NCBI GenBank assembly: GCA_963726745.1
Contig: CAVSDR010000003.1
Span: 704,001-768,000, forward strand
DNA: 64,000 bases
Reading direction: 5' to 3'
From: an uncultured Verrucomicrobiae bacterium
GTDB taxonomy: Bacteria; Verrucomicrobiota; Verrucomicrobiia; Chthoniobacterales; UBA10450
Shown here: piece by piece, positions 1 through 64,000 of the stretch
Layout of the letters: the number at the start of each line of letters is the position of its first letter
How positions within the stretch are numbered: position 1 is the stretch's first letter
Translations under genes and position numbers: made by a program
The notes under the pieces: generated by a model
Told to the model about the DNA's origin: nothing
What the model saw: the letters and a program-made list of their open reading frames with translations, nothing else
Database searches by the model: none

Positions 1-1981
1 GCACAGGAAACTCGAAGTCGGTGCCTAAACCAGCGCCGGAAAGGCCAGGCGAATTCACGCTGACCGCCGGCGACGGACTATTAATCAGATTGAATGGCCC
101 CACGCCGCGCGAAGGGCTGTCGATGTAGCCCGGCGCGCTCGCCACCGCGCGGAAGTAGAGTGCGCCGTTCGCCGGATACTTGTTCGAGTCGAGATAGAAA
201 TCGCCGGGATTGCGATAGCGCGCCATCCGTCCGCCGTTGCCGTCGGCCAGGTCGGTCCAATTGCTCTCGTCGCCGGGCGAGGTCGCGCTCTGGATGCGCA
301 TGGAGACGCCGGATGGATGCGCTTCGTCGAAGGCGCGGAAGTTGATCACCGCGCCGGGGCCGTTGCGGGTCGTCGAAAGAATCGTGCGCCCGAGATGCGG
401 CGTGGAAGAGGTGAGATCGAAAGGGCCGACCACATTCGAGCTGCTGGCAGCATGACCGGGCGCGCTGGAAAGCGCGCGGAAGTGCACTCCCGTCACGCGC
501 GGATAGGTCGTGGTGTTCAGCACGTAGGTCTCGTTGGTCACGTCGAAAATCATCCGGCCGAAGCTGCCGTTGTTCAGGTCGGTCCAACTCGCTTCGTCCG
601 CTGGAGTGACCGAGCTTTGCACGCGCACCGCCAGCCGCGCGGCGGTTGAAGGCTGCGTCACCCGCATTCGCAGCACAGAATCCCGCGCGACTGGAACACC
701 CGTCGCGCTGTCGTTCACGGTGAAGCCGGTGGCTGCGGGCAGCGGCGGACCGGGATCCGCGATTGGCCGTGGCGCCGAGAAGAGCCGGGCAACTCGGTTG
801 CGCTGGATGCCCTGGTAGTCGGTAAACAGGCCGCCGATGATGATCTTGCCGTCTACCTGCAAGGCAAGCCCGCGCACATCCGCGCTGGAACCCGGGGTAA
901 GCCCCGCCGCGAACGACGTGTCGTCGGTTCCGTTCGCATTCAGCCGCGCCAGGGCCGCGCGGTTGGCGACGCCATTCACGGAGTTGAAGGCACCGGCGAG
1001 GAGGATTTTGCCGTCGAACTGCACCGCCACCTGGTAGACGACGCCATCCGGTCCCACGCCCGGATCAAAGGTGGTGTCTAACGAGCCGTTCGCGTTTAAC
1101 CGGGCGATCGCGTTGCGCGCGACGCCGTTGAAGCTGCTGAAAAATCCGCCGAGCAAGATCTTCCCGTCGCTCTGCACGGCCACTCCGAAAATCTGCTGAT
1201 CCGCCCCGGTGCCGGGATCGAAGGTGGCGTCGAGCCGCCCTTCTGCATCGAGCCGCGCCACGCGGTTGCGCGGCGTCCCGCGGACATTTTGAAAACTCCC
1301 CGCGATGATCAATTTGCCATCGCTTTGCAACGCGAGCGCGGAGACCGGACCGTTCGTTCCCGGCGCGATGCCTTCGTTGAAGGTGCGGTCGAGCGTCCCA
1401 TCGGCGTTCAAGCGCGCCACGTTATTTCGGGCAATGCCGTTGTAGCTCTCCAGGTAGCCCGCGATCACGATCCGGCCGTCGCCCTGGACGATGATCTCCT
1501 CCACCGTCCCGTTCGCGCTCAAGCCGACGTTGCCGGCATTGAAGGTCGCATCCAGCGAGCCGTTCGGATTGATCCGGGCCAGGCTCTTGACCGGCGTGCC
1601 GTTGTAGCCGGTGAAGAATCCGCCGATTAAAATTTTTCCGTCCGCCTGTGCGGCCACCGCACGAACGTCCTGCACGTTGTTGGTCGTGCCATCGGGCGCC
1701 AGGACCCCGGTGCCGGGATTAAACGTGGCGTCGACCGAGCCGTCGGGATTCAACTGCGCCACGCGCCGGCGCGGGAGATCGTCATAGGTGGTGAAGAGGC
1801 CGCCGATCACCACTTTGCCATCCGCCTTCACCGCGGCGGCAAAAACCGCATCGTCTGCCCCGCGGTTGCCGCCCTCCGCTCCAAAGGAGGGATCCAGGTC
1901 GCCCTCGGCCGCGCGCGCCAGCGAAAGACTCGAGAGCAAAACGGTCGCTAGGGCGCAGGAGGCGAAGAAGGAATGGGGCAT
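1..1981 (-). CDS. Secreted modular protein, paralog 1 (3'-partial): delta-60-type beta-propeller head plus two copies of the family's conserved ~100-aa domain
   Basis: Not in the ORF track because it runs off the window. Manual translation from ATG at 1981 gives MPHSFFASCALATVLLSSLSLARAAEGDLDPSF (signal peptide), repeated 'QxDGKI(L/I)xGGxF...RLNxDGxLDxTF' blades, then 'VRVQSSVTPADEASWTDLNNGSFGRM...HFRALSSAPG' and 'MRIQSATSPGDESNWTDLADGNGGRM...YFRAVASAPGY', homologous to the 2100-6473 protein. Confidence 0.85.
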   Translation of the reverse strand, partial: MPHSFFASCALATVLLSSLSLARAAEGDLDPSFGAEGGNRGADDAVFAAAVKADGKVVIGGLFTTYDDLPRRRVAQLNPDGSVDATFNPGTGVLAPDGTTNNVQDVRAVAAQADGKILIGGFFTGYNGTPVKSLARINPNGSLDATFNAGNVGLSANGTVEEIIVQGDGRIVIAGYLESYNGIARNNVARLNADGTLDRTFNEGIAPGTNGPVSALALQSDGKLIIAGSFQNVRGTPRNRVARLDAEGRLDATFDPGTGADQQIFGVAVQSDGKILLGGFFSSFNGVARNAIARLNANGSLDTTFDPGVGPDGVVYQVAVQFDGKILLAGAFNSVNGVANRAALARLNANGTDDTSFAAGLTPGSSADVRGLALQVDGKIIIGGLFTDYQGIQRNRVARLFSAPRPIADPGPPLPAATGFTVNDSATGVPVARDSVLRMRVTQPSTAARLAVRVQSSVTPADEASWTDLNNGSFGRMIFDVTNETYVLNTTTYPRVTGVHFRALSSAPGHAASSSNVVGPFDLTSSTPHLGRTILSTTRNGPGAVINFRAFDEAHPSGVSMRIQSATSPGDESNWTDLADGNGGRMARYRNPGDFYLDSNKYPANGALYFRAVASAPGYIDSPSRGVGPFNLINSPSPAVSVNSPGLSGAGLGTDFEFPV

Positions 1982-2027
1982 AATTGGGAGCCTGGTCAGC
2001 CAGGCGCAATCAGCCCAGTGCTATACA

Positions 2028-2055
2028 ACGCCGGGAAAAGCCTTCACTTAGCTCA
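2028..2055 (-). promoter_or_regulatory. Candidate ECF sigma promoter TGAGC-N19-GCGT upstream of paralog 1
   Basis: Same two blocks with identical 19-nt spacing upstream of all four paralogs. Confidence 0.55.
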
Positions 2056-2089
2056 AAAAACTTTTGCGGAGCTGGAAAACTCCGAGGCT

Positions 2090-2984
2090 CGGCGACCGGC
2101 TATTTCACCTTGTAAACCTCAACCAATCCGATGCCAGTCCCGCCGTCCTTGCCGCGGACGATCGCGGTGTAATTGCCGGGGACAAGCGTGGCCACGATTG
2201 CCGGCTCGAGGTCGTTCGCCGGCTGCACGGTCGTCGCGATGATCTCTGTTTCCTGCGTCTCGCGCCAGTTGTCGTTCGTGAAGACGTTGCCATTGGAGTC
2301 GTGCAATTCCAGCTCGGGGTCCTGGAGGACGCCCTGCAAAACTCCGCTCAAAGATGGACCGGTCGCGCGCACCAGAATGCCGGCCGGTTCGCTTCCGGTA
2401 ACGATGAAGCCGCCGATGAGCACGTTGTCGCCGGTGTCGACAAATCCGCGCGTGGAAATATTAGCCAGCCGGATGTCTCTGCTCCCGTCGATGTCGTAGA
2501 TCTCGGTTAACCCGATGCCGCTGCCGCCATCGGCGCCGCGCTCGATCACGGTGTAATTTCCCGGCGCCAGATCGGCGATGATGAGCGATTCGCGCGGATC
2601 GGTCGGCGCGAAGCCGTCCGGGATGCGGTCCTGGTTCGGCGCGGTTTGCCAGTTGTCGTTCGTTAGGCTGGAGCCGTCCGGCTTGAAGAGCTGGAGCACC
2701 GGATCGTTCAAGACGCCGGCTAATCCTGCGGCCGCCAGGCTCGGGCCTTTCCCGCGGATGAGGACCGCCTTGGTCGAGCCGGCCGGACCTTGGACGATGA
2801 AGCCGCCGATGAGGACCTTGTCCCCAGTCAGCACTTTCATGCGCGTGGAAATGTTCGCCGGTTGGCCGTAGCTCGGTCCGGCAATCGCGGGATTCGCGCT
2901 CACCAGCAGGCCGCCGTTGCCTAACGAGACCTGCGCGTTCGCGCTCACGGAAGCGAAGCTGCCGCTGGCCGAGCCGAATGCGAG
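2090..2984. repeat. Near-identical ~0.9-kb DNA repeat encoding the NISTR tail; other copies at ~6580-7473 and (shorter) ~13853-14618
   Basis: Direct comparison shows long identical runs with mostly synonymous differences. Confidence 0.85.
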
Positions 2985-5900
2985 CGGGTTCACCGTGTCG
3001 GCTGGGTCTGGGGTAAAGCCGTTGATCAGCTTCACGTCCAACTTGCCGCCTAACGAGACCGCGCCGGTCACGAGCAGCTGGTCGAATTGATCCGAAGTCG
3101 CGCCGCCCGCCTCGACCAGAAGGGTGCCGTTCGCGCCCTGACTAAAAGCGCCGGCGACGGTGATCGCGCCCGCGGAATGACCGGGCGAGAGATAGCCGCC
3201 GTTGTTCGTCAGGTCGCCTTGGATAATTCCCGAACCACTCAGGGTGCCGCCATCGAGCGTCACCGGGCCGAAGAGCGTCACCGCGTTCAGGTCGGTCTCG
3301 CCGCTGATTTGGTCATAGCCGTCGGCGCTCGTCGGCGCAGCTGCCGTCCCGGACCGCGCACTCGCGCCGCTCCCCGTGAGGTTGCCCGCGCCGCTAGCGA
3401 CCAGGTTTCCAGCACCCGAGGCAACCAGGCGGCTGCCATCTTTTCCGACCAAACCACCGCCGTCCTGACTGAGCAAACCGCCGCCATCCTGGCTAATAAG
3501 TCCGCCGCCATCCTGGCTGAGCAAGCCGCCGCCGTCCTGGCTAATGAGACTGCCGCCATCCTGGCTGATCAGGCTGCCGCCATCATTGCTGACCACGCCG
3601 GAGCCGGTGCCATTGATCACCCCGTTGCCGCCGAGGGTGACCAACCCGAGATGACTTTGCGCGAGCAGGCTGTTCGGATTCGCGCCGATCAAAATGCCCG
3701 CGCCGAGAACCGAATTCGCCGAGAGCACGCGGCTTTCCGCCGTCGGGTCGCGGCCGGCATCCGGCGGGATGAAGGGCGGAATCTGGAAGTTCGAGGTGCC
3801 GCGATTATTGAAAACCCGAAGCGAGGCGATGCCCTTGCTCCCGTGAAGATTGAAGGCGCCGTAATTATCGACGGACCCGGTGAAGATCGAGCGCAGCTCG
3901 TTGTTCAGCGATTCGAAGGTCGCGCCCGCCGGGATCACGAGGTGGAGGTTGAACAGGTCGCCGCCATGGACCGAGACCGTCATCATCCCGGTGACGGTGA
4001 GATCGGTCGGCGGATTAGGGAAATCCTTCACCGCGAAGATCGCGCCGCCGTTCAGGAGAAGCGAGCGGACGGTGGTGGGCTGGCCGATTTTAATGAAAAG
4101 TCCATTATTGCTTCCCACCTTGGCGAAGTCATTCGGTCCGGGGACGCCGTTGTTGCCCTGGGTATCTCTCCAGGTGGTTGGGTCGGACCAGAGCCCGCCG
4201 GAAGTGACGGCGGTGAAGGTGCGCCCGCTCGAGCTCGCAGCGTTGACCGCGGCGCCGTCCGCGCGGCTGGCCGCCTGAGGACGATCGCCGGTGTCGACTA
4301 CATTGAGGTAAACCAGGCCGGTGCCGCCGCGGCTGGTTCCGCCGAGATCGTCGATCGCGGCCGCCTCGAGCACGTGGGCGCCGGTGACGTTCAAACGGAA
4401 ATCCACGAAAGCCGGCGCGCCCGGAGCGGTCGTGATCGTCTTGCCGTCTAATAGCACCTTCAGCTCGGTGATCTTGCTCGGCGGCCGGCTGGGATCCGGG
4501 GTCGCGTCGGCGGAGAAGCGCAGCTGTCCCGCAAGGACTACGTAAGGATCGTTCTCCGTTCCGCTGCCGCTCAAATGCGCTGGCGGCGTGATCTTCGTCA
4601 CCGGCGGCGTATCCGCGGTGATGGTGTAGGCGCCGACCACATTCGAGAGGCTATCGAGGTAGCCGGACGCCTGGGCCACGGCCCGGAAATAATAGGGGCC
4701 ACCTGGCGGCACCTTATTAGTCAGCAAGATGAAGACGTCGGGAAAATTGCCCACGGCGCTGCGCGCCATCCGGCCGGCGTTGCCGTCGCCCAGGTCGGTC
4801 CAGCTCGATTCCACCGCGGGCGTCTGGCTGGCCTGGATGCGAAGGAGCGTGCCGGCCGGTGCATTCGGCGCGCCGGCGAGGAACGAAAGGTCGGCCAGGG
4901 TGCCGTTGCGCTTGAAGAGCAACAGGACCGGCGGGAGATGGCTGCCGCCGGTCGAGCCGTCGAAAGATCCGACGTAATTCGAGATGCTGTTGGGATAGCC
5001 CGCCGCGGAGGCGATCACGCGGAAGAACAGACCCGGCCGCGCAGGATAGGCAGTCGTGTTCAGGAAAAATTTCCCGGTTTTCTTGTCGAAGGCCATCCGG
5101 CCTTTGGTCGCCGTCGGCAGATCGGTCCAGCTCGTATTGGTGCCGTCGTTTGGCTCCGGAGTGGTCGAGGATTGCACCCGCAAAGCCAGCTTCGCGGGCG
5201 TGCCGCCTTGCAGCGCGACAAAGCTGAGCACGGGCCCGCTGAGCGTGCCGGCGCGATCGGCGCTACCGTTGACCTTCAAAGTCGTCGCGGAGAGTCCGCC
5301 ATGCGGTGGCGGGGTCGGCGCCGTCTCGGGCCCGATCGTGATTTTCAAGTCGGTCCAGGCGCTGTCGCCGCCGGGCCCGCGCGCGAGCACCGAGAGATCA
5401 GCCGTCACTTCGACTTGCGGCGTGCCGCTAATCAAGCCGGTCGCGGCATTGAGCGAGAGTCCTTGCGGCAAACCGCTGATGAAAAATTGCGTGGGGTTAT
5501 TCGTCGCGGTGATTTGGAAACTGAAGGGGACTCCGACCGTGCCACTCGCCGTGCCCGGGCTCGTGATCACCGGCGGTGGCAGCGGCGCCGCACGACTCCA
5601 CTTGGGCGAGTTCGCCTGGGTGGTGTTGTAGACGCGACGATTGGTGCCATCCAGGTTCATCACGCCCAGACGGTTGCTGCCGCCGACGTCTTGATAAGAA
5701 ATCTGAGTTCCATCCGGCGAAAACCAAGGCGCCGAATCGCCGCCAGTGGCTGTCACCGGGGTGACCCGCGTCTCGGCTCCCGTGACGGGGTTCAGAGTGT
5801 AAACCGTGCCCGCTTTTTGGCAGACGATCTTCGTCCCGTCTGGCGACCAGGATGGCTGGCGATAGTTGGCATTGTCGTCCGTGGAGATCCTCACGGGTGC

Positions 5901-6473
5901 GCTCGCCCCATCCGCATTGACGATGTAGATCCGATTCGGCGTCGCGTGCCCGCTCGCATCACGCGCATAAGCATCAAACACGATCTTTGTCCCGTCCGGC
6001 GACAACGCTGGATCGAAGCCCTCCAGCGCGTAGCCGAAGGTCGTGGCCGACCGAAAACCGGTGCCATCCACATTGAAGGTGGCGAGGTACCTCCCAGCCG
6101 GTGCGGAACATAACGCCGCCAGCTTCGTCCCGTCGGCGGACCAGGACGGCAGGCTGCAGCCGTCCGTGTTTGGGATAAGGGCAGCGCCGGTGCCATCCGG
6201 ATTCATCAGAGAAATCCCGTTAGTGCCACTGACTACGAACGCGATCTTGCTGCCGTCCGGCGACAGCTCAGGGTAGAAATCATCCGTCGGGCGGTTCAGC
6301 CGGGTGTTGCCCGTGCCGTCGCCGTTAATGATGGAAATCTGGTAGTGCGTCGGTGCGCCGTTATCCGGGATGTTCGTGTAGTAGACAATCTTCCCGGTGG
6401 ACGCAGCCAGGGCGCCGGTGGCGCTGGCTAAAAGCGCGGTCAAAGCGATGGCAATACTGAAGCGAAATTTCAT
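2100..6473 (-). CDS. Secreted modular protein, paralog 2 (1457 aa): TolB/PD40 propeller, Ig-like domain, duplicated conserved domain, passenger-like beta-helix with 8-aa SQDGG repeats, tandem NISTR C-terminal domain
   Basis: Signal peptide MKFRFSIAIALTALLASATGALA; repeated P(S/A)(W/L)SPDGTKI blades; 'VITSPGTASGTVGVPFSFQITATNNP..GLPQGLSLNAATGLISGTP' Ig-like motif; two NISTR units ending GLVEVYKVK. Confidence 0.9.
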   Translation of the reverse strand: MKFRFSIAIALTALLASATGALAASTGKIVYYTNIPDNGAPTHYQISIINGDGTGNTRLNRPTDDFYPELSPDGSKIAFVVSGTNGISLMNPDGTGAALIPNTDGCSLPSWSADGTKLAALCSAPAGRYLATFNVDGTGFRSATTFGYALEGFDPALSPDGTKIVFDAYARDASGHATPNRIYIVNADGASAPVRISTDDNANYRQPSWSPDGTKIVCQKAGTVYTLNPVTGAETRVTPVTATGGDSAPWFSPDGTQISYQDVGGSNRLGVMNLDGTNRRVYNTTQANSPKWSRAAPLPPPVITSPGTASGTVGVPFSFQITATNNPTQFFISGLPQGLSLNAATGLISGTPQVEVTADLSVLARGPGGDSAWTDLKITIGPETAPTPPPHGGLSATTLKVNGSADRAGTLSGPVLSFVALQGGTPAKLALRVQSSTTPEPNDGTNTSWTDLPTATKGRMAFDKKTGKFFLNTTAYPARPGLFFRVIASAAGYPNSISNYVGSFDGSTGGSHLPPVLLLFKRNGTLADLSFLAGAPNAPAGTLLRIQASQTPAVESSWTDLGDGNAGRMARSAVGNFPDVFILLTNKVPPGGPYYFRAVAQASGYLDSLSNVVGAYTITADTPPVTKITPPAHLSGSGTENDPYVVLAGQLRFSADATPDPSRPPSKITELKVLLDGKTITTAPGAPAFVDFRLNVTGAHVLEAAAIDDLGGTSRGGTGLVYLNVVDTGDRPQAASRADGAAVNAASSSGRTFTAVTSGGLWSDPTTWRDTQGNNGVPGPNDFAKVGSNNGLFIKIGQPTTVRSLLLNGGAIFAVKDFPNPPTDLTVTGMMTVSVHGGDLFNLHLVIPAGATFESLNNELRSIFTGSVDNYGAFNLHGSKGIASLRVFNNRGTSNFQIPPFIPPDAGRDPTAESRVLSANSVLGAGILIGANPNSLLAQSHLGLVTLGGNGVINGTGSGVVSNDGGSLISQDGGSLISQDGGGLLSQDGGGLISQDGGGLLSQDGGGLVGKDGSRLVASGAGNLVASGAGNLTGSGASARSGTAAAPTSADGYDQISGETDLNAVTLFGPVTLDGGTLSGSGIIQGDLTNNGGYLSPGHSAGAITVAGAFSQGANGTLLVEAGGATSDQFDQLLVTGAVSLGGKLDVKLINGFTPDPADTVNPLAFGSASGSFASVSANAQVSLGNGGLLVSANPAIAGPSYGQPANISTRMKVLTGDKVLIGGFIVQGPAGSTKAVLIRGKGPSLAAAGLAGVLNDPVLQLFKPDGSSLTNDNWQTAPNQDRIPDGFAPTDPRESLIIADLAPGNYTVIERGADGGSGIGLTEIYDIDGSRDIRLANISTRGFVDTGDNVLIGGFIVTGSEPAGILVRATGPSLSGVLQGVLQDPELELHDSNGNVFTNDNWRETQETEIIATTVQPANDLEPAIVATLVPGNYTAIVRGKDGGTGIGLVEVYKVK
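3375..3600 (-). repeat. 24-nt/8-aa tandem repeat (L/V)(I/L/V)SQDGG(G/S) grading into LVASGAGN
   Basis: Translation VVSNDGGS LISQDGGS LISQDGGG LLSQDGGG LISQDGGG LLSQDGGG LVGKDGSR LVASGAGN LVASGAGN. Confidence 0.9.
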
Positions 6474-6520
6474 GGCGAGAGGTCGGGTTGAGCGAAGGCA
6501 GCAACCGCCTTCTTTCCCTC

Positions 6521-6548
6521 TCGCAACAAAATCCGCCCGATCTGTTCA
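6521..6548 (-). promoter_or_regulatory. Candidate ECF sigma promoter TGAAC-N19-GCGA upstream of paralog 2
   Basis: Minus strand reads GAAAATTTCGTGAACagatcgggcggattttgttGCGAg. Confidence 0.6.
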
Positions 6549-6588
6549 CGAAATTTTCGGCGCCCGCGAAAACGCGCCCAGGCGTCGG

Positions 6589-9500
6589 CTATTTCACCTT
6601 GTAAACCTCAACCAAGCCGATGCCAGTCCCGCCGTCCTTGCCGCGCACGATCGCCGTGTAATTTCCGGGAACGAGCGTGGCCACAATTGCCGGCTCGAGG
6701 TCGTTCGCCGGCTGCACGGTCGTCGCGATGATCTCGCTCTCTTGTGTCTCGCGCCAGTTATCGTTCGTGAAGACGTTGCCATTGGAGTCATGCAGTTCCA
6801 GCTCGGGGTCCTGGAGGACGCCCTGCAAAACTCCGCTCAAAGAAGGACCGGTCGCGCGCACCAGAATGCCGGCCGGTTCGCTTCCGGTAACGATGAAGCC
6901 GCCGATGAGCACGTTGTCGCCGGTGTCGACAAAGCCGCGCGTGGAAATATTAGCCAGCCGGATGTCTTTGCTCCCGTCGATGTCGTAGATCTCGGTCAAC
7001 CCGATGCCGCTCCCGCCATCGGCGCCGCGCTCGATCACGGTGTAATTTCCCGGCGCCAAATCGGCGATGAGGAGCGATTCGCGCGGATCGGTCGGCGCGA
7101 AGCCGTCCGGGATGCGGTCCTGGTTCGGCGCGGTTTGCCAGTTGTCGTTCGTTAGGCTGGAGCCGTCGGGCTTAAAGAGCTGGAGCACCGGGTCGTTCAA
7201 GACGCCGGCTAATCCCGCGGCCGCCAGGCTCGGGCCTTTCCCGCGGATGAGGACCGCCTTGGTCGAGCCGGCCGGACCTTGGACGATGAAGCCGCCGATC
7301 AAGACCTTGTCGCCAGTCAGCACTTTCATGCGCGTGGAGATGTTCGCCGGCTGCCCGTAGCTCGGTCCGGCAATCGCGGGATTCGCGCTCACCAGCAGGC
7401 CGCCGTTGCCTAACGAGACCTGCGCGTTCGCGCTCACGGAAGCGAAGCTCCCGCTGGCCGAGCCGAATGCGAGTGGGCTGAAAGTATCCGCGACGTCGGG
7501 CGCGTAGCCATTGATCAACTTGAGCTTCAAGTTGCCGCCTAAATTCGCCGCGCCGCCGACGAGCAATTGATCAAACTGATGCGCGAGCGCGCCGCCTTCC
7601 TCGAGCACGAGCGTGCCATTGGCGTTTTGGGAAAAGTCTCCGGTCACAGCGATCAGGCCGGCAGTTTGCCCCGGCGAGATGTAGCCGGCGTGGTTGGTCA
7701 GATCACCCGCGATCACGCCCGTGCCCGAAAGGACGCCGCCGTCGAGCGTGACCGCGCCGAGGATCGTGACTGCGCTTAAATTGGTCTCGCCGCTGGTTTG
7801 GCTAAAGCCGCTCGCCGCAGCTTGCACGCTCCGGTTTGCGGCGCTCGCGTGGAAATTTCCCGCGCCCGCCGCGATCAAGTTCCCGGCTCCAGCGGCCACT
7901 AGATTCCCTGCGCCCGCGGCGATCAAGCCGCCGCCGTCGTGGCTCACGATGCCCGCGCCATCCTGCGAAATCAGGCCCGCGCCATCCTGGCTGATCAAGC
8001 CGCCGCCATCGTGGCTGACGATATTCCCCGCGCCCGCGGCCACGAGATTGCCGCGCATCGCTGCGACCAGCCCACCGCCGTCATGACTGACGATCCCGGC
8101 GCCGTCCTGACTGATGAGCGGCGCGAGATTGAACCCGAGAATGTTCCCGGTGTTGGCGATCGATCCGGCGTCGAGGATTTTCAGCCCGGCCAAAGGATCG
8201 AGCCCGGCAGCCGGCGGAATCGTGAGCGGCGTCTGGAAGTTCGTCAGTCCGTGGTTCGTGAAGACATCGGTGCGCAAGCCGCCGCTGCCATGGAGAAAGA
8301 GGCGCCCGTTGTTCACGATCTCGGTGCCCCCGCCAAAGATCAGGTCGACGGAATTGAGGAGCTCGCAGGTGGCGCCGGCCTGGATCACGAGGCTGATGTT
8401 CGTCGTGCGCCCGGAGGTCACGGTGAGTTGTTTATCGATCAGCAGTTTGCCCGGCCCGATGATATTGCCGCCTTGGAGAATCACGGAAGCGACCTCGGCG
8501 TTGGCCGAAGGCATCAGACGCACGCGCATCGCTCCGATGACCACGAGATCGTTCGGGCCGGGGACGCCATTTACGCCGCGCGCATTTCTCCAGGTCGCTG
8601 GGTCGTTCCAAAGGCCGTTATCGGTCACAAGCGTGTAGGTGCTGCCGGTCGCGCTCGTCGCGCTCGCGGCGCTGTTGCGCGATGCCGCTGCCGAACGATC
8701 TCCAGACGGCACGACCTGGAGGTAGAACGCGCCGGTCCCCGCGCGGCTGGTCGCACCGAGGTCGTCGACCGCGGTCGCTTCAAGCACATGGAGGCCGAGC
8801 ACATTCGTGGTGTAATCCAAGCCCGCGCTGCCACTCTCGGAAGTCTTCAAAGTGGTGCCGTCGATCTGCAGCTTCAGGCTCGCGATGCGGCTGCCATTGC
8901 GCGCCGCGTCCGCGATCGCATCAGCCGAGAAATGGAAACTGCCCGCCGCGATCAGCAACGGGTCCTCCGGCGTGCCGCGGCCGCTCAAGCCGACCGGCGG
9001 ATGAAGCGTGACTACCGGCGGCGCATCGGCCCGCAGCGTGTAGGGCCCGAGCACATTCGAGAGGCTATCGAGTGATCCGGAAAGCTTCGCGACCGCGCGG
9101 AAATAAACCCCGGCACGCGCTGGCAAATTGTTCGTCAGCAGGAGGAAGAAGTTCGGGTAAGTCGCGTTCGTGCTCGGGTTCATTGCGCCCACCTCCGACC
9201 AGCTCGCTTCCACTTCCGGCGTGGTCGAAGACTGCACGCTCAAGGCGACGCCGGCGGGTGGATTCGCCTCGACCGCGGTAAAGGAGAGGTCCGCCAGCCA
9301 GCCGTTCCGCTTTAGCCAAAGTCCGACCGGCCCGAGGTGATTTCCCATCGTCGAAAGATCGAATGGCCCAACCACGTTTGAGTTGGACGGGGCGTAGCCG
9401 GCGGCCGTCGCCACCGCGCGGAAGTAAAGGCCCGCCTGCGCGGGATAGCCGGTGCTGTTCAGGATAGAAAGTCGTCTTTGCCGCGTCCGGAGTCATGTGC

Positions 9501-10633
9501 CCGGCGGTGCCATTCGGCAGGTCGGTCCAGGTCGCACCCGGATTGCTGGAAGTGCTCGTCTGAATCCGCACCGCCAGGTTCGCCGGATGGCCTCCCTGCC
9601 GCGCGACGAAACTAAGGACCGGGTTCGCAGGAATTCCGCTCGCGCTCGCGCTCCCATTGACGGTCAACGTTGTCGCTGACAAACCGCCGTGCGGCGGTGC
9701 GGTCGGCGCGGGCGGAGGCGTGGGCGCGGCGGCCGGACTCCACTTCGGAAGATTGGCGCGCACCGTGGGAAAGACATGCCGGTTGCTCCCGTCGACGTTC
9801 ATCACTCCCAGTCCACCACCATCCGCGTTATCGACAAAAGCGAGCATCGTCCCGTCCGGCGACCAGGTCGGCGCGGCATCGACAAAGTTGGGGTCCACCG
9901 TGGTGGGCGTGATTCGCGTCGCGGCGCCGGTCGCGACGTCGAGTGCGTAGATCGCGGCGCCTCGGCGGCACGCGATCTTGGTCCCATCAGGCGACCAGGA
10001 GGGATCGTTATAAAGCGCACCGTCTTCCTTCGAGAGCTGCACCGGCGCGCTCGTCCCATTTGCCTTGACCACGAAAATTTCGTCGGTCTGCGAGCTGAAA
10101 GTATAGCCTTGGAACGCAATCTCCGTCCCGTCGGGCGACCATGCAGGCTTGGTGGCGACGGGATTGTTCGGGCTGGTGATTTCCGTCAAACCAGAACCGT
10201 CCGGTCGGAAGGTGACAATGCGCGCGCCGCCGGCGGCGGTTTTCTGCGCGGCCAGTTTGCTCCCGTCGAAGGACCACGCGGGGAAGGCGCAGCCCTCGGT
10301 GTTGGGAATGAGGGCCGCGCCCGTGCCATCCGCGTTCATCAGGTAGATGCCGCTGATCGCGCTGTTAAAATAGGCGATCTTCGTTCCATCAGGTGAAAGC
10401 GCTGGGTAAAGATCACTCTCGCCCGGCCGCTCGATCTGGCGATAGCCAGTGCCGTCCCCATTGATCAGGAAGATCTGATAGCTCCCCCCGACGTTGCTGT
10501 AGAAAACGATCCTGCCGGTCGCATTCTGTGCGTCGGCTGCAGGCGCCACCCAGAGCGCTGTGCCAGCAAGCACCAGCGCGGGGAAGAGCGCACGCCAGCG
10601 ACGAGGTGAGACGGAGCGGACTTTTGATTTCAT
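6589..10633 (-). CDS. Secreted modular protein, paralog 3 (TolB/PD40 propeller head), split by an apparent +1 frameshift at ~9466
   Basis: Start MKSKVRSVSPRRWRALFPALVLAGTALWVAPAADA at 10633 (inside ORF 9065-10963). Removing one base at ~9466 restores TTFILNSTGYPAQAGLYFRAVATAAGY and joins ORF 6589-9414. Colinear with paralog 2. Confidence 0.85.
7855..8118 (-). repeat. 8-aa tandem repeat LISQDGAG/IVSHDGGG/LVAAGAGN
   Basis: About 11 units in the translation of ORF 6589-9414. Confidence 0.9.
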
Positions 10634-10684
10634 AGGATGCGGCAGGCGAACTGAGCGAAAGTCTGGACCGGGCCTTCCATTTAC

Positions 10685-10712
10685 TCGCAACAGAACCGGC
10701 CAGTTCTGTTCA
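10685..10712 (-). promoter_or_regulatory. Candidate ECF sigma promoter TGAAC-N19-GCGA upstream of paralog 3
   Basis: Minus strand TGAACagaactggccggttctgttGCGAg, in the divergent gap before ECF sigma 1. Confidence 0.6.
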
Positions 10713-10770
10713 TGGAATCTTCGGAATAATCGTAGGCACTCGATTTTCCCGCATCTAAGGTGAAAGCTGT

Positions 10771-11367
10771 ATGAGCGAGGGGATGGCGCGGCAAACAGAG
10801 GAAAACCAAGCCGCCCTGGTCGCTTTTCTCGAGGGTGAGGTCCCCGCCGGGGCGAACGCGCAGCTGAACGCCCTGCTGCCCGAGGTCTACGCCGATCTCC
10901 GCGAGATGGCCGCCTCCTACCTGCGCAATGAGCGGCCCAACCACACCCTCCAGCCGACCGCACTGGTGCACGAATCCTACCTTCGTCTCGTTAGCCAGCA
11001 CACCGTCGACTGGAACGACCGCTTGCAATTCCTCTCCATCGCCGCGCGCATGATGCGGCGCATCCTGTCGAATCACGCGATCGCGCGGCAGCGGGTCAAA
11101 CGCGACAGCGGCGAACCCTTGCTCGAGCTGGATGCGGCGCTGGAATTCCACGACCGCACCCAGCTGAGCCTGGTGAAACTCGAGGAAGCGCTCCGCGGCT
11201 TGGAAGCACTCGATGCTCGTCAGGCGCGCGTGGTCGAGCTGCGTTTCTTCGGCGGGCTCACGCTTGAGGAAACCGCCGAAGTCCTCGGCATTTCCGCGAT
11301 GACCGTGCGGCGCGATTGGGTGACCGCGCGGCAATGGCTCCAGCGCGAGATCAGCGACCAGGCATGA
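10771..11367 (+). CDS. ECF RNA polymerase sigma factor, TIGR02999/ECF43-type (kinase-associated)
   Basis: Motifs 'LLPEVYADLREMA', 'HTLQPTALVHESYLRL', 'VVELRFFGGLTLEETAEVLGISAMTVRRDW..AR.WL'; stop overlaps kinase start (ATGA). Confidence 0.93.
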   Translation: MSEGMARQTEENQAALVAFLEGEVPAGANAQLNALLPEVYADLREMAASYLRNERPNHTLQPTALVHESYLRLVSQHTVDWNDRLQFLSIAARMMRRILSNHAIARQRVKRDSGEPLLELDAALEFHDRTQLSLVKLEEALRGLEALDARQARVVELRFFGGLTLEETAEVLGISAMTVRRDWVTARQWLQREISDQA

Positions 11368-13848
11368 CCCCGGCCCGTTGGCAGCAGGTCAAAGAAACCC
11401 TCGCCGCCACCTTGGATTGCGAGACTGCGGAGGCGCGCGCGCGTTACCTCGACGGAGCCTGCGTCGACGACACCGCGCTCCGGCGTGAGGTCGAATCACT
11501 CGTTAGCCAGCAAGCCGAGGCGTTCGATTCCTGGGCTGATGGCGGCGGCTTCGTCGGCGCTGATCCGTCGCTGCGGCAAAACGAAGGGCGGCGCATCGGC
11601 GCCTACCGCCTGCTTCGCGAGCTCGGCCGCGGCGGGATGGGCGCGGTCTGGCTGGCCACGCGCGCGGACGCGGAATTTCGCAAGACGGTTGCGATCAAAC
11701 TGCTCAAGCGCGGGACCGATACCGATGAAGTCCTGCGCCGTTTCCGCGCGGAGCGCGAAATCCTCGCGCGCCTGGAGCACCCGTACATCGCGCGATTGCT
11801 CGACGGCGGCACGACCGACGATGGCTTGCCCTACCTCGTGATGGAATACGTCGACGGCATCCCGCTGACTGATTTCGGCGAGGCGCACAACCTCTCGTTA
11901 GGCCAGCGGCTCGAGCTCTTCCTCAAGATCTGCGGCGCGGTCCAGTTCGCCCATCAAAACCTGATCGTGCACCGCGACCTGAAGCCGGCCAACATCCTCG
12001 TGACCGCCGAGGGCGAGCCGAAGCTGCTCGACTTCGGGATCGCCAAGCTCCTCGACCCGGCGGAAGCCTGGGAGCAAACCCTCCCCGGGCGCGATCGTTA
12101 CACGCCGGCCTACGCCTCGCCCGAGCAAGTGAGCGGACAGCCGGTCACAACGGTGAGCGAGGTCTACTCGTTAGGCACGCTCCTCTACGAGCTGGCCACG
12201 GGGACCCGCGCGCACCGTTTCGCCACCGCCCACCCGATCACCGCCGAAGTGCAGCGGGTGGTGCGCGAGAGCGAGCCGATGCGGCCGAGCCTGGCGGCGC
12301 CGCCGGAGCGACGCGCAGCTTTGCGGGGCGATCTCGACACGATCATCCTGCGCGCGCTGGCGAAGGAGCCGGCGCGCCGTTACCCGAGCGCGGGAAATTT
12401 AGCCGACGATTTGCGGCGGCATTTGCAAGGCCGGGTCGTGCAAGCGCGGCCGGATACATTCCGCTATCGCGCCGGCAAATTTTTTGCCCGGAATAAGGTC
12501 GCGACCAGCGCCGCGGCTTTGCTTCTCCTCAGCTTGCTCGTCGGCTTCGTTGCCACCGCGCTTGCAGGCACGCATTGCCAACCGCGAACGCGTGCACGCG
12601 GAACGGCGCTTCGGGCAACTGCGCGCCGTCGCCAGCAGCTTTCTCTTCGAATTGGACGACGCGATCGCGCAACATCCGACGCAGGCGCGCAAGATTCTGG
12701 TCGAGAAAGCGCGCGACTATCTCGACAGCCTCCACCGCGACGCGGCGGGCGATCAACCGCTCGAAGCGGATCTGGCCGCGGCTTACCAAAAGCTCGGCGA
12801 TGTCGAATCGCAGCTGAACCAGGCGAACCTTGGCGACAGCGCCGGTGCGCTCGCGAGCTACCGGAAGTCGCTCGCCTTGCGCGAGACGCTGCTGACTCGC
12901 GCCCCGGCGGCTGAGCGGAGCCTGCGCCAACGGGAACTCGCGATGAGCTTCCGCCGCTTGGGCGACATTCTTGGCAAAACCGGCCACACCGCCGAAGCGC
13001 TCGCCAGCTACGAGAAAACTTTGCCGCTATTGCAGACCGCGGCTGCGCAGGGCGATGCGGAAGCGCGCCTGGCCCTGGCCTCGAACGAGGAAATCGTCGG
13101 CCGGATGTCGCTCATGACCGGCGAGACCGCGAGCGCCGAGGGGCATTACCAGCATGCCCTCGCGCTCACCGAGGGCCTTTTGCACACCAGCCCAGGGGAT
13201 CGCGCGGCGCAACTCGAGCGCGCCAAAGCACTCGTTAGTCTGGGCTATCTGCGCGGCCTGGCCGGAGCGCGAACTGAGGCCATCGCGCTTTACCGGGAAG
13301 GCCTCGCGCTGGTGCAAGCCTTGGCCGAGGCCGATCCGGCGGATCGCACCTTGCAACGACGCTTGATGGACAGCCGCGCCTGGCTTGGAATTGGGCTGAG
13401 CGAAGCGCAGGATTACGCGGCGGCGCGGGAACAATTTGCGCTCGCGCAAAAGCTTTGCGCCCTCGCGCTGGAGAGCGATCCGGCCAATGTGCAGACGCAC
13501 AACGACCTGGCCGATGTGCTGCATAACACGGCGGAAAGCTGGCTGCGCCAGGGCCAGGGAGCAGAGGCGCTCGGATATGCGCGCGAGGCCCACGCGCAAT
13601 ATGCGTTGGTCGCCGCAGCTGATCCGCTCAACGTGCATGCCGCCCGGCAGGTTGCGGTGGCCGAGGAAGATCTCGCGCGAGCACTCGCGCTGACCGGTTC
13701 GGCCGCTGAAAGCCTCGTGCAAATGCGGGCGGCGTTGGGCGATTTCGAGGCGCTTGCAGCGAAGGATTCCTCGAACGTTCAATTCCGCAAAGATGTGGAG
13801 CGTTGCCACGCCGAGCTAAGCAAAATCGCGCCGGAACCGCGTAGCTAG
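11364..13848 (+). CDS. Membrane Ser/Thr protein kinase with C-terminal TPR-like sensor region; apparent frameshift at ~12564
   Basis: GRGGMGAVW, VAIK, HRDLKPAN, DFG, TPAYASPE; TM helix AAALLLLSLLVGFVATAL; continues in ORF 12484-13848 (QARIANRERVHAERRF...helical repeats). Confidence 0.9.
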
Positions 13849-13853
13849 AGGGC

Positions 13854-16800
13854 CTATTTCACCTTGTAGACTTCAACCAAGCCGATGCCAGTCCCGCCGT
13901 CCTTGCCGCGCACAATCGCTGTGTAATTTCCGGGAACGAGCGTGGCCACGATCGCCGGTTCCTTGTCGTTTGCTGGCTGCACGGTCGTGGCGATGATTTC
14001 GGTTTCCTGGGTCTCGCGCCAGTTGTCGTTCGTGAAGACGTTGCCGTTGGAATCGTGCAGCTCGAGCACCGGATCGGCCAGGACGCCGTTGAGCACGCCG
14101 GCTAAAGAAGGACCGGTCGCGCGCACCAGAATGCCGGCCGGTTCGCTCCCGGTGACGATGAAGCCGCCGATGAGCACGTTGTCGCCGGTGTCGACAAATC
14201 CGCGCGTGGAAATATTAGCCAGCCGGATGTCATGGCTCCCGTCGATGTCGTAGATCTCGGTCAACCCGATCCCGCTCCCGCCATCGGCGCCGCGCTCGAT
14301 CACGGTGTAATTTCCCGGCGCCAAATCGGCGATGAGGAGCGATTCGCGCGGATCGGTCGGCGCGAAGCCATCCGGGATGCGGTCCTGGTTCGGCGCGGTT
14401 TGCCAGTTGTCGTTCGTTAGGCTGGAGCCGTCCGGCTTGAAGAGCTGGAGCACCGGATCGTTCAAGACGCCGGCTAATCCCGCCGCCGCCAGGCTCGGGC
14501 CTTTGCCGCGGATCAAGCACCGCTTTGGTCGAACCCGCCGGGCCTTGGACAATGAAGCCACCGATCAAGACCTTGTCGCCCGTGAGCACTTTCATGCGCG
14601 TGGAGATGTTCGCCGGCTGGCCGATCGGCGGCTGCGGGGCGCCGGGTATAATCGAAGCGAGCAGGCCGTTTGCATTCGCAGCCAGTTGCACGTTGCCGCC
14701 ATTGGTGGCGAAGGCGCCGCTGGCGCTCGCGAAGCTGAGCGGACTGAAGGTGTCGGCCGCATCCGGCGCGTAGCCGTTGATCGTTTTGACGTGCAGGTTG
14801 CCGCCTAAAGTCGCCGCGCCATTCACTTGCAGCAGGTCGGACTGGCCGAGATCGCGGCCGCCATTTTCCACGATCAAGGTGCCGTTAGCGCCCTGCGCAA
14901 AGTCCCCTGTGACCGCAATCGTGCCTGCGGAATGGCCCGGCGAAATGTAGCCGCCATGGTTCGTTAGACTGCCGACGATCACGCCGGTGCCGCTGAGGGT
15001 GCCGCCATCGAGCGAAACCGAGCTGACGATTTGCAGCCCGCTCAAGTCCGTCTCGCCGCCGGTCTGGACGAAGCCAGCCGCGCCGGCGGGCGCTTCATTG
15101 CCAAACGGCGCGATGCTACCGCCATCATTCGTGATCAGGCTGGCGCCATCCTGTCCGATCAAGCTCGCTCCATCGTTGCTGATGATGCTGCCGCCATCCT
15201 GGCTGATCAGGCTGGCGCCGTCCTGGCTAATGAGGGTGCCGCCGTTGGGCGCGATGAGGCCGAGGCCGCCTTCGCTCAAGAGCGACCCGCCGTTTGGTCC
15301 GATGAGCTTTCCGGAATTCTCAAATTTCGTGGCCGCGACTCCGTGGGGCAACGGCCGCGGCGGCGGCGTGCCCGCGGGCGCGGGGGCCGGCTTAAGATTC
15401 GGCCGGTGGAAGATGAACTCGCCCACATTCTTGAAGAACGCGGCCACGCCGTCGAAGAAACCGTTCGGGTCGGCGCTTTGATCGGCGCCGGGTTTCGCCG
15501 CGGTGGTTTTCACTGGGACGATGCCGCCGCGGCCGGTCACGCGGATTTTGCCGGCATTATTGACCGTGCCGCTCATGGGCACGTCGTCGTCGCTCGTGAG
15601 CACCATCGCGCCGCCGGGATTGATCGCGAGATTGATGTTCTTCAACGCGCCGCTGGCGACCGAGAGAATGCCCGAGACGTTGAAGGCGCCGCCGGTGCCA
15701 TTGAGCGTGCCGCCGATGAGCGAGGTGGCAAAGGCGGTCACGCTCGTATTCACGTTCGCGCTTTTGCCGGCGATGATCGCGAGATCGAGTGCGCCGGGGA
15801 CGCCGTTTTGCCCGAGCTCATTCAGCCAGTTGGCCGGGTTCGACCAGTCGCCGGAATTTTGCATGGTGAAGATGCGGCCGCCCGGCGGTTTCACGCGGAT
15901 GTAGACCGGCGGCGCAAAACCGCGAATGCCGAGCTCGTCGATCGCGACCGCCTTGATCACGTGATCGCCGGGGACGCTGGTGGTGTAATCGCTGGTCACG
16001 CTGGTGGCGCCGTTTTCTGCGACCGCGATCTGCGCGCCATCGTAGTAGAGGCTGATCTTTTTGATCTGGCGCGTGAAGGTGATCGTGGGATCAAGGCGCG
16101 CGTTGAAGCGAATGGTGCCGAAGTTGTAGACCAACGGGGTCGCCGCGCTCGTCCCGTCATTCCCGCTGGCTGGTGTCGTTAGGGGAGTGAGCTCGACATC
16201 CGGGCGATTGCCCTGAACGAGATTCTTCACGCCGACGATGTTCGAGTAGCTGTCGACAAAGCCGACGGCCTTGGCGACCGCACGGAAGTAAACCTGTGCG
16301 CCGGCGGGATACTTGTCCGAGTCGAGGTAGAAATGGAGCCGGTCGGCGTAGCTGAACATTTGCCCGGCGCGGCCGTCGTCGAGACCGGTCCAGCTGGCGT
16401 CGTCATCGGGCGTGAGCGTGCTCTGGAGGTAGAGCGTGGTCCCGGCCTGATCGACCGCGATGCTGGAGCGGAATTTGATTTCCGCCGCGGGCCCGTTGGT
16501 CGCGAGGGTGAGCACGGTCGCGCCGAGATGGTTTTTCGAAGGAGCGAGGTTGAAGGGCCCGACGATGTTCGATTTGCTCTCGGGGTAACCGGACGCGGTC
16601 GAGAGCGCGCGGAAGTAGAGGCCGTTGGCCAGCGGGTAATTGGTCGAAGTGAGGACGAACTGGCCGGTCGTTTTATCCAGCGTCATGTAACCCCCGCTGC
16701 CGTTGGGGAGGTCGACCCAATCATTCGCGTCGTTATTCGCCACCGTGTTGATCTGCACGCGCACTTTGAGCGCATTCGGCGTCCCGCTCTGCTGCGCGCT

Positions 16801-19003
16801 AAAGTGCAGCGGCGTGTCGGCTAAATTAGCCGACGCATTCTGGCTGCCGTTGACCCGGAAGACGGTCGCGGAAAGCCCGCCATGGGGCGGCGCCGGCGGC
16901 GCGGGAGGAACGCCGCTGCCGATAACGCTTAAATTGCCGTCTTCGTTATTCGGGACAAAGAGCTCGCTCGTGACGGGGTTGAAGGCGAGGCCCATCGGAT
17001 AGCGCCCGACGTCGATTTGCTGCTGAAAGCTGTTGTTCGCGCCGTTGAAGACCGTGATCCGGCCGTTCGCGTCGTAGCCATTCGAATTATCGGCCACATA
17101 AACTTTGTTCGTCGCCGGATCGACCGCCACATCACTCACGGCATCGCCGTTGTTCGCGTGCGTGTTGGAAAAGGTGGTTTCCGTCTGGTCGGTCGCGCCA
17201 TCGATCACGGTCACGCTGTTGTCGACCGAGCCCGCGCCGGTGTTGGCCACGTAGATCTTGTTGGTCTGCGTATTGACCGCCATCGGCCCGGGAACCGCCC
17301 CGGCGCCGACCATGCCTAACGAGTTAAAACTGGCATCCAAAATCTGGACCATTCCGCCGCTCGGGCGGCCGGAGATGTAAATCTTGCCGGTCACGGGATT
17401 AACCGCCAACCCGATGAGACTGTTCATGATTGGGATGCTGGTGCTGACGGTGTTGTTCTCGGCGTTGATCACGTAGAGCCGGGGCTCGTTCGTGCCCGGA
17501 TCGACGCTCGTGAGGTAAACCCGGTGCCGGGTGTCATCGACCGCGAGCAAGAGCGAACCCACGAGGTAGCCGGTGCTGATCGGAATGGAAGTTACGAGCT
17601 GATTGTTTGCGCCATCGATTACATCGAGGTAGGCGATCTTGGTTCCGTCGTCGGCGCTCTGCTCAACGCGCGGGAGGTAGATGCGATTGAGCGCGGAACT
17701 GACTGCGACCAGACGCGCGAGCAGGAACTTCGCATTGTACGAGCCCGTGTTTGCACCGATGACCGGGACGCGCGCCAGGATGCTGTGATCGGCGCCGTTA
17801 ATCACAACCAGCTCGGCGGCCTGCTCGTCGATCACATAGACACGGTTCGTCTGCGTGTTGACCGCCGCTTTGTAGGGGCGGTAGCCCAGCACCACTTTGC
17901 TCAACGTGCCGTTGGCCACGTTGAGAATACCGACTGCGTTCCGAAGCTCGGCGAAGGTTTCGCCAAAATTGTAGTCGAGAATGAAGAGCCGCCCGGAATC
18001 GAAGCTAACCGCCCCCGCTCCATGGGCGAAGCCGGGCCGGTCGCTCAAGTCGGCGGCGTTCAAGGCGAGAATCCTGCCAGGATCGGTCCCGATGATCGGC
18101 GTCGCCAAGTAGAGCGTGTTTGTCGCCGGATCGATCGTCATGCCGCGGAAATCGGCGGGGTTGAGGCCGGCAGTGCGGGAGGCGACGATCCCTCCGCTGC
18201 TATCGAAAACATAAAGGCGGCTTACGCCGTTGCTCGTGTTTTCCGCCCCGAAGACATACGTGCGGCCGTCCGCGGGATCGTAAACGCCGGACGAGGCGTT
18301 GAACGCCGACGGCACGGTGAACGGAGTGGCCGTGTCGGAAGCACCATCGATGACCGCGCCGTTCCCGTTACGGGCGAAAAGAAGGAGCTTGTTGGCCGCC
18401 GGATTGGCAATGAGGACATGCGGTCCGAGGCCCGCACCGCTGTCGAAAGTGCCGAGGATGGCGTGAGTCGGCCCGTGGACCACAGTCACAACGCCGTATT
18501 GGTTCACGAAGTAAACTTTGTGCGTGACGCTGTTCACCGCGAAAGCCTGGTAGCCATAAGGCTGGCCCTGCACCGGCACATCGGCGTTTGCCACGACCGC
18601 ATCGTTTTGCAGCGTGCGGATGTAATACTGCAGACCTTTTTGACCGAGGAGGTAAACGCGATTCCCGTCCGCCCCGGTGCTTTCATCAGCGGCGATGCTG
18701 TAGGGACTGAAGCGATTTGTGACGTTTCCGACGACCTCACGCCCGAGATCGATATCGGCGACACGCGCACCCGTCGTCGTGTCGATCACCTTGACGGCGA
18801 GATTCTGGAAGCCGGACGCCGCCAAGCCCGCGACATAGAGGCGATGGGTGGCGTGATTCAGCGCCATAACCTGCGGGTTGTAAGCGTCCGGTCCGGGCAG
18901 GAGTTCGATCGTGTCGACAAGGGAAGTGCCCGCGGAGGCTTTGCCTACGGTTAACGCCAGCAGCGCAGACGAGGGCGAGAACGAGTGGTTTTGAGAAACT
19001 CAT
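13854..19003 (-). CDS. Secreted modular protein, paralog 4 (YVTN/YncE-type propeller head); apparent frameshifts at ~18965 and ~14515
   Basis: Signal peptide MSFSKPLVLALVC..LLALTVGKASA; repeated 'AVNxxTNKIYVAN...VTVIDGAT' blades; same core, 8-aa repeats and NISTR tail as paralogs 2 and 3; joins ORFs 18737-19003, 14230-18867 and 13854-14561. Confidence 0.85.
15112..15307 (-). repeat. 8-aa tandem repeat LISQDGAS/IISNDGAS/LIGPNGGS
   Basis: About 8 units in translation. Confidence 0.88.
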
Positions 19004-19034
19004 AAATGGGGCGCAATGGTGCTTCTTTTCTTTC

Positions 19035-19062
19035 TCGCGGAGAATTCAGGTGAATCGGCTCA
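19035..19062 (-). promoter_or_regulatory. Candidate ECF sigma promoter TGAGC-N19-GCGA upstream of paralog 4
   Basis: Minus strand GAAAATTTCGTGAGCcgattcacctgaattctccGCGAg, in the divergent gap before ECF sigma 2. Confidence 0.6.
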
Positions 19063-19090
19063 CGAAATTTTCTATAATTTTCGGCACGCC

Positions 19091-19696
19091 ATGAAGTTGC
19101 CCGAATCCGCGCCCGCACCCGGCGCCCCGGACTCCGCGGATTCGCTGCCGGAATTCCTCGCCAGCCTCGTGCCGGAGACGGCTTCACCGCGGGAGATGGA
19201 TGCCGCTTTGCCGGCGCTCTACGAGGAACTACGCGAGCTCGCCGCCGGCTATCTCCGGCGCGAACGGCCCGACCACACGCTCCAGCCGACCGCCCTGGTC
19301 CACGAGTCCTACCTACGCCTGCGCCAGCAGCACACGGTCGATTGGGGCAATCGCCTGCAATTCCTCTCCATCGCCGCGCGGATGATGCGGCGGATTCTCT
19401 CCGACTACGCCACCGCGCGCGCGGCGGAAAAACGCGGGGGCGACGCGACCCGGCTGCAATTAGACAGCGCCTTGGAATTTTGCGATGAACGCGCGGTCGA
19501 TCTCGCCGCGGTCGACCAGGCGCTGCGCGATCTCGAGTTGCTGGATAAACGCCAGGCGCAGGTGGTGGAGCTGCGCTTCTTTGGCGGGCTCACCATCCCC
19601 GAGACCGCGGAGTTGATGGCGCTCAGCGAAGCGACCGTGAAGCGCGAGTGGGTCACCGCGCGCCGCTGGCTCCAGCGCGAGATCGGCGGCCACTAA
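19091..19696 (+). CDS. ECF RNA polymerase sigma factor 2, TIGR02999/ECF43-type
   Basis: 'LYEELRELAAGYLRRERPDHTLQPTALVHESYLRL', 'VVELRFFGGLT'; close paralog of 10771-11367; ATG at 19091 chosen as start. Confidence 0.93.
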   Translation: MKLPESAPAPGAPDSADSLPEFLASLVPETASPREMDAALPALYEELRELAAGYLRRERPDHTLQPTALVHESYLRLRQQHTVDWGNRLQFLSIAARMMRRILSDYATARAAEKRGGDATRLQLDSALEFCDERAVDLAAVDQALRDLELLDKRQAQVVELRFFGGLTIPETAELMALSEATVKREWVTARRWLQREIGGH

Positions 19697-19699
19697 GCC

Positions 19700-22109
<2,410 letters not shown>

Positions 22110-22124
22110 CCGGCACTTTCGCGC

Positions 22125-22562
22125 TCAGCGACGCGCCTGGCCTAACAAGTCCTGCGCGAGAGACGATCCGGGATTTTCCGCGGCGAAAGCGGCGAACTCC
22201 CGCTCGGCTTCCTCGCGCGACCCGGCCCGCGCGGCCACGACTGCACGCACGAGATGCGAATCGCCCGCGAGCCGCTGCCACTCCGCGAGTTCCGCCGGCG
22301 GCTCACCGAACCGCACCTGGCCGGTGCGGAGGGTTTCGCGGAGAGCGTCGCGCAACGGCGGTGGCAATTTCGCAAAAGCCGGGGTGCGGTTGCCCGGCTC
22401 GAGAATGATCTCCCGCGGGCCATCGCGCAGGGCCGTGAACGGCGCCGAGATTTGCCGGATGGTGATGACCCACCAAAGCCCGCCGACAGCCAGCGAGATC
22501 CCGATCGCCAGGGGCAAAGCCCAGCCAAAGAATCGCGCCGACTCGTCGCGCGGCGTGCTCAC
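22125..22562 (-). CDS. Small single-pass membrane protein with TPR-like C-terminal helices, hypothetical
   Basis: GTG start overlaps the glgA-like stop (GTGA); TM segment FFGWALPLAIGISLAVGGLWWVITI. Confidence 0.65.
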   Translation of the reverse strand: MSTPRDESARFFGWALPLAIGISLAVGGLWWVITIRQISAPFTALRDGPREIILEPGNRTPAFAKLPPPLRDALRETLRTGQVRFGEPPAELAEWQRLAGDSHLVRAVVAARAGSREEAEREFAAFAAENPGSSLAQDLLGQARR

Positions 22563-24010
22563 GCGGCGCGCGCCTGGCCACTCGCGAGGCGGGCGTAGAT
22601 TTCCTCGTAACGCTCGGCCGCCTGCTGCCAGGAGAAGCTTTGCGTCATCGCGCGGCGCACGAGGGATTGCCAGGTTTCCGCCTCAGTGCGGTAGATCACG
22701 GTCGCGCGCTTGATCGCATCCCAGAGCGCTTCCGCGGAGGGATCGTAATAGAGGAAGCCGTGGCCGGTGTCGCTCGTCGGATCATAATCCTCGATGATTT
22801 CCTGGATGCCTCCGGTCGCGCGGGCCACCGGAAGCGCGCCGTATTTCAAGCTATACATCGCGCTCAAGCCGCTCGGCTCGATCCGCGACGGGATGAGCGA
22901 AATGTCGGAGCCGGCCTCGATCAAGTGCGCCAGGGTTTCATCGTAGACTCGGCGGTAGGCGAACTTCGCGCGGTATTTCTTGGCCGCGATCGCGAGCGCG
23001 CGTTCATAGGCCGCGTCGCCTTCGCCGAGAATGATCAGGCGCACATCGTCGGAGAGCAGGCGATCGAGCACCGGCATGAGCGCATCGAAACCTTTCTCCG
23101 GCACCAGGCGCGTGACCATGCCGAAGACCGGACCGTCCGGCGACGGCGTGAGGTTTAGGCCATCGAGCAAAAGCTCGCGGCAGGTGCGTTTCCCGCGCAG
23201 GTCGAGCGGCTCAAAAGTCTGCGGCAGGAGCGGATCGCTCGCGGGATTCCAGCGCGCGTCATCCGCGCCGTTGAGAATGCCGGCTATTTTCGCCTGCTGC
23301 TCGCGCAGGACGACGTCGAGCCCGCAGCCGCCTTCGGGCGTGAGCATCTCGCGGCGAAAACGCTCGCTCACGGTCGTGACCTGGTCGGCGTAAAGCAGGC
23401 CGGCTTTGAGCAAATTCATCCGGCCGAAAAATTCCACCCCGGTCGGGCGGAAGTAGCGCTCGGGAAGATTCGTTAGGCCAAAGTCCAGGCCCCAAAAACT
23501 CCCCTGCTCCGCGAGATGATGAATCGTAAGCACGGTGCGAAATGGCAGGCGCCATTCGCGCACGAAGACCGGCACCAGCGCCGCGGCCCAATCGTGCACA
23601 TGGAGCACTTCCGGCGTGGGCGTGAGCCGGCGGGCCAGCTCGAGCGCGGCTTTGCTGAAGAAGATGAAGCGCGCGGCGTTATCCTCGTAGGCCACGCCGT
23701 GCTCGCCGTAGATCCCGGCGCGATCGAAAAACTCATCGCAGCGGACAAAGAAAAGCTGCACCCCGCCAGCGGTCCGCCCCGCGAGAAACTCGGCCACATA
23801 GGTCTTCGAGCCGAGGCGCACATCCGCGGTCACGCCGGTGTCTTTCCGTTGGACCTCCGGGTTCTCGCGAATCTCGCGATAGAACGGAAGCACGATCCCG
23901 ATCTCGTGCCCCTGCGCGCGCAGCTCCCGCGGGAGCGCCTCGAGCACGTCGACCAAAGCGGTGGCGCGGGCCAACGGCGGGCCCTCCGGCGAGATCATCA
24001 GGATGCGCAT
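22559..24010 (-). CDS. glgA: Glycogen/starch synthase (GT5) homolog with degenerate N-terminal KxGGL motif
   Basis: HVHDW, NLLKAGLLYADQVTTVS, GILNG, RLVPEKG, PSRIEPSGL, YGALPVARATGG, FSW. Confidence 0.85.
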   Translation of the reverse strand: MRILMISPEGPPLARATALVDVLEALPRELRAQGHEIGIVLPFYREIRENPEVQRKDTGVTADVRLGSKTYVAEFLAGRTAGGVQLFFVRCDEFFDRAGIYGEHGVAYEDNAARFIFFSKAALELARRLTPTPEVLHVHDWAAALVPVFVREWRLPFRTVLTIHHLAEQGSFWGLDFGLTNLPERYFRPTGVEFFGRMNLLKAGLLYADQVTTVSERFRREMLTPEGGCGLDVVLREQQAKIAGILNGADDARWNPASDPLLPQTFEPLDLRGKRTCRELLLDGLNLTPSPDGPVFGMVTRLVPEKGFDALMPVLDRLLSDDVRLIILGEGDAAYERALAIAAKKYRAKFAYRRVYDETLAHLIEAGSDISLIPSRIEPSGLSAMYSLKYGALPVARATGGIQEIIEDYDPTSDTGHGFLYYDPSAEALWDAIKRATVIYRTEAETWQSLVRRAMTQSFSWQQAAERYEEIYARLASGQARAA

Positions 24011-24015
24011 AGAAG

Positions 24016-24085
24016 CCGAAGGTCGAACGCCGAACGCTGAACGTCCAACGTCGAATTAAGACTCCCCGGTTCGACGCTCGGCCTT
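24016..24085. repeat. Heptamer tandem array (YYRAACG-like, about 6 units) with an inverted partner across the nucleotidyltransferase stop; hairpin-capable
   Basis: ccgaagg tcgaacg ccgaacg ctgaacg tccaacg tcgaatt; 24019-24035 pairs with 24069-24085. Confidence 0.65.
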
Positions 24086-25423
24086 TCCGAAACTCCCGGC
24101 CTCGATCTCCGTCTTCACCCACGCGAGCGCCTCCTCCCGGTCGGCAAACTCCCCTTCCAGCTGCCGCGTCTCGATCGTTTCCAGGATGGCCCCAAAGTGC
24201 GGACCGGGCCGCAGCCCCAGCGCGATCAAATCATCGCCGCGCACCAGCGGTGGCGGGATGATCGGCTCGGCGGCAAACTCCGCGCCTTTCGCAAGCAGGA
24301 ACTCGTAGTTATCCAGCATCCCGTGGCTGCTCGCGCAGTCGACCCGATGCAGCTCCAATTCGTCGGCAAAAGTCGGCCGGGCCATGAAACGCTTCAGCTT
24401 TGCCACCCGCATTTTCGGGACGTCTTTGAAGACCATGTGCTGCCGCACCGCCTCGACCGTGGCCTCGATCTCCGCGCGCGAAAAGCGCAGCCGCTGCATC
24501 ACCGCCTCGGTCATCTCCGCGCCTACGCGATCGTGGCCGTTGAACCGGATGCGGCCGTTCTCGTCCACCGCCGAGGTGGGCGGCTTGCCGATATCATGAA
24601 AGAGCACGCTGAAAACCAGCGGGAGCGAGCAGTCGTTAGGCAGCAACTTCAGCATCAAGCGCGTGTGCACGAAGACGTCGCCTTCCGGGTGAAACTGCGG
24701 CGGTTGCGCGCAGCCCTTCATCGCCGCCACTTCCGGCAACACCTCCGCCAGAAGTCCGCTCGCATCGAGCAAATCCCAGCCGCGCACCCGGCCAGGCGCG
24801 AGAAAAATTTTCACCAGCTCCTCGCGGATGCGCTCCGCGCTGATCTGCCCAATCGCGCCGGCTTCCCTAACGAGTGCCTCCCAGGTTCGCGGCTCGATCT
24901 CGTAGTCTAAAGTGGTCGCGAAACGGACCGCGCGCAGCAGCCGCAGCCGGTCCTCCGCAAAGCGCTGTGCGGGATCGCCAATCGCGCGGATGAGCTTGCC
25001 GGCTAAATCCGTCCGCCCGCCGACATAGTCGATTACCTCCTCGGCCCCGGGATCGTAGAACATCCCGTTGATCGTGAAATCGCGCCGTTGCGCGTCTTCC
25101 TCGGCAGTCGAAAAATGCACTTCCTTTGGCCGGCGACCATCGATGTAGGCACCGTCGGAGCGGAAGGTCGCGACCTCGAATTGCCGCCCTTCCTCCAGGA
25201 CCACGATGACGCCAAAATGCGCCCCGACCGCGTAGGTGCGGCTGAAGATTTTTTGCACCTGCTCGGGCCGGGCATCGGTCGCGATGTCGAAGTCCTTCGG
25301 GGTGACGCCGCGGAGAAGATCGCGCACGCAACCGCCGGCGAAATAGGCGACGTGCCCGTGCTCGCGCAGTTGCGCCACGATTCGGCGCGCGCTCGTTTCC
25401 TCGTTCGCCTCGCTGCTTGTCAT
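24056..25423 (-). CDS. CCA tRNA nucleotidyltransferase / poly(A) polymerase family protein with HD domain
   Basis: GGCVRDLL..PKDFDIAT, EVATFR, RRDFTING, EDRLRLLRAVRFA, ERIREE, FHPEGDVFVHT, LFHDIGKP; start at 25423 inferred. Confidence 0.93.
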   Translation of the reverse strand: MTSSEANEETSARRIVAQLREHGHVAYFAGGCVRDLLRGVTPKDFDIATDARPEQVQKIFSRTYAVGAHFGVIVVLEEGRQFEVATFRSDGAYIDGRRPKEVHFSTAEEDAQRRDFTINGMFYDPGAEEVIDYVGGRTDLAGKLIRAIGDPAQRFAEDRLRLLRAVRFATTLDYEIEPRTWEALVREAGAIGQISAERIREELVKIFLAPGRVRGWDLLDASGLLAEVLPEVAAMKGCAQPPQFHPEGDVFVHTRLMLKLLPNDCSLPLVFSVLFHDIGKPPTSAVDENGRIRFNGHDRVGAEMTEAVMQRLRFSRAEIEATVEAVRQHMVFKDVPKMRVAKLKRFMARPTFADELELHRVDCASSHGMLDNYEFLLAKGAEFAAEPIIPPPLVRGDDLIALGLRPGPHFGAILETIETRQLEGEFADREEALAWVKTEIEAGSFGKAERRTGES

Positions 25424-25523
25424 CCCGGCGCCATCTTCGCGGCGGGCGCGCGGGCTGTCGAGTGAAGCGCCCATCGCCGGCACGATTGAAGAATCCAGCT
25501 CGCTGGCTAGCCTTCGCCACTCC

Positions 25524-27374
25524 ATGAAGCATCTCTTCGCCGCCGGCCTGCTCCTCGGCACCGTCCTCGCCGCCGAGGCTGTGCCTTTCACTTTCACGAA
25601 CACCGGGAGCATGCAGGAGGCGCGGCTCTGGCACTCGGCCACGTTGCTCCGGAACGGCAAGGTGCTGGTCGCCGGCGGAGGAGTCGCGGGCGAAATCGGC
25701 AGCGCGGAAATCTACGACCCGACGAGCGGCGCCTGGACGACCACGGGGAGCTTGCTCAAGCCGCGGGCCTTTCACAGCGCCACCTTGTTGCCCAATGGAA
25801 AAGTGCTCGTCGCCGCCGGCTTGGCGAATAGCGGCGGCACGCAGACGAGCGCGGAACTTTACGACCCGGCCACGGGCGTTTGGAGCGCCACCGGGAGCCT
25901 GCGGAGCGGGCGCGAATACCACACCGCCAGCTTGCTGCCTAACGGGAAGGTGCTGGTCGCGGGCGGTTCTTATCTCGCGAGCGCGGAGCTCTACGATCCC
26001 GCGACGGCCACGTGGACTTTTACCGGCAGCATGAGCAACGGTCGCGAAGCGCACAGCGCCACGCTCCTGCTCGATGGCCGGGTGCTCGTGGTCGGCGGCC
26101 GGCGCGTGGGCAGCATTGCCTCGGCCGAAATCTACGACCCGGCGACGGGCGTCTGGTCGGCTGCGGGGACTCTCGCGGCGGCGCGCGCAAACCATTCCGC
26201 CACGCTCCTGCCGAGCGGCAAAGTGCTGGTCGCCGGCGGCTTTGATTACGGCACGGGCAAGGCGCTCGCGAGCGCGGAAATTTACGATCCGGCAAGCAAT
26301 TCCTGGAGCACGACCAGTGCGCTCGCGACTGCCCGTTCGCTCCACACCGGCACGCTCCTGCCAGACGGCCGCGTGCTCGTGGGCGGCGGGATCGCGAGCA
26401 ACAGCCTGCCGCTGGCCAGCGCGCAGATCTACACTCCGGCGACGGGCACCTGGAGCGCCACCGGCAGTCTCAAGGCCGCGCGAACGACCCACACGGCCAC
26501 GCTCCTGCCGGACAGCAATGTCCTTTTCGCCGGAGGCGACGACACCAGCGCGCGCGCCCTGGCCAGCGCGGAACTTTTCCTGACCGACGGACCGGCAACC
26601 ACGCTGCGGAATATCTCCAGCCGCCTCCAGGTGCTGACCGGCGATAAAATCCTCATTGGCGGTTTCATCATCACCGGAACGGCTCCGAAAAAAGTGATCG
26701 TGCGCGCCCTGGGCCCGTCGCTCGGCGCGCGTGGGGTCGCCGGCGCGTTGGCCGATCCGGTCCTGGAATTGATCCGGCCAGATGGCAGCTCGGTCCTGAA
26801 CGATAACTGGACGAGCAACCGCGCCGAGGTGGCAGCGACCACGCTCGCGCCGGAACGCGACGAAGAAGCGGCCATCGTCGAAACGCTCGCGCCCGGCGCC
26901 TACACTGCGCTGGTGACCGGCCACGGAAACACCACCGGCGTGGGCCTGGTGGAGGTCTACGATCTTGATCCGGCAGCGGGTTCCGTGCTGGCGAATATTT
27001 CCACGCGCGGGCTGGTGCAGAGCGGCGAGAACGTGCTCATCGGCGGCTTTATTCTCCGCGGAAGCAGCAATCTCACGCGCGTGGTCCTGCGCGGCATCGG
27101 GCCTTCGTTAGCCGAGACTACCAGCCTGACCGACGTGCTGGCCGATCCGGTGCTCGACTTGCGCGACGCGAATGGCGCGCGCCTGCTCTTGAACGACGAC
27201 TGGCAATCGGATGCGGATGCAGCCGCGGAACTGGTGCGCGCCGGCCTGGCACCGCGGCGCGCGGAGGAAGCGGCGCTCTTTACCGCCCTGCCGGCGGGGA
27301 ATTTCACCGTCATCTTGTCGGGTAAAAATGGCGGCAGCGGCATTGCCGTGGTCGAGGCCTACAACGTGCGCTAA
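25524..27374 (+). CDS. Secreted Kelch-repeat beta-propeller protein with tandem NISTR C-terminal domain
   Basis: Signal peptide; about 7 repeats 'R..H.ATLL..GKVLV.GG...SAE.YDP.TG.W'; 'LRNISSRLQVLTGDKILIGGFII' and 'LANISTRGLV', ending VVEAYNVR. Confidence 0.92.
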   Translation: MKHLFAAGLLLGTVLAAEAVPFTFTNTGSMQEARLWHSATLLRNGKVLVAGGGVAGEIGSAEIYDPTSGAWTTTGSLLKPRAFHSATLLPNGKVLVAAGLANSGGTQTSAELYDPATGVWSATGSLRSGREYHTASLLPNGKVLVAGGSYLASAELYDPATATWTFTGSMSNGREAHSATLLLDGRVLVVGGRRVGSIASAEIYDPATGVWSAAGTLAAARANHSATLLPSGKVLVAGGFDYGTGKALASAEIYDPASNSWSTTSALATARSLHTGTLLPDGRVLVGGGIASNSLPLASAQIYTPATGTWSATGSLKAARTTHTATLLPDSNVLFAGGDDTSARALASAELFLTDGPATTLRNISSRLQVLTGDKILIGGFIITGTAPKKVIVRALGPSLGARGVAGALADPVLELIRPDGSSVLNDNWTSNRAEVAATTLAPERDEEAAIVETLAPGAYTALVTGHGNTTGVGLVEVYDLDPAAGSVLANISTRGLVQSGENVLIGGFILRGSSNLTRVVLRGIGPSLAETTSLTDVLADPVLDLRDANGARLLLNDDWQSDADAAAELVRAGLAPRRAEEAALFTALPAGNFTVILSGKNGGSGIAVVEAYNVR

Positions 27375-27433
27375 GGCGGCCGCGCTTTACTGGCCGCGGC
27401 TAAGCGGGGCGCCTCAGGCCGCGACTGCACTCG

Positions 27434-30400
27434 CTAGGGAGTGCAGGCGCCCGCGGTATCGCCGTGGTCCAAGTGACGCCGCAACTCCAAGCTGCTGCAC
27501 TGGAAGAGGAGCGTGGTCGTGCGCTTGTGGCAGACCTCGCAGTTCACCGGCGGGGTTGGTGAAGGAGTCGGAGTCGGAGTCGGAGTCGGAGTCGGAGTCG
27601 GAGTCGGAGTCGGAGTCGGAGTCGGAGTCGGAGTCGGAGTCGGAGTGGCGGAGTCGGAGTCGGAGTCGGAGTCGGCGTCGGCGTCGGAGTCGGAGTTGGC
27701 GTCGGCGTCGGCGTCGGCGTTGGCGTTGGCGTTGGCGTTGGCGTTGGCGTTGGCGTTGGCGTTGGCGTTGGCGTTGGCGTTGGCGTTGGCGTTGGCGTTG
27801 GCGTTGGCGTTGGCGTTGGCGTTGGCGTTGGCGTGGCAGTGACGGTGTGGGGCTCTGTGCCGAAGCTGCCGTTGAAGGTCGCGCTGCCGCCGTAGGTTGC
27901 GGTGAGGGTTCGTGCCCCGGCCGTGTTCAGGGCGAGCGAACATTGCCCGGCGGCGACGGACCCGTTGCAACTGTCCACTCCATCCGAAACCGTCACCGTG
28001 CCGGTGGGCGTGCCTGCGCCCGGAGCGGTCGCGGCCACGGAATAAAAGACGGTAAAGACTTCGCCCTGGACCGTCGGATCGGCGGACTCGGCGGTAATCA
28101 CTGTGGTGGTCGCGGCCTTGTCGACTTGATGCGGGGCCGTGCCGGAACTGCTGTTGAAATTCGTGTCGCCGGGATAGGTCGCGGTAAGGGTGCGCGCGCC
28201 CACGGTGGTGAGGGCAACACTACAGGTCCCGGCGGCCACCGAGGCCATGCAGCTATTCACGCCATCACTGACCGTAACGGTGCCGGTGGGCGTGCCGCCG
28301 AACTGTGGTGTGACCGTGAAGTTGACCGTGACCGACTGCCCGCTGACCGACGGATCGGGTGCATCGGACGTGATCGCGGTGGTGGTGCCGGCTTTGGTGA
28401 TCGTGACACTGGCGGTGGCAGTGCCGTTGTCGACCTTGGCATCGGCGGAGCCGGCGCCGGCCGCGGTGGCGTCGAAACTGGCCGTTGCGGTGCCGCTGGC
28501 TTGGATGGTCGCCTGCGCGCCGGAGATCGTGCCGCGCACCGCATTGCTGAAGGTGATCGGACGACCGATCAAGACGTCGAGGTTACTCGCCGCGATCGCG
28601 CTCCCGGCGGAGTTGGTGAGGAAACTCGCGGTCAAGGTGGAGGCCTGTCCCACACTGATCGTGCCCGGACTCGCGGAATGGGTAAAACGGAGCCACGGAT
28701 CGAAATCAACTGAACCGGCAGTGGCGCCGGCCGTGTCGCATGGAGCGACGGACGGCCCGGTATTGCAGCCCCACCAATTATTCTCGACATTTGCCGTCCC
28801 GCCACGCGTGACCAATCCGGTAAATCCGCCACCGGTGTTTCCGACGATGCGCGAGAAACTCACATTCAAAACGTTGCCGTTTGCCCCGGTCTGAGAGCCG
28901 ACGTCAATCGCTCCGCCGCTGGTTCCCGCTGAGTTGCCCGTCATTGTCGCCTTGCTCAGGTTGACCGAGGACATGAACACGTTCATCGAAAGTCCACCGC
29001 CATTGATTCCGGTGGAATTATTACTGATCGTCGTCGGGGCGGTAAAAGTGAGTCCGCGCTCAGTGAAAACACCGCCGCCTCGGTCTTGCGTGGTATTATT
29101 GGAGATCGTCACGCTCGAGAGATTCGAGTTACCGCTGGCCCCTCCGGCAATGGCAAAGATAAACAGTCCGCCACCATTGTTATTGATGCCGGTGGTTTGA
29201 TTGCCATTGATGCTGCCGGTTGCGAAAGAGAAAGGCGTGCCGAAACCGACAAAGATACCGCCGCCGGCAGTTCCATTACTGGACACCGTTCTGGACGCTG
29301 TATTCCCCGTCACGTTCGTATTCGTCAGGGTGACTCCGCCGCTGGCGCCGGTGGTAAAGACGAGGCCGCCGCCACGCCCGTCGAGGGCCGTGTTTTGGTC
29401 AACATTCACGTTCGATAGACTGATCGTTCCGTTGCTGACCCCGTCCCAATCCAAACCTCCGCCATATCCGTCGCCACTGAAGGCCGAAGGATTGCGCCCG
29501 TAGCGCATCGTGAGTCCGGAAAGGCTGGTGGCAAAGGCCGAGTTGAAGAGCGGGTTGATGGAAAAAACCTTGTCGATGCCGTTGGTCGCATTGCTTCCGG
29601 CCTGAATGATGGTGTTGCCGGTCCCGTTGCCCACGATCGTCAGGGCCTGCGTCACATCCAGATCGCCCGTGGCCGACGCGTTTTCGCCAGCGCCTGGAAT
29701 GGTGAGTTGAAACGTTCCGTTGACGTTGAACGTGATCATGTCCGCCCCGGCGGCATTGTTCGCTGCCACCACCGCCTCGCGCAGCGAGCAATCTGCATTG
29801 CAGGCGCCATCGTTCGTGTCCGCCGTTTTCGTGACCGCAAAAGTCGCCGCCGGCGTGATCAACATCGGGTTCGGCTCCAGGCCTCCATCCACAAAAAAGA
29901 CAAAGCTCTGCTGCCCCATGACGTTCAGTCGCATCGGCAGAACCGCCGTCGGCGGCGCACTGAAACTCATCTCCTGCGAACGGGTCTCGCCGGTAAAGGC
30001 GGCGCGCTTCGTTCCGGACGCCGGCTCCTTGAAAAGGATGCGCACGCGCTGCTGTTGCGCATCAGTCACGAGCAGATCGTCGGTTTCGCCGCCGGTGAGA
30101 TAAGCCTTTTGCAGGCGCCCGGCGGGCATGTTCGCCGGGTAGGCTTCGGCCACGGTCCACGGGTCAAGCGCGGCCCGCGCTGCGCTCGCGGGCGTGGGAT
30201 TGCCGCGGCCGCCGTTTTGCTGCCAGGTCGCGAGCACTTCCTCGGTCGTAAACGGCCGCCGATCGAGCCGGCCGCGCGTCAGGTAGAGGACGGTCCCATC
30301 CGCCGCGAGCACCGCGATCTCCGCGCGCCCTGCCCGGTCGCGAATGAATTCGCCCACCGCCAGATCGACTGCGGAGACAGGCAGCGAGATGCACTCAACG

Positions 30401-31293
30401 GCGCCGGCGGCCTGCCCGATCTGCCGCACTTGGAAAACCACGCCGTCGACCACGCCGAACAAGTCCTTGCCCGAAGCGTCGCCGCCCGGGGAGGCGAGCA
30501 CGAGCACATTCGCCGTGCCTGCCAGCGGCAACTGGCGCGGAGTCGACCCCAATAACTCCGCGGCGCCATCGAAGATCGAGAGCATCGAAGAATCGCCGGC
30601 GCGCGTGGCCACGACCAGGCCCGCATAGCTCTTGGAAGCATCGAGCGTCTCGGCCGCGAGCGCGGTGATCTCACCCTCGAGCGCAATTTCCTGCGGCGCG
30701 GCGAAGCCGCCCTGCCCATCGGACGCCATCAGGTAAACCGCACCTCCGCCCCGCGCGGCGAAGACCAAATCGACCGCGGAATCCCGGGTGAACTTGCCGG
30801 CAAAAAGGAAGTCCGGCGCGACCGGCACCGCCATCACCGCCGCCTCGCGCTCGAACGGCGCAGGGAAAACGCCCGCGCGCAAACCGGCGAGGATCGCTGG
30901 GTCGGTCGGCTCAAAAGCTTGCCGGCTGGCCCGGTGCAGGACGAGCAAACCGCTGCCATCCGCATTCCGGAATCCGCTGACTAAATCCGCGTAGCCATCG
31001 GCGTTGATGTCGGCGGCGACCTGCCCGCCTGGCGTGGTTCCCGCGCTGGTGAGCGTGGCGCGCGCGCCGTTGCTCGCGCGAAATTTCGTCGCCACGGGAC
31101 TGCCCGCCTGAAGGTTGAGCCAAACCGACGCGCGTTCGCCGAGTTGGACGGAGGGCGCGTCGGTCAGGCTACTCGCCCGGGTTTCCGACCAAAGATCGGG
31201 CACGAGCGCCTGGACAAAAAGGAAACAGCCGACCGCGCCGAAGACGCCCGCCATGGGGATTCGGTAACGTAAGAGAGTTTGGGGGAAACGCAT
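27434..31293 (-). CDS. Large secreted protein: FG-GAP-like region, CSLREA motif, Gly/Asn/Thr-rich beta-helix, Ig-like (Big_3-type) repeats, Pro-Thr linker, small Cys/His C-terminal domain; apparent frameshift at ~27649
   Basis: [45 protein letters not shown]; two '[12 protein letters not shown]' Ig repeats; tail VNCEVCHK...[13 protein letters not shown] in ORF 27434-27970; ATG at 31293 inferred. Confidence 0.8.
27564..27834. repeat. Hexamer microsatellite (GGAGTC/GGCGTC/GGCGTT)n encoding a roughly 45-unit Pro-Thr linker
   Basis: Seen directly; one register break at ~27647-27650. Confidence 0.95.
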
Positions 31294-31413
31294 GTCACAG
31301 CCTAGAAAACAACCTTGCAAGGAGTCGACGCCTTTTTGCCGGAGTGGCCTTGAGCTGAAACTGCTCGGCTGCGGCTTTACTCGACCCGCCATCCGTTTCA
31401 CTGTCGCCTCGCC

Positions 31414-32511
31414 ATGCGCTTCAAACCTTCCCTCGACTGGCTCCTGGTCTTCGTCCCGATCGCGATCGCGCTCCGCTTCTGGCCGGGGTCGAATCCGGTG
31501 GCGCTGTTTGTTTGCGCGGCGATCGCGATCGTCCCGGTGGCCGGCTGGATCGGGCATTCGACCGAGGCGCTGGCGGCGCGCGTGGGCGCTGGGCTGGGCG
31601 GTTTGTTGAACGCCACTTTCGGCAACGCCGCGGAGCTGATCATCGCTGGGATCGCGCTGCACAAGGGGCTGCCCGGCGTGGTCAAGGCCTCGATCACCGG
31701 CTCGATCATCGGCAACATCCTGCTGGTTCTGGGCCTCTCGATTCTCGTGGGCGGAACCCGCTACCAGGAGCAGCGCTTTAACCGCACCGGCGCGCGCACG
31801 ACCACGATCTCGCTCTCGCTGGCCGGCATCGCGCTGATTATTCCCACCGTTTTCCATCTCGCGGCCGCGGGCACGCCCACCGGGTGGACGCCGCAAATGG
31901 AGCAAAATCTCTCTCTCGCGATCGCGGTGATTTTGTTTGTGACTTATTTCTGCGTGCTGTGGTTTTCGCTTAAGACGCACAAGCATTTCTACCAAAGCAG
32001 CGAGGAGACTGGGCATGGCGAGACGGTTTGGTCGCGCACCAAGGCAATCACGATCCTGCTGCTGGCGACCGCAGTGGTCGCCGCGCTCTCGGAATTTCTC
32101 GTCGGCACGATCGAGAGCGTGCGCGACACCATCGGAGTGACGGAAGTCTTCGTGGGCGTGATCGTGGTCGCGATCGTGGGCAACGCCGCGGAGCACTCGA
32201 CCGCGATTGTGATGGCCTGGAAAAACAAGATGGACCTGAGCGTCGGGATCGCCATCGGCTCGAGCCTGCAGATTGCGCTCTTCGTCGCGCCCGTGCTGGT
32301 CTTTCTTTCCTACGCCTTTGGTCGGCCGATGGACCTGGAGTTTTCCCTGCCGGAGATCTTTGCTGTGATCGCGTCGATCTACCTGCTCTTCCAGATCAGC
32401 GGCGACGGCGAAACGAACTGGATCGAGGGCGTGCAGCTCCTCTCGGTTTACCTGATCCTGGGCGTGCTTTTTTTCTTCCTTCCGGAAGCGCACCACGCCA
32501 CCGGGCACTAG
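31414..32511 (+). CDS. cax: Ca2+/H+ antiporter (CaCA family, CAX/ChaA-type)
   Basis: Two alpha-repeats: '[14 protein letters not shown]...[12 protein letters not shown]' and 'AIVGNAAEH...[12 protein letters not shown]'; about 10-11 TM segments. Confidence 0.93.
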
Positions 32512-32526
32512 CGGAGGACGCGCGGT

Positions 32527-32844
32527 TTAGCCGCGCGCGAGGTCCGCATACTGGCCGTTGCCGTTGCGGCGGTGCGCACCGTCGAGCATGATCGGCAGGC
32601 GGAAAGCGCGGGAGTTTGGCAGATATTGATGGGTGCGCAGGTGGCGGTTGGAAATGAACCAGACTTGATCCTCGTTATTCGAGAGGATGAAGAAAGCCTC
32701 GCCGCTTTCCGAGAGCGAGAAAGCTCCAAGCACGAGGTAGGCAGTCTCAGAGTTGAAGCCGTGCTCCAGCGGCCGCGGCTGCGGCGCCGCATCGCCCGCC
32801 ATTTCCTCGATCGATACGTAAAGGCCTGGCTGGACAAACATCAT
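32527..32844 (-). CDS. Hypothetical protein (105 aa)
   Basis: Protein-like composition, fills the gap between convergent/divergent neighbours, GGAG upstream. Confidence 0.6.
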   Translation of the reverse strand: MMFVQPGLYVSIEEMAGDAAPQPRPLEHGFNSETAYLVLGAFSLSESGEAFFILSNNEDQVWFISNRHLRTHQYLPNSRAFRLPIMLDGAHRRNGNGQYADLARG

Positions 32845-32924
32845 AAGAGCTCCCTATCTCTACTACGGATGCCGCCGCCTGCGCGGGTGCAATGCGCCGG
32901 TTTCCTGAAGAACCTTCACCCCTC

Positions 32925-33611
32925 ATGAGAACCACCCTCGCCCTGCTTTCCTGCCTCCTCACCACTGCGGCCCTGGCCGAGCCGATGCCCTACGCACCGA
33001 AGATCATGCCGGCTAATTTCTCCAGCGACATCACCCACCCGTTCTTCACCCTGCGAACGGGCAACACCTACACCTACCGCACGGCCGATGGTTCCGAGGT
33101 GAACAAGGTTTTCGTGACCGAGAAAACCCGGAAAGTCATGGGTGTGACCACGCGCGTGGTCTGGGATCGCGTCTGGCGCGCCGGAAAATTGATCGAGGAA
33201 ACCTACGATTGGTATGCGCAGGATCGGGCCGGCAACGTCTGGTATTTCGGCGAAGACTCGAAGGAATTCGAAGGCGAGTCCGTGAGCCGGAAAGGCTCGT
33301 GGGAAGCCGGCGTGAAAGGCGCGCAACCCGGCATCGTCATGCCGGCTAATCCGCAGCCGGGCGCGCCTTACCGGCAGGAGTACTTAAAGGGCGAAGCCGA
33401 AGACATGGCGCAGATCGTGAGCCTCAGCGAGTCCGTGAAAGTGCCGGCTGGTTCCTACAAAAATTGCCTCAAGACGAAGGACTGGTCCGCGATCGAGCCC
33501 AACAGCGTGGAGCACAAAATCTACGCGCGCGAGACCGGCTGCGTGGTCCTCGAGCTCGAGCACGGCGACCGCAAGCGAGTCGAGCTGATCTCGATTACCG
33601 GCCGTCGTTAG
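32925..33611 (+). CDS. Secreted hypothetical protein
   Basis: Signal peptide MRTTLALLSCLLTTAALA; globular domain with 'ETYDWYAQDRAGNVWYFGEDS...GSWEAG...PGIVMPA...YRQEY'. Confidence 0.8.
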   Translation: MRTTLALLSCLLTTAALAEPMPYAPKIMPANFSSDITHPFFTLRTGNTYTYRTADGSEVNKVFVTEKTRKVMGVTTRVVWDRVWRAGKLIEETYDWYAQDRAGNVWYFGEDSKEFEGESVSRKGSWEAGVKGAQPGIVMPANPQPGAPYRQEYLKGEAEDMAQIVSLSESVKVPAGSYKNCLKTKDWSAIEPNSVEHKIYARETGCVVLELEHGDRKRVELISITGRR

Positions 33612-34101
33612 GCCCGGAAGCCACCGGCGCGGCGGACGCATTCTCGCGGCCTTGCCGGAAGGAGTGGACCATGAAAAAGCCCACGGCCACGCAGATGCAG
33701 GCGTCGGCGACATTAAAGGCCGGCCAGGGATGCGCGAAGGGCAGGTGAAGATCGAAGAGAAGGAAATCGATCACGTGCCCGTGCCAGAGGCGGTCGGTTA
33801 AATTTCCCAGGACGCCCGCGAGGAGCAGGGCGAGCGAAGTCTCGCGCCAGACGTCGGTGGTTTTCCGGCGCACGATCATGGTCACGATCGCGATCAGGGC
33901 CACGCTCGAGAGCGCGATGAAGAAGAGGTTGTTGTTCTTGAAAGAACCGAAGGCCGCGCCGGTGTTGGTCACGAAGACGAGCGCGAAGAATTCCGGGATG
34001 ATGATCCGCGGCTCCTCCGGCCCCACCTGGTGCAGCGCAAACCATTTGCTCACCTGGTCGAGCAGGTAGAGCGGCAGGGAAAGGAAAAGCACGAAACGCA
34101 T
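33595..34101 (-). CDS. lspA: Lipoprotein signal peptidase II
   Basis: LDQVSK, NTGAAFG, GNLTDR, VIDF, PAFNVAD. Confidence 0.96.
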   Translation of the reverse strand: MRFVLFLSLPLYLLDQVSKWFALHQVGPEEPRIIIPEFFALVFVTNTGAAFGSFKNNNLFFIALSSVALIAIVTMIVRRKTTDVWRETSLALLLAGVLGNLTDRLWHGHVIDFLLFDLHLPFAHPWPAFNVADACICVAVGFFMVHSFRQGRENASAAPVASGPNDGR

Positions 34102-34165
34102 CGGCTCCCTTTAGCGCGGGAGGATGGCTTGCGCCACCGCGGGCGCACGCGTATCGCGGACCTCG

Positions 34166-34729
34166 GTGTTTTACCTCAACCGCAACGGCGAAACCCTCGG
34201 CCCCTACAGTCTGGCGGAAGTGCGCCAGCGGCTCGTGCGCGGCGAGATCGCGCCGGAGGATTATTGCTGGACTGAAGGCATGCCCGACTGGGTCCCGCTC
34301 GCGGAGAGCGAGCCCTTCCGCGACCGCAATGTCCCGGCTAAAGCCGCGCCTCCGATCGTGGGACCGCAGCGGGCCTCGCGGCGACTGTCCTCGATGCGGC
34401 GGAAGCCCTCGGGCTTCCGGGAATCGATGATCGCGCTGCCGGCGTTGCCGGAGACCGATCCGCGGCCAGCGCGCGTCTGGCTGCGACCGGAAATGCGCGC
34501 GCGGCTTCTGCTCATCGGCGGCGCGCTGCTCGCGCTTTATTTTCTCTTCTTCTTCCGCACGCGCCTCGACCTCCCGGCGAACGAGACCGCCGGCGTGGAG
34601 ATCATCCTCGGCCGTCCGGCCGCGAGCGCGCGCACGCCCGACCGCATCGCGGGCATTTTCCTCGGGCTTGCGCTTGCGGCGGCCGGCGGCGTCCTGCTCG
34701 CGAAACCGCGCCGCGCTACGGCGCGGTAA
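34166..34729 (+). CDS. GYF_2/DUF4339-domain membrane protein
   Basis: 'YLNRNGETLGPYSLAEV...GEIAPEDYCWTEGMPDWVPL' followed by two TM helices; GTG start at 34166 inferred. Confidence 0.75.
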   Translation: MFYLNRNGETLGPYSLAEVRQRLVRGEIAPEDYCWTEGMPDWVPLAESEPFRDRNVPAKAAPPIVGPQRASRRLSSMRRKPSGFRESMIALPALPETDPRPARVWLRPEMRARLLLIGGALLALYFLFFFRTRLDLPANETAGVEIILGRPAASARTPDRIAGIFLGLALAAAGGVLLAKPRRATAR

Positions 34730-37700
34730 TCTGCAGCCGCAGGAAGCGTCGCGCGGCCGCGTCGAACGGCACCAGGTCGCGCACTTCCACGCGGAAGTCC
34801 GGGCCACTGCCGCTCTCGCCGACGAAGCCGGGACCACTCGTTAGGCCGCCGTGGAAGCTGCTGGCTAAATCGCTCCAGCGGTGAAGATCGCCCGAAGCTT
34901 GCACGGTGTAGCACAGATCGGTCGCCCGGGCGGAGCGATGAAACGTGAGCGCGAGATATTTTGCGCCGTCGATCTCGCGCACGGAGAGCAACGGGCGCCC
35001 GGCGGCTTCCGGCTTCGTCGGATCGAGGCCGAGCGCGTACTCCAGTAAGTTCGGAAGGCCGTCGAAATCGAAGTCGAGCTCCGGCGCAGCGTCGCTTCCG
35101 GTGAGCCCGTAGCCCGCGAGATAACTCTCCGTGCTTGTGCCCACCGCGACCGCGAACTCGCGCAAAACGGTCGCGCCGCAGGTGTCGGCTAACGAGACGC
35201 GCACCGTGAAAGGCGCGAGCGTGGCGTCCAGCCCGGGCGCAAGGGTAACCACACCGGTCGCCTGGTCGATCGTGATCGTCCCGCCGCCCGGCACGGTCTC
35301 GGGACGGACGAGCAACGGCGCGGCCGGGAGGTTGCCATTTGCGTCCGCCGGCGGGGCCGAAGGCGCGACCGCGACCGTGCGCCCGGCATTTGCATTCACT
35401 GGCGGGTAAGTGCCTAACGAGGGCGAAGGATTAGGCAGCACTTTCACGCTGATCTTCGCGCCCGCGCGGGCCCCGGCGTGGTCGGTCACGGTCAGCGTGA
35501 CTGGATAATCCCGGCCACTCGGCGCTGTCACCACCCGGCAATCCGCGGTCCCGCCCAGCGTGATCGCATTCCCAAAAACACTCGTGCTCAAGGCGATTCC
35601 CTCGGGCGCGTCGGAGACCGCGGCGCTGAACGGTCCCGCGCCGGCAACGCTCGCGACCACCGCACTGGCCGCGACCGGCGTGCCGCGCACGAGTTCCAAC
35701 GAACCGATCACGCCGAGCACGGGCGCGCCTTCCTCGGTGGCGATGGTGAAGTCCGCATCCGAAAGATCGAAGAAGATATTGCCGACCGCTTCGACCTTGA
35801 TCCGGCCCTGCGTGGTCGCGACCTCCGGGCCGCCCGGCAGGAGCACGCCGGCGCGGCCGACGTTCGGCACGTTTTCGGCGAGGACGAACGGGAAGGTGTG
35901 TCCGCCATCGGTCGAGAGCGAGATCTTCACGCTCGCGCAATTTACTGGCGGCGCGTCTGTGTTGGCCACGTTCCAGGTGATCGTCTGCGCGGAACCGGCG
36001 GGCACGGTGCCGCCGGCGTTGAAGGAAGTGATGGTGAATGGGCCGGCTAATGCGCTCGTCGTCACCGTGGTCGCGGCCCAGCTCGCTCCGCCGCCGCCGG
36101 CGCGATTATCCCGCACGGTCACACGGAAGTTCAGCGTGCGTGAAATCGTCGGCAAAATCTCGCCGGTCGCGCTCGCGCCGATGGTAGCCGGCGGGGCGTT
36201 GGCGTAGTCGAGCACGTATGGCAGCGCGGGGAAAACGCGCGTGGGACTGAGCGTGGGCGGGCGGGAACGGAAGACGGGATTCGTCCCATCGCTCGCGGGC
36301 GCGGCCGTGCTTTGCGCCGGGCCGAGGTCGAGCTCTTCCCAGCAATAGGTGAGCGTGTCGCCATCCGCGTCGCTCGCGCTCGCGGTGAGCGCGAACGGGG
36401 TGCTCACGGGAATGGTGAAAGCCGCCGGCGGACTAACGACTGGTGGATGATTGCCGGTGTTCTCGGAGAGCGCGCAATCGCCGCTGCCGGCCGCAAACGC
36501 GAGCATCTCCTCGGAGTTCCGCGCGTGAAAATAGTCGTCGCTATGTGGGGCGAGGTCGGTGATCACACCGCCCGCAGTGCAGATGCCGGCGTAGGCCATG
36601 ACCGTGCTCCCGCTGCCGACTTCATAGGCGTAGGCGCCCTGGCGATTACTGCCGCCGCAGTTGCCGATGTTGCTGTTAAAAGTGTGATGCCCGCCGAACT
36701 GGTGCCCGATCTCATGGGCCACGTAGTCGACGTCGAACGGATCACCTGTAGGCACGCTGCGGCCGGTCACGCCGCGCGCCTTGGCCTCGGCCAGGCAGAC
36801 CACGCCGACGCTCGCGATCCCGCCGCCGCCGGTGCTGAAGACGTGCCCAAGATCGTAATTCTGCGCGCCGATGACGCGGTCGAGATTGTCCTGGTTTTCC
36901 GCGAGCATGAGGCTGCCGTTGCTGTTCGTGTAGGGATCGTTCGCAGCGTCGAGGTAGACGATCTGGTCGTTCGTGGCGACCAGGAGGAAACGGATCGCGA
37001 GGTCGCGTTCGTAGAGCGCGCTCACCCGATTGACCGAGGTGACCATGGCGCTGAGCGCGCTCAAAACAGTCGGCGGTCCATTGCTGACGGCGCTGGCATA
37101 TTCGCCGGTGCAGGCGAGCGCGAGGCGATACTGGCGCAAGATGGCACCGCTCGATCCGGCCGCGGCGGCGCGCCCGATTTTGCTCTCGTTAGGCAACGGC
37201 AGGCAGCGAAGCGGCTCGGCGCGGGCGAAATCCGCCTTCCGGTAAACCACGTAGGCGCGATCGTCGTCGCGCCAGTAGGGATCGATGAAAACGTCGCCAC
37301 CTGGCGAAAGGATGATCGCATGGAAGCCATGCGGCGTGAGGTCGAGCCGCGCGCTCGCCGCAGGATCGTCCAGGCCTTGCGCGACGTAGGTTTTAATCGC
37401 GGGAAATTTCGCCGCCAGCTCCGGCTCCATCACCGGCGACTCCCGCACCGCGAAGCGCGCGAAGCGGCCATCCGGCAAAGGCAACTCCAACGTTGTCGCG
37501 GCCTTGGCCGAGACCAGCTGACGCTCGAGCGCCGGCCGATCCAGCTCGAGCACCCGGTATTTCTCCGGGACGATGTGCCGGCGCGCAGACGCGGCGGCGC
37601 CAGCGGCGCGGAGCATCGGCGTTTCGTCAATCGGCTGCCAAAGTCCCTGGCCAAAAGCGCTCGCGCCAAGGAGCCAGAGGAGGAGAAGCGCCGCGCGCAC
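34716..37700 (-). CDS. Secreted reprolysin-like (M12) zinc metalloprotease with C-terminal accessory domains
   Basis: Signal peptide; HEIGHQFGGHH (HExxHxxGxxH); Met-turn GSTVMAYAG; tail DFDFDGLPNLLEYALGLDP...RRFLRLQITAP. Confidence 0.92.
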   Translation of the reverse strand: MRAALLLLWLLGASAFGQGLWQPIDETPMLRAAGAAASARRHIVPEKYRVLELDRPALERQLVSAKAATTLELPLPDGRFARFAVRESPVMEPELAAKFPAIKTYVAQGLDDPAASARLDLTPHGFHAIILSPGGDVFIDPYWRDDDRAYVVYRKADFARAEPLRCLPLPNESKIGRAAAAGSSGAILRQYRLALACTGEYASAVSNGPPTVLSALSAMVTSVNRVSALYERDLAIRFLLVATNDQIVYLDAANDPYTNSNGSLMLAENQDNLDRVIGAQNYDLGHVFSTGGGGIASVGVVCLAEAKARGVTGRSVPTGDPFDVDYVAHEIGHQFGGHHTFNSNIGNCGGSNRQGAYAYEVGSGSTVMAYAGICTAGGVITDLAPHSDDYFHARNSEEMLAFAAGSGDCALSENTGNHPPVVSPPAAFTIPVSTPFALTASASDADGDTLTYCWEELDLGPAQSTAAPASDGTNPVFRSRPPTLSPTRVFPALPYVLDYANAPPATIGASATGEILPTISRTLNFRVTVRDNRAGGGGASWAATTVTTSALAGPFTITSFNAGGTVPAGSAQTITWNVANTDAPPVNCASVKISLSTDGGHTFPFVLAENVPNVGRAGVLLPGGPEVATTQGRIKVEAVGNIFFDLSDADFTIATEEGAPVLGVIGSLELVRGTPVAASAVVASVAGAGPFSAAVSDAPEGIALSTSVFGNAITLGGTADCRVVTAPSGRDYPVTLTVTDHAGARAGAKISVKVLPNPSPSLGTYPPVNANAGRTVAVAPSAPPADANGNLPAAPLLVRPETVPGGGTITIDQATGVVTLAPGLDATLAPFTVRVSLADTCGATVLREFAVAVGTSTESYLAGYGLTGSDAAPELDFDFDGLPNLLEYALGLDPTKPEAAGRPLLSVREIDGAKYLALTFHRSARATDLCYTVQASGDLHRWSDLASSFHGGLTSGPGFVGESGSGPDFRVEVRDLVPFDAAARRFLRLQITAP

Positions 37701-37703
37701 GGA

Positions 37704-40407
37704 TTACTCCCGCTGGCTTACGACCTCGTCACAGCGATCGCAGAGTTCCGGGTGCGCGCTGGATTTGCCGACACTTTCACGGTGCCGCCAGCAGCGGGCG
37801 CACTTGGCAAATTCCGTCTTCGCGATCGTCGCGGCCGCGGCGTCGCCGGGCTCGACCGTCAGATCGCTAAGGATGAAAAACTCCTCGAGTTCCTCCTTCG
37901 AGATGCCGGCTAAAACTTCGCTGCTGGCCTGCAGACGCACCGCGCCTTCGAGCGCGTTGCCGATGAGTTTTTCCTGGCGGGCCTGCTCGACCGCCTGCCC
38001 GATGAGGCCGCGCAGCCGAAGCAATTCCGCAACCGCAGCTTCCGCCGGCGAATCGCGCAAGGAGTCGTTAGGTTGCGGGAATTCCTGGAGATGCACCGAG
38101 CCTTCCCGGCCGAGGTAACCCCATGCTTCCTCGGCGGTGAAGGCGAGGATGGGCGCGAGCAATTTAGTCAGCGACTCGAGGATTTCGCGCATCGCGAATT
38201 GGGTCGCGAGGCGGCGCGGCGAACCGGGCGCATCGCAATACATTCGGTCCTTGGTGATGTCGACGTAGAGACTGCTCAGGTCGACCGCACAGAATTGATT
38301 GAGCGTGTGGTAGACCTTGTGGAACTCGTAGTTCGCGTAAGCCTCGCGGCATTCGGCGATCACGCTCTGCAAGCGGCTCAGGATCCAGCGATCGACCAGC
38401 GTTGGCGCGCCTTTTTCGCCACTCTTCGCGTCGATGTTGCCCAGGAGAATGCGGATCGTGTTCCGGATGCGGCGATAGGTGTCGCCGAGGCGCGTGAACA
38501 TTTCCTCCGAGAACGGGACGTCGTCGGTGTAGTTCACGCTGCTGACCCAAAGGCGGACGATATCGGCGCCGTGTTTGCCGACGAAATGGCCGGCATCCAT
38601 CGGCTTCGAGTAGCTGCTCGACTTGGAGATTTTTTTGCCGTCGACATCGACCACGAAGCCGTGCGTGACGCAGGTCTTGTAAGGAGCGCGATCGTGCAGC
38701 GCGACGCTGGTCATAAGCGACGACTGGAACCAGCCGCGGTGCTGGTCGGTCGCCTCGAGATACATGTCGGCCGGGTTGCGCAGCTCCGGGCGGACCGCGA
38801 GCACGGCCTGGTGGCTCATGCCGCTATCGATCCAGACGTCGATCGTGTCGTTGCGGTGGCGCGTGCCCTCGGGCAGGCCGAGTTCGCGCGCGAGCGCGGC
38901 GTCGTCGAGCTCGAACCAGATGTTCGAGCCGCGCTGCCTAACGAGTTCTGCGAGCTTGCGGATCCAGTCGGCGTTCAGGAGCGCCTGGCCGTCGGCATCG
39001 TAGAAAACGGGGAGCGGCACGCCCCAGCTCCGTTGACGCGAGATGACCCAATCCGGGCGCGACTCGACCGTGCCGGAGATGCGCGCTTCGCCCCAGGGCG
39101 GAATCCATTTGGCGTCTTTGATCGCAGCAAGCGCCGGCTCGCGGAGCTGGTTGATCCGGATGAAAAACTGCTCGACCGCGCGGAAGATGATCGGCGTTTT
39201 CGAGCGCCAGCAATACGGGTAGCTGTGCTGATAGTTTTCCTCCGCGACGAGCATGTCGTTCGTCGCGCAGGAGCGCGACGATGTCGGCGTTGGCGTCGAA
39301 GACATATTTGCCGACGAGATCAGGGAGGCCGACTTCCTCGGTGTAGCGCCCGAGGCTGTCCACCGGGGAAAGGATCGGGAGGCCGTTGCGATGGCCTAAC
39401 GAGTAATCGTCCTCGCCGTGGCCGGGCGCGATGTGCACGCAGCCGGTGCCGGTGTCCATGGTGACAAAATCAGCCGTCAAGATGATCGCGGTGCGCGGGA
39501 GGAACGGGTGCTGCGCGCCGACGCCCTCGAGCTTGGTGCCGGGGAAGGAGCGGCCCGGCTCGCCCACCGGTTCCCAGCCGGTCGCGGCGCAGAATTTCTC
39601 GACCAACGACTCCGCGAGGATGAGCGTCTCGGTGCGACCGTCCTTTTGGAATTCGCGCGCGACGTAAAGTTCCTTCGGATGAATCGCGATCGCTAAATTT
39701 GCCGGCAAGGTCCAGGGCGTAGTCGTCCAGATGACGATGCTCGCCTTCCCTTTCCACTCGCCGGTGGCGATGGGGAATTTCACATAAACCGCGGTGTCTT
39801 CGCGGTCGTGGTATTCAACCTCGGCGACCGCGAGCGCGGTCTGCGCGCCGGTGCTCCAGAAGACCGGCTTTTTCGATTCGTAAACGAGGCCCTTCTCGAC
39901 GAAAACGGCGAACGCCTTCAGGATCTCCGCCTCGTAAGCCGGGTCGAGCGTGAGATAGGGATTCTCCCAGTCGCCGAGCACGCCGAGGCGCTTAAATTGC
40001 CCGCGCTGGATCTCGACGAAGCTGCGCGCAAAGGCCTCCGAGCGCTGCCGCACTTCCACCGGCGAGAGGCCGCGCGTTTCCTTGACCACCTTGTATTCGA
40101 TCGGGAGCCCGTGGCAGTCCCAGCCCGGCACGTAGGGCGCGCGAAAGCCGAGCATGGTCTTCGATTTCACCACCAGATCCTTGAGGATCTTGTTCAGCGC
40201 CGTGCCCATGTGGACATCGCCATTCGCGAACGGCGGGCCGTCGTGCAGGACGAACAACTCCGCGCCGGCGCGCGCTTTTTGAATCTGCTGGTAAAGCTGC
40301 GTCTCCTCCCAGGTCTGGAGGATCTCCGGTTCACGAGTCGTTAGGCTCGCCTTCATCGGGAAGTCCGTTTTCGGGAGGAGGAGGGTGTCCTTGTAATTGG
40401 CAGGCAT
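37704..40407 (-). CDS. ileS: Isoleucyl-tRNA synthetase (type 1, C-terminal Zn finger); apparent frameshift at ~39260
   Basis: LHDGPPFANGDVHMGT, PGWDCHGLPIE, WTTTPWT, GTGCVHIAPGHG, DWVISRQRSWG, DQHRGWFQS, KISKS, CARCWR..CDRC; joins ORFs 38938-40407 and 37704-39305. Confidence 0.96.
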
Positions 40408-40624
40408 CGCGGAGCGGCGACGCTACCACCGAAAGCGCAGAGCGAAAAGGGAGAGCCCGGGCGGACATCGGAAAGGGTCGCGGCGCTTCCCTTACCCACT
40501 TGTAACGCTCGGGTAACCCTCAGGTCAGAGTGCTGGCTAAAAATCCCAGAACTCCTCGAAGGCTCCGTCTCCTCACGGATCTCCCCGGAATTCATTTCAA
40601 CCCTACCGCCTCTCCCTCTCTCGC

Positions 40625-43600
40625 ATGAGCCAAGTCATCCTCCAATCCTCCCGCCAGTTCACGGCCGCCGCGTTGATCATCTGCGCCGTGGTCCTCGCGT
40701 TTATTTCCTTCGCCGATCACTCGCGCTCGGCCGCGCCGGAAAACGGCACGCTCAACCCCGCCGGCCCGAGCGTGAGCTGGACCGGCACTTCCGCCGGCGG
40801 TTCCTCGCTGGACGAATCGACCTGCGATGCGCTCGATGCGGTCAATTGCGACACCTACATCCTGACCGTGGGCGGCACGCCGGCGGATTGGGCCGGGAAA
40901 AAAGTAAACGTCAAGATCAGCTGGCCCAATGGCCTGGATGACTACGATGTCTTCATTCACAAAGGGACGGTCAACGGCCCCGTGGTCGGCTCGGCCGCGG
41001 CGGGCGGCAGCGGGCCGGAGGAAGTGGACCTCGATCCGACCAATGCCTCCATCGGCACCGGCGCTTTCGCGGTGCGGGTGGTTTACTTCCTGGTGACGCC
41101 GCCGGCGGAGCAGTACACCGGCGTCGCAAGCGTAAAGGGCGGCGGCGCGACCCCGACGCCCACGGCCACGCCGACGCCGAGCGGCACACCTTTGACCGCA
41201 AATGTCCCGCGTTACGTGAACCATTACGCGCCACCCGGCGTGATGGAAGATGCGGGCGAGCCGACCATGGGCGTGAATTGGAACACGGAAAATGTGGTCC
41301 GCGCCCCGTGGCAAACTTTCCAAAACCGGCTGCGCAACGGCACCGTGCTCCAGACTTTCAACGGCGGCACCTCGCTCTACTACGGCGGGATTAACAGCTA
41401 CTTCCTCCGCGCGACCTTCGACGATTGCGCCTCGCCCGCCGGCGTCCAGTGGGACCAGATCCCGCTGGTGACCGCGAATACCACGCGCGGCTTCTACGAT
41501 CCGATTCTTTACACCGATCACTGGACCGGCCGCACGTGGGTGGGCCAGGAGCTCGGGCTGACGCCGGGCGGCAGCACGCTCGAGTTTACCGATAACGACG
41601 GCGACACGATGCACCCGAGCGAAGGCGCTGCGCCTTCGGGCGGGGTCGATCACCAGACGATCGGCGGCGGGCCGTTCCACGCGCCTACTCCGCCGACCAC
41701 GATCACGCCGAAGAATCCGCCGGACCCAGCGGCCACGCCTTACCCGCACTCCGTCTTTTACGCGTCCCAGGCGATCCTGACCGCGACCAGCCAGCTGAGT
41801 TTAGACGGCGGCTTCAGCTTCCCGGTGCAGACGCCGATGTATACCTGGCAGGATTGCACCGGGCTCCACGGCCACATCAAAATCGCCGAGGACGGCACCG
41901 CCTTCGTGCCGAACAAGGCCTGCGAAGAACTCAATGTGCCGTTTGTCTTCGGCGGCAATCCCGCGGTCGTGGTCTCGGAGGATAACGGCGCGACCTGGGA
42001 CATCCGCACCGTGCCCGGCATCCCGAGCGATGCCGGTTTGGACGACGCCTCTGTGGGCGTTTCGTGGTGCCCACCGAACACGCCCACCTGCGACAAGACC
42101 GAGCGGAGCAAGCACATTTACCTCGGCTTCATGTACACCGGCGGCCGGCCCGGCATCGCCTATTCGAACAACAAGGGCCAAAGCTGGGCCCGCATCGTGG
42201 ATCTCGGCGCCCTCACCGGGATCAAGCACATCGCTTTCCCGGCTGTAGCCGTGGGCGATCCCGACCGCGCAGCCTTCGCCTTCTTCGGCACGAAGACGCA
42301 GGGCGATTACAGCGCACCGGAGTTCCCCGGCGTGTGGCACATGTATATCGCGCAGACGTTCGATTACGGCCAGACCTGGACGGTGCAGAACGTGAGCCCG
42401 GAAGGGCCGATCCAGCGCGGCGGCATCTGCGGCGATGGCACCTGCCGAAACCTGCTCGACTTCATCGATATCCAAATCGACCGGCAAGGCCGCGTGCTGG
42501 TCGCAGGGGAAGATGGCTGCATCGCCGGCTGCGAAATCGGCGGGGCAAATTCCTTCACCGCGAAGGCGTTCATCACCCGCCAGGCCGGCGGCAAACGCAT
42601 GTTCTCGATCTACGACACCCAGACGGCCGAGCCGCACATCCCCGGCGCGCCCGGCGTGCAAGGCTTTGTCGACGCCGCCAATACCAAGGTCACGCTCAAC
42701 TGGACTCCACCGGACCACGGGGGCGCGCCGATCACAGCCTACAAGATCTACCGCGCAACCGCGGAGGCCGGTCCCTGGGGGAACGATAAGCTCATCGCCA
42801 CGGTCACGGAACCCGGTTTCATGGACACCAGTTTCCCGCCGGCGATGGAGAAATATTACATCGTGACCGCGATCAATTCGCAGGGTGAAAGCCCCTACTG
42901 CAAGGTGATCCATCCGCTCGACGTCCCGCAAGTGACAGCTTGCAACCTCCCCGGCATCCAGGTGCTGAATGACACTGATGCGAATGGCGCGGATACCGAT
43001 CCGCCGCAGCAAACCCCGGCCGATCCGCGGGTAAACGTCCGCCGGCTCCACCTGGCAGAGCCATTCGTCAGCCCCGGCGCCGAGCCGCTCGTCTTCACCA
43101 TGCAGGTGGCTCCCTCGACCACGAACACCGCCCCGCCGAACAGCCAGTGGCTCATCATTTGGAATCGCCAGGGCACGCATGCGGCCGATCCGCAGGACAG
43201 CTCTTACGACCGCATGTATGTCGCCATGGTCACGGATGCGAACGGCGTCCCGACGTTTGAATACGGGAAGTTTGGCATCGCGATCAACACTTCGCCGCCG
43301 CCCCTGCCCGACCCGAATGCGAACGCTCCAAAGCGTTACGGCGCGCCCGATAGCGCGACCTACGATCCGCTCAGCGGCCTCGTCCGGATCACGATCGCAA
43401 AGTCGAAGCTGCGCGCGATCGATGGCGGCAGCGGCAAGTATGTGATCAACACCGACCTCGCAGGGACGAACGTGCGCACTTACTTCAACCGCGCCGACTA
43501 CGTCTCCGATCCAAACGCGGCGGTGCGCTCGCAGCGTTCGCAAAACAATGCTTCCGATATCACCAGCGACGCGACCTACACCCTGCGCGGGAACGCGGTT

Positions 43601-44170
43601 TGCGCGCCGGCGGCGCAACTCGTTAGCGCGGTTTCGCGCAAGGTCCACGGGAGCGTGGGCGCGTTTGAGATTCCGCTCTTCCCGCAAGTGGGAGGCGTGG
43701 TCCCGATCGAGCCCCGCCGCGGCGGCTCGCCGACCGGGAATCACCAGGTCGTGCTGGCCTTCCCCGTGCCGGTGAGCTTCACCGGCGTCACCGTAAGCCC
43801 TGGCGGCACGGCCACGACAACGCCCGCGCCCGGCTCCGCGCCGACGAGCGAAGTCGTGGTGAACTTGAGCAATGTCCCGGACAGCGCGCTGGTGACGATC
43901 ACCCTTAACGGAGCCACCTCGGGCGGCACCCCGGCCGACTTATCCGTGCAAATGCGCACGCGGCTCGGCGACACCAATGGCGACGGCTTCGTCAACGTGG
44001 GCGATACCCAGGAAACGCGGAACCGCTCCGGCCAGATCACGGACGGCGATGTCTTCCGGAACGACGTAAACCTCGATGGCGTGGTCAATGGCGGCGACAG
44101 CATCATCGTGCGGAACCAATCCGGCGGAACCCTCTCCACAAGCCCCGAACGCAGCCGCCGCGAAAAATAG
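40625..44170 (+). CDS. Secreted Asp-box/BNR beta-propeller protein with N-terminal beta-sandwich, Fn3 domain and VSRKxHG-Ig plus dockerin-like tail
   Basis: N-terminal hydrophobic leader; SEDNGATW, SNNKGQSW, TFDYGQTW; LNWTPPDHGGAPITAYKIYR; GDTNGDGFVNVGD...DVNLDGVVNGGD. Confidence 0.88.
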   Translation: MSQVILQSSRQFTAAALIICAVVLAFISFADHSRSAAPENGTLNPAGPSVSWTGTSAGGSSLDESTCDALDAVNCDTYILTVGGTPADWAGKKVNVKISWPNGLDDYDVFIHKGTVNGPVVGSAAAGGSGPEEVDLDPTNASIGTGAFAVRVVYFLVTPPAEQYTGVASVKGGGATPTPTATPTPSGTPLTANVPRYVNHYAPPGVMEDAGEPTMGVNWNTENVVRAPWQTFQNRLRNGTVLQTFNGGTSLYYGGINSYFLRATFDDCASPAGVQWDQIPLVTANTTRGFYDPILYTDHWTGRTWVGQELGLTPGGSTLEFTDNDGDTMHPSEGAAPSGGVDHQTIGGGPFHAPTPPTTITPKNPPDPAATPYPHSVFYASQAILTATSQLSLDGGFSFPVQTPMYTWQDCTGLHGHIKIAEDGTAFVPNKACEELNVPFVFGGNPAVVVSEDNGATWDIRTVPGIPSDAGLDDASVGVSWCPPNTPTCDKTERSKHIYLGFMYTGGRPGIAYSNNKGQSWARIVDLGALTGIKHIAFPAVAVGDPDRAAFAFFGTKTQGDYSAPEFPGVWHMYIAQTFDYGQTWTVQNVSPEGPIQRGGICGDGTCRNLLDFIDIQIDRQGRVLVAGEDGCIAGCEIGGANSFTAKAFITRQAGGKRMFSIYDTQTAEPHIPGAPGVQGFVDAANTKVTLNWTPPDHGGAPITAYKIYRATAEAGPWGNDKLIATVTEPGFMDTSFPPAMEKYYIVTAINSQGESPYCKVIHPLDVPQVTACNLPGIQVLNDTDANGADTDPPQQTPADPRVNVRRLHLAEPFVSPGAEPLVFTMQVAPSTTNTAPPNSQWLIIWNRQGTHAADPQDSSYDRMYVAMVTDANGVPTFEYGKFGIAINTSPPPLPDPNANAPKRYGAPDSATYDPLSGLVRITIAKSKLRAIDGGSGKYVINTDLAGTNVRTYFNRADYVSDPNAAVRSQRSQNNASDITSDATYTLRGNAVCAPAAQLVSAVSRKVHGSVGAFEIPLFPQVGGVVPIEPRRGGSPTGNHQVVLAFPVPVSFTGVTVSPGGTATTTPAPGSAPTSEVVVNLSNVPDSALVTITLNGATSGGTPADLSVQMRTRLGDTNGDGFVNVGDTQETRNRSGQITDGDVFRNDVNLDGVVNGGDSIIVRNQSGGTLSTSPERSRREK

Positions 44171-44282
44171 ACAGCAAGATCAGATGACCTTCGCCCCTGT
44201 CCGCCCCTCCGGAACCAATCAGGAAACCTGGTGACCGCGGCCGCGCGCGCTGCCCGGTAACGCGGCCGCGCGACCGCAGATC

Positions 44283-44317
44283 AAAAAAAATCGGCGCCGG
44301 GGTTTTCCCGGCGCCGA
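44283..44317 (-). terminator. Intrinsic terminator for the 44342-47620 gene (possibly bidirectional)
   Basis: 11-bp stem TCGGCGCCGGG/CCCGGCGCCGA with 8 T on the minus strand, between convergent genes. Confidence 0.85.
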
Positions 44318-44341
44318 CTTCCAAGGGGGTGATCTTGCTGG

Positions 44342-47300
44342 CTACTCCGCGCGGGTGGCCGAGCCGGATTTTGTGCGCACGATGATCGAATCGCCGCCGT
44401 TGATCACGCCGTCGAGATTCACATCGGAGCGGAAGTTACCGCCATCGGCCAACTGGCCGGAGCGGTTCCGCGTTTGCACGGTATCGCCGGCATTAACCGA
44501 CTGGTCGTTGGTCGTGTCGCCGATGAGCGCGCCGAAAGTCACGGGCACGGCGGCGATCGCGTTCGCGAGGTTGTCGACCACGCCATTGAGGGTCACCGAG
44601 ACCACGGCGGTATCGGGCACGCCGGTCAACTCGACGAGGTATTCGCGGGTGTTCGTGCCGACCGACCCGGTGGCCATGACGGGCTGCGGACTGCCGCCGG
44701 GCAAGGTGGCGGTGGCGGTGATGCTGCCGACGCTGGCGACCGGGTTGAGGAAGCTGAAGACGAGCGTGTGCGCGCCATTGCTCCGGCGGGGCTCGGTGGC
44801 GTAAGCGCCCGTGATCGGCAGCGGAATGTCGAAGGCCCCGGCGCCAGCGTGCGTCTTCCGCGAGACCACGGAGTTGAAGCCCGGGATCGGACCCGTGACC
44901 AGATAGGTCGGGGTGTTCGCGGTGCTATCGGCGGTGATCGCATTCGAGGTCGAGTCGACCGCATTGGTCGAGCGCACTTCGGCCCCGACGTTGGCGTAGG
45001 TGCGGGCAAACATCGCTCCCAGGATGTCGCCTGGGCGCGGGCTGCCGATTTTATCCTTCGAGATGGCAATCGAGATCACACCCCCGGGGACAGGAGTGTA
45101 GGAACCCGAGTCCGGTGTGCCGATGGCGGTGGTCGTGGGCAGGCCCAGGACCAAGCCAACAGTCGCGGTGGAGACGGTGCCGTATTCGTAGGTAAGCACG
45201 CCGGTGGCATCCTTCGTCATGCCGACGTAAAACTGCTGACCAATCGACGCGGGCGAAGCCCAAATGATGCGCCACATGCGGTTGTTCGGGATCAACGTGA
45301 GATCGGTCATCTTGAGCTGGAAGACGAGTTTGCCGGCGTTTGGCCCGGAGGCAGGCTCGGAGACGGAGAGCGCCTGGATGTCGAGGTCTGTATTGCCCGC
45401 CGGTCCACCGACCTGGTCGCCGGTTGGATCGGCCGCAAGGGTGTAACCGTTGGCGGAAGTCGAGGCGCCGACGTAGCGGGCCGCCACTTCATTGTCGCCA
45501 CAGGATGCGCCAAGCGCGTTCTTCGCCACGACCTTGTAATAGTAGACCGCGGCCGGGTTGGAAGCGGTGTTGTCATCGTAACGCGTCTGGCTGCCAGGCA
45601 CGGTGGCGAGGAGCGTTTCCATACCGGCAGCGGTGCCGCGGAGGATGTCGTACCCAGTGATCGGCGAGCCGCCGTCATCGGATTGCGACCAGGCCACATG
45701 GACCACGCCGCCGTTGCGCAACGTGCTGACCGCCGGGCGGCCGGGCACGGTGGCCACATCGCCTCCCGGGGGATCGAATGCCGCAAGCAAACGGCGGCCG
45801 CTCGACTGCCGGGCGATCGCTGCCAGCGCGGTGTAGCTATTGCCGACAGAATCATTCGGCGCCTGGATGCATTCGGCCCCGGTGCAACCATCGGAGAAAC
45901 CGACGAGCACGCGGCCTTCCTGGTCGATCTGCACGTCCATGAAGTCGAGCATGTTTCGGCAGACGTTCGCGCCACCGCCGAGCCAGACGCAGCCGCGCTG
46001 GACCGGATCGTCCGGGGTCGCGTCCACCGTCTTCCAGGTCAGGCCGCCATCGTAGGTGGTCGAGACGTAAAGGTGCCAAACGCCCGTAAAGCCGCGCCCC
46101 TGCAACCCGCCCGCGGTGGGCGTGCCGAGGAAGGCGAAGACGGCGCGGTTATTGTCGCCTGCGACCATTGCTGGGAAGACGACGTTGTTGATCCCGAATT
46201 GCGCGCCGACGTCGAGCGACGGGGTCCAGGTGCGGCCGTGATCGTCGGAGGTAGTCACGACGGCCTTGGTATCGCCATCGGCATAGCCGAAGTAAACCCG
46301 GCCGGCGGCGCCCACGCCAATCGCGGGATCGCTCCCGGCAGAGTTGCTCCCGGGAATCGTGCGGATCTGCCAGGTGACGCCGTTGTCTTCCGAGACAATC
46401 GCCCCCTGCTGCGTGCCGCAGCCTTTATTCGGCACATAGACGACGCCATCGGAGCCGACTTTCACGTGGCCATGGAGGCCGCCGCATTGGTCGGTGTAGA
46501 GCGGCGTGGAGGCGCCGTAGTTCAGGCCGCCGTCGTCGCTTCGCGCGCAGCTCGCTTCCACCAAAGCCTGCGAGCAATAGTAAACTGTGCGCGGGTAGAG
46601 CCGCGGCTGCGGCGGTGGCGGCGGCACGGTGTTTTCGCGGTATGGTCCGCCGCCGACGGTCTGGTGGTCGACGCCCGAGCCGATGCCGGTGCCATTGCTC
46701 GGATGCCAGACTTCGCCGTCGTTATCCGGGAAGGAGCTATCCGTGTAGGAGGACTCTCCGAGGATAACGTTTCCGGCAAAAGTGAGCAGGTGCGCCACCG
46801 TGCGGCCGGTGATGCGATCGGTGTAGAGGATCGGATCGAAGTCGACCTGCGAAGTGGGCGCGGGCTTGTTTTCCCAGAGTGGCTTGAGGCAGCCATTGAA
46901 GGTCACGCGCAGCGTCTGCACGTCGGCTTGGAACATCGCGCGGCCTTCCGGGTGCCCGGCGATCGGGAGGGCGATGCCGATGGAAGGCTCGCCCGAAGCG
47001 CGGCCCAGGCCGGCGGAAGCTGTCGGCGCTGCCGGCGGGTTGAACAACTCGAAACGCGGGGCGGATCCGCCCGCCGGCGTCGGTGCCGGCACTGGCGGCG
47101 CGCCGGAGCCGATGATATTGGCGAGACCGGTGTACTGGTCCGCCTGGGTAGCGGCGAAATAGACGACGTGCACGATGAAATCACCCGTGCCGATGCTCGA
47201 ACGCGCCGGGTTTAAATCCACCTGCTCCTGGGTGGTCCCGCCGGAGCCCGAGGAAGCCACCACCGGCCCCGCGAGCGTCCCTTTGTGGACATACATGTCG

Positions 47301-47620
47301 TAGTCTGTGCTCGGGCTCAGCCAGTTGATCTGCACATGCACCTGCTTCTGCGCCGCGGCCCAATCCGCGGGCGTGCCGGTGATGGTGAGCTTGTAGCTAT
47401 CGCAGCTGAGCCCTTCCATGCAGGAAGACTCCGCGCCACCCGAGGGGATCGAGCCGGTGCCCGTCCAGGTGAGGTTGCCGGCTGTTCCCGGGGAGATGCT
47501 GCCGCCGGAAGGGTTCGCCGCAAAACTGAGGAAGGCCAGGAGCATTCCGGCGACGAGGAAGGTACCGACGAGGAGCCAGCGCAGCGTAAAGGCAGACTTG
47601 GAGGTGGATCGACGATTCAT
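44342..47620 (-). CDS. Secreted Asp-box/BNR beta-propeller protein, Fn3, VSRKTHA-Ig plus dockerin-like tail
   Basis: Paralog of 40625-44170; SDDGGLNY, SEDNGVTW, SDDHGRTW, TYDGGLTW; GDTTNDQSVNAGD...DVNLDGVINGGD. Confidence 0.88.
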   Translation of the reverse strand: MNRRSTSKSAFTLRWLLVGTFLVAGMLLAFLSFAANPSGGSISPGTAGNLTWTGTGSIPSGGAESSCMEGLSCDSYKLTITGTPADWAAAQKQVHVQINWLSPSTDYDMYVHKGTLAGPVVASSGSGGTTQEQVDLNPARSSIGTGDFIVHVVYFAATQADQYTGLANIIGSGAPPVPAPTPAGGSAPRFELFNPPAAPTASAGLGRASGEPSIGIALPIAGHPEGRAMFQADVQTLRVTFNGCLKPLWENKPAPTSQVDFDPILYTDRITGRTVAHLLTFAGNVILGESSYTDSSFPDNDGEVWHPSNGTGIGSGVDHQTVGGGPYRENTVPPPPPQPRLYPRTVYYCSQALVEASCARSDDGGLNYGASTPLYTDQCGGLHGHVKVGSDGVVYVPNKGCGTQQGAIVSEDNGVTWQIRTIPGSNSAGSDPAIGVGAAGRVYFGYADGDTKAVVTTSDDHGRTWTPSLDVGAQFGINNVVFPAMVAGDNNRAVFAFLGTPTAGGLQGRGFTGVWHLYVSTTYDGGLTWKTVDATPDDPVQRGCVWLGGGANVCRNMLDFMDVQIDQEGRVLVGFSDGCTGAECIQAPNDSVGNSYTALAAIARQSSGRRLLAAFDPPGGDVATVPGRPAVSTLRNGGVVHVAWSQSDDGGSPITGYDILRGTAAGMETLLATVPGSQTRYDDNTASNPAAVYYYKVVAKNALGASCGDNEVAARYVGASTSANGYTLAADPTGDQVGGPAGNTDLDIQALSVSEPASGPNAGKLVFQLKMTDLTLIPNNRMWRIIWASPASIGQQFYVGMTKDATGVLTYEYGTVSTATVGLVLGLPTTTAIGTPDSGSYTPVPGGVISIAISKDKIGSPRPGDILGAMFARTYANVGAEVRSTNAVDSTSNAITADSTANTPTYLVTGPIPGFNSVVSRKTHAGAGAFDIPLPITGAYATEPRRSNGAHTLVFSFLNPVASVGSITATATLPGGSPQPVMATGSVGTNTREYLVELTGVPDTAVVSVTLNGVVDNLANAIAAVPVTFGALIGDTTNDQSVNAGDTVQTRNRSGQLADGGNFRSDVNLDGVINGGDSIIVRTKSGSATRAE

Positions 47621-47734
47621 AAGGGAAGAGTTCGGGGTTGAGCCGCCGGGACCGGCGACGGGCTAATCCTCTTTCGTGACTGCCCGTCCACGCGGGCGGG
47701 ATAATTTTCTCTCGGCAACCGAAAAAAACGCACG

Positions 47735-47768
47735 AAAAAGCCCCCGCCCGCGCGTGCGGACGGGGGCT
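47735..47768 (-). terminator. Intrinsic terminator for the 47791-51268 gene
   Basis: Minus strand AGCCCCCGTCCGC-ACGC-GCGGGCGGGGGCT followed by TTTT. Confidence 0.8.
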
Positions 47769-47790
47769 GTTCGTTGGTCGAAGTTGCCGG

Positions 47791-50700
47791 CTATTTCCCG
47801 GCGCGGCCCTGGTTCTCGGCGGAGCTGGTGGGATGGCCGGAATTCGCGCGGGCAATGATCGCATCGCCGCCGTTGATCACGCCGTCGCAGTTCAGGTCGC
47901 TGCGGAAGTTGCGCGGGCCTTCCTCGTCGGTCGCGATTTGGCCGGAGCGGGCCTTGGTCTGCTGAGCATCGCCGGCATTCACCAAACCGTCGTCATTGCT
48001 GTCGCCGATGAGCACCGGCAGCGGCACGTTGATGGTGGCCGAAGCGCCGCCCGAGGTGGTCCCCGGCAGGCTGACGGTGGTGGTGCGCTGGTCGGGCACG
48101 CCCGTGAGGTTCACGGTCACGACATTCCCCGCGGTCGTGGTGCTGGCAATCGTGCCGCCATCCGTCGTCGGCGTGCTGAAGGTGACCGGCGCGGAGAAGG
48201 TCAGGACGACCTGGTATTCCCCGGGCACGCCGCGACGTGGCTCGCTCTTCGCCGCGCCCAAAGCCGGGAAGAGGCGGAGATCGAGCGGGCCGACGGAGCC
48301 GTGGACCTTGCGCGAAACCGCGCTGACCAGGGAAGGCGCCGGAGCGCAAACGGCATTCCCCGCGAGCACGTAGCTGCCATCAGGGCTGATGTCGGAGGCA
48401 TTATTCTGCGAACGCTGCGAGCGGACCGCCGGCGTTCGGATCGGAGATGTAATCCGGGCGGTTAAAATACGTCCGCACGTTCACTCCGGCGAGGCCGGTG
48501 CCGGGGACATACTTGGTCGCGCCGCCATCGATCGCCTGCAGCTTCGAGTTCGAGATACTGATCTTGATCTCGCCCGTGAGCGGGTTGTAGCTGCCGCTAT
48601 CCGGGACGCCGAATTTAGCCGGCGAATTGGCCGAGGGATCGGGCAACGGCGGCGGCGAGGTATTGATCGGGATGCCGAACTTGCCGTACTCGAAAGTCGG
48701 GGCGCCGTTGGCATCGGTCACCATCGCGAGGTAAAGGCGATCGTATTTGCTGTCGTTCGGATCGCTCGTCTGGGTGCCCTGGCGATTCCAGATAATGATC
48801 CACTGGCTGTTCGGCGGCGCCGAGCCGGCGGTCGACGGCGCCACCTGCAGGGTGAAGAAGAGCTTCTGGGTGGTCGCATCCACGAACGGCTCGGCCACAA
48901 AGAGCTGCTTGATATTCACCCGCGGATCGGCCGGGGTGTTCTGGCCGCTGTCGTCATCCGTTCCGGCGGTGGTGGTGTCGTCGTTGACTTTGATGCCCGG
49001 GAATACGCAGGCAGTCTGGACGGGCCCGCTCGACGGGAGGAAGTCTTTGCAATACGGCCCCTCGCCCTGCTGGTTGAGCGCGGTCACGTGGTAGTAGTTC
49101 TGCACCGCGTTATTGAAGGTGGTGTCGGTGTAGCTCGGCGTGTTCACCGTGGCGATGAGGACGAACGGTCCGCTCGCGCCGGCGCGGCGGTAGACGTTGT
49201 AGCCCACGATCGGCAAGCCGCCGTTATCCGGCTCTTTCCAGGTGAGGTTGATCGCGGTCGGCGTGGCGTTGCCAGTGACGGCCGGGGCTTGCGGAATGGC
49301 CGGCTCGACCGGGTCGAACGCGGCATACATGCGCTTGCCGCCGGACTGGCGGGAGATGGTTGCCTTCGCAGTAAAAGAATTCGCGCCGCCGTTCACGCAG
49401 CCGCCGATGCAGCCGTCTTCCCATCCGATGAGGACCCGGCCTTCTTTGTCGATCGTGGCATCGAAGAAATCGAGCAGGTTTCGGCAGGTGCCGCTGCCGC
49501 AAATGCCGCCGCGCTGGACCGGATCGTTCGGGGTGACGTTGATCGTGGTCCAGGTCTGGCCGCTATCGTAAGTGAGGGCGACGTAGAGATACCAAACGCC
49601 GGGAAATTCCGGGGCATCGTAGTTGTCGCCCGCAGTGGTGGTGCCGAAGAAGGCAAAGGCCGCGCGGCCCTTGTTCAAGCCGAGTTGATCGCCGTCGCCC
49701 GCGACCACCGCAGGGAAGACGATGTTGTTGATCCCCAGTTGCGCGCCGACATCGAACGGCGTCGACCAGGTGATGCCCTTGTCGTGGCTCACGGCCACGC
49801 GGGCGTGACCGTCTTTGGCCTGCATGCCCAGGTAGATCGTGCCGTCGGTGGCGATGCCGATCGAGGGATCGCGGTCGCTCTTGGTGTCGGAGTTTGGAAT
49901 CTTGCGGATCGCCCAGGTGAGGCCGTTGTCTTCCGAGACGATCGCGGCTTGCTGCCCATCGGCATGGCCGACCGGGTCGCTCGTGCCGCCGCAGGCGTTG
50001 TTCGGCACGTAGACGGTGCCGGAGTGGCCGTTGGCTAAAGTCGCGGGCGTGGACTGGGTGACTTTGACGTGCCCGTGCAAACCGCCGCAATCCGCGGTGG
50101 TATACATCGGGATCGCCGGGCCGTAGGTCACGCCGCCATCGTCGCTGCGAGAAATGCGCGCATCGGAGACGCTCTGCGCCGCATAATAGACCGCGCGCTT
50201 GGCGCCGGTCGGCGGCCAGAGGGCAGTCGGCGGGGTCGTGCGATACGGCCCGGACGCCTGCGTCTCGTGATCGACGCCCGCCGGCGGTCCGGAGCCGGTG
50301 CTCGGGCTGAAGGTCTCGCCGTCGTCATCCGTGATGTCGGTGGTCGCGCCCGCTTGCGCCTCTTCCTGCATCACCCAAGTGCGTCCAGCCACGTGGTCGG
50401 TGAAAAGGATCGGATCGCCGAGTGCGCGCGGCGTCGCGGCGAGGACGAGCGGCTTCTGTTCCCAAAAGTCGTTCGCGGGCGAGGAGCAATCGTCAAACGT
50501 GATCCGCAGCATCGAAGGGAGGAAGCCGCCGTAGTAGGTCGTGGTGCCGCCGTTCGGGATGGGGCCGTTGCTGTTCGCAAAGGTGTGCCCGGAGCCGGGG
50601 CGGACGACGTTTTCGCTGCGCCAGTTCGAGCCGATCGAAGGCTCACCGGCGTCTTCTGCGACTCCCGAGGGAGCCGGGAAAGTATGGAAGCGCGCGGTCC

Positions 50701-51268
50701 CGGGCGGGACTGGCGTGGGCGTCGGCGTGGAACCCGGAGTCGGCGTCGGCGTGGGCGCCGCACCGGCGATCACCTCAGCTTTGCCAGCATATTGTTGCGT
50801 CGGGACGACCAGAAAATAAACCACGCGCACGACAAAGGTCCCCGTGCCGATGGTGCCGATCGAGGGATCGAGCTCGACCACTTCAGGGCCGCCGCCGCCA
50901 TTGGCCGAGGAGGCCACCAGAGGACCGCTGACGCTGCCTTTATGCACGAAGACGTCGAAGTCATTGTTGGCGTTGGTCCAGCTGATCGAGACCTGCGCTT
51001 TTTTACCGGCCCAATCCGCGGGCGTTCCGGTGAGCGTGAGCGTGTAGCTGTCGCACGTGGCCGCGGTGCAGGTGGTTTCGTCGAGCGAGGCGCCGCCCGC
51101 GGAAGTGCCCGCCCAAGTGACCGTGGGGCCGGTCGGATTCAACGATCCGTTCGTCGGCGCGGCCGATTGCGATGGGTTGGTGAAGGCGAAGAAGCCGAGG
51201 AGAACAGCGCCGACAATCAGAGTCAGCGCGCTAGCCTGGCGGGTTTTGCGGAGGAGGACTTTGCTCAT
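47791..51268 (-). CDS. Secreted Asp-box/BNR beta-propeller protein, Fn3, VSRKVHG-Ig plus dockerin-like tail; apparent +1 frameshift at ~48430
   Basis: Start MSKVLLRKTRQASALTLIVGAVLL; removing one base restores PNAAVRSQRSQNNASDI exactly as in paralog 40625-44170 and joins ORF 47791-48369. Confidence 0.87.
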
Positions 51269-51423
51269 GAAATAGAAGTGACGGAGTGGACCGAAAGCGA
51301 CCGCCGAGGGGGAAAGATCGCGCGAACGACCTTGCGACAACCGTGGACACTGAGATCGAAAGCGGAGGCGACCTCGGGCGTCTCCCATTCAATAAAACCC
51401 GAAAAAAGTCCATCTCGCTGGGC

Positions 51424-51460
51424 AAAAACAGCCCGGCCGGATCCGAAGACCCGGCCGGGC
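51424..51460 (-). terminator. Intrinsic terminator for the M4 peptidase gene
   Basis: Minus strand GCCCGGCCGGGTC-TTCG-GATCCGGCCGGGC then TGTTTTT (cUUCGg tetraloop). Confidence 0.85.
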
Positions 51461-51486
51461 GAGTTTTGACCCAAGGCGAGGCGACG

Positions 51487-54400
51487 TTACAGCGAATCGC
51501 CCGAGCGATTCCGCACCGCGATGGCGTCGCCGCCATTGATGTTGCCGTCTGTATTCACGTCGTAACGCAAGGTCGACGAGTCCACCGTCTGCCCGGAGCG
51601 GTTGCGCACCTGGATGGCGTCGCCGGAGTTAACGATCCCATCGGCATTGGTGTCGCCTACGAGGAAGGCCACCGGCACGGTGATCGTCTTGGCCCCGGAG
51701 CCGTCGTTCGCGCCGGTGAGCTGGACGTTCACCACCTGGCCGTTGGTTACGTTCTTTAAGTTCACGACGACTTCGTTGCCGTTGGTCGACGTGCTGTCTA
51801 TTTCCGCGCTCTTGCCTCCGGCCGGGGTCACGCTCGCGTTGGTGAAGGTCGCGGGCGCGCCGAACTGGAAGACGATCTGGTGGCTGCCGTTGTTCGGGCC
51901 GTTGCCAATTCGGCACTCGACCGCGCGGGTTCCAGTCAGCGGCAGGGGCATATCCTGCGTGCCGCCATGGAGCTTGCGCGAAACCACCCGGGCGACACCG
52001 GGCACGACGTTAACCGTGACCGGATTGCTGAACGGCCCGGGCGCGGCCTGCCCGCCGAGATCGAAGGTGGTGCGGACACGATAGCAATAGGTGCCGCTGC
52101 TCTTTTGCTGGACCGAGCTGGTCCCGGCGGTGGCAGCCACATCGACCCAGTTGTCGTTCACGATCGCGATGTCATCGACATACCAGCCGAAGGGCGCCGA
52201 GCCCGCGCGATCCTCCGCGCCGAGCGCGTAGTGGAAGCGCAGCCGGATGGTTTTGCCGCCGTAATCTGCCAGGCTCACGGAATGCGGGAAGAGCGTCTCG
52301 GTGGCGAAGGAAACCGCGCCGGTGCCGAGCTCCGAGCGATTGTGCAGATACACCGGGACCCAGCTCACGCCGTTATCCTCGGAGACCTCCACCAGGACAT
52401 TGTCGTCGCCTTCGTTGTTGTCCCAATCGAGGAAATTCAGGAACGTCTGCCCGCCCGTCGGGATGGTGATCGGAAACTTGTAGGTCAGGTAGGAATCCGC
52501 ACTCGTGATCCCGTTGACCCCTTGCACGTTGAAGGTGTTGCTCGGGTGCTGCGGCTTGGAGTTATCCGTCTTCCATGGCTGCGCCCCGGTGCCGGAGGTG
52601 GTGGTGGTCCAATTCGCCAAACCGGCCTCGGCGTTGTCGAACAAGAGCGGCGCGCAGGAGGTGCGCGATTCCTGGAGGACATCCGGCCCGATCGCCTGCG
52701 CGGGACGGACCCAGTTCAAGGTGAACTTGCCGTCTGTGTCCGGGTTCTCGTAGTCGGGTCCGGTGGTCAAGGTCGGGGCCTGCAAGACCGGGCAGGTGAA
52801 GACGCGGATGTTGTCGACATACCAACCCTTCACCCCGTTGCAGCCATCCTGGCTCCAGGTGAAGCGAAGGCGGATGGTATCGCCCGGTTGCGCCATGGAA
52901 GCGAGGTCAACCAGGGTGGTCCCCCAGGAGCCAAGGATCACCGACCCGAGATTCGTCCCGGTCCAGGCAATCTCGGAAGGGTTCGGATTGGTGTTGTTCC
53001 CCACGGGGGCGGCCTCGTTGTAAACCGTGTTCGGCGCGTTGAAGAGATACGCGCTCTTTGGGACGAGCTGGTACGCTCCCCCGTTTCGGCTGATTTCCAA
53101 TTGCCCGCCGTCCACGCCGGCCTCGCTCGCGATCCAATGGTCAAACGACAACTTGGCCGCAGTCGCGCCTGCCGGGATCGTGATCAATGGGCTGTCGAGC
53201 GTGTGGCTTCCGGAGAAGTCGCCGTTTGGCTGGCAAGTGCCGCCGCCTTCCTCGCCCACGGGAGGATCAATCGCAAAGGCCGCCGAGCCGGTGCGCCCGC
53301 CGGGTAAACTGCCGACAACATGGAAGAAACGCGTATCGTTTTTCGAGGGCTGCTGCTCCCAGTCGACCAGCCCGTGGCGAAGCCCATGCTCGTCTTGGTC
53401 CAGCCGCGCGCGGCCGCGCCGGCATCGCCGCCGGTCTCCCAATTTTCCGAGAAAATGGTGTTCGACCCGAGGCAAATCGGAGCTGGATCGGGATTAAGCA
53501 AGGGCCCGGTGGCGCAGGGCGGCGTGAGGCTCATCTCGACCGCGAGCATCGCTTTCGCGAGTTGCTGGCAATCGCCGGCGGTGATCACCTGCGCCGAGGG
53601 CGTGCCGGTGGCGCTGGTGGTCGACAGGTTCTTTAACGGCGCCCCGATCAGATCGCTGCAGGAAGTTTGCAACGCGGTGTCGTGGACTTTGAAGTCCGTC
53701 GTGGGCGTTTGGTAAACGCTCTCGGCCCGGAAATAGATCGCGGCTGCTTTCGTTAGGCCAATGCCGGTGATGGTCTGGCCGTTCCATTCATTCCCCGGGA
53801 AGAATTGCGTGCCATCAACCGTGAGGGCATAGCCGTGATTCGGCACGCCGGAGTTCGTGTGCACGCCGCCACCGTCGCCGGTGCCGCAGGCGTAATTGAG
53901 CGAAGAAACTTTGCCGGGCGCGCCCTGGCGGTCGGGATCGTACATATCGCGCAGGAGGAGAGACTGAAGTTCCTCGCCCAGGTCTTCGCCCACGAGCCAG
54001 CGTTGGCCGTTCGGATAGGGCTGGGCATTGTTGTTTCCGCCGATGCCGTCGGCGTTGTTCAGGAGGTCCACGGTCTCGCCAAAGATGTCGGAGTAACTCT
54101 CGTTCAAGGCGCCGCTCTGGAAGGCGTAGATCAAGCCGTGGGTGTATTCCGTGTAGGCGTGACTCCACTCGTGCGAGACCACGTCATCGGCGTCGAAGGC
54201 CGGGCAATAGTTCGTGGAGGTGCCGTTCCAGTAAGCGTTCGGGCACTGCTGATTGATCAGGTAGACGCTGATCATGTGTTTGCCCGCGCCATCGTAGGAA
54301 TCGCGGCCAAAACCGGAGGCGTAGAGGTTGTACGTCTGCCCGGCGAAATCGTAGAGATTGTTCACGAAGGGCGCCGGATGCGGTGGATCGCCCTCGCGCC

Positions 54401-55277
54401 GCTGGACAAAGAGGTCCGGATTCGCGGGATCGTAATTGGGCGAATAAATCGTGCGGTAGAGTGCGTCCTGGCGCAGCGGAATGCGCACCAGCACCGCGCC
54501 GGTCTGCGCATCGACCCAAAGCTGCTCAGCGTTTTTCAAACCGACCACGTTGATCGCGTAAGCCAGCCGGCTGGAAACCGCGCGCCCCTCGAGCAACCCG
54601 AGCGGATAGACAGCGAGTTCTGATTTCTCGACCTTCGCCGAGGAGTCGCCGCCGTTCTCCTTATTCGCGACCGTGAGCGCGAGATCTTCGGCGACGTTTT
54701 TGCTCAACGCGGGCCGCACCTCGAGCGAGACTTCCGGCACGAAATCGCCGTTTACCGCGGTAATGCCTTCGTCATTCATGTGCACCACGAGCTGCGCCCC
54801 GAAGACGCGCAGCCCCTGGTAAAATTGATTCAAGCGCACGTGCGACATGCCGAGGTCGTCGCGCTCGGTCCGCGCCACTTGCAGGTCGCTCCCGGCCGCA
54901 GGAGCGCCGCCGGCGTTGAGCGCCGCGCGCTCGTTTTGGTTCAGGCCTACGAGGCCGCCGTGATTTGCGAGAAAGGCGAGTGCGCGCGCTTCCGGCTTCG
55001 CGCTGGCGTCGTCGCGCAGGAGGACCGCTTTGCCCTGCCCGCGCACGAAGTCGTAGTTCCCAGTCTTCGTCGAGACCGAGGAGACCAACGGCGCCGCGGC
55101 CACGGATTGCAAGCGCGCCAAGGCAGCCCGCGCTTCCGGAGTGCCCTCGTTGGTCGCCACCCGCGCAAGCGCGCGTCCTGAATTAGGCGACGAGATCAGC
55201 GGGCCGGCGAAGGCGGCGAGCAGTAATCCGGAACCGCAAAGCCAAAGAGTGCGAGAGAGAAGCTTTCGTGAATTCAT
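51487..55277 (-). CDS. Secreted thermolysin-family (M4) metallopeptidase with propeptide, two jelly-roll-like domains and VSRKLHG-Ig plus dockerin-like tail; apparent frameshift at ~53371
   Basis: FTP/PepSY-like propeptide (HVRLNQFYQGLRVFG, WVDAQTG); NAYWNG; HEWSH; GALNESYSDIFG; GGVHTNSG; joins ORFs 53184-55277 and 51487-53475. Confidence 0.9.
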
Positions 55278-55507
55278 AGGGGTGATGAACTGCTGGCGAC
55301 CGAGGGACCGGCCGCATCGTTGGGGTTAGACGTGGGGGCGACTCCACGCGGGGGAAGACGCGGAAGGCTGCAATGGTTTCGGGCTCGGCGAATGTCTTGG
55401 ACGGGTTCAGTGACGAAAAAGTAATCCCGCGATCGCAGCCGACCTTTTCGGGAAGTTCGATTCGTTTATCAGGCGACGCTTTCCGCGCCGCCCATCCTCC
55501 CTCTCCC

Positions 55508-58500
55508 ATGAACACCCTCCGCAAACTCCCCCTCTGGAACGTCCTCCCTCTCGTGCTCGCGCTTCTCCTGGCCGGCGTGGCCGCGCTCTTTTTAGCCAGC
55601 GCTTTCGCCGGTCCGCAGGGTAACGCGACCGTGCGTGCCCGCACCGAGGAACCGCCCGGCCGCAGCGCGGAGCGGATTGTGAGTGGCATCACTTTTTCCG
55701 CCGCGCAGCAGATGCCGAAGGCGCCGCTGAGCCCGGCGTTTTTCCAGGCCGACGCCGAACCGGAAATCAAAGCCGACATTTTCGGCAACATCTACGTCAC
55801 GGCGATCAACGGCGTCCCGGGCGGGACCGATCTCTGGAAAAGCACCGACCAAGGCACGAGCTTCACCTACCTCGGGCAGCCGGATGGCTTGCAGGACAAA
55901 TGCACTCCGCCCGTGCCGCAATGCGTCGCGCTCGGCGGCGCGGATGATTCGATCGATGTCTCCAGCGGCGGCTACCTCTACGTCTCGAGCCTCTACGTTG
56001 GCAGCGTCACCATGAGCACTTCGATGGACGGCGCGACCGGCGGCGTGCAGCCGGGTCAAGCCTGGACGGTTAATCCCGTCTCGACCGGCGTGCCGGTGGA
56101 GGATCGCCAGTGGATCGCAGCCTACGGCCCGCAAACCCTCTTCATGACCGTACGCCAGGCGCCGGGGACAGGGCGGCTGCTCTTTACCAAGTCTACTGAT
56201 GCTGGCAAAACCTTCTCGCCGCCCGCGCTGCTCACGAGCGCGAATAGCACCGAGGGCAACCTGGTGGTGGATCCTTACACCGGCTTTCTCTACACGACCT
56301 TCATTCCGTCGACCGCGCTCAACCGCATCGACCTCTTGAAGTCGGTCGATGGCGGCACCACCTGGCAGACGATCACCGGCGTCTACACGGGCGCGATCGG
56401 GAGCGATCCGGCGCACAAGTTCACCATGCTCGCGGTCGATCGCGGCGGGAATCTGCACCTCGCTTTCAGCAGCCGCAGCCCCAGCACCGGGACGCATGTT
56501 TATCTCACCAGCTCGCCGTTCCATGCCACTCTTGGCGCCGGGGAAAGCGGCACCTGGAAGGCACCGGTGCAGGTCGATAGCGGGAGCGGAAACACCGTCA
56601 CGGCAGTGATGCCTTGGATCGTGGGCGGAAGCCCCGGCGTGGTTGATGTCACTTGGCTCGGCTCCGGCGGCGTCAACCCCGACACGGCCCCGTTTAACTG
56701 GCAGGTCTTCTTCGCCCAGGTCACTGGCGCGCTCAGCGCCACGCCGACGATCACGCAGTCACAAGTCACGAACGCCGCGGTGCACGACACCAATATTTGC
56801 TTCAACGGCACCGGCTGCACCGGATCGGCTAATCGCGACCTGCTCGAGTACTACAGCATGGCGCTCGATCCGGCGGGGAACGCGCTCATCGCTTTCCCCG
56901 ACAGCGTGAATAATTGCGACCCCGCCTCCTGCAAAACCAACACCTGGTTTAGCCGGCAAACTGGCGGCCCCGCGGCCTATGCCCCGCCTGCCGGCCCGGC
57001 GCCCGCCACCTTCTCCGCGAACATCGCCGTCGGCTCCCCGGGCGCGGAGCCAAGCCTGTGGGTCGACAGCTACAACTGCATCTACGTGACCGCGCCCGGG
57101 AACCCGTGGGTGTGGAAGTCGGTCAACAACGGCATGTCCTTCCTCCCGCCGACCAATCCCGTGGCCGACGAGCCAACGCTCACCGGCGGCGACGAGGACA
57201 TCATCACCCTGCCGAAAATGGACGGCACCCGGCCGGACGAAGTTTACTTTACCGACCTTGGCCTAACCTCCGATCACATCCGCAAGTCGACCGACGGCGG
57301 CGCGACCTGGACCAAACCCGGGACCGGCGGCGTCGCGGGCGACACCGGTATTTCCTCGGATCGCCAATGGCTCGCGATCGACCGCATCGGCACGGATAAA
57401 TACGTCTACGAAGTCGATCACGAACTCGCTTCCGAGATCATCCGCCTCTCCTCCTCGGCCAACGACAACGCCTGGGTGACGCAGAACGCGATGACCGATC
57501 CCGAGCTCACGACCACCGTGCCGAACACCAATCCCGGCCCGCTCTTCGTGAACCGGAACACGCACGAAATCATCGGCGTCTTCAACGCTTCCATTCCCAC
57601 GACGAACGCAGCCAATCCGCCCTTCGGAAAGTTGCTCAACATCTGGGCCTTCGTCGCGCAACCGCCGGCGGTCGCGGGCGGCGCGCCGGTGAGCTTCGCG
57701 AATTATCCGATCTTCAAGGGCGTGATCGATTCGCCTACCGGAGTGCCGGCGGCGGCGGCGACGCGCGGAACGAACAACGCGCAGATTTTCCCCGCGGGCG
57801 ACATCGATGCGGCGGGCAATATCTACGTCGCCTGGAGCATGAACAACGCGCGCACAAACGAGTTCAGCATCTGGTTCGCCAGCTCCCATGATGGCGGGAA
57901 AACCTTCTACGGACCGTTCCCGGTGAGCTCCGGCGCACTCGCGGCCGACGAGACCGCGGTGCTCCCGTGGGTGGCTGCGGGCGACAACGGCCGGGTCAAC
58001 ATCGTCTACTACAAAACCACGGCGGTCGGCGACCCGAACACCCTCCCGCGCCTGCCCGATCCGAACGCGCCTTCCTGGCAGGTGATGTTCAGCCAAACCA
58101 TGAACGGCCAAAGCCGCGAGCCGGTTTTCACCACCGTGCAGGCGAGCGACCACGTGATCCATCGCGGCGCGATCAGCACCGGCGGTTTGATCGGCAGCTC
58201 CGACCGCTCACTGCTCGATTACTTCGAGGTCAACAACGGCCCCGATGGCCTGGCGAACATCATCTTCGCCGACAACGGCGCCAGCGCCACGCACGCGGAA
58301 TTTACCCGGCAAGCCAGCGGCCCACTCGTCCGCGCGAATCCCGTCACGCGCACCTGCCTGCCCACTTCCATCGTCCCGGTGGCGGTGGTTTCCCGCCAGA
58401 CCCACGGCACGCAAGGCGTCTTCGACATTCCGATGCCGCTCGCCGGTCCCACGGGGGTGGAATGCCGGCGGCCCGATGCGGCTGGCGCCTATCATTTGGT

Positions 58501-58882
58501 CGTGACTTTCGCCAATCCCGTCACGGTCGGAAGCGCCTCGGTCACTTCCGGCACCGGCACGGTCAACAGCATTGCGGTCAACGGCGCCGTCGTCACGCTC
58601 ACCCTCACCGGCGTGCCCACGCCGCAGAAATTAGCCATCACGCTCTTCGGGGTAAACGACGGCAACACCACCGGAAACGTGATCCTGCCCTTCGGCGTTT
58701 GCCTGGGCGACACCAATGGCGACCGGACGGATAACGCCGGCGACACGGTGGAAACGCGGGGCCATTCCGGCGAACTGACCGACCAGATGAACTTCCGCAC
58801 CGATGTGAATCTCGACGGCGTGATCAACAGCGGCGACACCGTCATCGTGCGGGCGCATTCCGGCGAGAACGTCGCCCCGTAA
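55508..58882 (+). CDS. Secreted double Asp-box/BNR beta-propeller protein with VSRQTHG-Ig plus dockerin-like tail
   Basis: ATG at 55508 with signal peptide; STDQGTSF, STDAGKTF, SVDGGTTW, STDGGATW, SHDGGKTF; internal duplication (EP..., DRQW, R.LL.Y); GDTNGDRTDNAGD...DVNLDGVINSGD. Confidence 0.87.
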   Translation: MNTLRKLPLWNVLPLVLALLLAGVAALFLASAFAGPQGNATVRARTEEPPGRSAERIVSGITFSAAQQMPKAPLSPAFFQADAEPEIKADIFGNIYVTAINGVPGGTDLWKSTDQGTSFTYLGQPDGLQDKCTPPVPQCVALGGADDSIDVSSGGYLYVSSLYVGSVTMSTSMDGATGGVQPGQAWTVNPVSTGVPVEDRQWIAAYGPQTLFMTVRQAPGTGRLLFTKSTDAGKTFSPPALLTSANSTEGNLVVDPYTGFLYTTFIPSTALNRIDLLKSVDGGTTWQTITGVYTGAIGSDPAHKFTMLAVDRGGNLHLAFSSRSPSTGTHVYLTSSPFHATLGAGESGTWKAPVQVDSGSGNTVTAVMPWIVGGSPGVVDVTWLGSGGVNPDTAPFNWQVFFAQVTGALSATPTITQSQVTNAAVHDTNICFNGTGCTGSANRDLLEYYSMALDPAGNALIAFPDSVNNCDPASCKTNTWFSRQTGGPAAYAPPAGPAPATFSANIAVGSPGAEPSLWVDSYNCIYVTAPGNPWVWKSVNNGMSFLPPTNPVADEPTLTGGDEDIITLPKMDGTRPDEVYFTDLGLTSDHIRKSTDGGATWTKPGTGGVAGDTGISSDRQWLAIDRIGTDKYVYEVDHELASEIIRLSSSANDNAWVTQNAMTDPELTTTVPNTNPGPLFVNRNTHEIIGVFNASIPTTNAANPPFGKLLNIWAFVAQPPAVAGGAPVSFANYPIFKGVIDSPTGVPAAAATRGTNNAQIFPAGDIDAAGNIYVAWSMNNARTNEFSIWFASSHDGGKTFYGPFPVSSGALAADETAVLPWVAAGDNGRVNIVYYKTTAVGDPNTLPRLPDPNAPSWQVMFSQTMNGQSREPVFTTVQASDHVIHRGAISTGGLIGSSDRSLLDYFEVNNGPDGLANIIFADNGASATHAEFTRQASGPLVRANPVTRTCLPTSIVPVAVVSRQTHGTQGVFDIPMPLAGPTGVECRRPDAAGAYHLVVTFANPVTVGSASVTSGTGTVNSIAVNGAVVTLTLTGVPTPQKLAITLFGVNDGNTTGNVILPFGVCLGDTNGDRTDNAGDTVETRGHSGELTDQMNFRTDVNLDGVINSGDTVIVRAHSGENVAP

Positions 58883-58973
58883 ACAGCCGTCCGCCTGCTC
58901 GCAACCGAAGTCTCTAGGCGGCGTCGCGTATCCGCGCGGCGTCCCTGGCCTTTAACCCCAAGGAGCTCACCCC

Positions 58974-61244
58974 ATGTCTGATCTCGCTGTCTCTTCCCCG
59001 CGCCGCCGTTTCCGCTGGACCTTCGCCGCCCTTCTCGCCGCCGCCGCGCTCGTCTGTCTGGTGGCGGTCTACCGTTCCGGCGCGGCCAATCCCACCAGCG
59101 GCAGCATTTCGCCCACGTCGAATGTGCTCGCCTGGGATGGCACCGCCGCCGGCGGGACTTCGAATGGCGAAGCCACCTGCGTCGAGGGGGTAAATTGCGA
59201 CACCTACACGCTCACCGTGTCCGGCGACGCCGCCGCTTGGGCGGGCAAAAGCATCCGCGTGGTCATCTCCTGGGTGGTGCTGGCGAGCGATTACGACCTC
59301 TACGTGCACAAGGGGAGCAACGCCGGGCCGCTCGTTGGCTCGTCGACTGGCGGCGCGCCCAACACCACCGAGACGGTCGACATTTCCCCCGCGAGCCTGG
59401 ACCCGAGCGGCACGACCGTTTTCACTGTCCATGTGGTCTATTTCGCCGGCAGCGTAGGCGATCAATACCACGGCACGGCTACGGTCGTTTCCACCGGCCC
59501 GGGCGGCACGCCCACACCGACGCCGCCGCCGAAATCGCCCGATTGGACGATCAAATACCACGGCCAATGCTGCGAAGGGAACCTCGCCGCCGCGGGCAAT
59601 AACACCTTTGTTCTTCTGCCCGTGCTCGTGACCGGCAACATCATCGAGAAGAGCGCCGATGGCGGGAAAACCTGGACGCAAAAATATCCGCCCGCGCCCG
59701 CTTCCGTGCCCTTCGGCATCGAAGGCGACATGCAAGCCTTTGGGACTGATGTGATCTTCTTCGGCACCGAGTTGGGCGACGTGGTCACCGCGCACAGCGA
59801 TGACTTTGGCGAGAACTTCATCATCACTCACGTGCCGCTCGCTTCCGCCGGCAACGACCAGGCCTGGTCTTACCTCGCGCCCTTCTCCGGGATGCGTCCC
59901 GGCGGCGCTCTCCCGACTGATGAGCCGTATGTTTTAGCCGGCTGGATGCGCATCGGCACCGCGCTCATCTTTAGTTTCGACGGCGGGCTCACTTTTCCCA
60001 TCCAGACGCCACTCGTCGGCAATGACGGCAGCGGCCCGGAGCACATCGTTTGTCAGACCAACGCGCACACGCCTAACCCCGCCGCGCCGCCGGACACGCG
60101 CGTGCCGAATGCGAATTTCGCCCTGCACAAGGCCGGTCGTCACGGCACCTTCGGGACCGACCGGAAATTCTACTGGAGCGAAAGCACGCCCGACAGCCTC
60201 TACGTCTGCAGCACCGGAGACTTCGGCGTAAATTGGGCCGGCGTGAAGCATCCGCTGGGGACTTATCCCGGCTCATCCTTTGTCGTCTCGCACTCGGCCT
60301 TCGATAATAAAGGCACGCTCTATGTGCTTCATGGCAATCGTCTCTACGTGAGCTTTAACCAAGGCGAGACCTGGGCCTACACGCACACCCTTCCGCGTTA
60401 CGGGAACGCCCTGCGCTCCGATTCCGGGTCCGATCAATTCTTCGTCGTCAGCTGCGGCACGGCGCACGTGGCCCTTCTGGAAGATGCCGGCAATGGCAAC
60501 GCCCGCGTCTATTACCTGCGGGGGCGGAACGTCGATACCGCCGCGCCCACCTGGGACGTCGAACTGGTCGACGAAGTCGGCAACGTGCGCCTCGATTTCA
60601 TTCAGCTCGTGCTCGACGGCAACGGCATTCCCACGATCAGTTACACCACGCCGACCACCCAGGTGACCACGGCCAGTCGCAACTCGCCCCTGCCCGGCAC
60701 GACCGTGTGCCCGGTCATCCCGGTCAGCGCGGTCTCGCGCAAGACCCACGGCAGCGCGGGGACGTTTGACGTCAATTTGTTGACCGCGTCCACCACACCC
60801 GCGACCGAACCGCGCCGCGGCGGACCGAACGGCGACTACCAAATTGTCGTCAATTTTGCCGGCCCGATCACCATGGGCCAGGCTTCGGTCGATTCCGGCA
60901 CGGGCACGGTCAGCGGCACGAGCGTGAATGGCTCGACCGTGACGGTGAATCTCACCGGCGTGACCACACCACAGATCGTGCGCGTGAAGCTCGCGAACGT
61001 AAACGACGGCGCCACCGCCTCCGATGTCCTCATCACCCTCGGCGTCGCCACTGGCGACGTGAACAACGACGGCGTGGTCAACGTGGGCGACGCGCAGGAA
61101 GCGCGTAATCGCTCCGGCCAGACGACCGACGGCACGAATTTCCGCGACGACGTGAACCTCGACGGCGTGATCAACGGCGGCGACACGATCGTGGTCCGCG
61201 CGCGTTCCGGCGACACCATCCTGGGAACGCCGAGCGCACGCTAG
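58974..61244 (+). CDS. Secreted Asp-box/BNR protein with shared N-terminal beta-sandwich and VSRKTHG-Ig plus dockerin-like tail
   Basis: AAGGAG RBS; signal peptide; SADGGKTW, SDDFGENF, SFDGGLTF, SFNQGETW; GDVNNDGVVNVGD...DVNLDGVINGGD. Confidence 0.88.
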   Translation: MSDLAVSSPRRRFRWTFAALLAAAALVCLVAVYRSGAANPTSGSISPTSNVLAWDGTAAGGTSNGEATCVEGVNCDTYTLTVSGDAAAWAGKSIRVVISWVVLASDYDLYVHKGSNAGPLVGSSTGGAPNTTETVDISPASLDPSGTTVFTVHVVYFAGSVGDQYHGTATVVSTGPGGTPTPTPPPKSPDWTIKYHGQCCEGNLAAAGNNTFVLLPVLVTGNIIEKSADGGKTWTQKYPPAPASVPFGIEGDMQAFGTDVIFFGTELGDVVTAHSDDFGENFIITHVPLASAGNDQAWSYLAPFSGMRPGGALPTDEPYVLAGWMRIGTALIFSFDGGLTFPIQTPLVGNDGSGPEHIVCQTNAHTPNPAAPPDTRVPNANFALHKAGRHGTFGTDRKFYWSESTPDSLYVCSTGDFGVNWAGVKHPLGTYPGSSFVVSHSAFDNKGTLYVLHGNRLYVSFNQGETWAYTHTLPRYGNALRSDSGSDQFFVVSCGTAHVALLEDAGNGNARVYYLRGRNVDTAAPTWDVELVDEVGNVRLDFIQLVLDGNGIPTISYTTPTTQVTTASRNSPLPGTTVCPVIPVSAVSRKTHGSAGTFDVNLLTASTTPATEPRRGGPNGDYQIVVNFAGPITMGQASVDSGTGTVSGTSVNGSTVTVNLTGVTTPQIVRVKLANVNDGATASDVLITLGVATGDVNNDGVVNVGDAQEARNRSGQTTDGTNFRDDVNLDGVINGGDTIVVRARSGDTILGTPSAR

Positions 61245-61347
61245 AGGGCAGCGTTTGGCCTAACGAGTCTTCATTCCCGCGCGAGTGGCCGGCGGTTTTT
61301 TCGCGTGGCTCACAGCTTTTGGCGGCGCTTGCCTCGATTCTCTTGGC

Positions 61348-64000
61348 ATGCCGACACCTCTCCGCACTCGCGTCGCTTTCCTGTTGCTCTTCACCGCCGC
61401 CGCCGCTCACGCCGAGGTGCCGTCCCGGCCGGCGCCGGAAGGCGTTGCGCTGCCCGCGCAGCCGCAACTCATCTCGGCGGCTGATCCCAACCAGGCCTCG
61501 GCCACGGCCGGCGCGCTCCTTTCCACCAAGACGAGCGCCAGCGCGGATGGGCGCTACGTCGTTTTCGAGAGCAGCTCGGATAATGTCGTGCCCGGCCAGG
61601 TGGAGGCTAATGCATCGCTCGATGTTTTCCTGCATGATCGCAGCGCGCACACCACTGTCCTCGTGAGCCACGCTGCGGGCACGCCGCTGACCGCGGCGGA
61701 CGCCGGCTCGATGATCCCGTCGATCAGCGCCGACGGCCGCTGGGTGGTCTACTGGAGTTTTGCCGGCAACCTCGTCGCCGGCCAAATCGAGACCCATCTG
61801 CAGGAGCCAAACGTCTTCCTCTACGATCGCCTGAGCGGCGAGAATCGTCTCATCTCACACGCCGCCGGCGCGCCGCTCACGACCGCGGACTCGAACTCAT
61901 ACGATCCCGCGATCAGCGCCGATGGCCGCTTCATCGCCTTCACCAGCGCCGCCAGCAATCTCATCGCCGGGCAAACCGACGGCGGCGCCTCCGCGAGTAT
62001 CTTTTATTGGGATCGACTAGCCGACACGATGACGCTGGTGACGCATGCAGCCGGGACCGACACGACCACCGCCAACGGCCTTTCCTTCACCCCGCTGCCG
62101 ACGGCCGATGGGAGCTGGCTCGCCTTCCTGAGCACGGCCTCGAACCTGGTCCCGGGACAAACTGAGGACGCGAAGCGGCTGGATCTTTTTCTTTGGAACC
62201 GCGCCAGCGGCCAGACCGTGATCGTGAATCACGCGGCCGACTCCAGCACCACCGTGGGGAATGGCGCCGCGGGCTCGCCGGCCTTGAGCGCGGATGGACG
62301 ATTCATCGTCTACCAAAGCGCCGCGACCAATTTGGTGCCGAACCAGGTCGACCCGAATCAAAGCGCGCAGGACGTCTTCCTCTACGATCGGAACACGGGC
62401 GCGAATACCCTCGTGAGTCACATCCAGGGAAACGCCCTTACCACCGGCAACGTCACCTCGCTTTATCCCACGATCAGCGCCGATGGACGCTTCGTGAGCT
62501 ACCAGAGCGCGGCCGCAAATTTAAGCAGCACCTCGGACGTGAATAACGCCGAGGATGTCTTCCTCTGGGACCGCACGACCGACAGCAGCCAGCTGCTCAC
62601 ACGCAATCCCGGCGGGAGCGCAGCCAACGCCAAAAGCTTCGGCAGCCGCCTGGCCGCGGATGGAAACACGGTCGTTTTTTCGACCTACGCGACCGATCTC
62701 GTCCCGGGGCAAAACAGCCCGTCGAGCGGCGACGTGTTTCTTTACGACCGGCTCCTCGGCACGCTGCAGTTGATGAGCCATCGACCGGGCTCGGCCAGCC
62801 TCGGCGGCGATGGCCAATCGTTCCTGCCGCTGCCGAGTGCCGATGGCAGCGTGGTCGTGTTCAATACCCAGGCGAGCAACCTGGTGCCGCAGGACACCAA
62901 TGGATCAGCGGATGTTCTCTTCTACGAACGCGCGAGCAGCGTGCTCACCGCCGCGTCCGCCGTCGCTGGCGGGACCGCATCCCTCACTGCGAACGGCAAC
63001 AGTGGCAATGGCCGCGCGAGCGCCGACGGCCGCTTCATCGTTTTCGCGAGCGATGCGACTAACCTCCTGCCCGGGCAATCGGACACGAACAACGCCAACG
63101 ACATCTTCCTGCGCGACCGGCAGACCGGAGCGCTCGCGCTCGTGAGCCATGCCGCGGGCGCGGCCGCGCAAACTGGCGACAGCAATTCCTACGCGCCGGC
63201 GATAAGCGCGGATGGCCGCTGGATTTCCTACTCCAGCCGCGCAACCAACCTGGTCGACGGCGTGCTCGATACGAACGGCGTCGCCGATGTATTTCTCTAC
63301 GATCGCGAGAGCAACACCAGCCGCCTCTTGAGCCGCAACAGCCTCGTGCCCACGCTCGCGGCGGACGATTATTCCGAGACCGCAGTCGTGAGCCCGGACG
63401 GCCGCTTCGTGGTCTTCGCGAGCGACGCCACCGACCTCGTGACCGCGCAATCCGATGCCAACAACGGACGCGATGTCTTCCTCTTCGACCGGCAAAGCGG
63501 GAGCACGCGCCTGGTTAGCCATGCCTCCGGGGCGGCACTCCTGACCGCGAGCGATTATTCCTTCGCGCCCTCGATCTCGAGCAACGGCAACTTCGTCGCC
63601 TTCTACAGCGCGGCGCTCAATCTCGCGCCTGGCCAGGATAACAACCTCAACAGCGTGCAGCATCTTTTCCTCTACGATCGCAACGCCGACAGTTGCCGCC
63701 TGGTCGACGCGCAAAGCGACACCCCCGCGCGCACCAGTGATGGGAACACCGGCAGCACCGTCGCCGACGACCCGGCGATCTTCAGCGCGGACGATCGCAC
63801 GCTCGCATTTGTCAGCAGCTCGACCAACCTCGTCCCTGGCCAAAGCGACACCAACGGCCGCGATGATGTTTTCCTGTTCGATCGCGTCTCCGGCCAGACC
63901 ACGCTCGTGAGCCACGCCGCCGCCAGCGCCACGGCTACGGGCGACGGTTACGCCTACAGCCCCACCGTGAGCGCGGAAGCCCGTTTCGTCGCCTATCGCA
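61348..64000 (+). CDS. Secreted TolB/PD40-like multi-blade beta-propeller repeat protein (3'-partial)
   Basis: Manual translation: MPTPLRTRVAFLLLFTAAAAHA then more than 12 repeats 'P.ISADGRF(V/I).F.S.A(T/S)NLV.GQ.D.N...DVFLYDR..G...LVSH'; open to the window end. Confidence 0.87.
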   Translation, partial: MPTPLRTRVAFLLLFTAAAAHAEVPSRPAPEGVALPAQPQLISAADPNQASATAGALLSTKTSASADGRYVVFESSSDNVVPGQVEANASLDVFLHDRSAHTTVLVSHAAGTPLTAADAGSMIPSISADGRWVVYWSFAGNLVAGQIETHLQEPNVFLYDRLSGENRLISHAAGAPLTTADSNSYDPAISADGRFIAFTSAASNLIAGQTDGGASASIFYWDRLADTMTLVTHAAGTDTTTANGLSFTPLPTADGSWLAFLSTASNLVPGQTEDAKRLDLFLWNRASGQTVIVNHAADSSTTVGNGAAGSPALSADGRFIVYQSAATNLVPNQVDPNQSAQDVFLYDRNTGANTLVSHIQGNALTTGNVTSLYPTISADGRFVSYQSAAANLSSTSDVNNAEDVFLWDRTTDSSQLLTRNPGGSAANAKSFGSRLAADGNTVVFSTYATDLVPGQNSPSSGDVFLYDRLLGTLQLMSHRPGSASLGGDGQSFLPLPSADGSVVVFNTQASNLVPQDTNGSADVLFYERASSVLTAASAVAGGTASLTANGNSGNGRASADGRFIVFASDATNLLPGQSDTNNANDIFLRDRQTGALALVSHAAGAAAQTGDSNSYAPAISADGRWISYSSRATNLVDGVLDTNGVADVFLYDRESNTSRLLSRNSLVPTLAADDYSETAVVSPDGRFVVFASDATDLVTAQSDANNGRDVFLFDRQSGSTRLVSHASGAALLTASDYSFAPSISSNGNFVAFYSAALNLAPGQDNNLNSVQHLFLYDRNADSCRLVDAQSDTPARTSDGNTGSTVADDPAIFSADDRTLAFVSSSTNLVPGQSDTNGRDDVFLFDRVSGQTTLVSHAAASATATGDGYAYSPTVSAEARFVAYR

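Follow-up and report, generated by a model that had tools for sequence, protein, structure and literature searches.

What places one short word again and again, on both strands and in unrelated genes, throughout a 64,000-nucleotide stretch of a Chthoniobacterales genome (hereafter the window)? The original prediction held that a 10-mer, CTCGTTAGGC, is imposed on the coding DNA of the window as a lineage-specific genome signature, serving uptake, recombination or the binding of a nucleoid protein. A literature search found no paper describing the word.

A nine-base word imposed on coding DNA

The 15 predicted positions and strands of the 10-mer are all correct, against 0.10 copies expected from dinucleotide shuffles (0 of 100 shuffles reach 15). 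The actual core is the 9-mer TCGTTAGGC (W1), with 23 copies in the window and weak flanks, such that the predicted non-palindromic, DNA-level genome signature stands while its delimitation as a 10-mer does not. The 8-mer CGTTAGGC occurs 24 times (1.41 expected), and these copies include all nine of the additional core positions proposed; sites with at most one mismatch number 32 (3.69 expected), and the seven named beforehand (1076, 10987, 11499, 13231, 22140, 24865, and 35187) are real. The assumed GC content of 67% was slightly high, the contigs measuring 0.62-0.64. Over the whole 3.41-Mb genome, W1 occurs 1312 times versus 19.7 expected from an order-3 Markov model, or about 60 times chance, and is the second commonest 9-mer; its 10-mer form is the commonest 10-mer (order-3 expectation, 6.1). 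The word is sharply bounded, with near-misses at core positions at or below expectation, a weak 5' flank preference (W-N-N-A-C before TCGTTAGGC) that relatives share, and conservation that stops at ~14 bases. A REP- or MITE-type dispersed repeat was considered and rejected, given that 74% of W1 copies lie inside ORFs and that no unit longer than ~14 bases is conserved.

Within the window, ORF 2100-6473(-) bears an antisense copy at 2660..2668 (+), read CTA-ACG, and an exact 10-mer at 2919..2927 (-) encoding Ser-Leu-Gly, followed by another in the Ser-Leu-Gly frame at 3048..3056 (-). ORF 6589-9414(-) has an antisense copy at 7149..7157 (+), and the exact 10-mer at 7408..7416 (-), again Ser-Leu-Gly, is paralogous to that at 2919. 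Two exact 10-mers in a kinase ORF, 11316-12914(+), at 11895..11903 (+) and 12168..12176 (+), are paralogous to those at 20231..20239 (+), where a related strain's contig has G at 20239, and 20508..20516 (+), the latter in the Ser-Leu-Gly frame of ORF 20451-22109(+). The estimate of about 12 independent copies thus holds, the paralogous pairs being 2919~7408, 11894~20230 and 12167~20507 in 10-mer positions. Further exact 10-mers in the Ser-Leu-Gly frame lie at 17314..17322 (-) and 21477..21485 (+), and antisense W1 copies at 14414..14422 (+) in ORF 14230-18867(-) (frame CCT-AAC-GA), 23470..23478 (+) in a glgA-like ORF, 22559-24010(-), and 24633..24641 (+) in a nucleotidyltransferase ORF, 24056-25483(-). 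At 25937..25944 (-) stands the 8-mer core alone, CCCGTTAGGC, a one-off W1 variant. The copy at 33605..33613 (+) overlaps the termini of a convergent ORF pair and supplies, as TAG, the stop codon of ORF 32925-33611(+). An M12 peptidase ORF, 34716-37700(-), holds three exact 10-mers, two of them antisense (34838..34846 and 37186..37194, both +) and one in the Ser-Leu-Gly frame (35412..35420, -). Three copies fall in ileS: an old conserved site, an exact 10-mer at 39394..39402 (-), is intact in 29 of 77 related loci versus 6.1 expected if neutral, and two young sites, an exact 10-mer at 38936..38944 (-) and a 5'-end copy at 40338..40346 (+), are intact in 5 of 80 (others having TCGTCGCGC and similar) and 4 of 72, respectively. 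The remaining copies lie at 53750..53758 (+), in an M4 peptidase ORF region, 53184-55277(-), and, as an exact 10-mer, at 61258..61266 (-), in the intergenic interval that separates ORF 58974-61244 from ORF 61285-65004.

That the constraint acts at the DNA level is evident from the codons. An amino-acid-preserving null leaves the enrichment intact, with 972 genic copies observed versus 21.8 +/- 3.8 after synonymous-codon shuffling. W1 is read in four frames of unrelated genes, the remaining two giving 161 stop codons, and the readings proposed from the window (SLG, VR, LT, PNE, and stop-codon use) are valid genome-wide. Ser-Leu-Gly is spelled TCG-TTA-GGC in 448 of its 771 occurrences (4.2 expected), and the tripeptide itself is 1.63 times as frequent as composition predicts, compared with 0.87-1.08 for seven control tripeptides. 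The codons concerned are rare, as had been claimed, TTA and CTA making up 2.8% and 1.3% of Leu codons and AGG 1.2% of those for Arg; 15% of all TTA, 16% of CTA and 9% of AGG codons fall within W1.

Distribution, spacing and coexisting words

W1 is a family-wide word, a candidate mark of self DNA, and is neither a gene, a mobile element nor a protein motif. In a search of 251 genomes, enrichment was found in most genera of one family of Chthoniobacterales and in no other searched family of the order; the signature is therefore clade-restricted, as predicted, although not private to the present lineage. The 10-mer numbers 51-1549 copies in 24 of 24 genomes of the same genus versus 0-14 in 16 genomes from 15 other families, and W1 reaches a maximum of 4633 copies per genome within the family. 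Copy number ranges from 160 to 2435 within one genus, a 15-fold spread in density, and is at background in whole genera (g21, 22-198; g35, 13; g44, 60), where reversed-word controls are similar; no replacement word was found in 153 kb of a word-poor genome (G002). Individual sites turn over: 15 different orthologous ileS positions bear W1 in one or more of the 80 relatives, and 115 of 124 non-intact partners in close pairs are one base off. At 88-90% identity, 102 of 183 copies (0.56) are intact, versus 0.378 for random 9-column windows. W1 is thus gained repeatedly and independently via single-base steps, and decays more slowly than neighbouring DNA.

Neither strand is favoured genome-wide (631 + / 681 -), and strand does not follow GC skew over 69 bins of 50 kb (r = 0.05, with weak GC skew and an assembly of 7 contigs), with 154 + / 166 - in positive-skew and 474 + / 511 - in negative-skew bins. 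Copies avoid one another below ~500 bp irrespective of orientation, gaps of at most 200 bp numbering 33 versus 96.5 +/- 9.0 (0 of 200 simulations as low), and this spacing recurs in another genus. Only 11 pairs genome-wide lie within 100 bp, of which 5 are inverted. Foreign-looking gene islands lack W1; the two longest W1-free stretches, of 35 and 24 kb with GC 0.59-0.60, are surface-polysaccharide clusters, and W1 density climbs from 0.239 to 0.402 per kb over GC3 quintiles.

The GGCTAA inverted pair noted at 16816..16834, GTCGGCTAA A TTAGCCGAC, is real; what had been considered a related half, though, is a separate abundant word, W6 (GYYGGCTAA), with A/T-rich flanks, 1139 copies in the present genome and near privacy to this species. 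G-S-C-T-A-A is common to W6 and the reverse complement of W1, and W6 looks, from its letters, like a shifted dialect of W1. Composite sites, in which a W1 variant is fused to W6, lie at 10987..10999 (+), with the sequence CTCGTTAGCCAGC (reverse complement GCTGGCTAACGAG), and at 11499..11511 (+) and 35184..35196 (-). Plus-strand W6 sites occur at 2715..2723, 55 bp from the W1 copy at 2660 in an arrangement that recurs in paralogous domains at 7204..7212 and 14469..14477, and at 6423..6431, 14097..14105, 24998..25006, 33008..33016, 33341..33349, 34860..34868, 36042..36050, 37905..37913, 40532..40540, and 50030..50038; minus-strand sites occur at 2461..2469, 6950..6958, 12399..12407, 14215..14223, 20742..20750, 48615..48623, 55592..55600, 56949..56957, and 59934..59942. 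A third word, W2 (AAGATCGACA), is unrelated to W1, includes GATC and TCGA, and is found in sister lineages, at times together with W1, as in all three genomes of one genus (g38) searched for both; one genome (G062) has 1803 W1 and 4653 W2 copies. W6 shows no self-avoidance, and W2 little or none. All three words are non-palindromic, with 9-14 informative positions.

Proposed uptake and competing explanations

Among the three functions originally proposed, an uptake signal is the best fit, and W1 behaves like the uptake sequences DUS and USS; that W1 is a self-DNA word spread by biased uptake and recombination is, in our estimation, about evenly balanced between true and false. Cells equipped with a type IV pilus, ComEA and ComEC would preferentially import word-bearing fragments through a putative sequence-specific receptor, and DprA and RecA would recombine these into the chromosome. 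Any point mutation completing a perfect word would then be over-transmitted (molecular drive), until the word is written at all tolerant positions, on any strand and in any frame, up to approximately one copy every 2-3 kb; W2 in sister genera and W6 in the present genome would be additional specificities of the same process. What we infer is that uptake is biased, that a receptor exists and that recombination is linked to it. Candidate machinery is encoded, including ComEC, DprA, 3 secretins, 10 PilB/PilT-type ATPases, 18 prepilin-like genes and, by a weak match (29 bits), a ComEA-like HHH_3 ORF. ComEC, however, turns up in 117 of the 121 family genomes, those of the word-poor genus g21 (10 of 10) among them, and import genes are thus non-discriminating. 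Further observations count against uptake: one-off W1 variants at core positions are not over-represented, whereas published DUS/USS near-misses show graded over-representation; Neisseria-type inverted terminator pairs are missing for W1, given that just 5 pairs within 100 bp are inverted in the whole genome; and the words do not avoid one another, 121 W1 sites lying within 200 bp of W2 versus 101.5 +/- 6.9, with W6 and W1 alike, and W6 does not even avoid itself. The lack of cross-avoidance argues against one saturable uptake step fed by all words, and the coexistence of two or three unrelated words, each at high density, in a single genome (W1 and W6 here) would require several receptors, unlike the one-word pattern described for DUS and USS.

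A possible, though clearly less probable, explanation builds on this coexistence. In a family that ranks among the commonest bacteria of soil, W1, W2, W6, and probably more would form a combinatorial set of unrelated self words, each with its own reader, independent within a genome and gained, shifted or lost at the genus-species level; the set may be a multi-receptor barcode by which natural transformation is partitioned among soil populations that co-occur, or may reflect an undescribed form of word-writing driven by neither uptake nor methylation.

Somewhat less probable again, and on the whole unlikely, is writing within the cell as proposed for HIP1, in which near-misses would be perfected, in the absence of uptake, by a sequence-specific modifying or nicking enzyme acting together with biased mismatch repair or gene conversion. 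The scarcity of core near-misses, as though converted, the GATC and TCGA within W2, and the slight or absent self-avoidance of W6 and W2 would suit such a process, as would unrelated words in varied combinations with a nearly species-private W6, a pattern that recalls the fast turnover of restriction-modification specificities. HIP1 also provides a precedent, being in the available portions of two papers a hyper-abundant word tied to orphan methyltransferases (PMC4390886; PMC5861425). Nevertheless, no Vsr-type endonuclease was found in the present genome (94.7% complete), and its sole C5 methyltransferase is encoded at the end of a contig, within 15 kb that lack W1; this enzyme or a homologue was found in 31 of 121 family genomes, is uncorrelated with W1, and was not found in most W1-rich genomes (found in 5/17 of g37 and 1/5 of g18). 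A single N6/N4 methyltransferase is kept in 119 of 121 genomes irrespective of word density, word-poor genera included, and consequently cannot set lineage-specific words, and no methyltransferase tracking W1, W2 or W6 was found among the 121 genomes. In addition, usual methyltransferase sites are shorter than the 9-14 informative, non-palindromic positions of these words, and a repair bias acting site by site does not predict the self-avoidance that W1 shows under 500 bp.

It is rather improbable that the copies are selected binding sites for a chromosomal protein, whether nucleoid or architectural, a Chi-type recombination reader or a self mark for defence. A sharply defined word with weak flanks that are preferred equally in relatives, conserved above background and spaced more evenly than chance, would be expected of such sites, yet positions turn over, as seen in ileS, and the absence of strand or replichore skew contradicts the skewed, Chi/KOPS-like recombination or segregation signal of the original prediction. 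The 15-fold density range within one genus makes a nucleoid-protein site unlikely, and, together with the genera at background level and the lack of a replacement word, renders W1 copies seemingly dispensable. A base-calling or assembly error, mobile-element footprint or gene duplication has a negligible chance of explaining W1 and is refuted by enrichment in genomes assembled independently, which number in the hundreds, and in metagenome contigs from many projects, short-read as well as long-read, notwithstanding likely indel errors in the assembly (two overlapping ORFs make up ileS, with the frameshift not located at a W1 copy) and three paralogous copies among 15 in the window. Conservation, moreover, does not extend beyond ~14 bases, and W1 lies in unrelated genes in four frames.

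To our knowledge, uptake-sequence-type words have been experimentally established in two proteobacterial families only, and a DUS/USS-type signature is found here in Chthoniobacterales. Among the relatives that bear it are some labelled Candidatus Udaeobacter, uncultured bacteria of very high abundance in soil. Should the words mark DNA for uptake, sequence-selective natural transformation would operate in these soil bacteria, with consequences for gene flow, for the boundaries between species and for what becomes of extracellular DNA in soil; a multi-receptor barcode, if real, would extend uptake-sequence systems beyond Proteobacteria for the first time. Coexisting independent words and the birth of W6 at the species level constitute a natural experiment on the origin of specificity that Neisseria and Haemophilus do not offer. 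Practically, the words can help to bin and classify metagenome contigs of the family and to flag foreign islands, and they suggest a design rule for transforming DNA once the organisms are grown.

Comparison with known systems

Chi and KOPS/AIMS are, like W1, short non-palindromic words over-represented in the native chromosome; Chi and KOPS, however, are strongly skewed and co-oriented with replication, which W1 is not, and the enrichment of Chi is few-fold, W1 being 10-60 times more enriched. Cyanobacterial HIP1 (GCGATCGC) resembles W1 in being hyper-abundant, imposed on coding DNA, conserved across a large clade and possessed of variants, but is a palindrome with conserved orphan methyltransferases, in contrast to the non-palindromic W1, W2 and W6, which no methyltransferase tracks. 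According to the parts of the literature available, its function was long unknown and is now being linked to gene transfer (PMC4390886; PMC5861425).

The Pasteurellaceae USS has a 9-mer core (AAGTGCGGT) with AT-rich flanks, and W1 is likewise an evenly spaced 9-mer core; such flanks are absent in W1, and the flanks of W6 are A/T-rich. Unlike for USS, W1 core near-misses are not over-represented, and several words share a genome. The share inside ORFs is 74% for W1 and, in the text available for H. influenzae USS, 65% (PMC1939737), and W1 influences which peptides the proteome contains (SLG, 1.63 times), as USS does in the accessible part of another report (PMC2817400).

The Neisseriaceae DUS is a 10-12-mer with a GCCGTCTGAA core. 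W1 differs from it in its near lack of terminator-type inverted pairs, in unrelated words sharing a genome and in phylum (Verrucomicrobiota). The Neisseria DUS receptor is the minor pilin ComP, and DUS dialects exist; W2, by contrast, is a word unrelated to W1, not one that differs from it by one or two bases. W1, like DUS, is non-palindromic, at 9-10 bases, has one or two weaker 5' positions, and occurs in hundreds to thousands of unskewed copies on both strands and in several frames within genes. In the portions of the literature available, DUS and USS are enriched in the core genome, absent from recently acquired genes, highly conserved, evenly spaced and free of orientation bias, with a core bordered by weak flanks (PMC2397512; PMC1939737); as with DUS in these same portions, W1 is conserved above background, missing from recently acquired DNA and represented by lineage-specific variants (PMC2397512; PMC1939737).

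Abundance, coding constraint, and layout of the word

The window has 15 exact copies of the 10-mer CTCGTTAGGC, versus 0.10 expected from dinucleotide-preserving shuffles, and all 15 positions and strands named in the original prediction were exactly matched; three pairs of copies (2919 and 7408, 11894 and 20230, and 12167 and 20507) lie in paralogous genes, and with these discounted the predicted figure of approximately 12 independent copies stands. Excesses were also found for the 8-mer core (24 copies versus 1.41 expected), the 9-mer core TCGTTAGGC (W1; 23 versus 0.23), and sites with at most one mismatch to the word (32 versus 3.69). Across the source genome, G000 (3,406,779 bases in 7 contigs, GC 0.62-0.64, with the window at G000:C3:704001-768000), CTCGTTAGGC is the commonest 10-mer (820 copies; order-3 Markov expectation 6.1), and W1, with 1312 copies (expectation 19.7), ranks second among 9-mers after CGCGCGCGC. 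The seven positions TCGTTAG are near-invariant in G000 and the following G and C somewhat tolerant, while upstream preferences are weak (C in 62% and A in only 2% of copies at -1, A in 43% at -2, and A or T in 70% at -5); no conservation was found further out in the flanks of the G000 copies, and these flank preferences recur in 317 copies from relatives. The bases of the word are confirmed by its presence in other genomes rather than by contigs assembled from one soil study (three runs, low depth; best share of words 0.20), whose listed pieces give no demonstration of near-identical cover at the word copies and among which the one in-word difference listed was C to G at 20239 in one contig. 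W1 is a real and strong genome signature, and an origin as an artefact, as a mobile element, or through paralogy is excluded.

Genes of G000 were called from open reading frames and codon scores (3008 genes, ~87% of the genome), so that figures by gene are approximate. Inside genes lie 966 copies of W1, with 183 intergenic and 163 spanning a gene end. Within genes the word is read as Ser-Leu-Gly (447) or (x)-Val-Arg (78) and, on the opposite strand, as Leu-Thr (223) or Pro-Asn-(Asp/Glu) (218); the other two frames include TAG or TAA, and among the 163 gene-end copies the called gene takes its stop from W1 in 161 cases (88 TAA, 73 TAG). The enrichment withstands the codon-aware null proposed with the original prediction: synonymous-codon shuffling within each gene left 21.8 +/- 3.8 copies (20 shuffles, maximum 26) versus 972 observed. 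Ser-Leu-Gly is spelled TCG-TTA-GGC in 448 of 771 tripeptides, where codon usage predicts 4.2, and W1 contains 15% of all TTA codons in a genome in which TTA makes up only 2.8% of leucine codons. The constraint thus bears on DNA, not protein; proteins have also been altered by the word, as Ser-Leu-Gly is 1.63 times as frequent as amino-acid composition predicts (0.87-1.08 for seven control tripeptides). Stop use in the ORF-based calls (TGA 1061, TAG 1042, TAA 904) favours TAG and TAA to an unusual degree at 64% GC; as only 161 stops come from W1, the word does not account for the whole of that excess.

Copies of W1 keep apart over short distances, with 11 gaps of 100 bp or less, 33 of 200 bp or less, and 177 of 500 bp or less. 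Random placement gives 49.3, 96.5, and 227.4, and in 200 simulated placements no count at any of these distances fell so low. Orientation makes no difference to this avoidance, with 92 direct and 85 inverted pairs inside 500 bp. Nearly all 50-kb bins hold 8 to 30 copies, and W1 density rises from 0.239 per kb in the lowest gene GC3 quintile to 0.402 in the highest. The longest W1-free stretches, at C7:60030-95400 (35 kb, GC 0.593) and C6:413728-437792 (24 kb, GC 0.60), both encode glycosyltransferases, Wzy, Wzz, ABC-2 exporters, sugar aminotransferases, and an exosortase, and are surface-polysaccharide clusters, which are commonly exchanged between lineages. Within the window, 40600-61000 carries two W1 copies (53750 and 61258) and five of the second word W6 (described below), the first 40.4 kb holding 21 W1; its products include BNR-repeat, dockerin-bearing, M4 peptidase, and large unassigned proteins, and it may be a more recently acquired block.

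Distribution in the family and further words

A search with ileS led to relatives that are metagenome-assembled genomes carrying the labels Chthoniobacterales, Verrucomicrobiota, 'Spartobacteria', or Candidatus Udaeobacter, which bears out the taxonomic guess of the original prediction. The 10-mer was present in all 24 same-genus genomes searched (51 to 1549 copies, versus 11-57 for a reversed-word control) and at 0-14 copies in 16 genomes from 15 other families of the order. A 9-mer survey of 251 family genomes in 30 genera (at least 80% complete) gave, per genome, 1042-4633 copies of W1 in genus g37 (34 genomes), 1808-2628 in g18 (5), 1297-1836 in g30 (5), 354-1803 in g38 (4), 160-2435 in g1, the genus of G000 (23), and 56-587 across g28, g22, and g45 (34, 65, and 18); g21 (20 genomes, 22-198 copies), g35 (one genome, 13), and g44 (one genome, 60) are at about control level. 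The word-poor genome G002, of the same genus, has 9 copies of W1 in the 153 kb examined, which still make it the 9-mer with the greatest enrichment there (25-fold), and no replacement word was found in that stretch. On this distribution, W1 appears to be of ancient standing in the family, of graded strength, and dispensable. The tallies take in genomes flagged unpublished (G001, G008, G045, G155, G208, and G243), which bear on no conclusion except the abundance of W6 in G045. Among 207 viral loci seeded by two exact 14-mers containing W1, a weak test, 189 held the seeded copy only, the maximum was three, and no W1-rich viral contig was found.

In many relatives the dominant word is the unrelated AAGATCGACA (W2), usually followed by A, which among 121 family genomes searched reaches 3589-4653 copies in three g38 genomes, 2607 in g20, 1588 in g34, 1450 in g23, 1104 in g29, and 204-1474 in g45, and stays at background (9-70 copies) in g1, g37, g18, g30, g28, and g39. 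W1 and W2 coexist in g38 genomes. In 400 kb of the relative G062, with 218 W1 (45-fold) and 601 W2 copies, the self-avoidance of W1 is repeated (3 gaps of at most 100 bp versus 11.7 +/- 3.1), that of W2 is weak (62 versus 84.9 +/- 8.2), and the two words show no mutual avoidance (121 within 200 bp versus 101.5 +/- 6.9). A 40-kb segment of this genome, G062:C14:360001-400000 (L427-L428), has reversed GC skew (+0.038), no W2, and four W1, with ~1.5 W2 per kb elsewhere; it is a probable foreign island.

A second word of G000, GYYGGCTAA (W6), numbers 1139 copies versus 68.5 expected (27 versus 1.23 in the window), on both strands and in several frames; 81% of copies have A at -5, and the sequence after the word is T-rich. 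G-S-C-T-A-A is common to W6 and the reverse complement of W1, GCCTAACGA, a resemblance by which the two words are judged related, and composite W1/W6 sites GYYGGCTAACGAG number 92 in G000. Three one-mismatch variants in the original prediction (10987, 11499, and 35187) are real sites but prove to be such composites, and the GGCTAA half glimpsed there, also real, belongs to this abundant second word. W6 is spaced at random without avoiding W1, and is nearly private to G000: 22 other same-genus genomes hold 27-136 copies, except G015 (354) and G017 (213), and one unpublished g21 genome (G045) holds 555.

AATGACGAA, ACAGCTAC, and GAACTGTACG are present in a few loci, and AACGTCCAAC was rejected as a further word, being mostly a tandem 7-base repeat with matches 7, 14, or 21 bases apart. 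Such AACGTCC repeats occur in many family genomes (e.g., G102:C34:2837-2874 and G139:C62:23520-23550; up to 156 10-mer matches per genome) and are of a short-period kind that can shift reading frames. The most frequent long k-mers of G000 include those of long tandem hexamer arrays, GCCAAC (each 12-14-mer present ~140 times) and CCGACT (~50), and in the window a short-period internal repeat lies at 27716-27834 in an Ig-like (Big_3_5) surface protein gene, 27544-31254(-).

Turnover and maintenance

A metagenome scan with the glgA-like protein for close strains gave nothing above 77% amino-acid identity, so that gain and loss were followed in close pairs among relatives rather than polarised within the G000 lineage itself. 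Across 80 related ileS loci, W1 occupies 15 different orthologous positions (1 to 29 loci each) and W2 occupies 16. The copy at 39394, intact in 29 of 77 loci versus 6.1 expected from flank identity, is an old site, and those at 38936 (intact in 5 of 80) and 40338 (4 of 72) are young; since other relatives have TCGTCGCGC and similar at 38936, gaining W1 there cost an amino-acid change. In close locus pairs (88-99.9% nucleotide identity, non-independent of each other), both words outlast random nine-column windows: at 88-90% identity, 102 of 183 W1 cases and 200 of 266 W2 cases are intact, versus a fraction of 0.378 for the control windows. The word-less partner in these non-independent pairs was one base off in 115 of 124 cases for W1 and 97 of 137 for W2, and the words are thus gained and lost by single point changes, not block replacement.

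At core positions 0 and 2-6, single-base departures from W1 do not exceed Markov expectation in G000 (G-to-A at position 2: 0 versus 9), and in the absence of a near-miss excess W1 looks actively maintained there rather than a decaying relic. The same lack counters the idea that W1 is decaying after having been succeeded by W6; 27 W6 copies lie in the five largest W1-free regions, versus 39.5 expected. Tolerated variants are in excess, namely TTGTTAGGC (121 versus 8), also enriched in G062, and three changes at position 7 (80-240 versus 8-17).

Several window genes appear as overlapping open reading frames. The ileS gene (37704-40407, minus strand) appears as two overlapping open reading frames, 37704-39254 and 38938-40407, the frame changing at ~39187-39254 and not at a word copy; the ileS frame of a related long-read locus is also short (663 codons). 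A long-read-assembly indel error is the likely cause and a pseudogene the less likely one. Paralogous Ser/Thr kinase and TPR genes at 11316-13848 and 19700-22109 are likewise each present as overlapping frames, and because W1 copies 20231 and 20508 lie in different frames and their counterparts 11895 and 12168 in one, a further frameshift between 20239 and 20508 is suggested.

Candidate explanations

Under the uptake-and-drive model, W1 would be a self-DNA word spread by biased uptake. Published uptake sequences are enriched in the core genome and absent from recently acquired genes, are highly conserved, occupy permissive parts of genes, show spacing linked to recombination tracts and no orientation bias, and consist of a core with weak flanks; the whole pattern of W1 agrees with these properties (PMC2397512, PMC1939737). 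G000 encodes an import route, comprising ComEC (an 849-codon open frame), DprA, three secretins, ten PilB/PilT-type ATPases, 18 prepilin-like genes, and a weak ComEA-like match; as ComEC was identified in 117 of 121 genomes of the family, the ten from word-poor g21 all among them, these genes are permissive only. This model is put first, with about an even chance of being correct. Counting against its simple form are the coexistence of unrelated words in one genome, the lack of mutual avoidance between words, and the lack of excess near-misses at core positions. A 452-codon prepilin-like gene at G000:C6:620352-624179, ~3 kb from dprA, is the receptor candidate to examine first.

The main rival is an intracellular, modification-coupled conversion, as discussed for the cyanobacterial palindrome HIP1, which would account for many specificities and fast turnover and for which no support was found. 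Vsr was not found in G000, whose sole C5 methyltransferase is located in a W1-free contig end, and the co-occurring methyltransferase envisaged in the original prediction did not emerge: a C5 enzyme or any homologue is present in 31 of 121 family genomes without relation to W1, and the sole N6/N4 enzyme is kept in 119 of 121 whatever their words. The C5 gene (540 codons) lies in the 15-kb segment G000:C5:204152-219285, probably a mobile restriction-modification island given that its close orthologues (59-81% identity) are scattered over five genera; the N6/N4 gene (G000:C3:981068-982039; 59-78% identity in the family) has the look of an orphan methyltransferase with a housekeeping role. Type I methyltransferase fragments of G000 appear broken.

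Neither the 15-fold spread in density inside the genus nor the existence of word-poor genera sits well with a selected protein-binding site that serves the chromosome. The strand-skewed Chi- or KOPS-type role also raised at the outset finds little room, W1 being near-evenly divided between strands (631 versus 681) and unrelated in orientation to GC skew in 50-kb bins (r = 0.05; 154 plus and 166 minus in positive-skew bins, 474 and 511 in negative-skew bins), which is good but not perfect evidence because the skew of G000 is weak and its genome not closed.

A full-text search, with subscription journals outside its reach, found no account of uptake-sequence-type or iterated words from Verrucomicrobia, Udaeobacter, or Chthoniobacterales, and the signature is apparently unpublished. 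Neisseria pairs its DUS copies in terminators, an arrangement that the original prediction suggested looking for; G000 lacks that habit, with only five inverted W1 pairs within 100 bp in the whole genome. The signature, whose function we infer, is of the same kind as the DUS and USS of Neisseriaceae and Pasteurellaceae, in a new phylum and unusual in its several independent words per genome.
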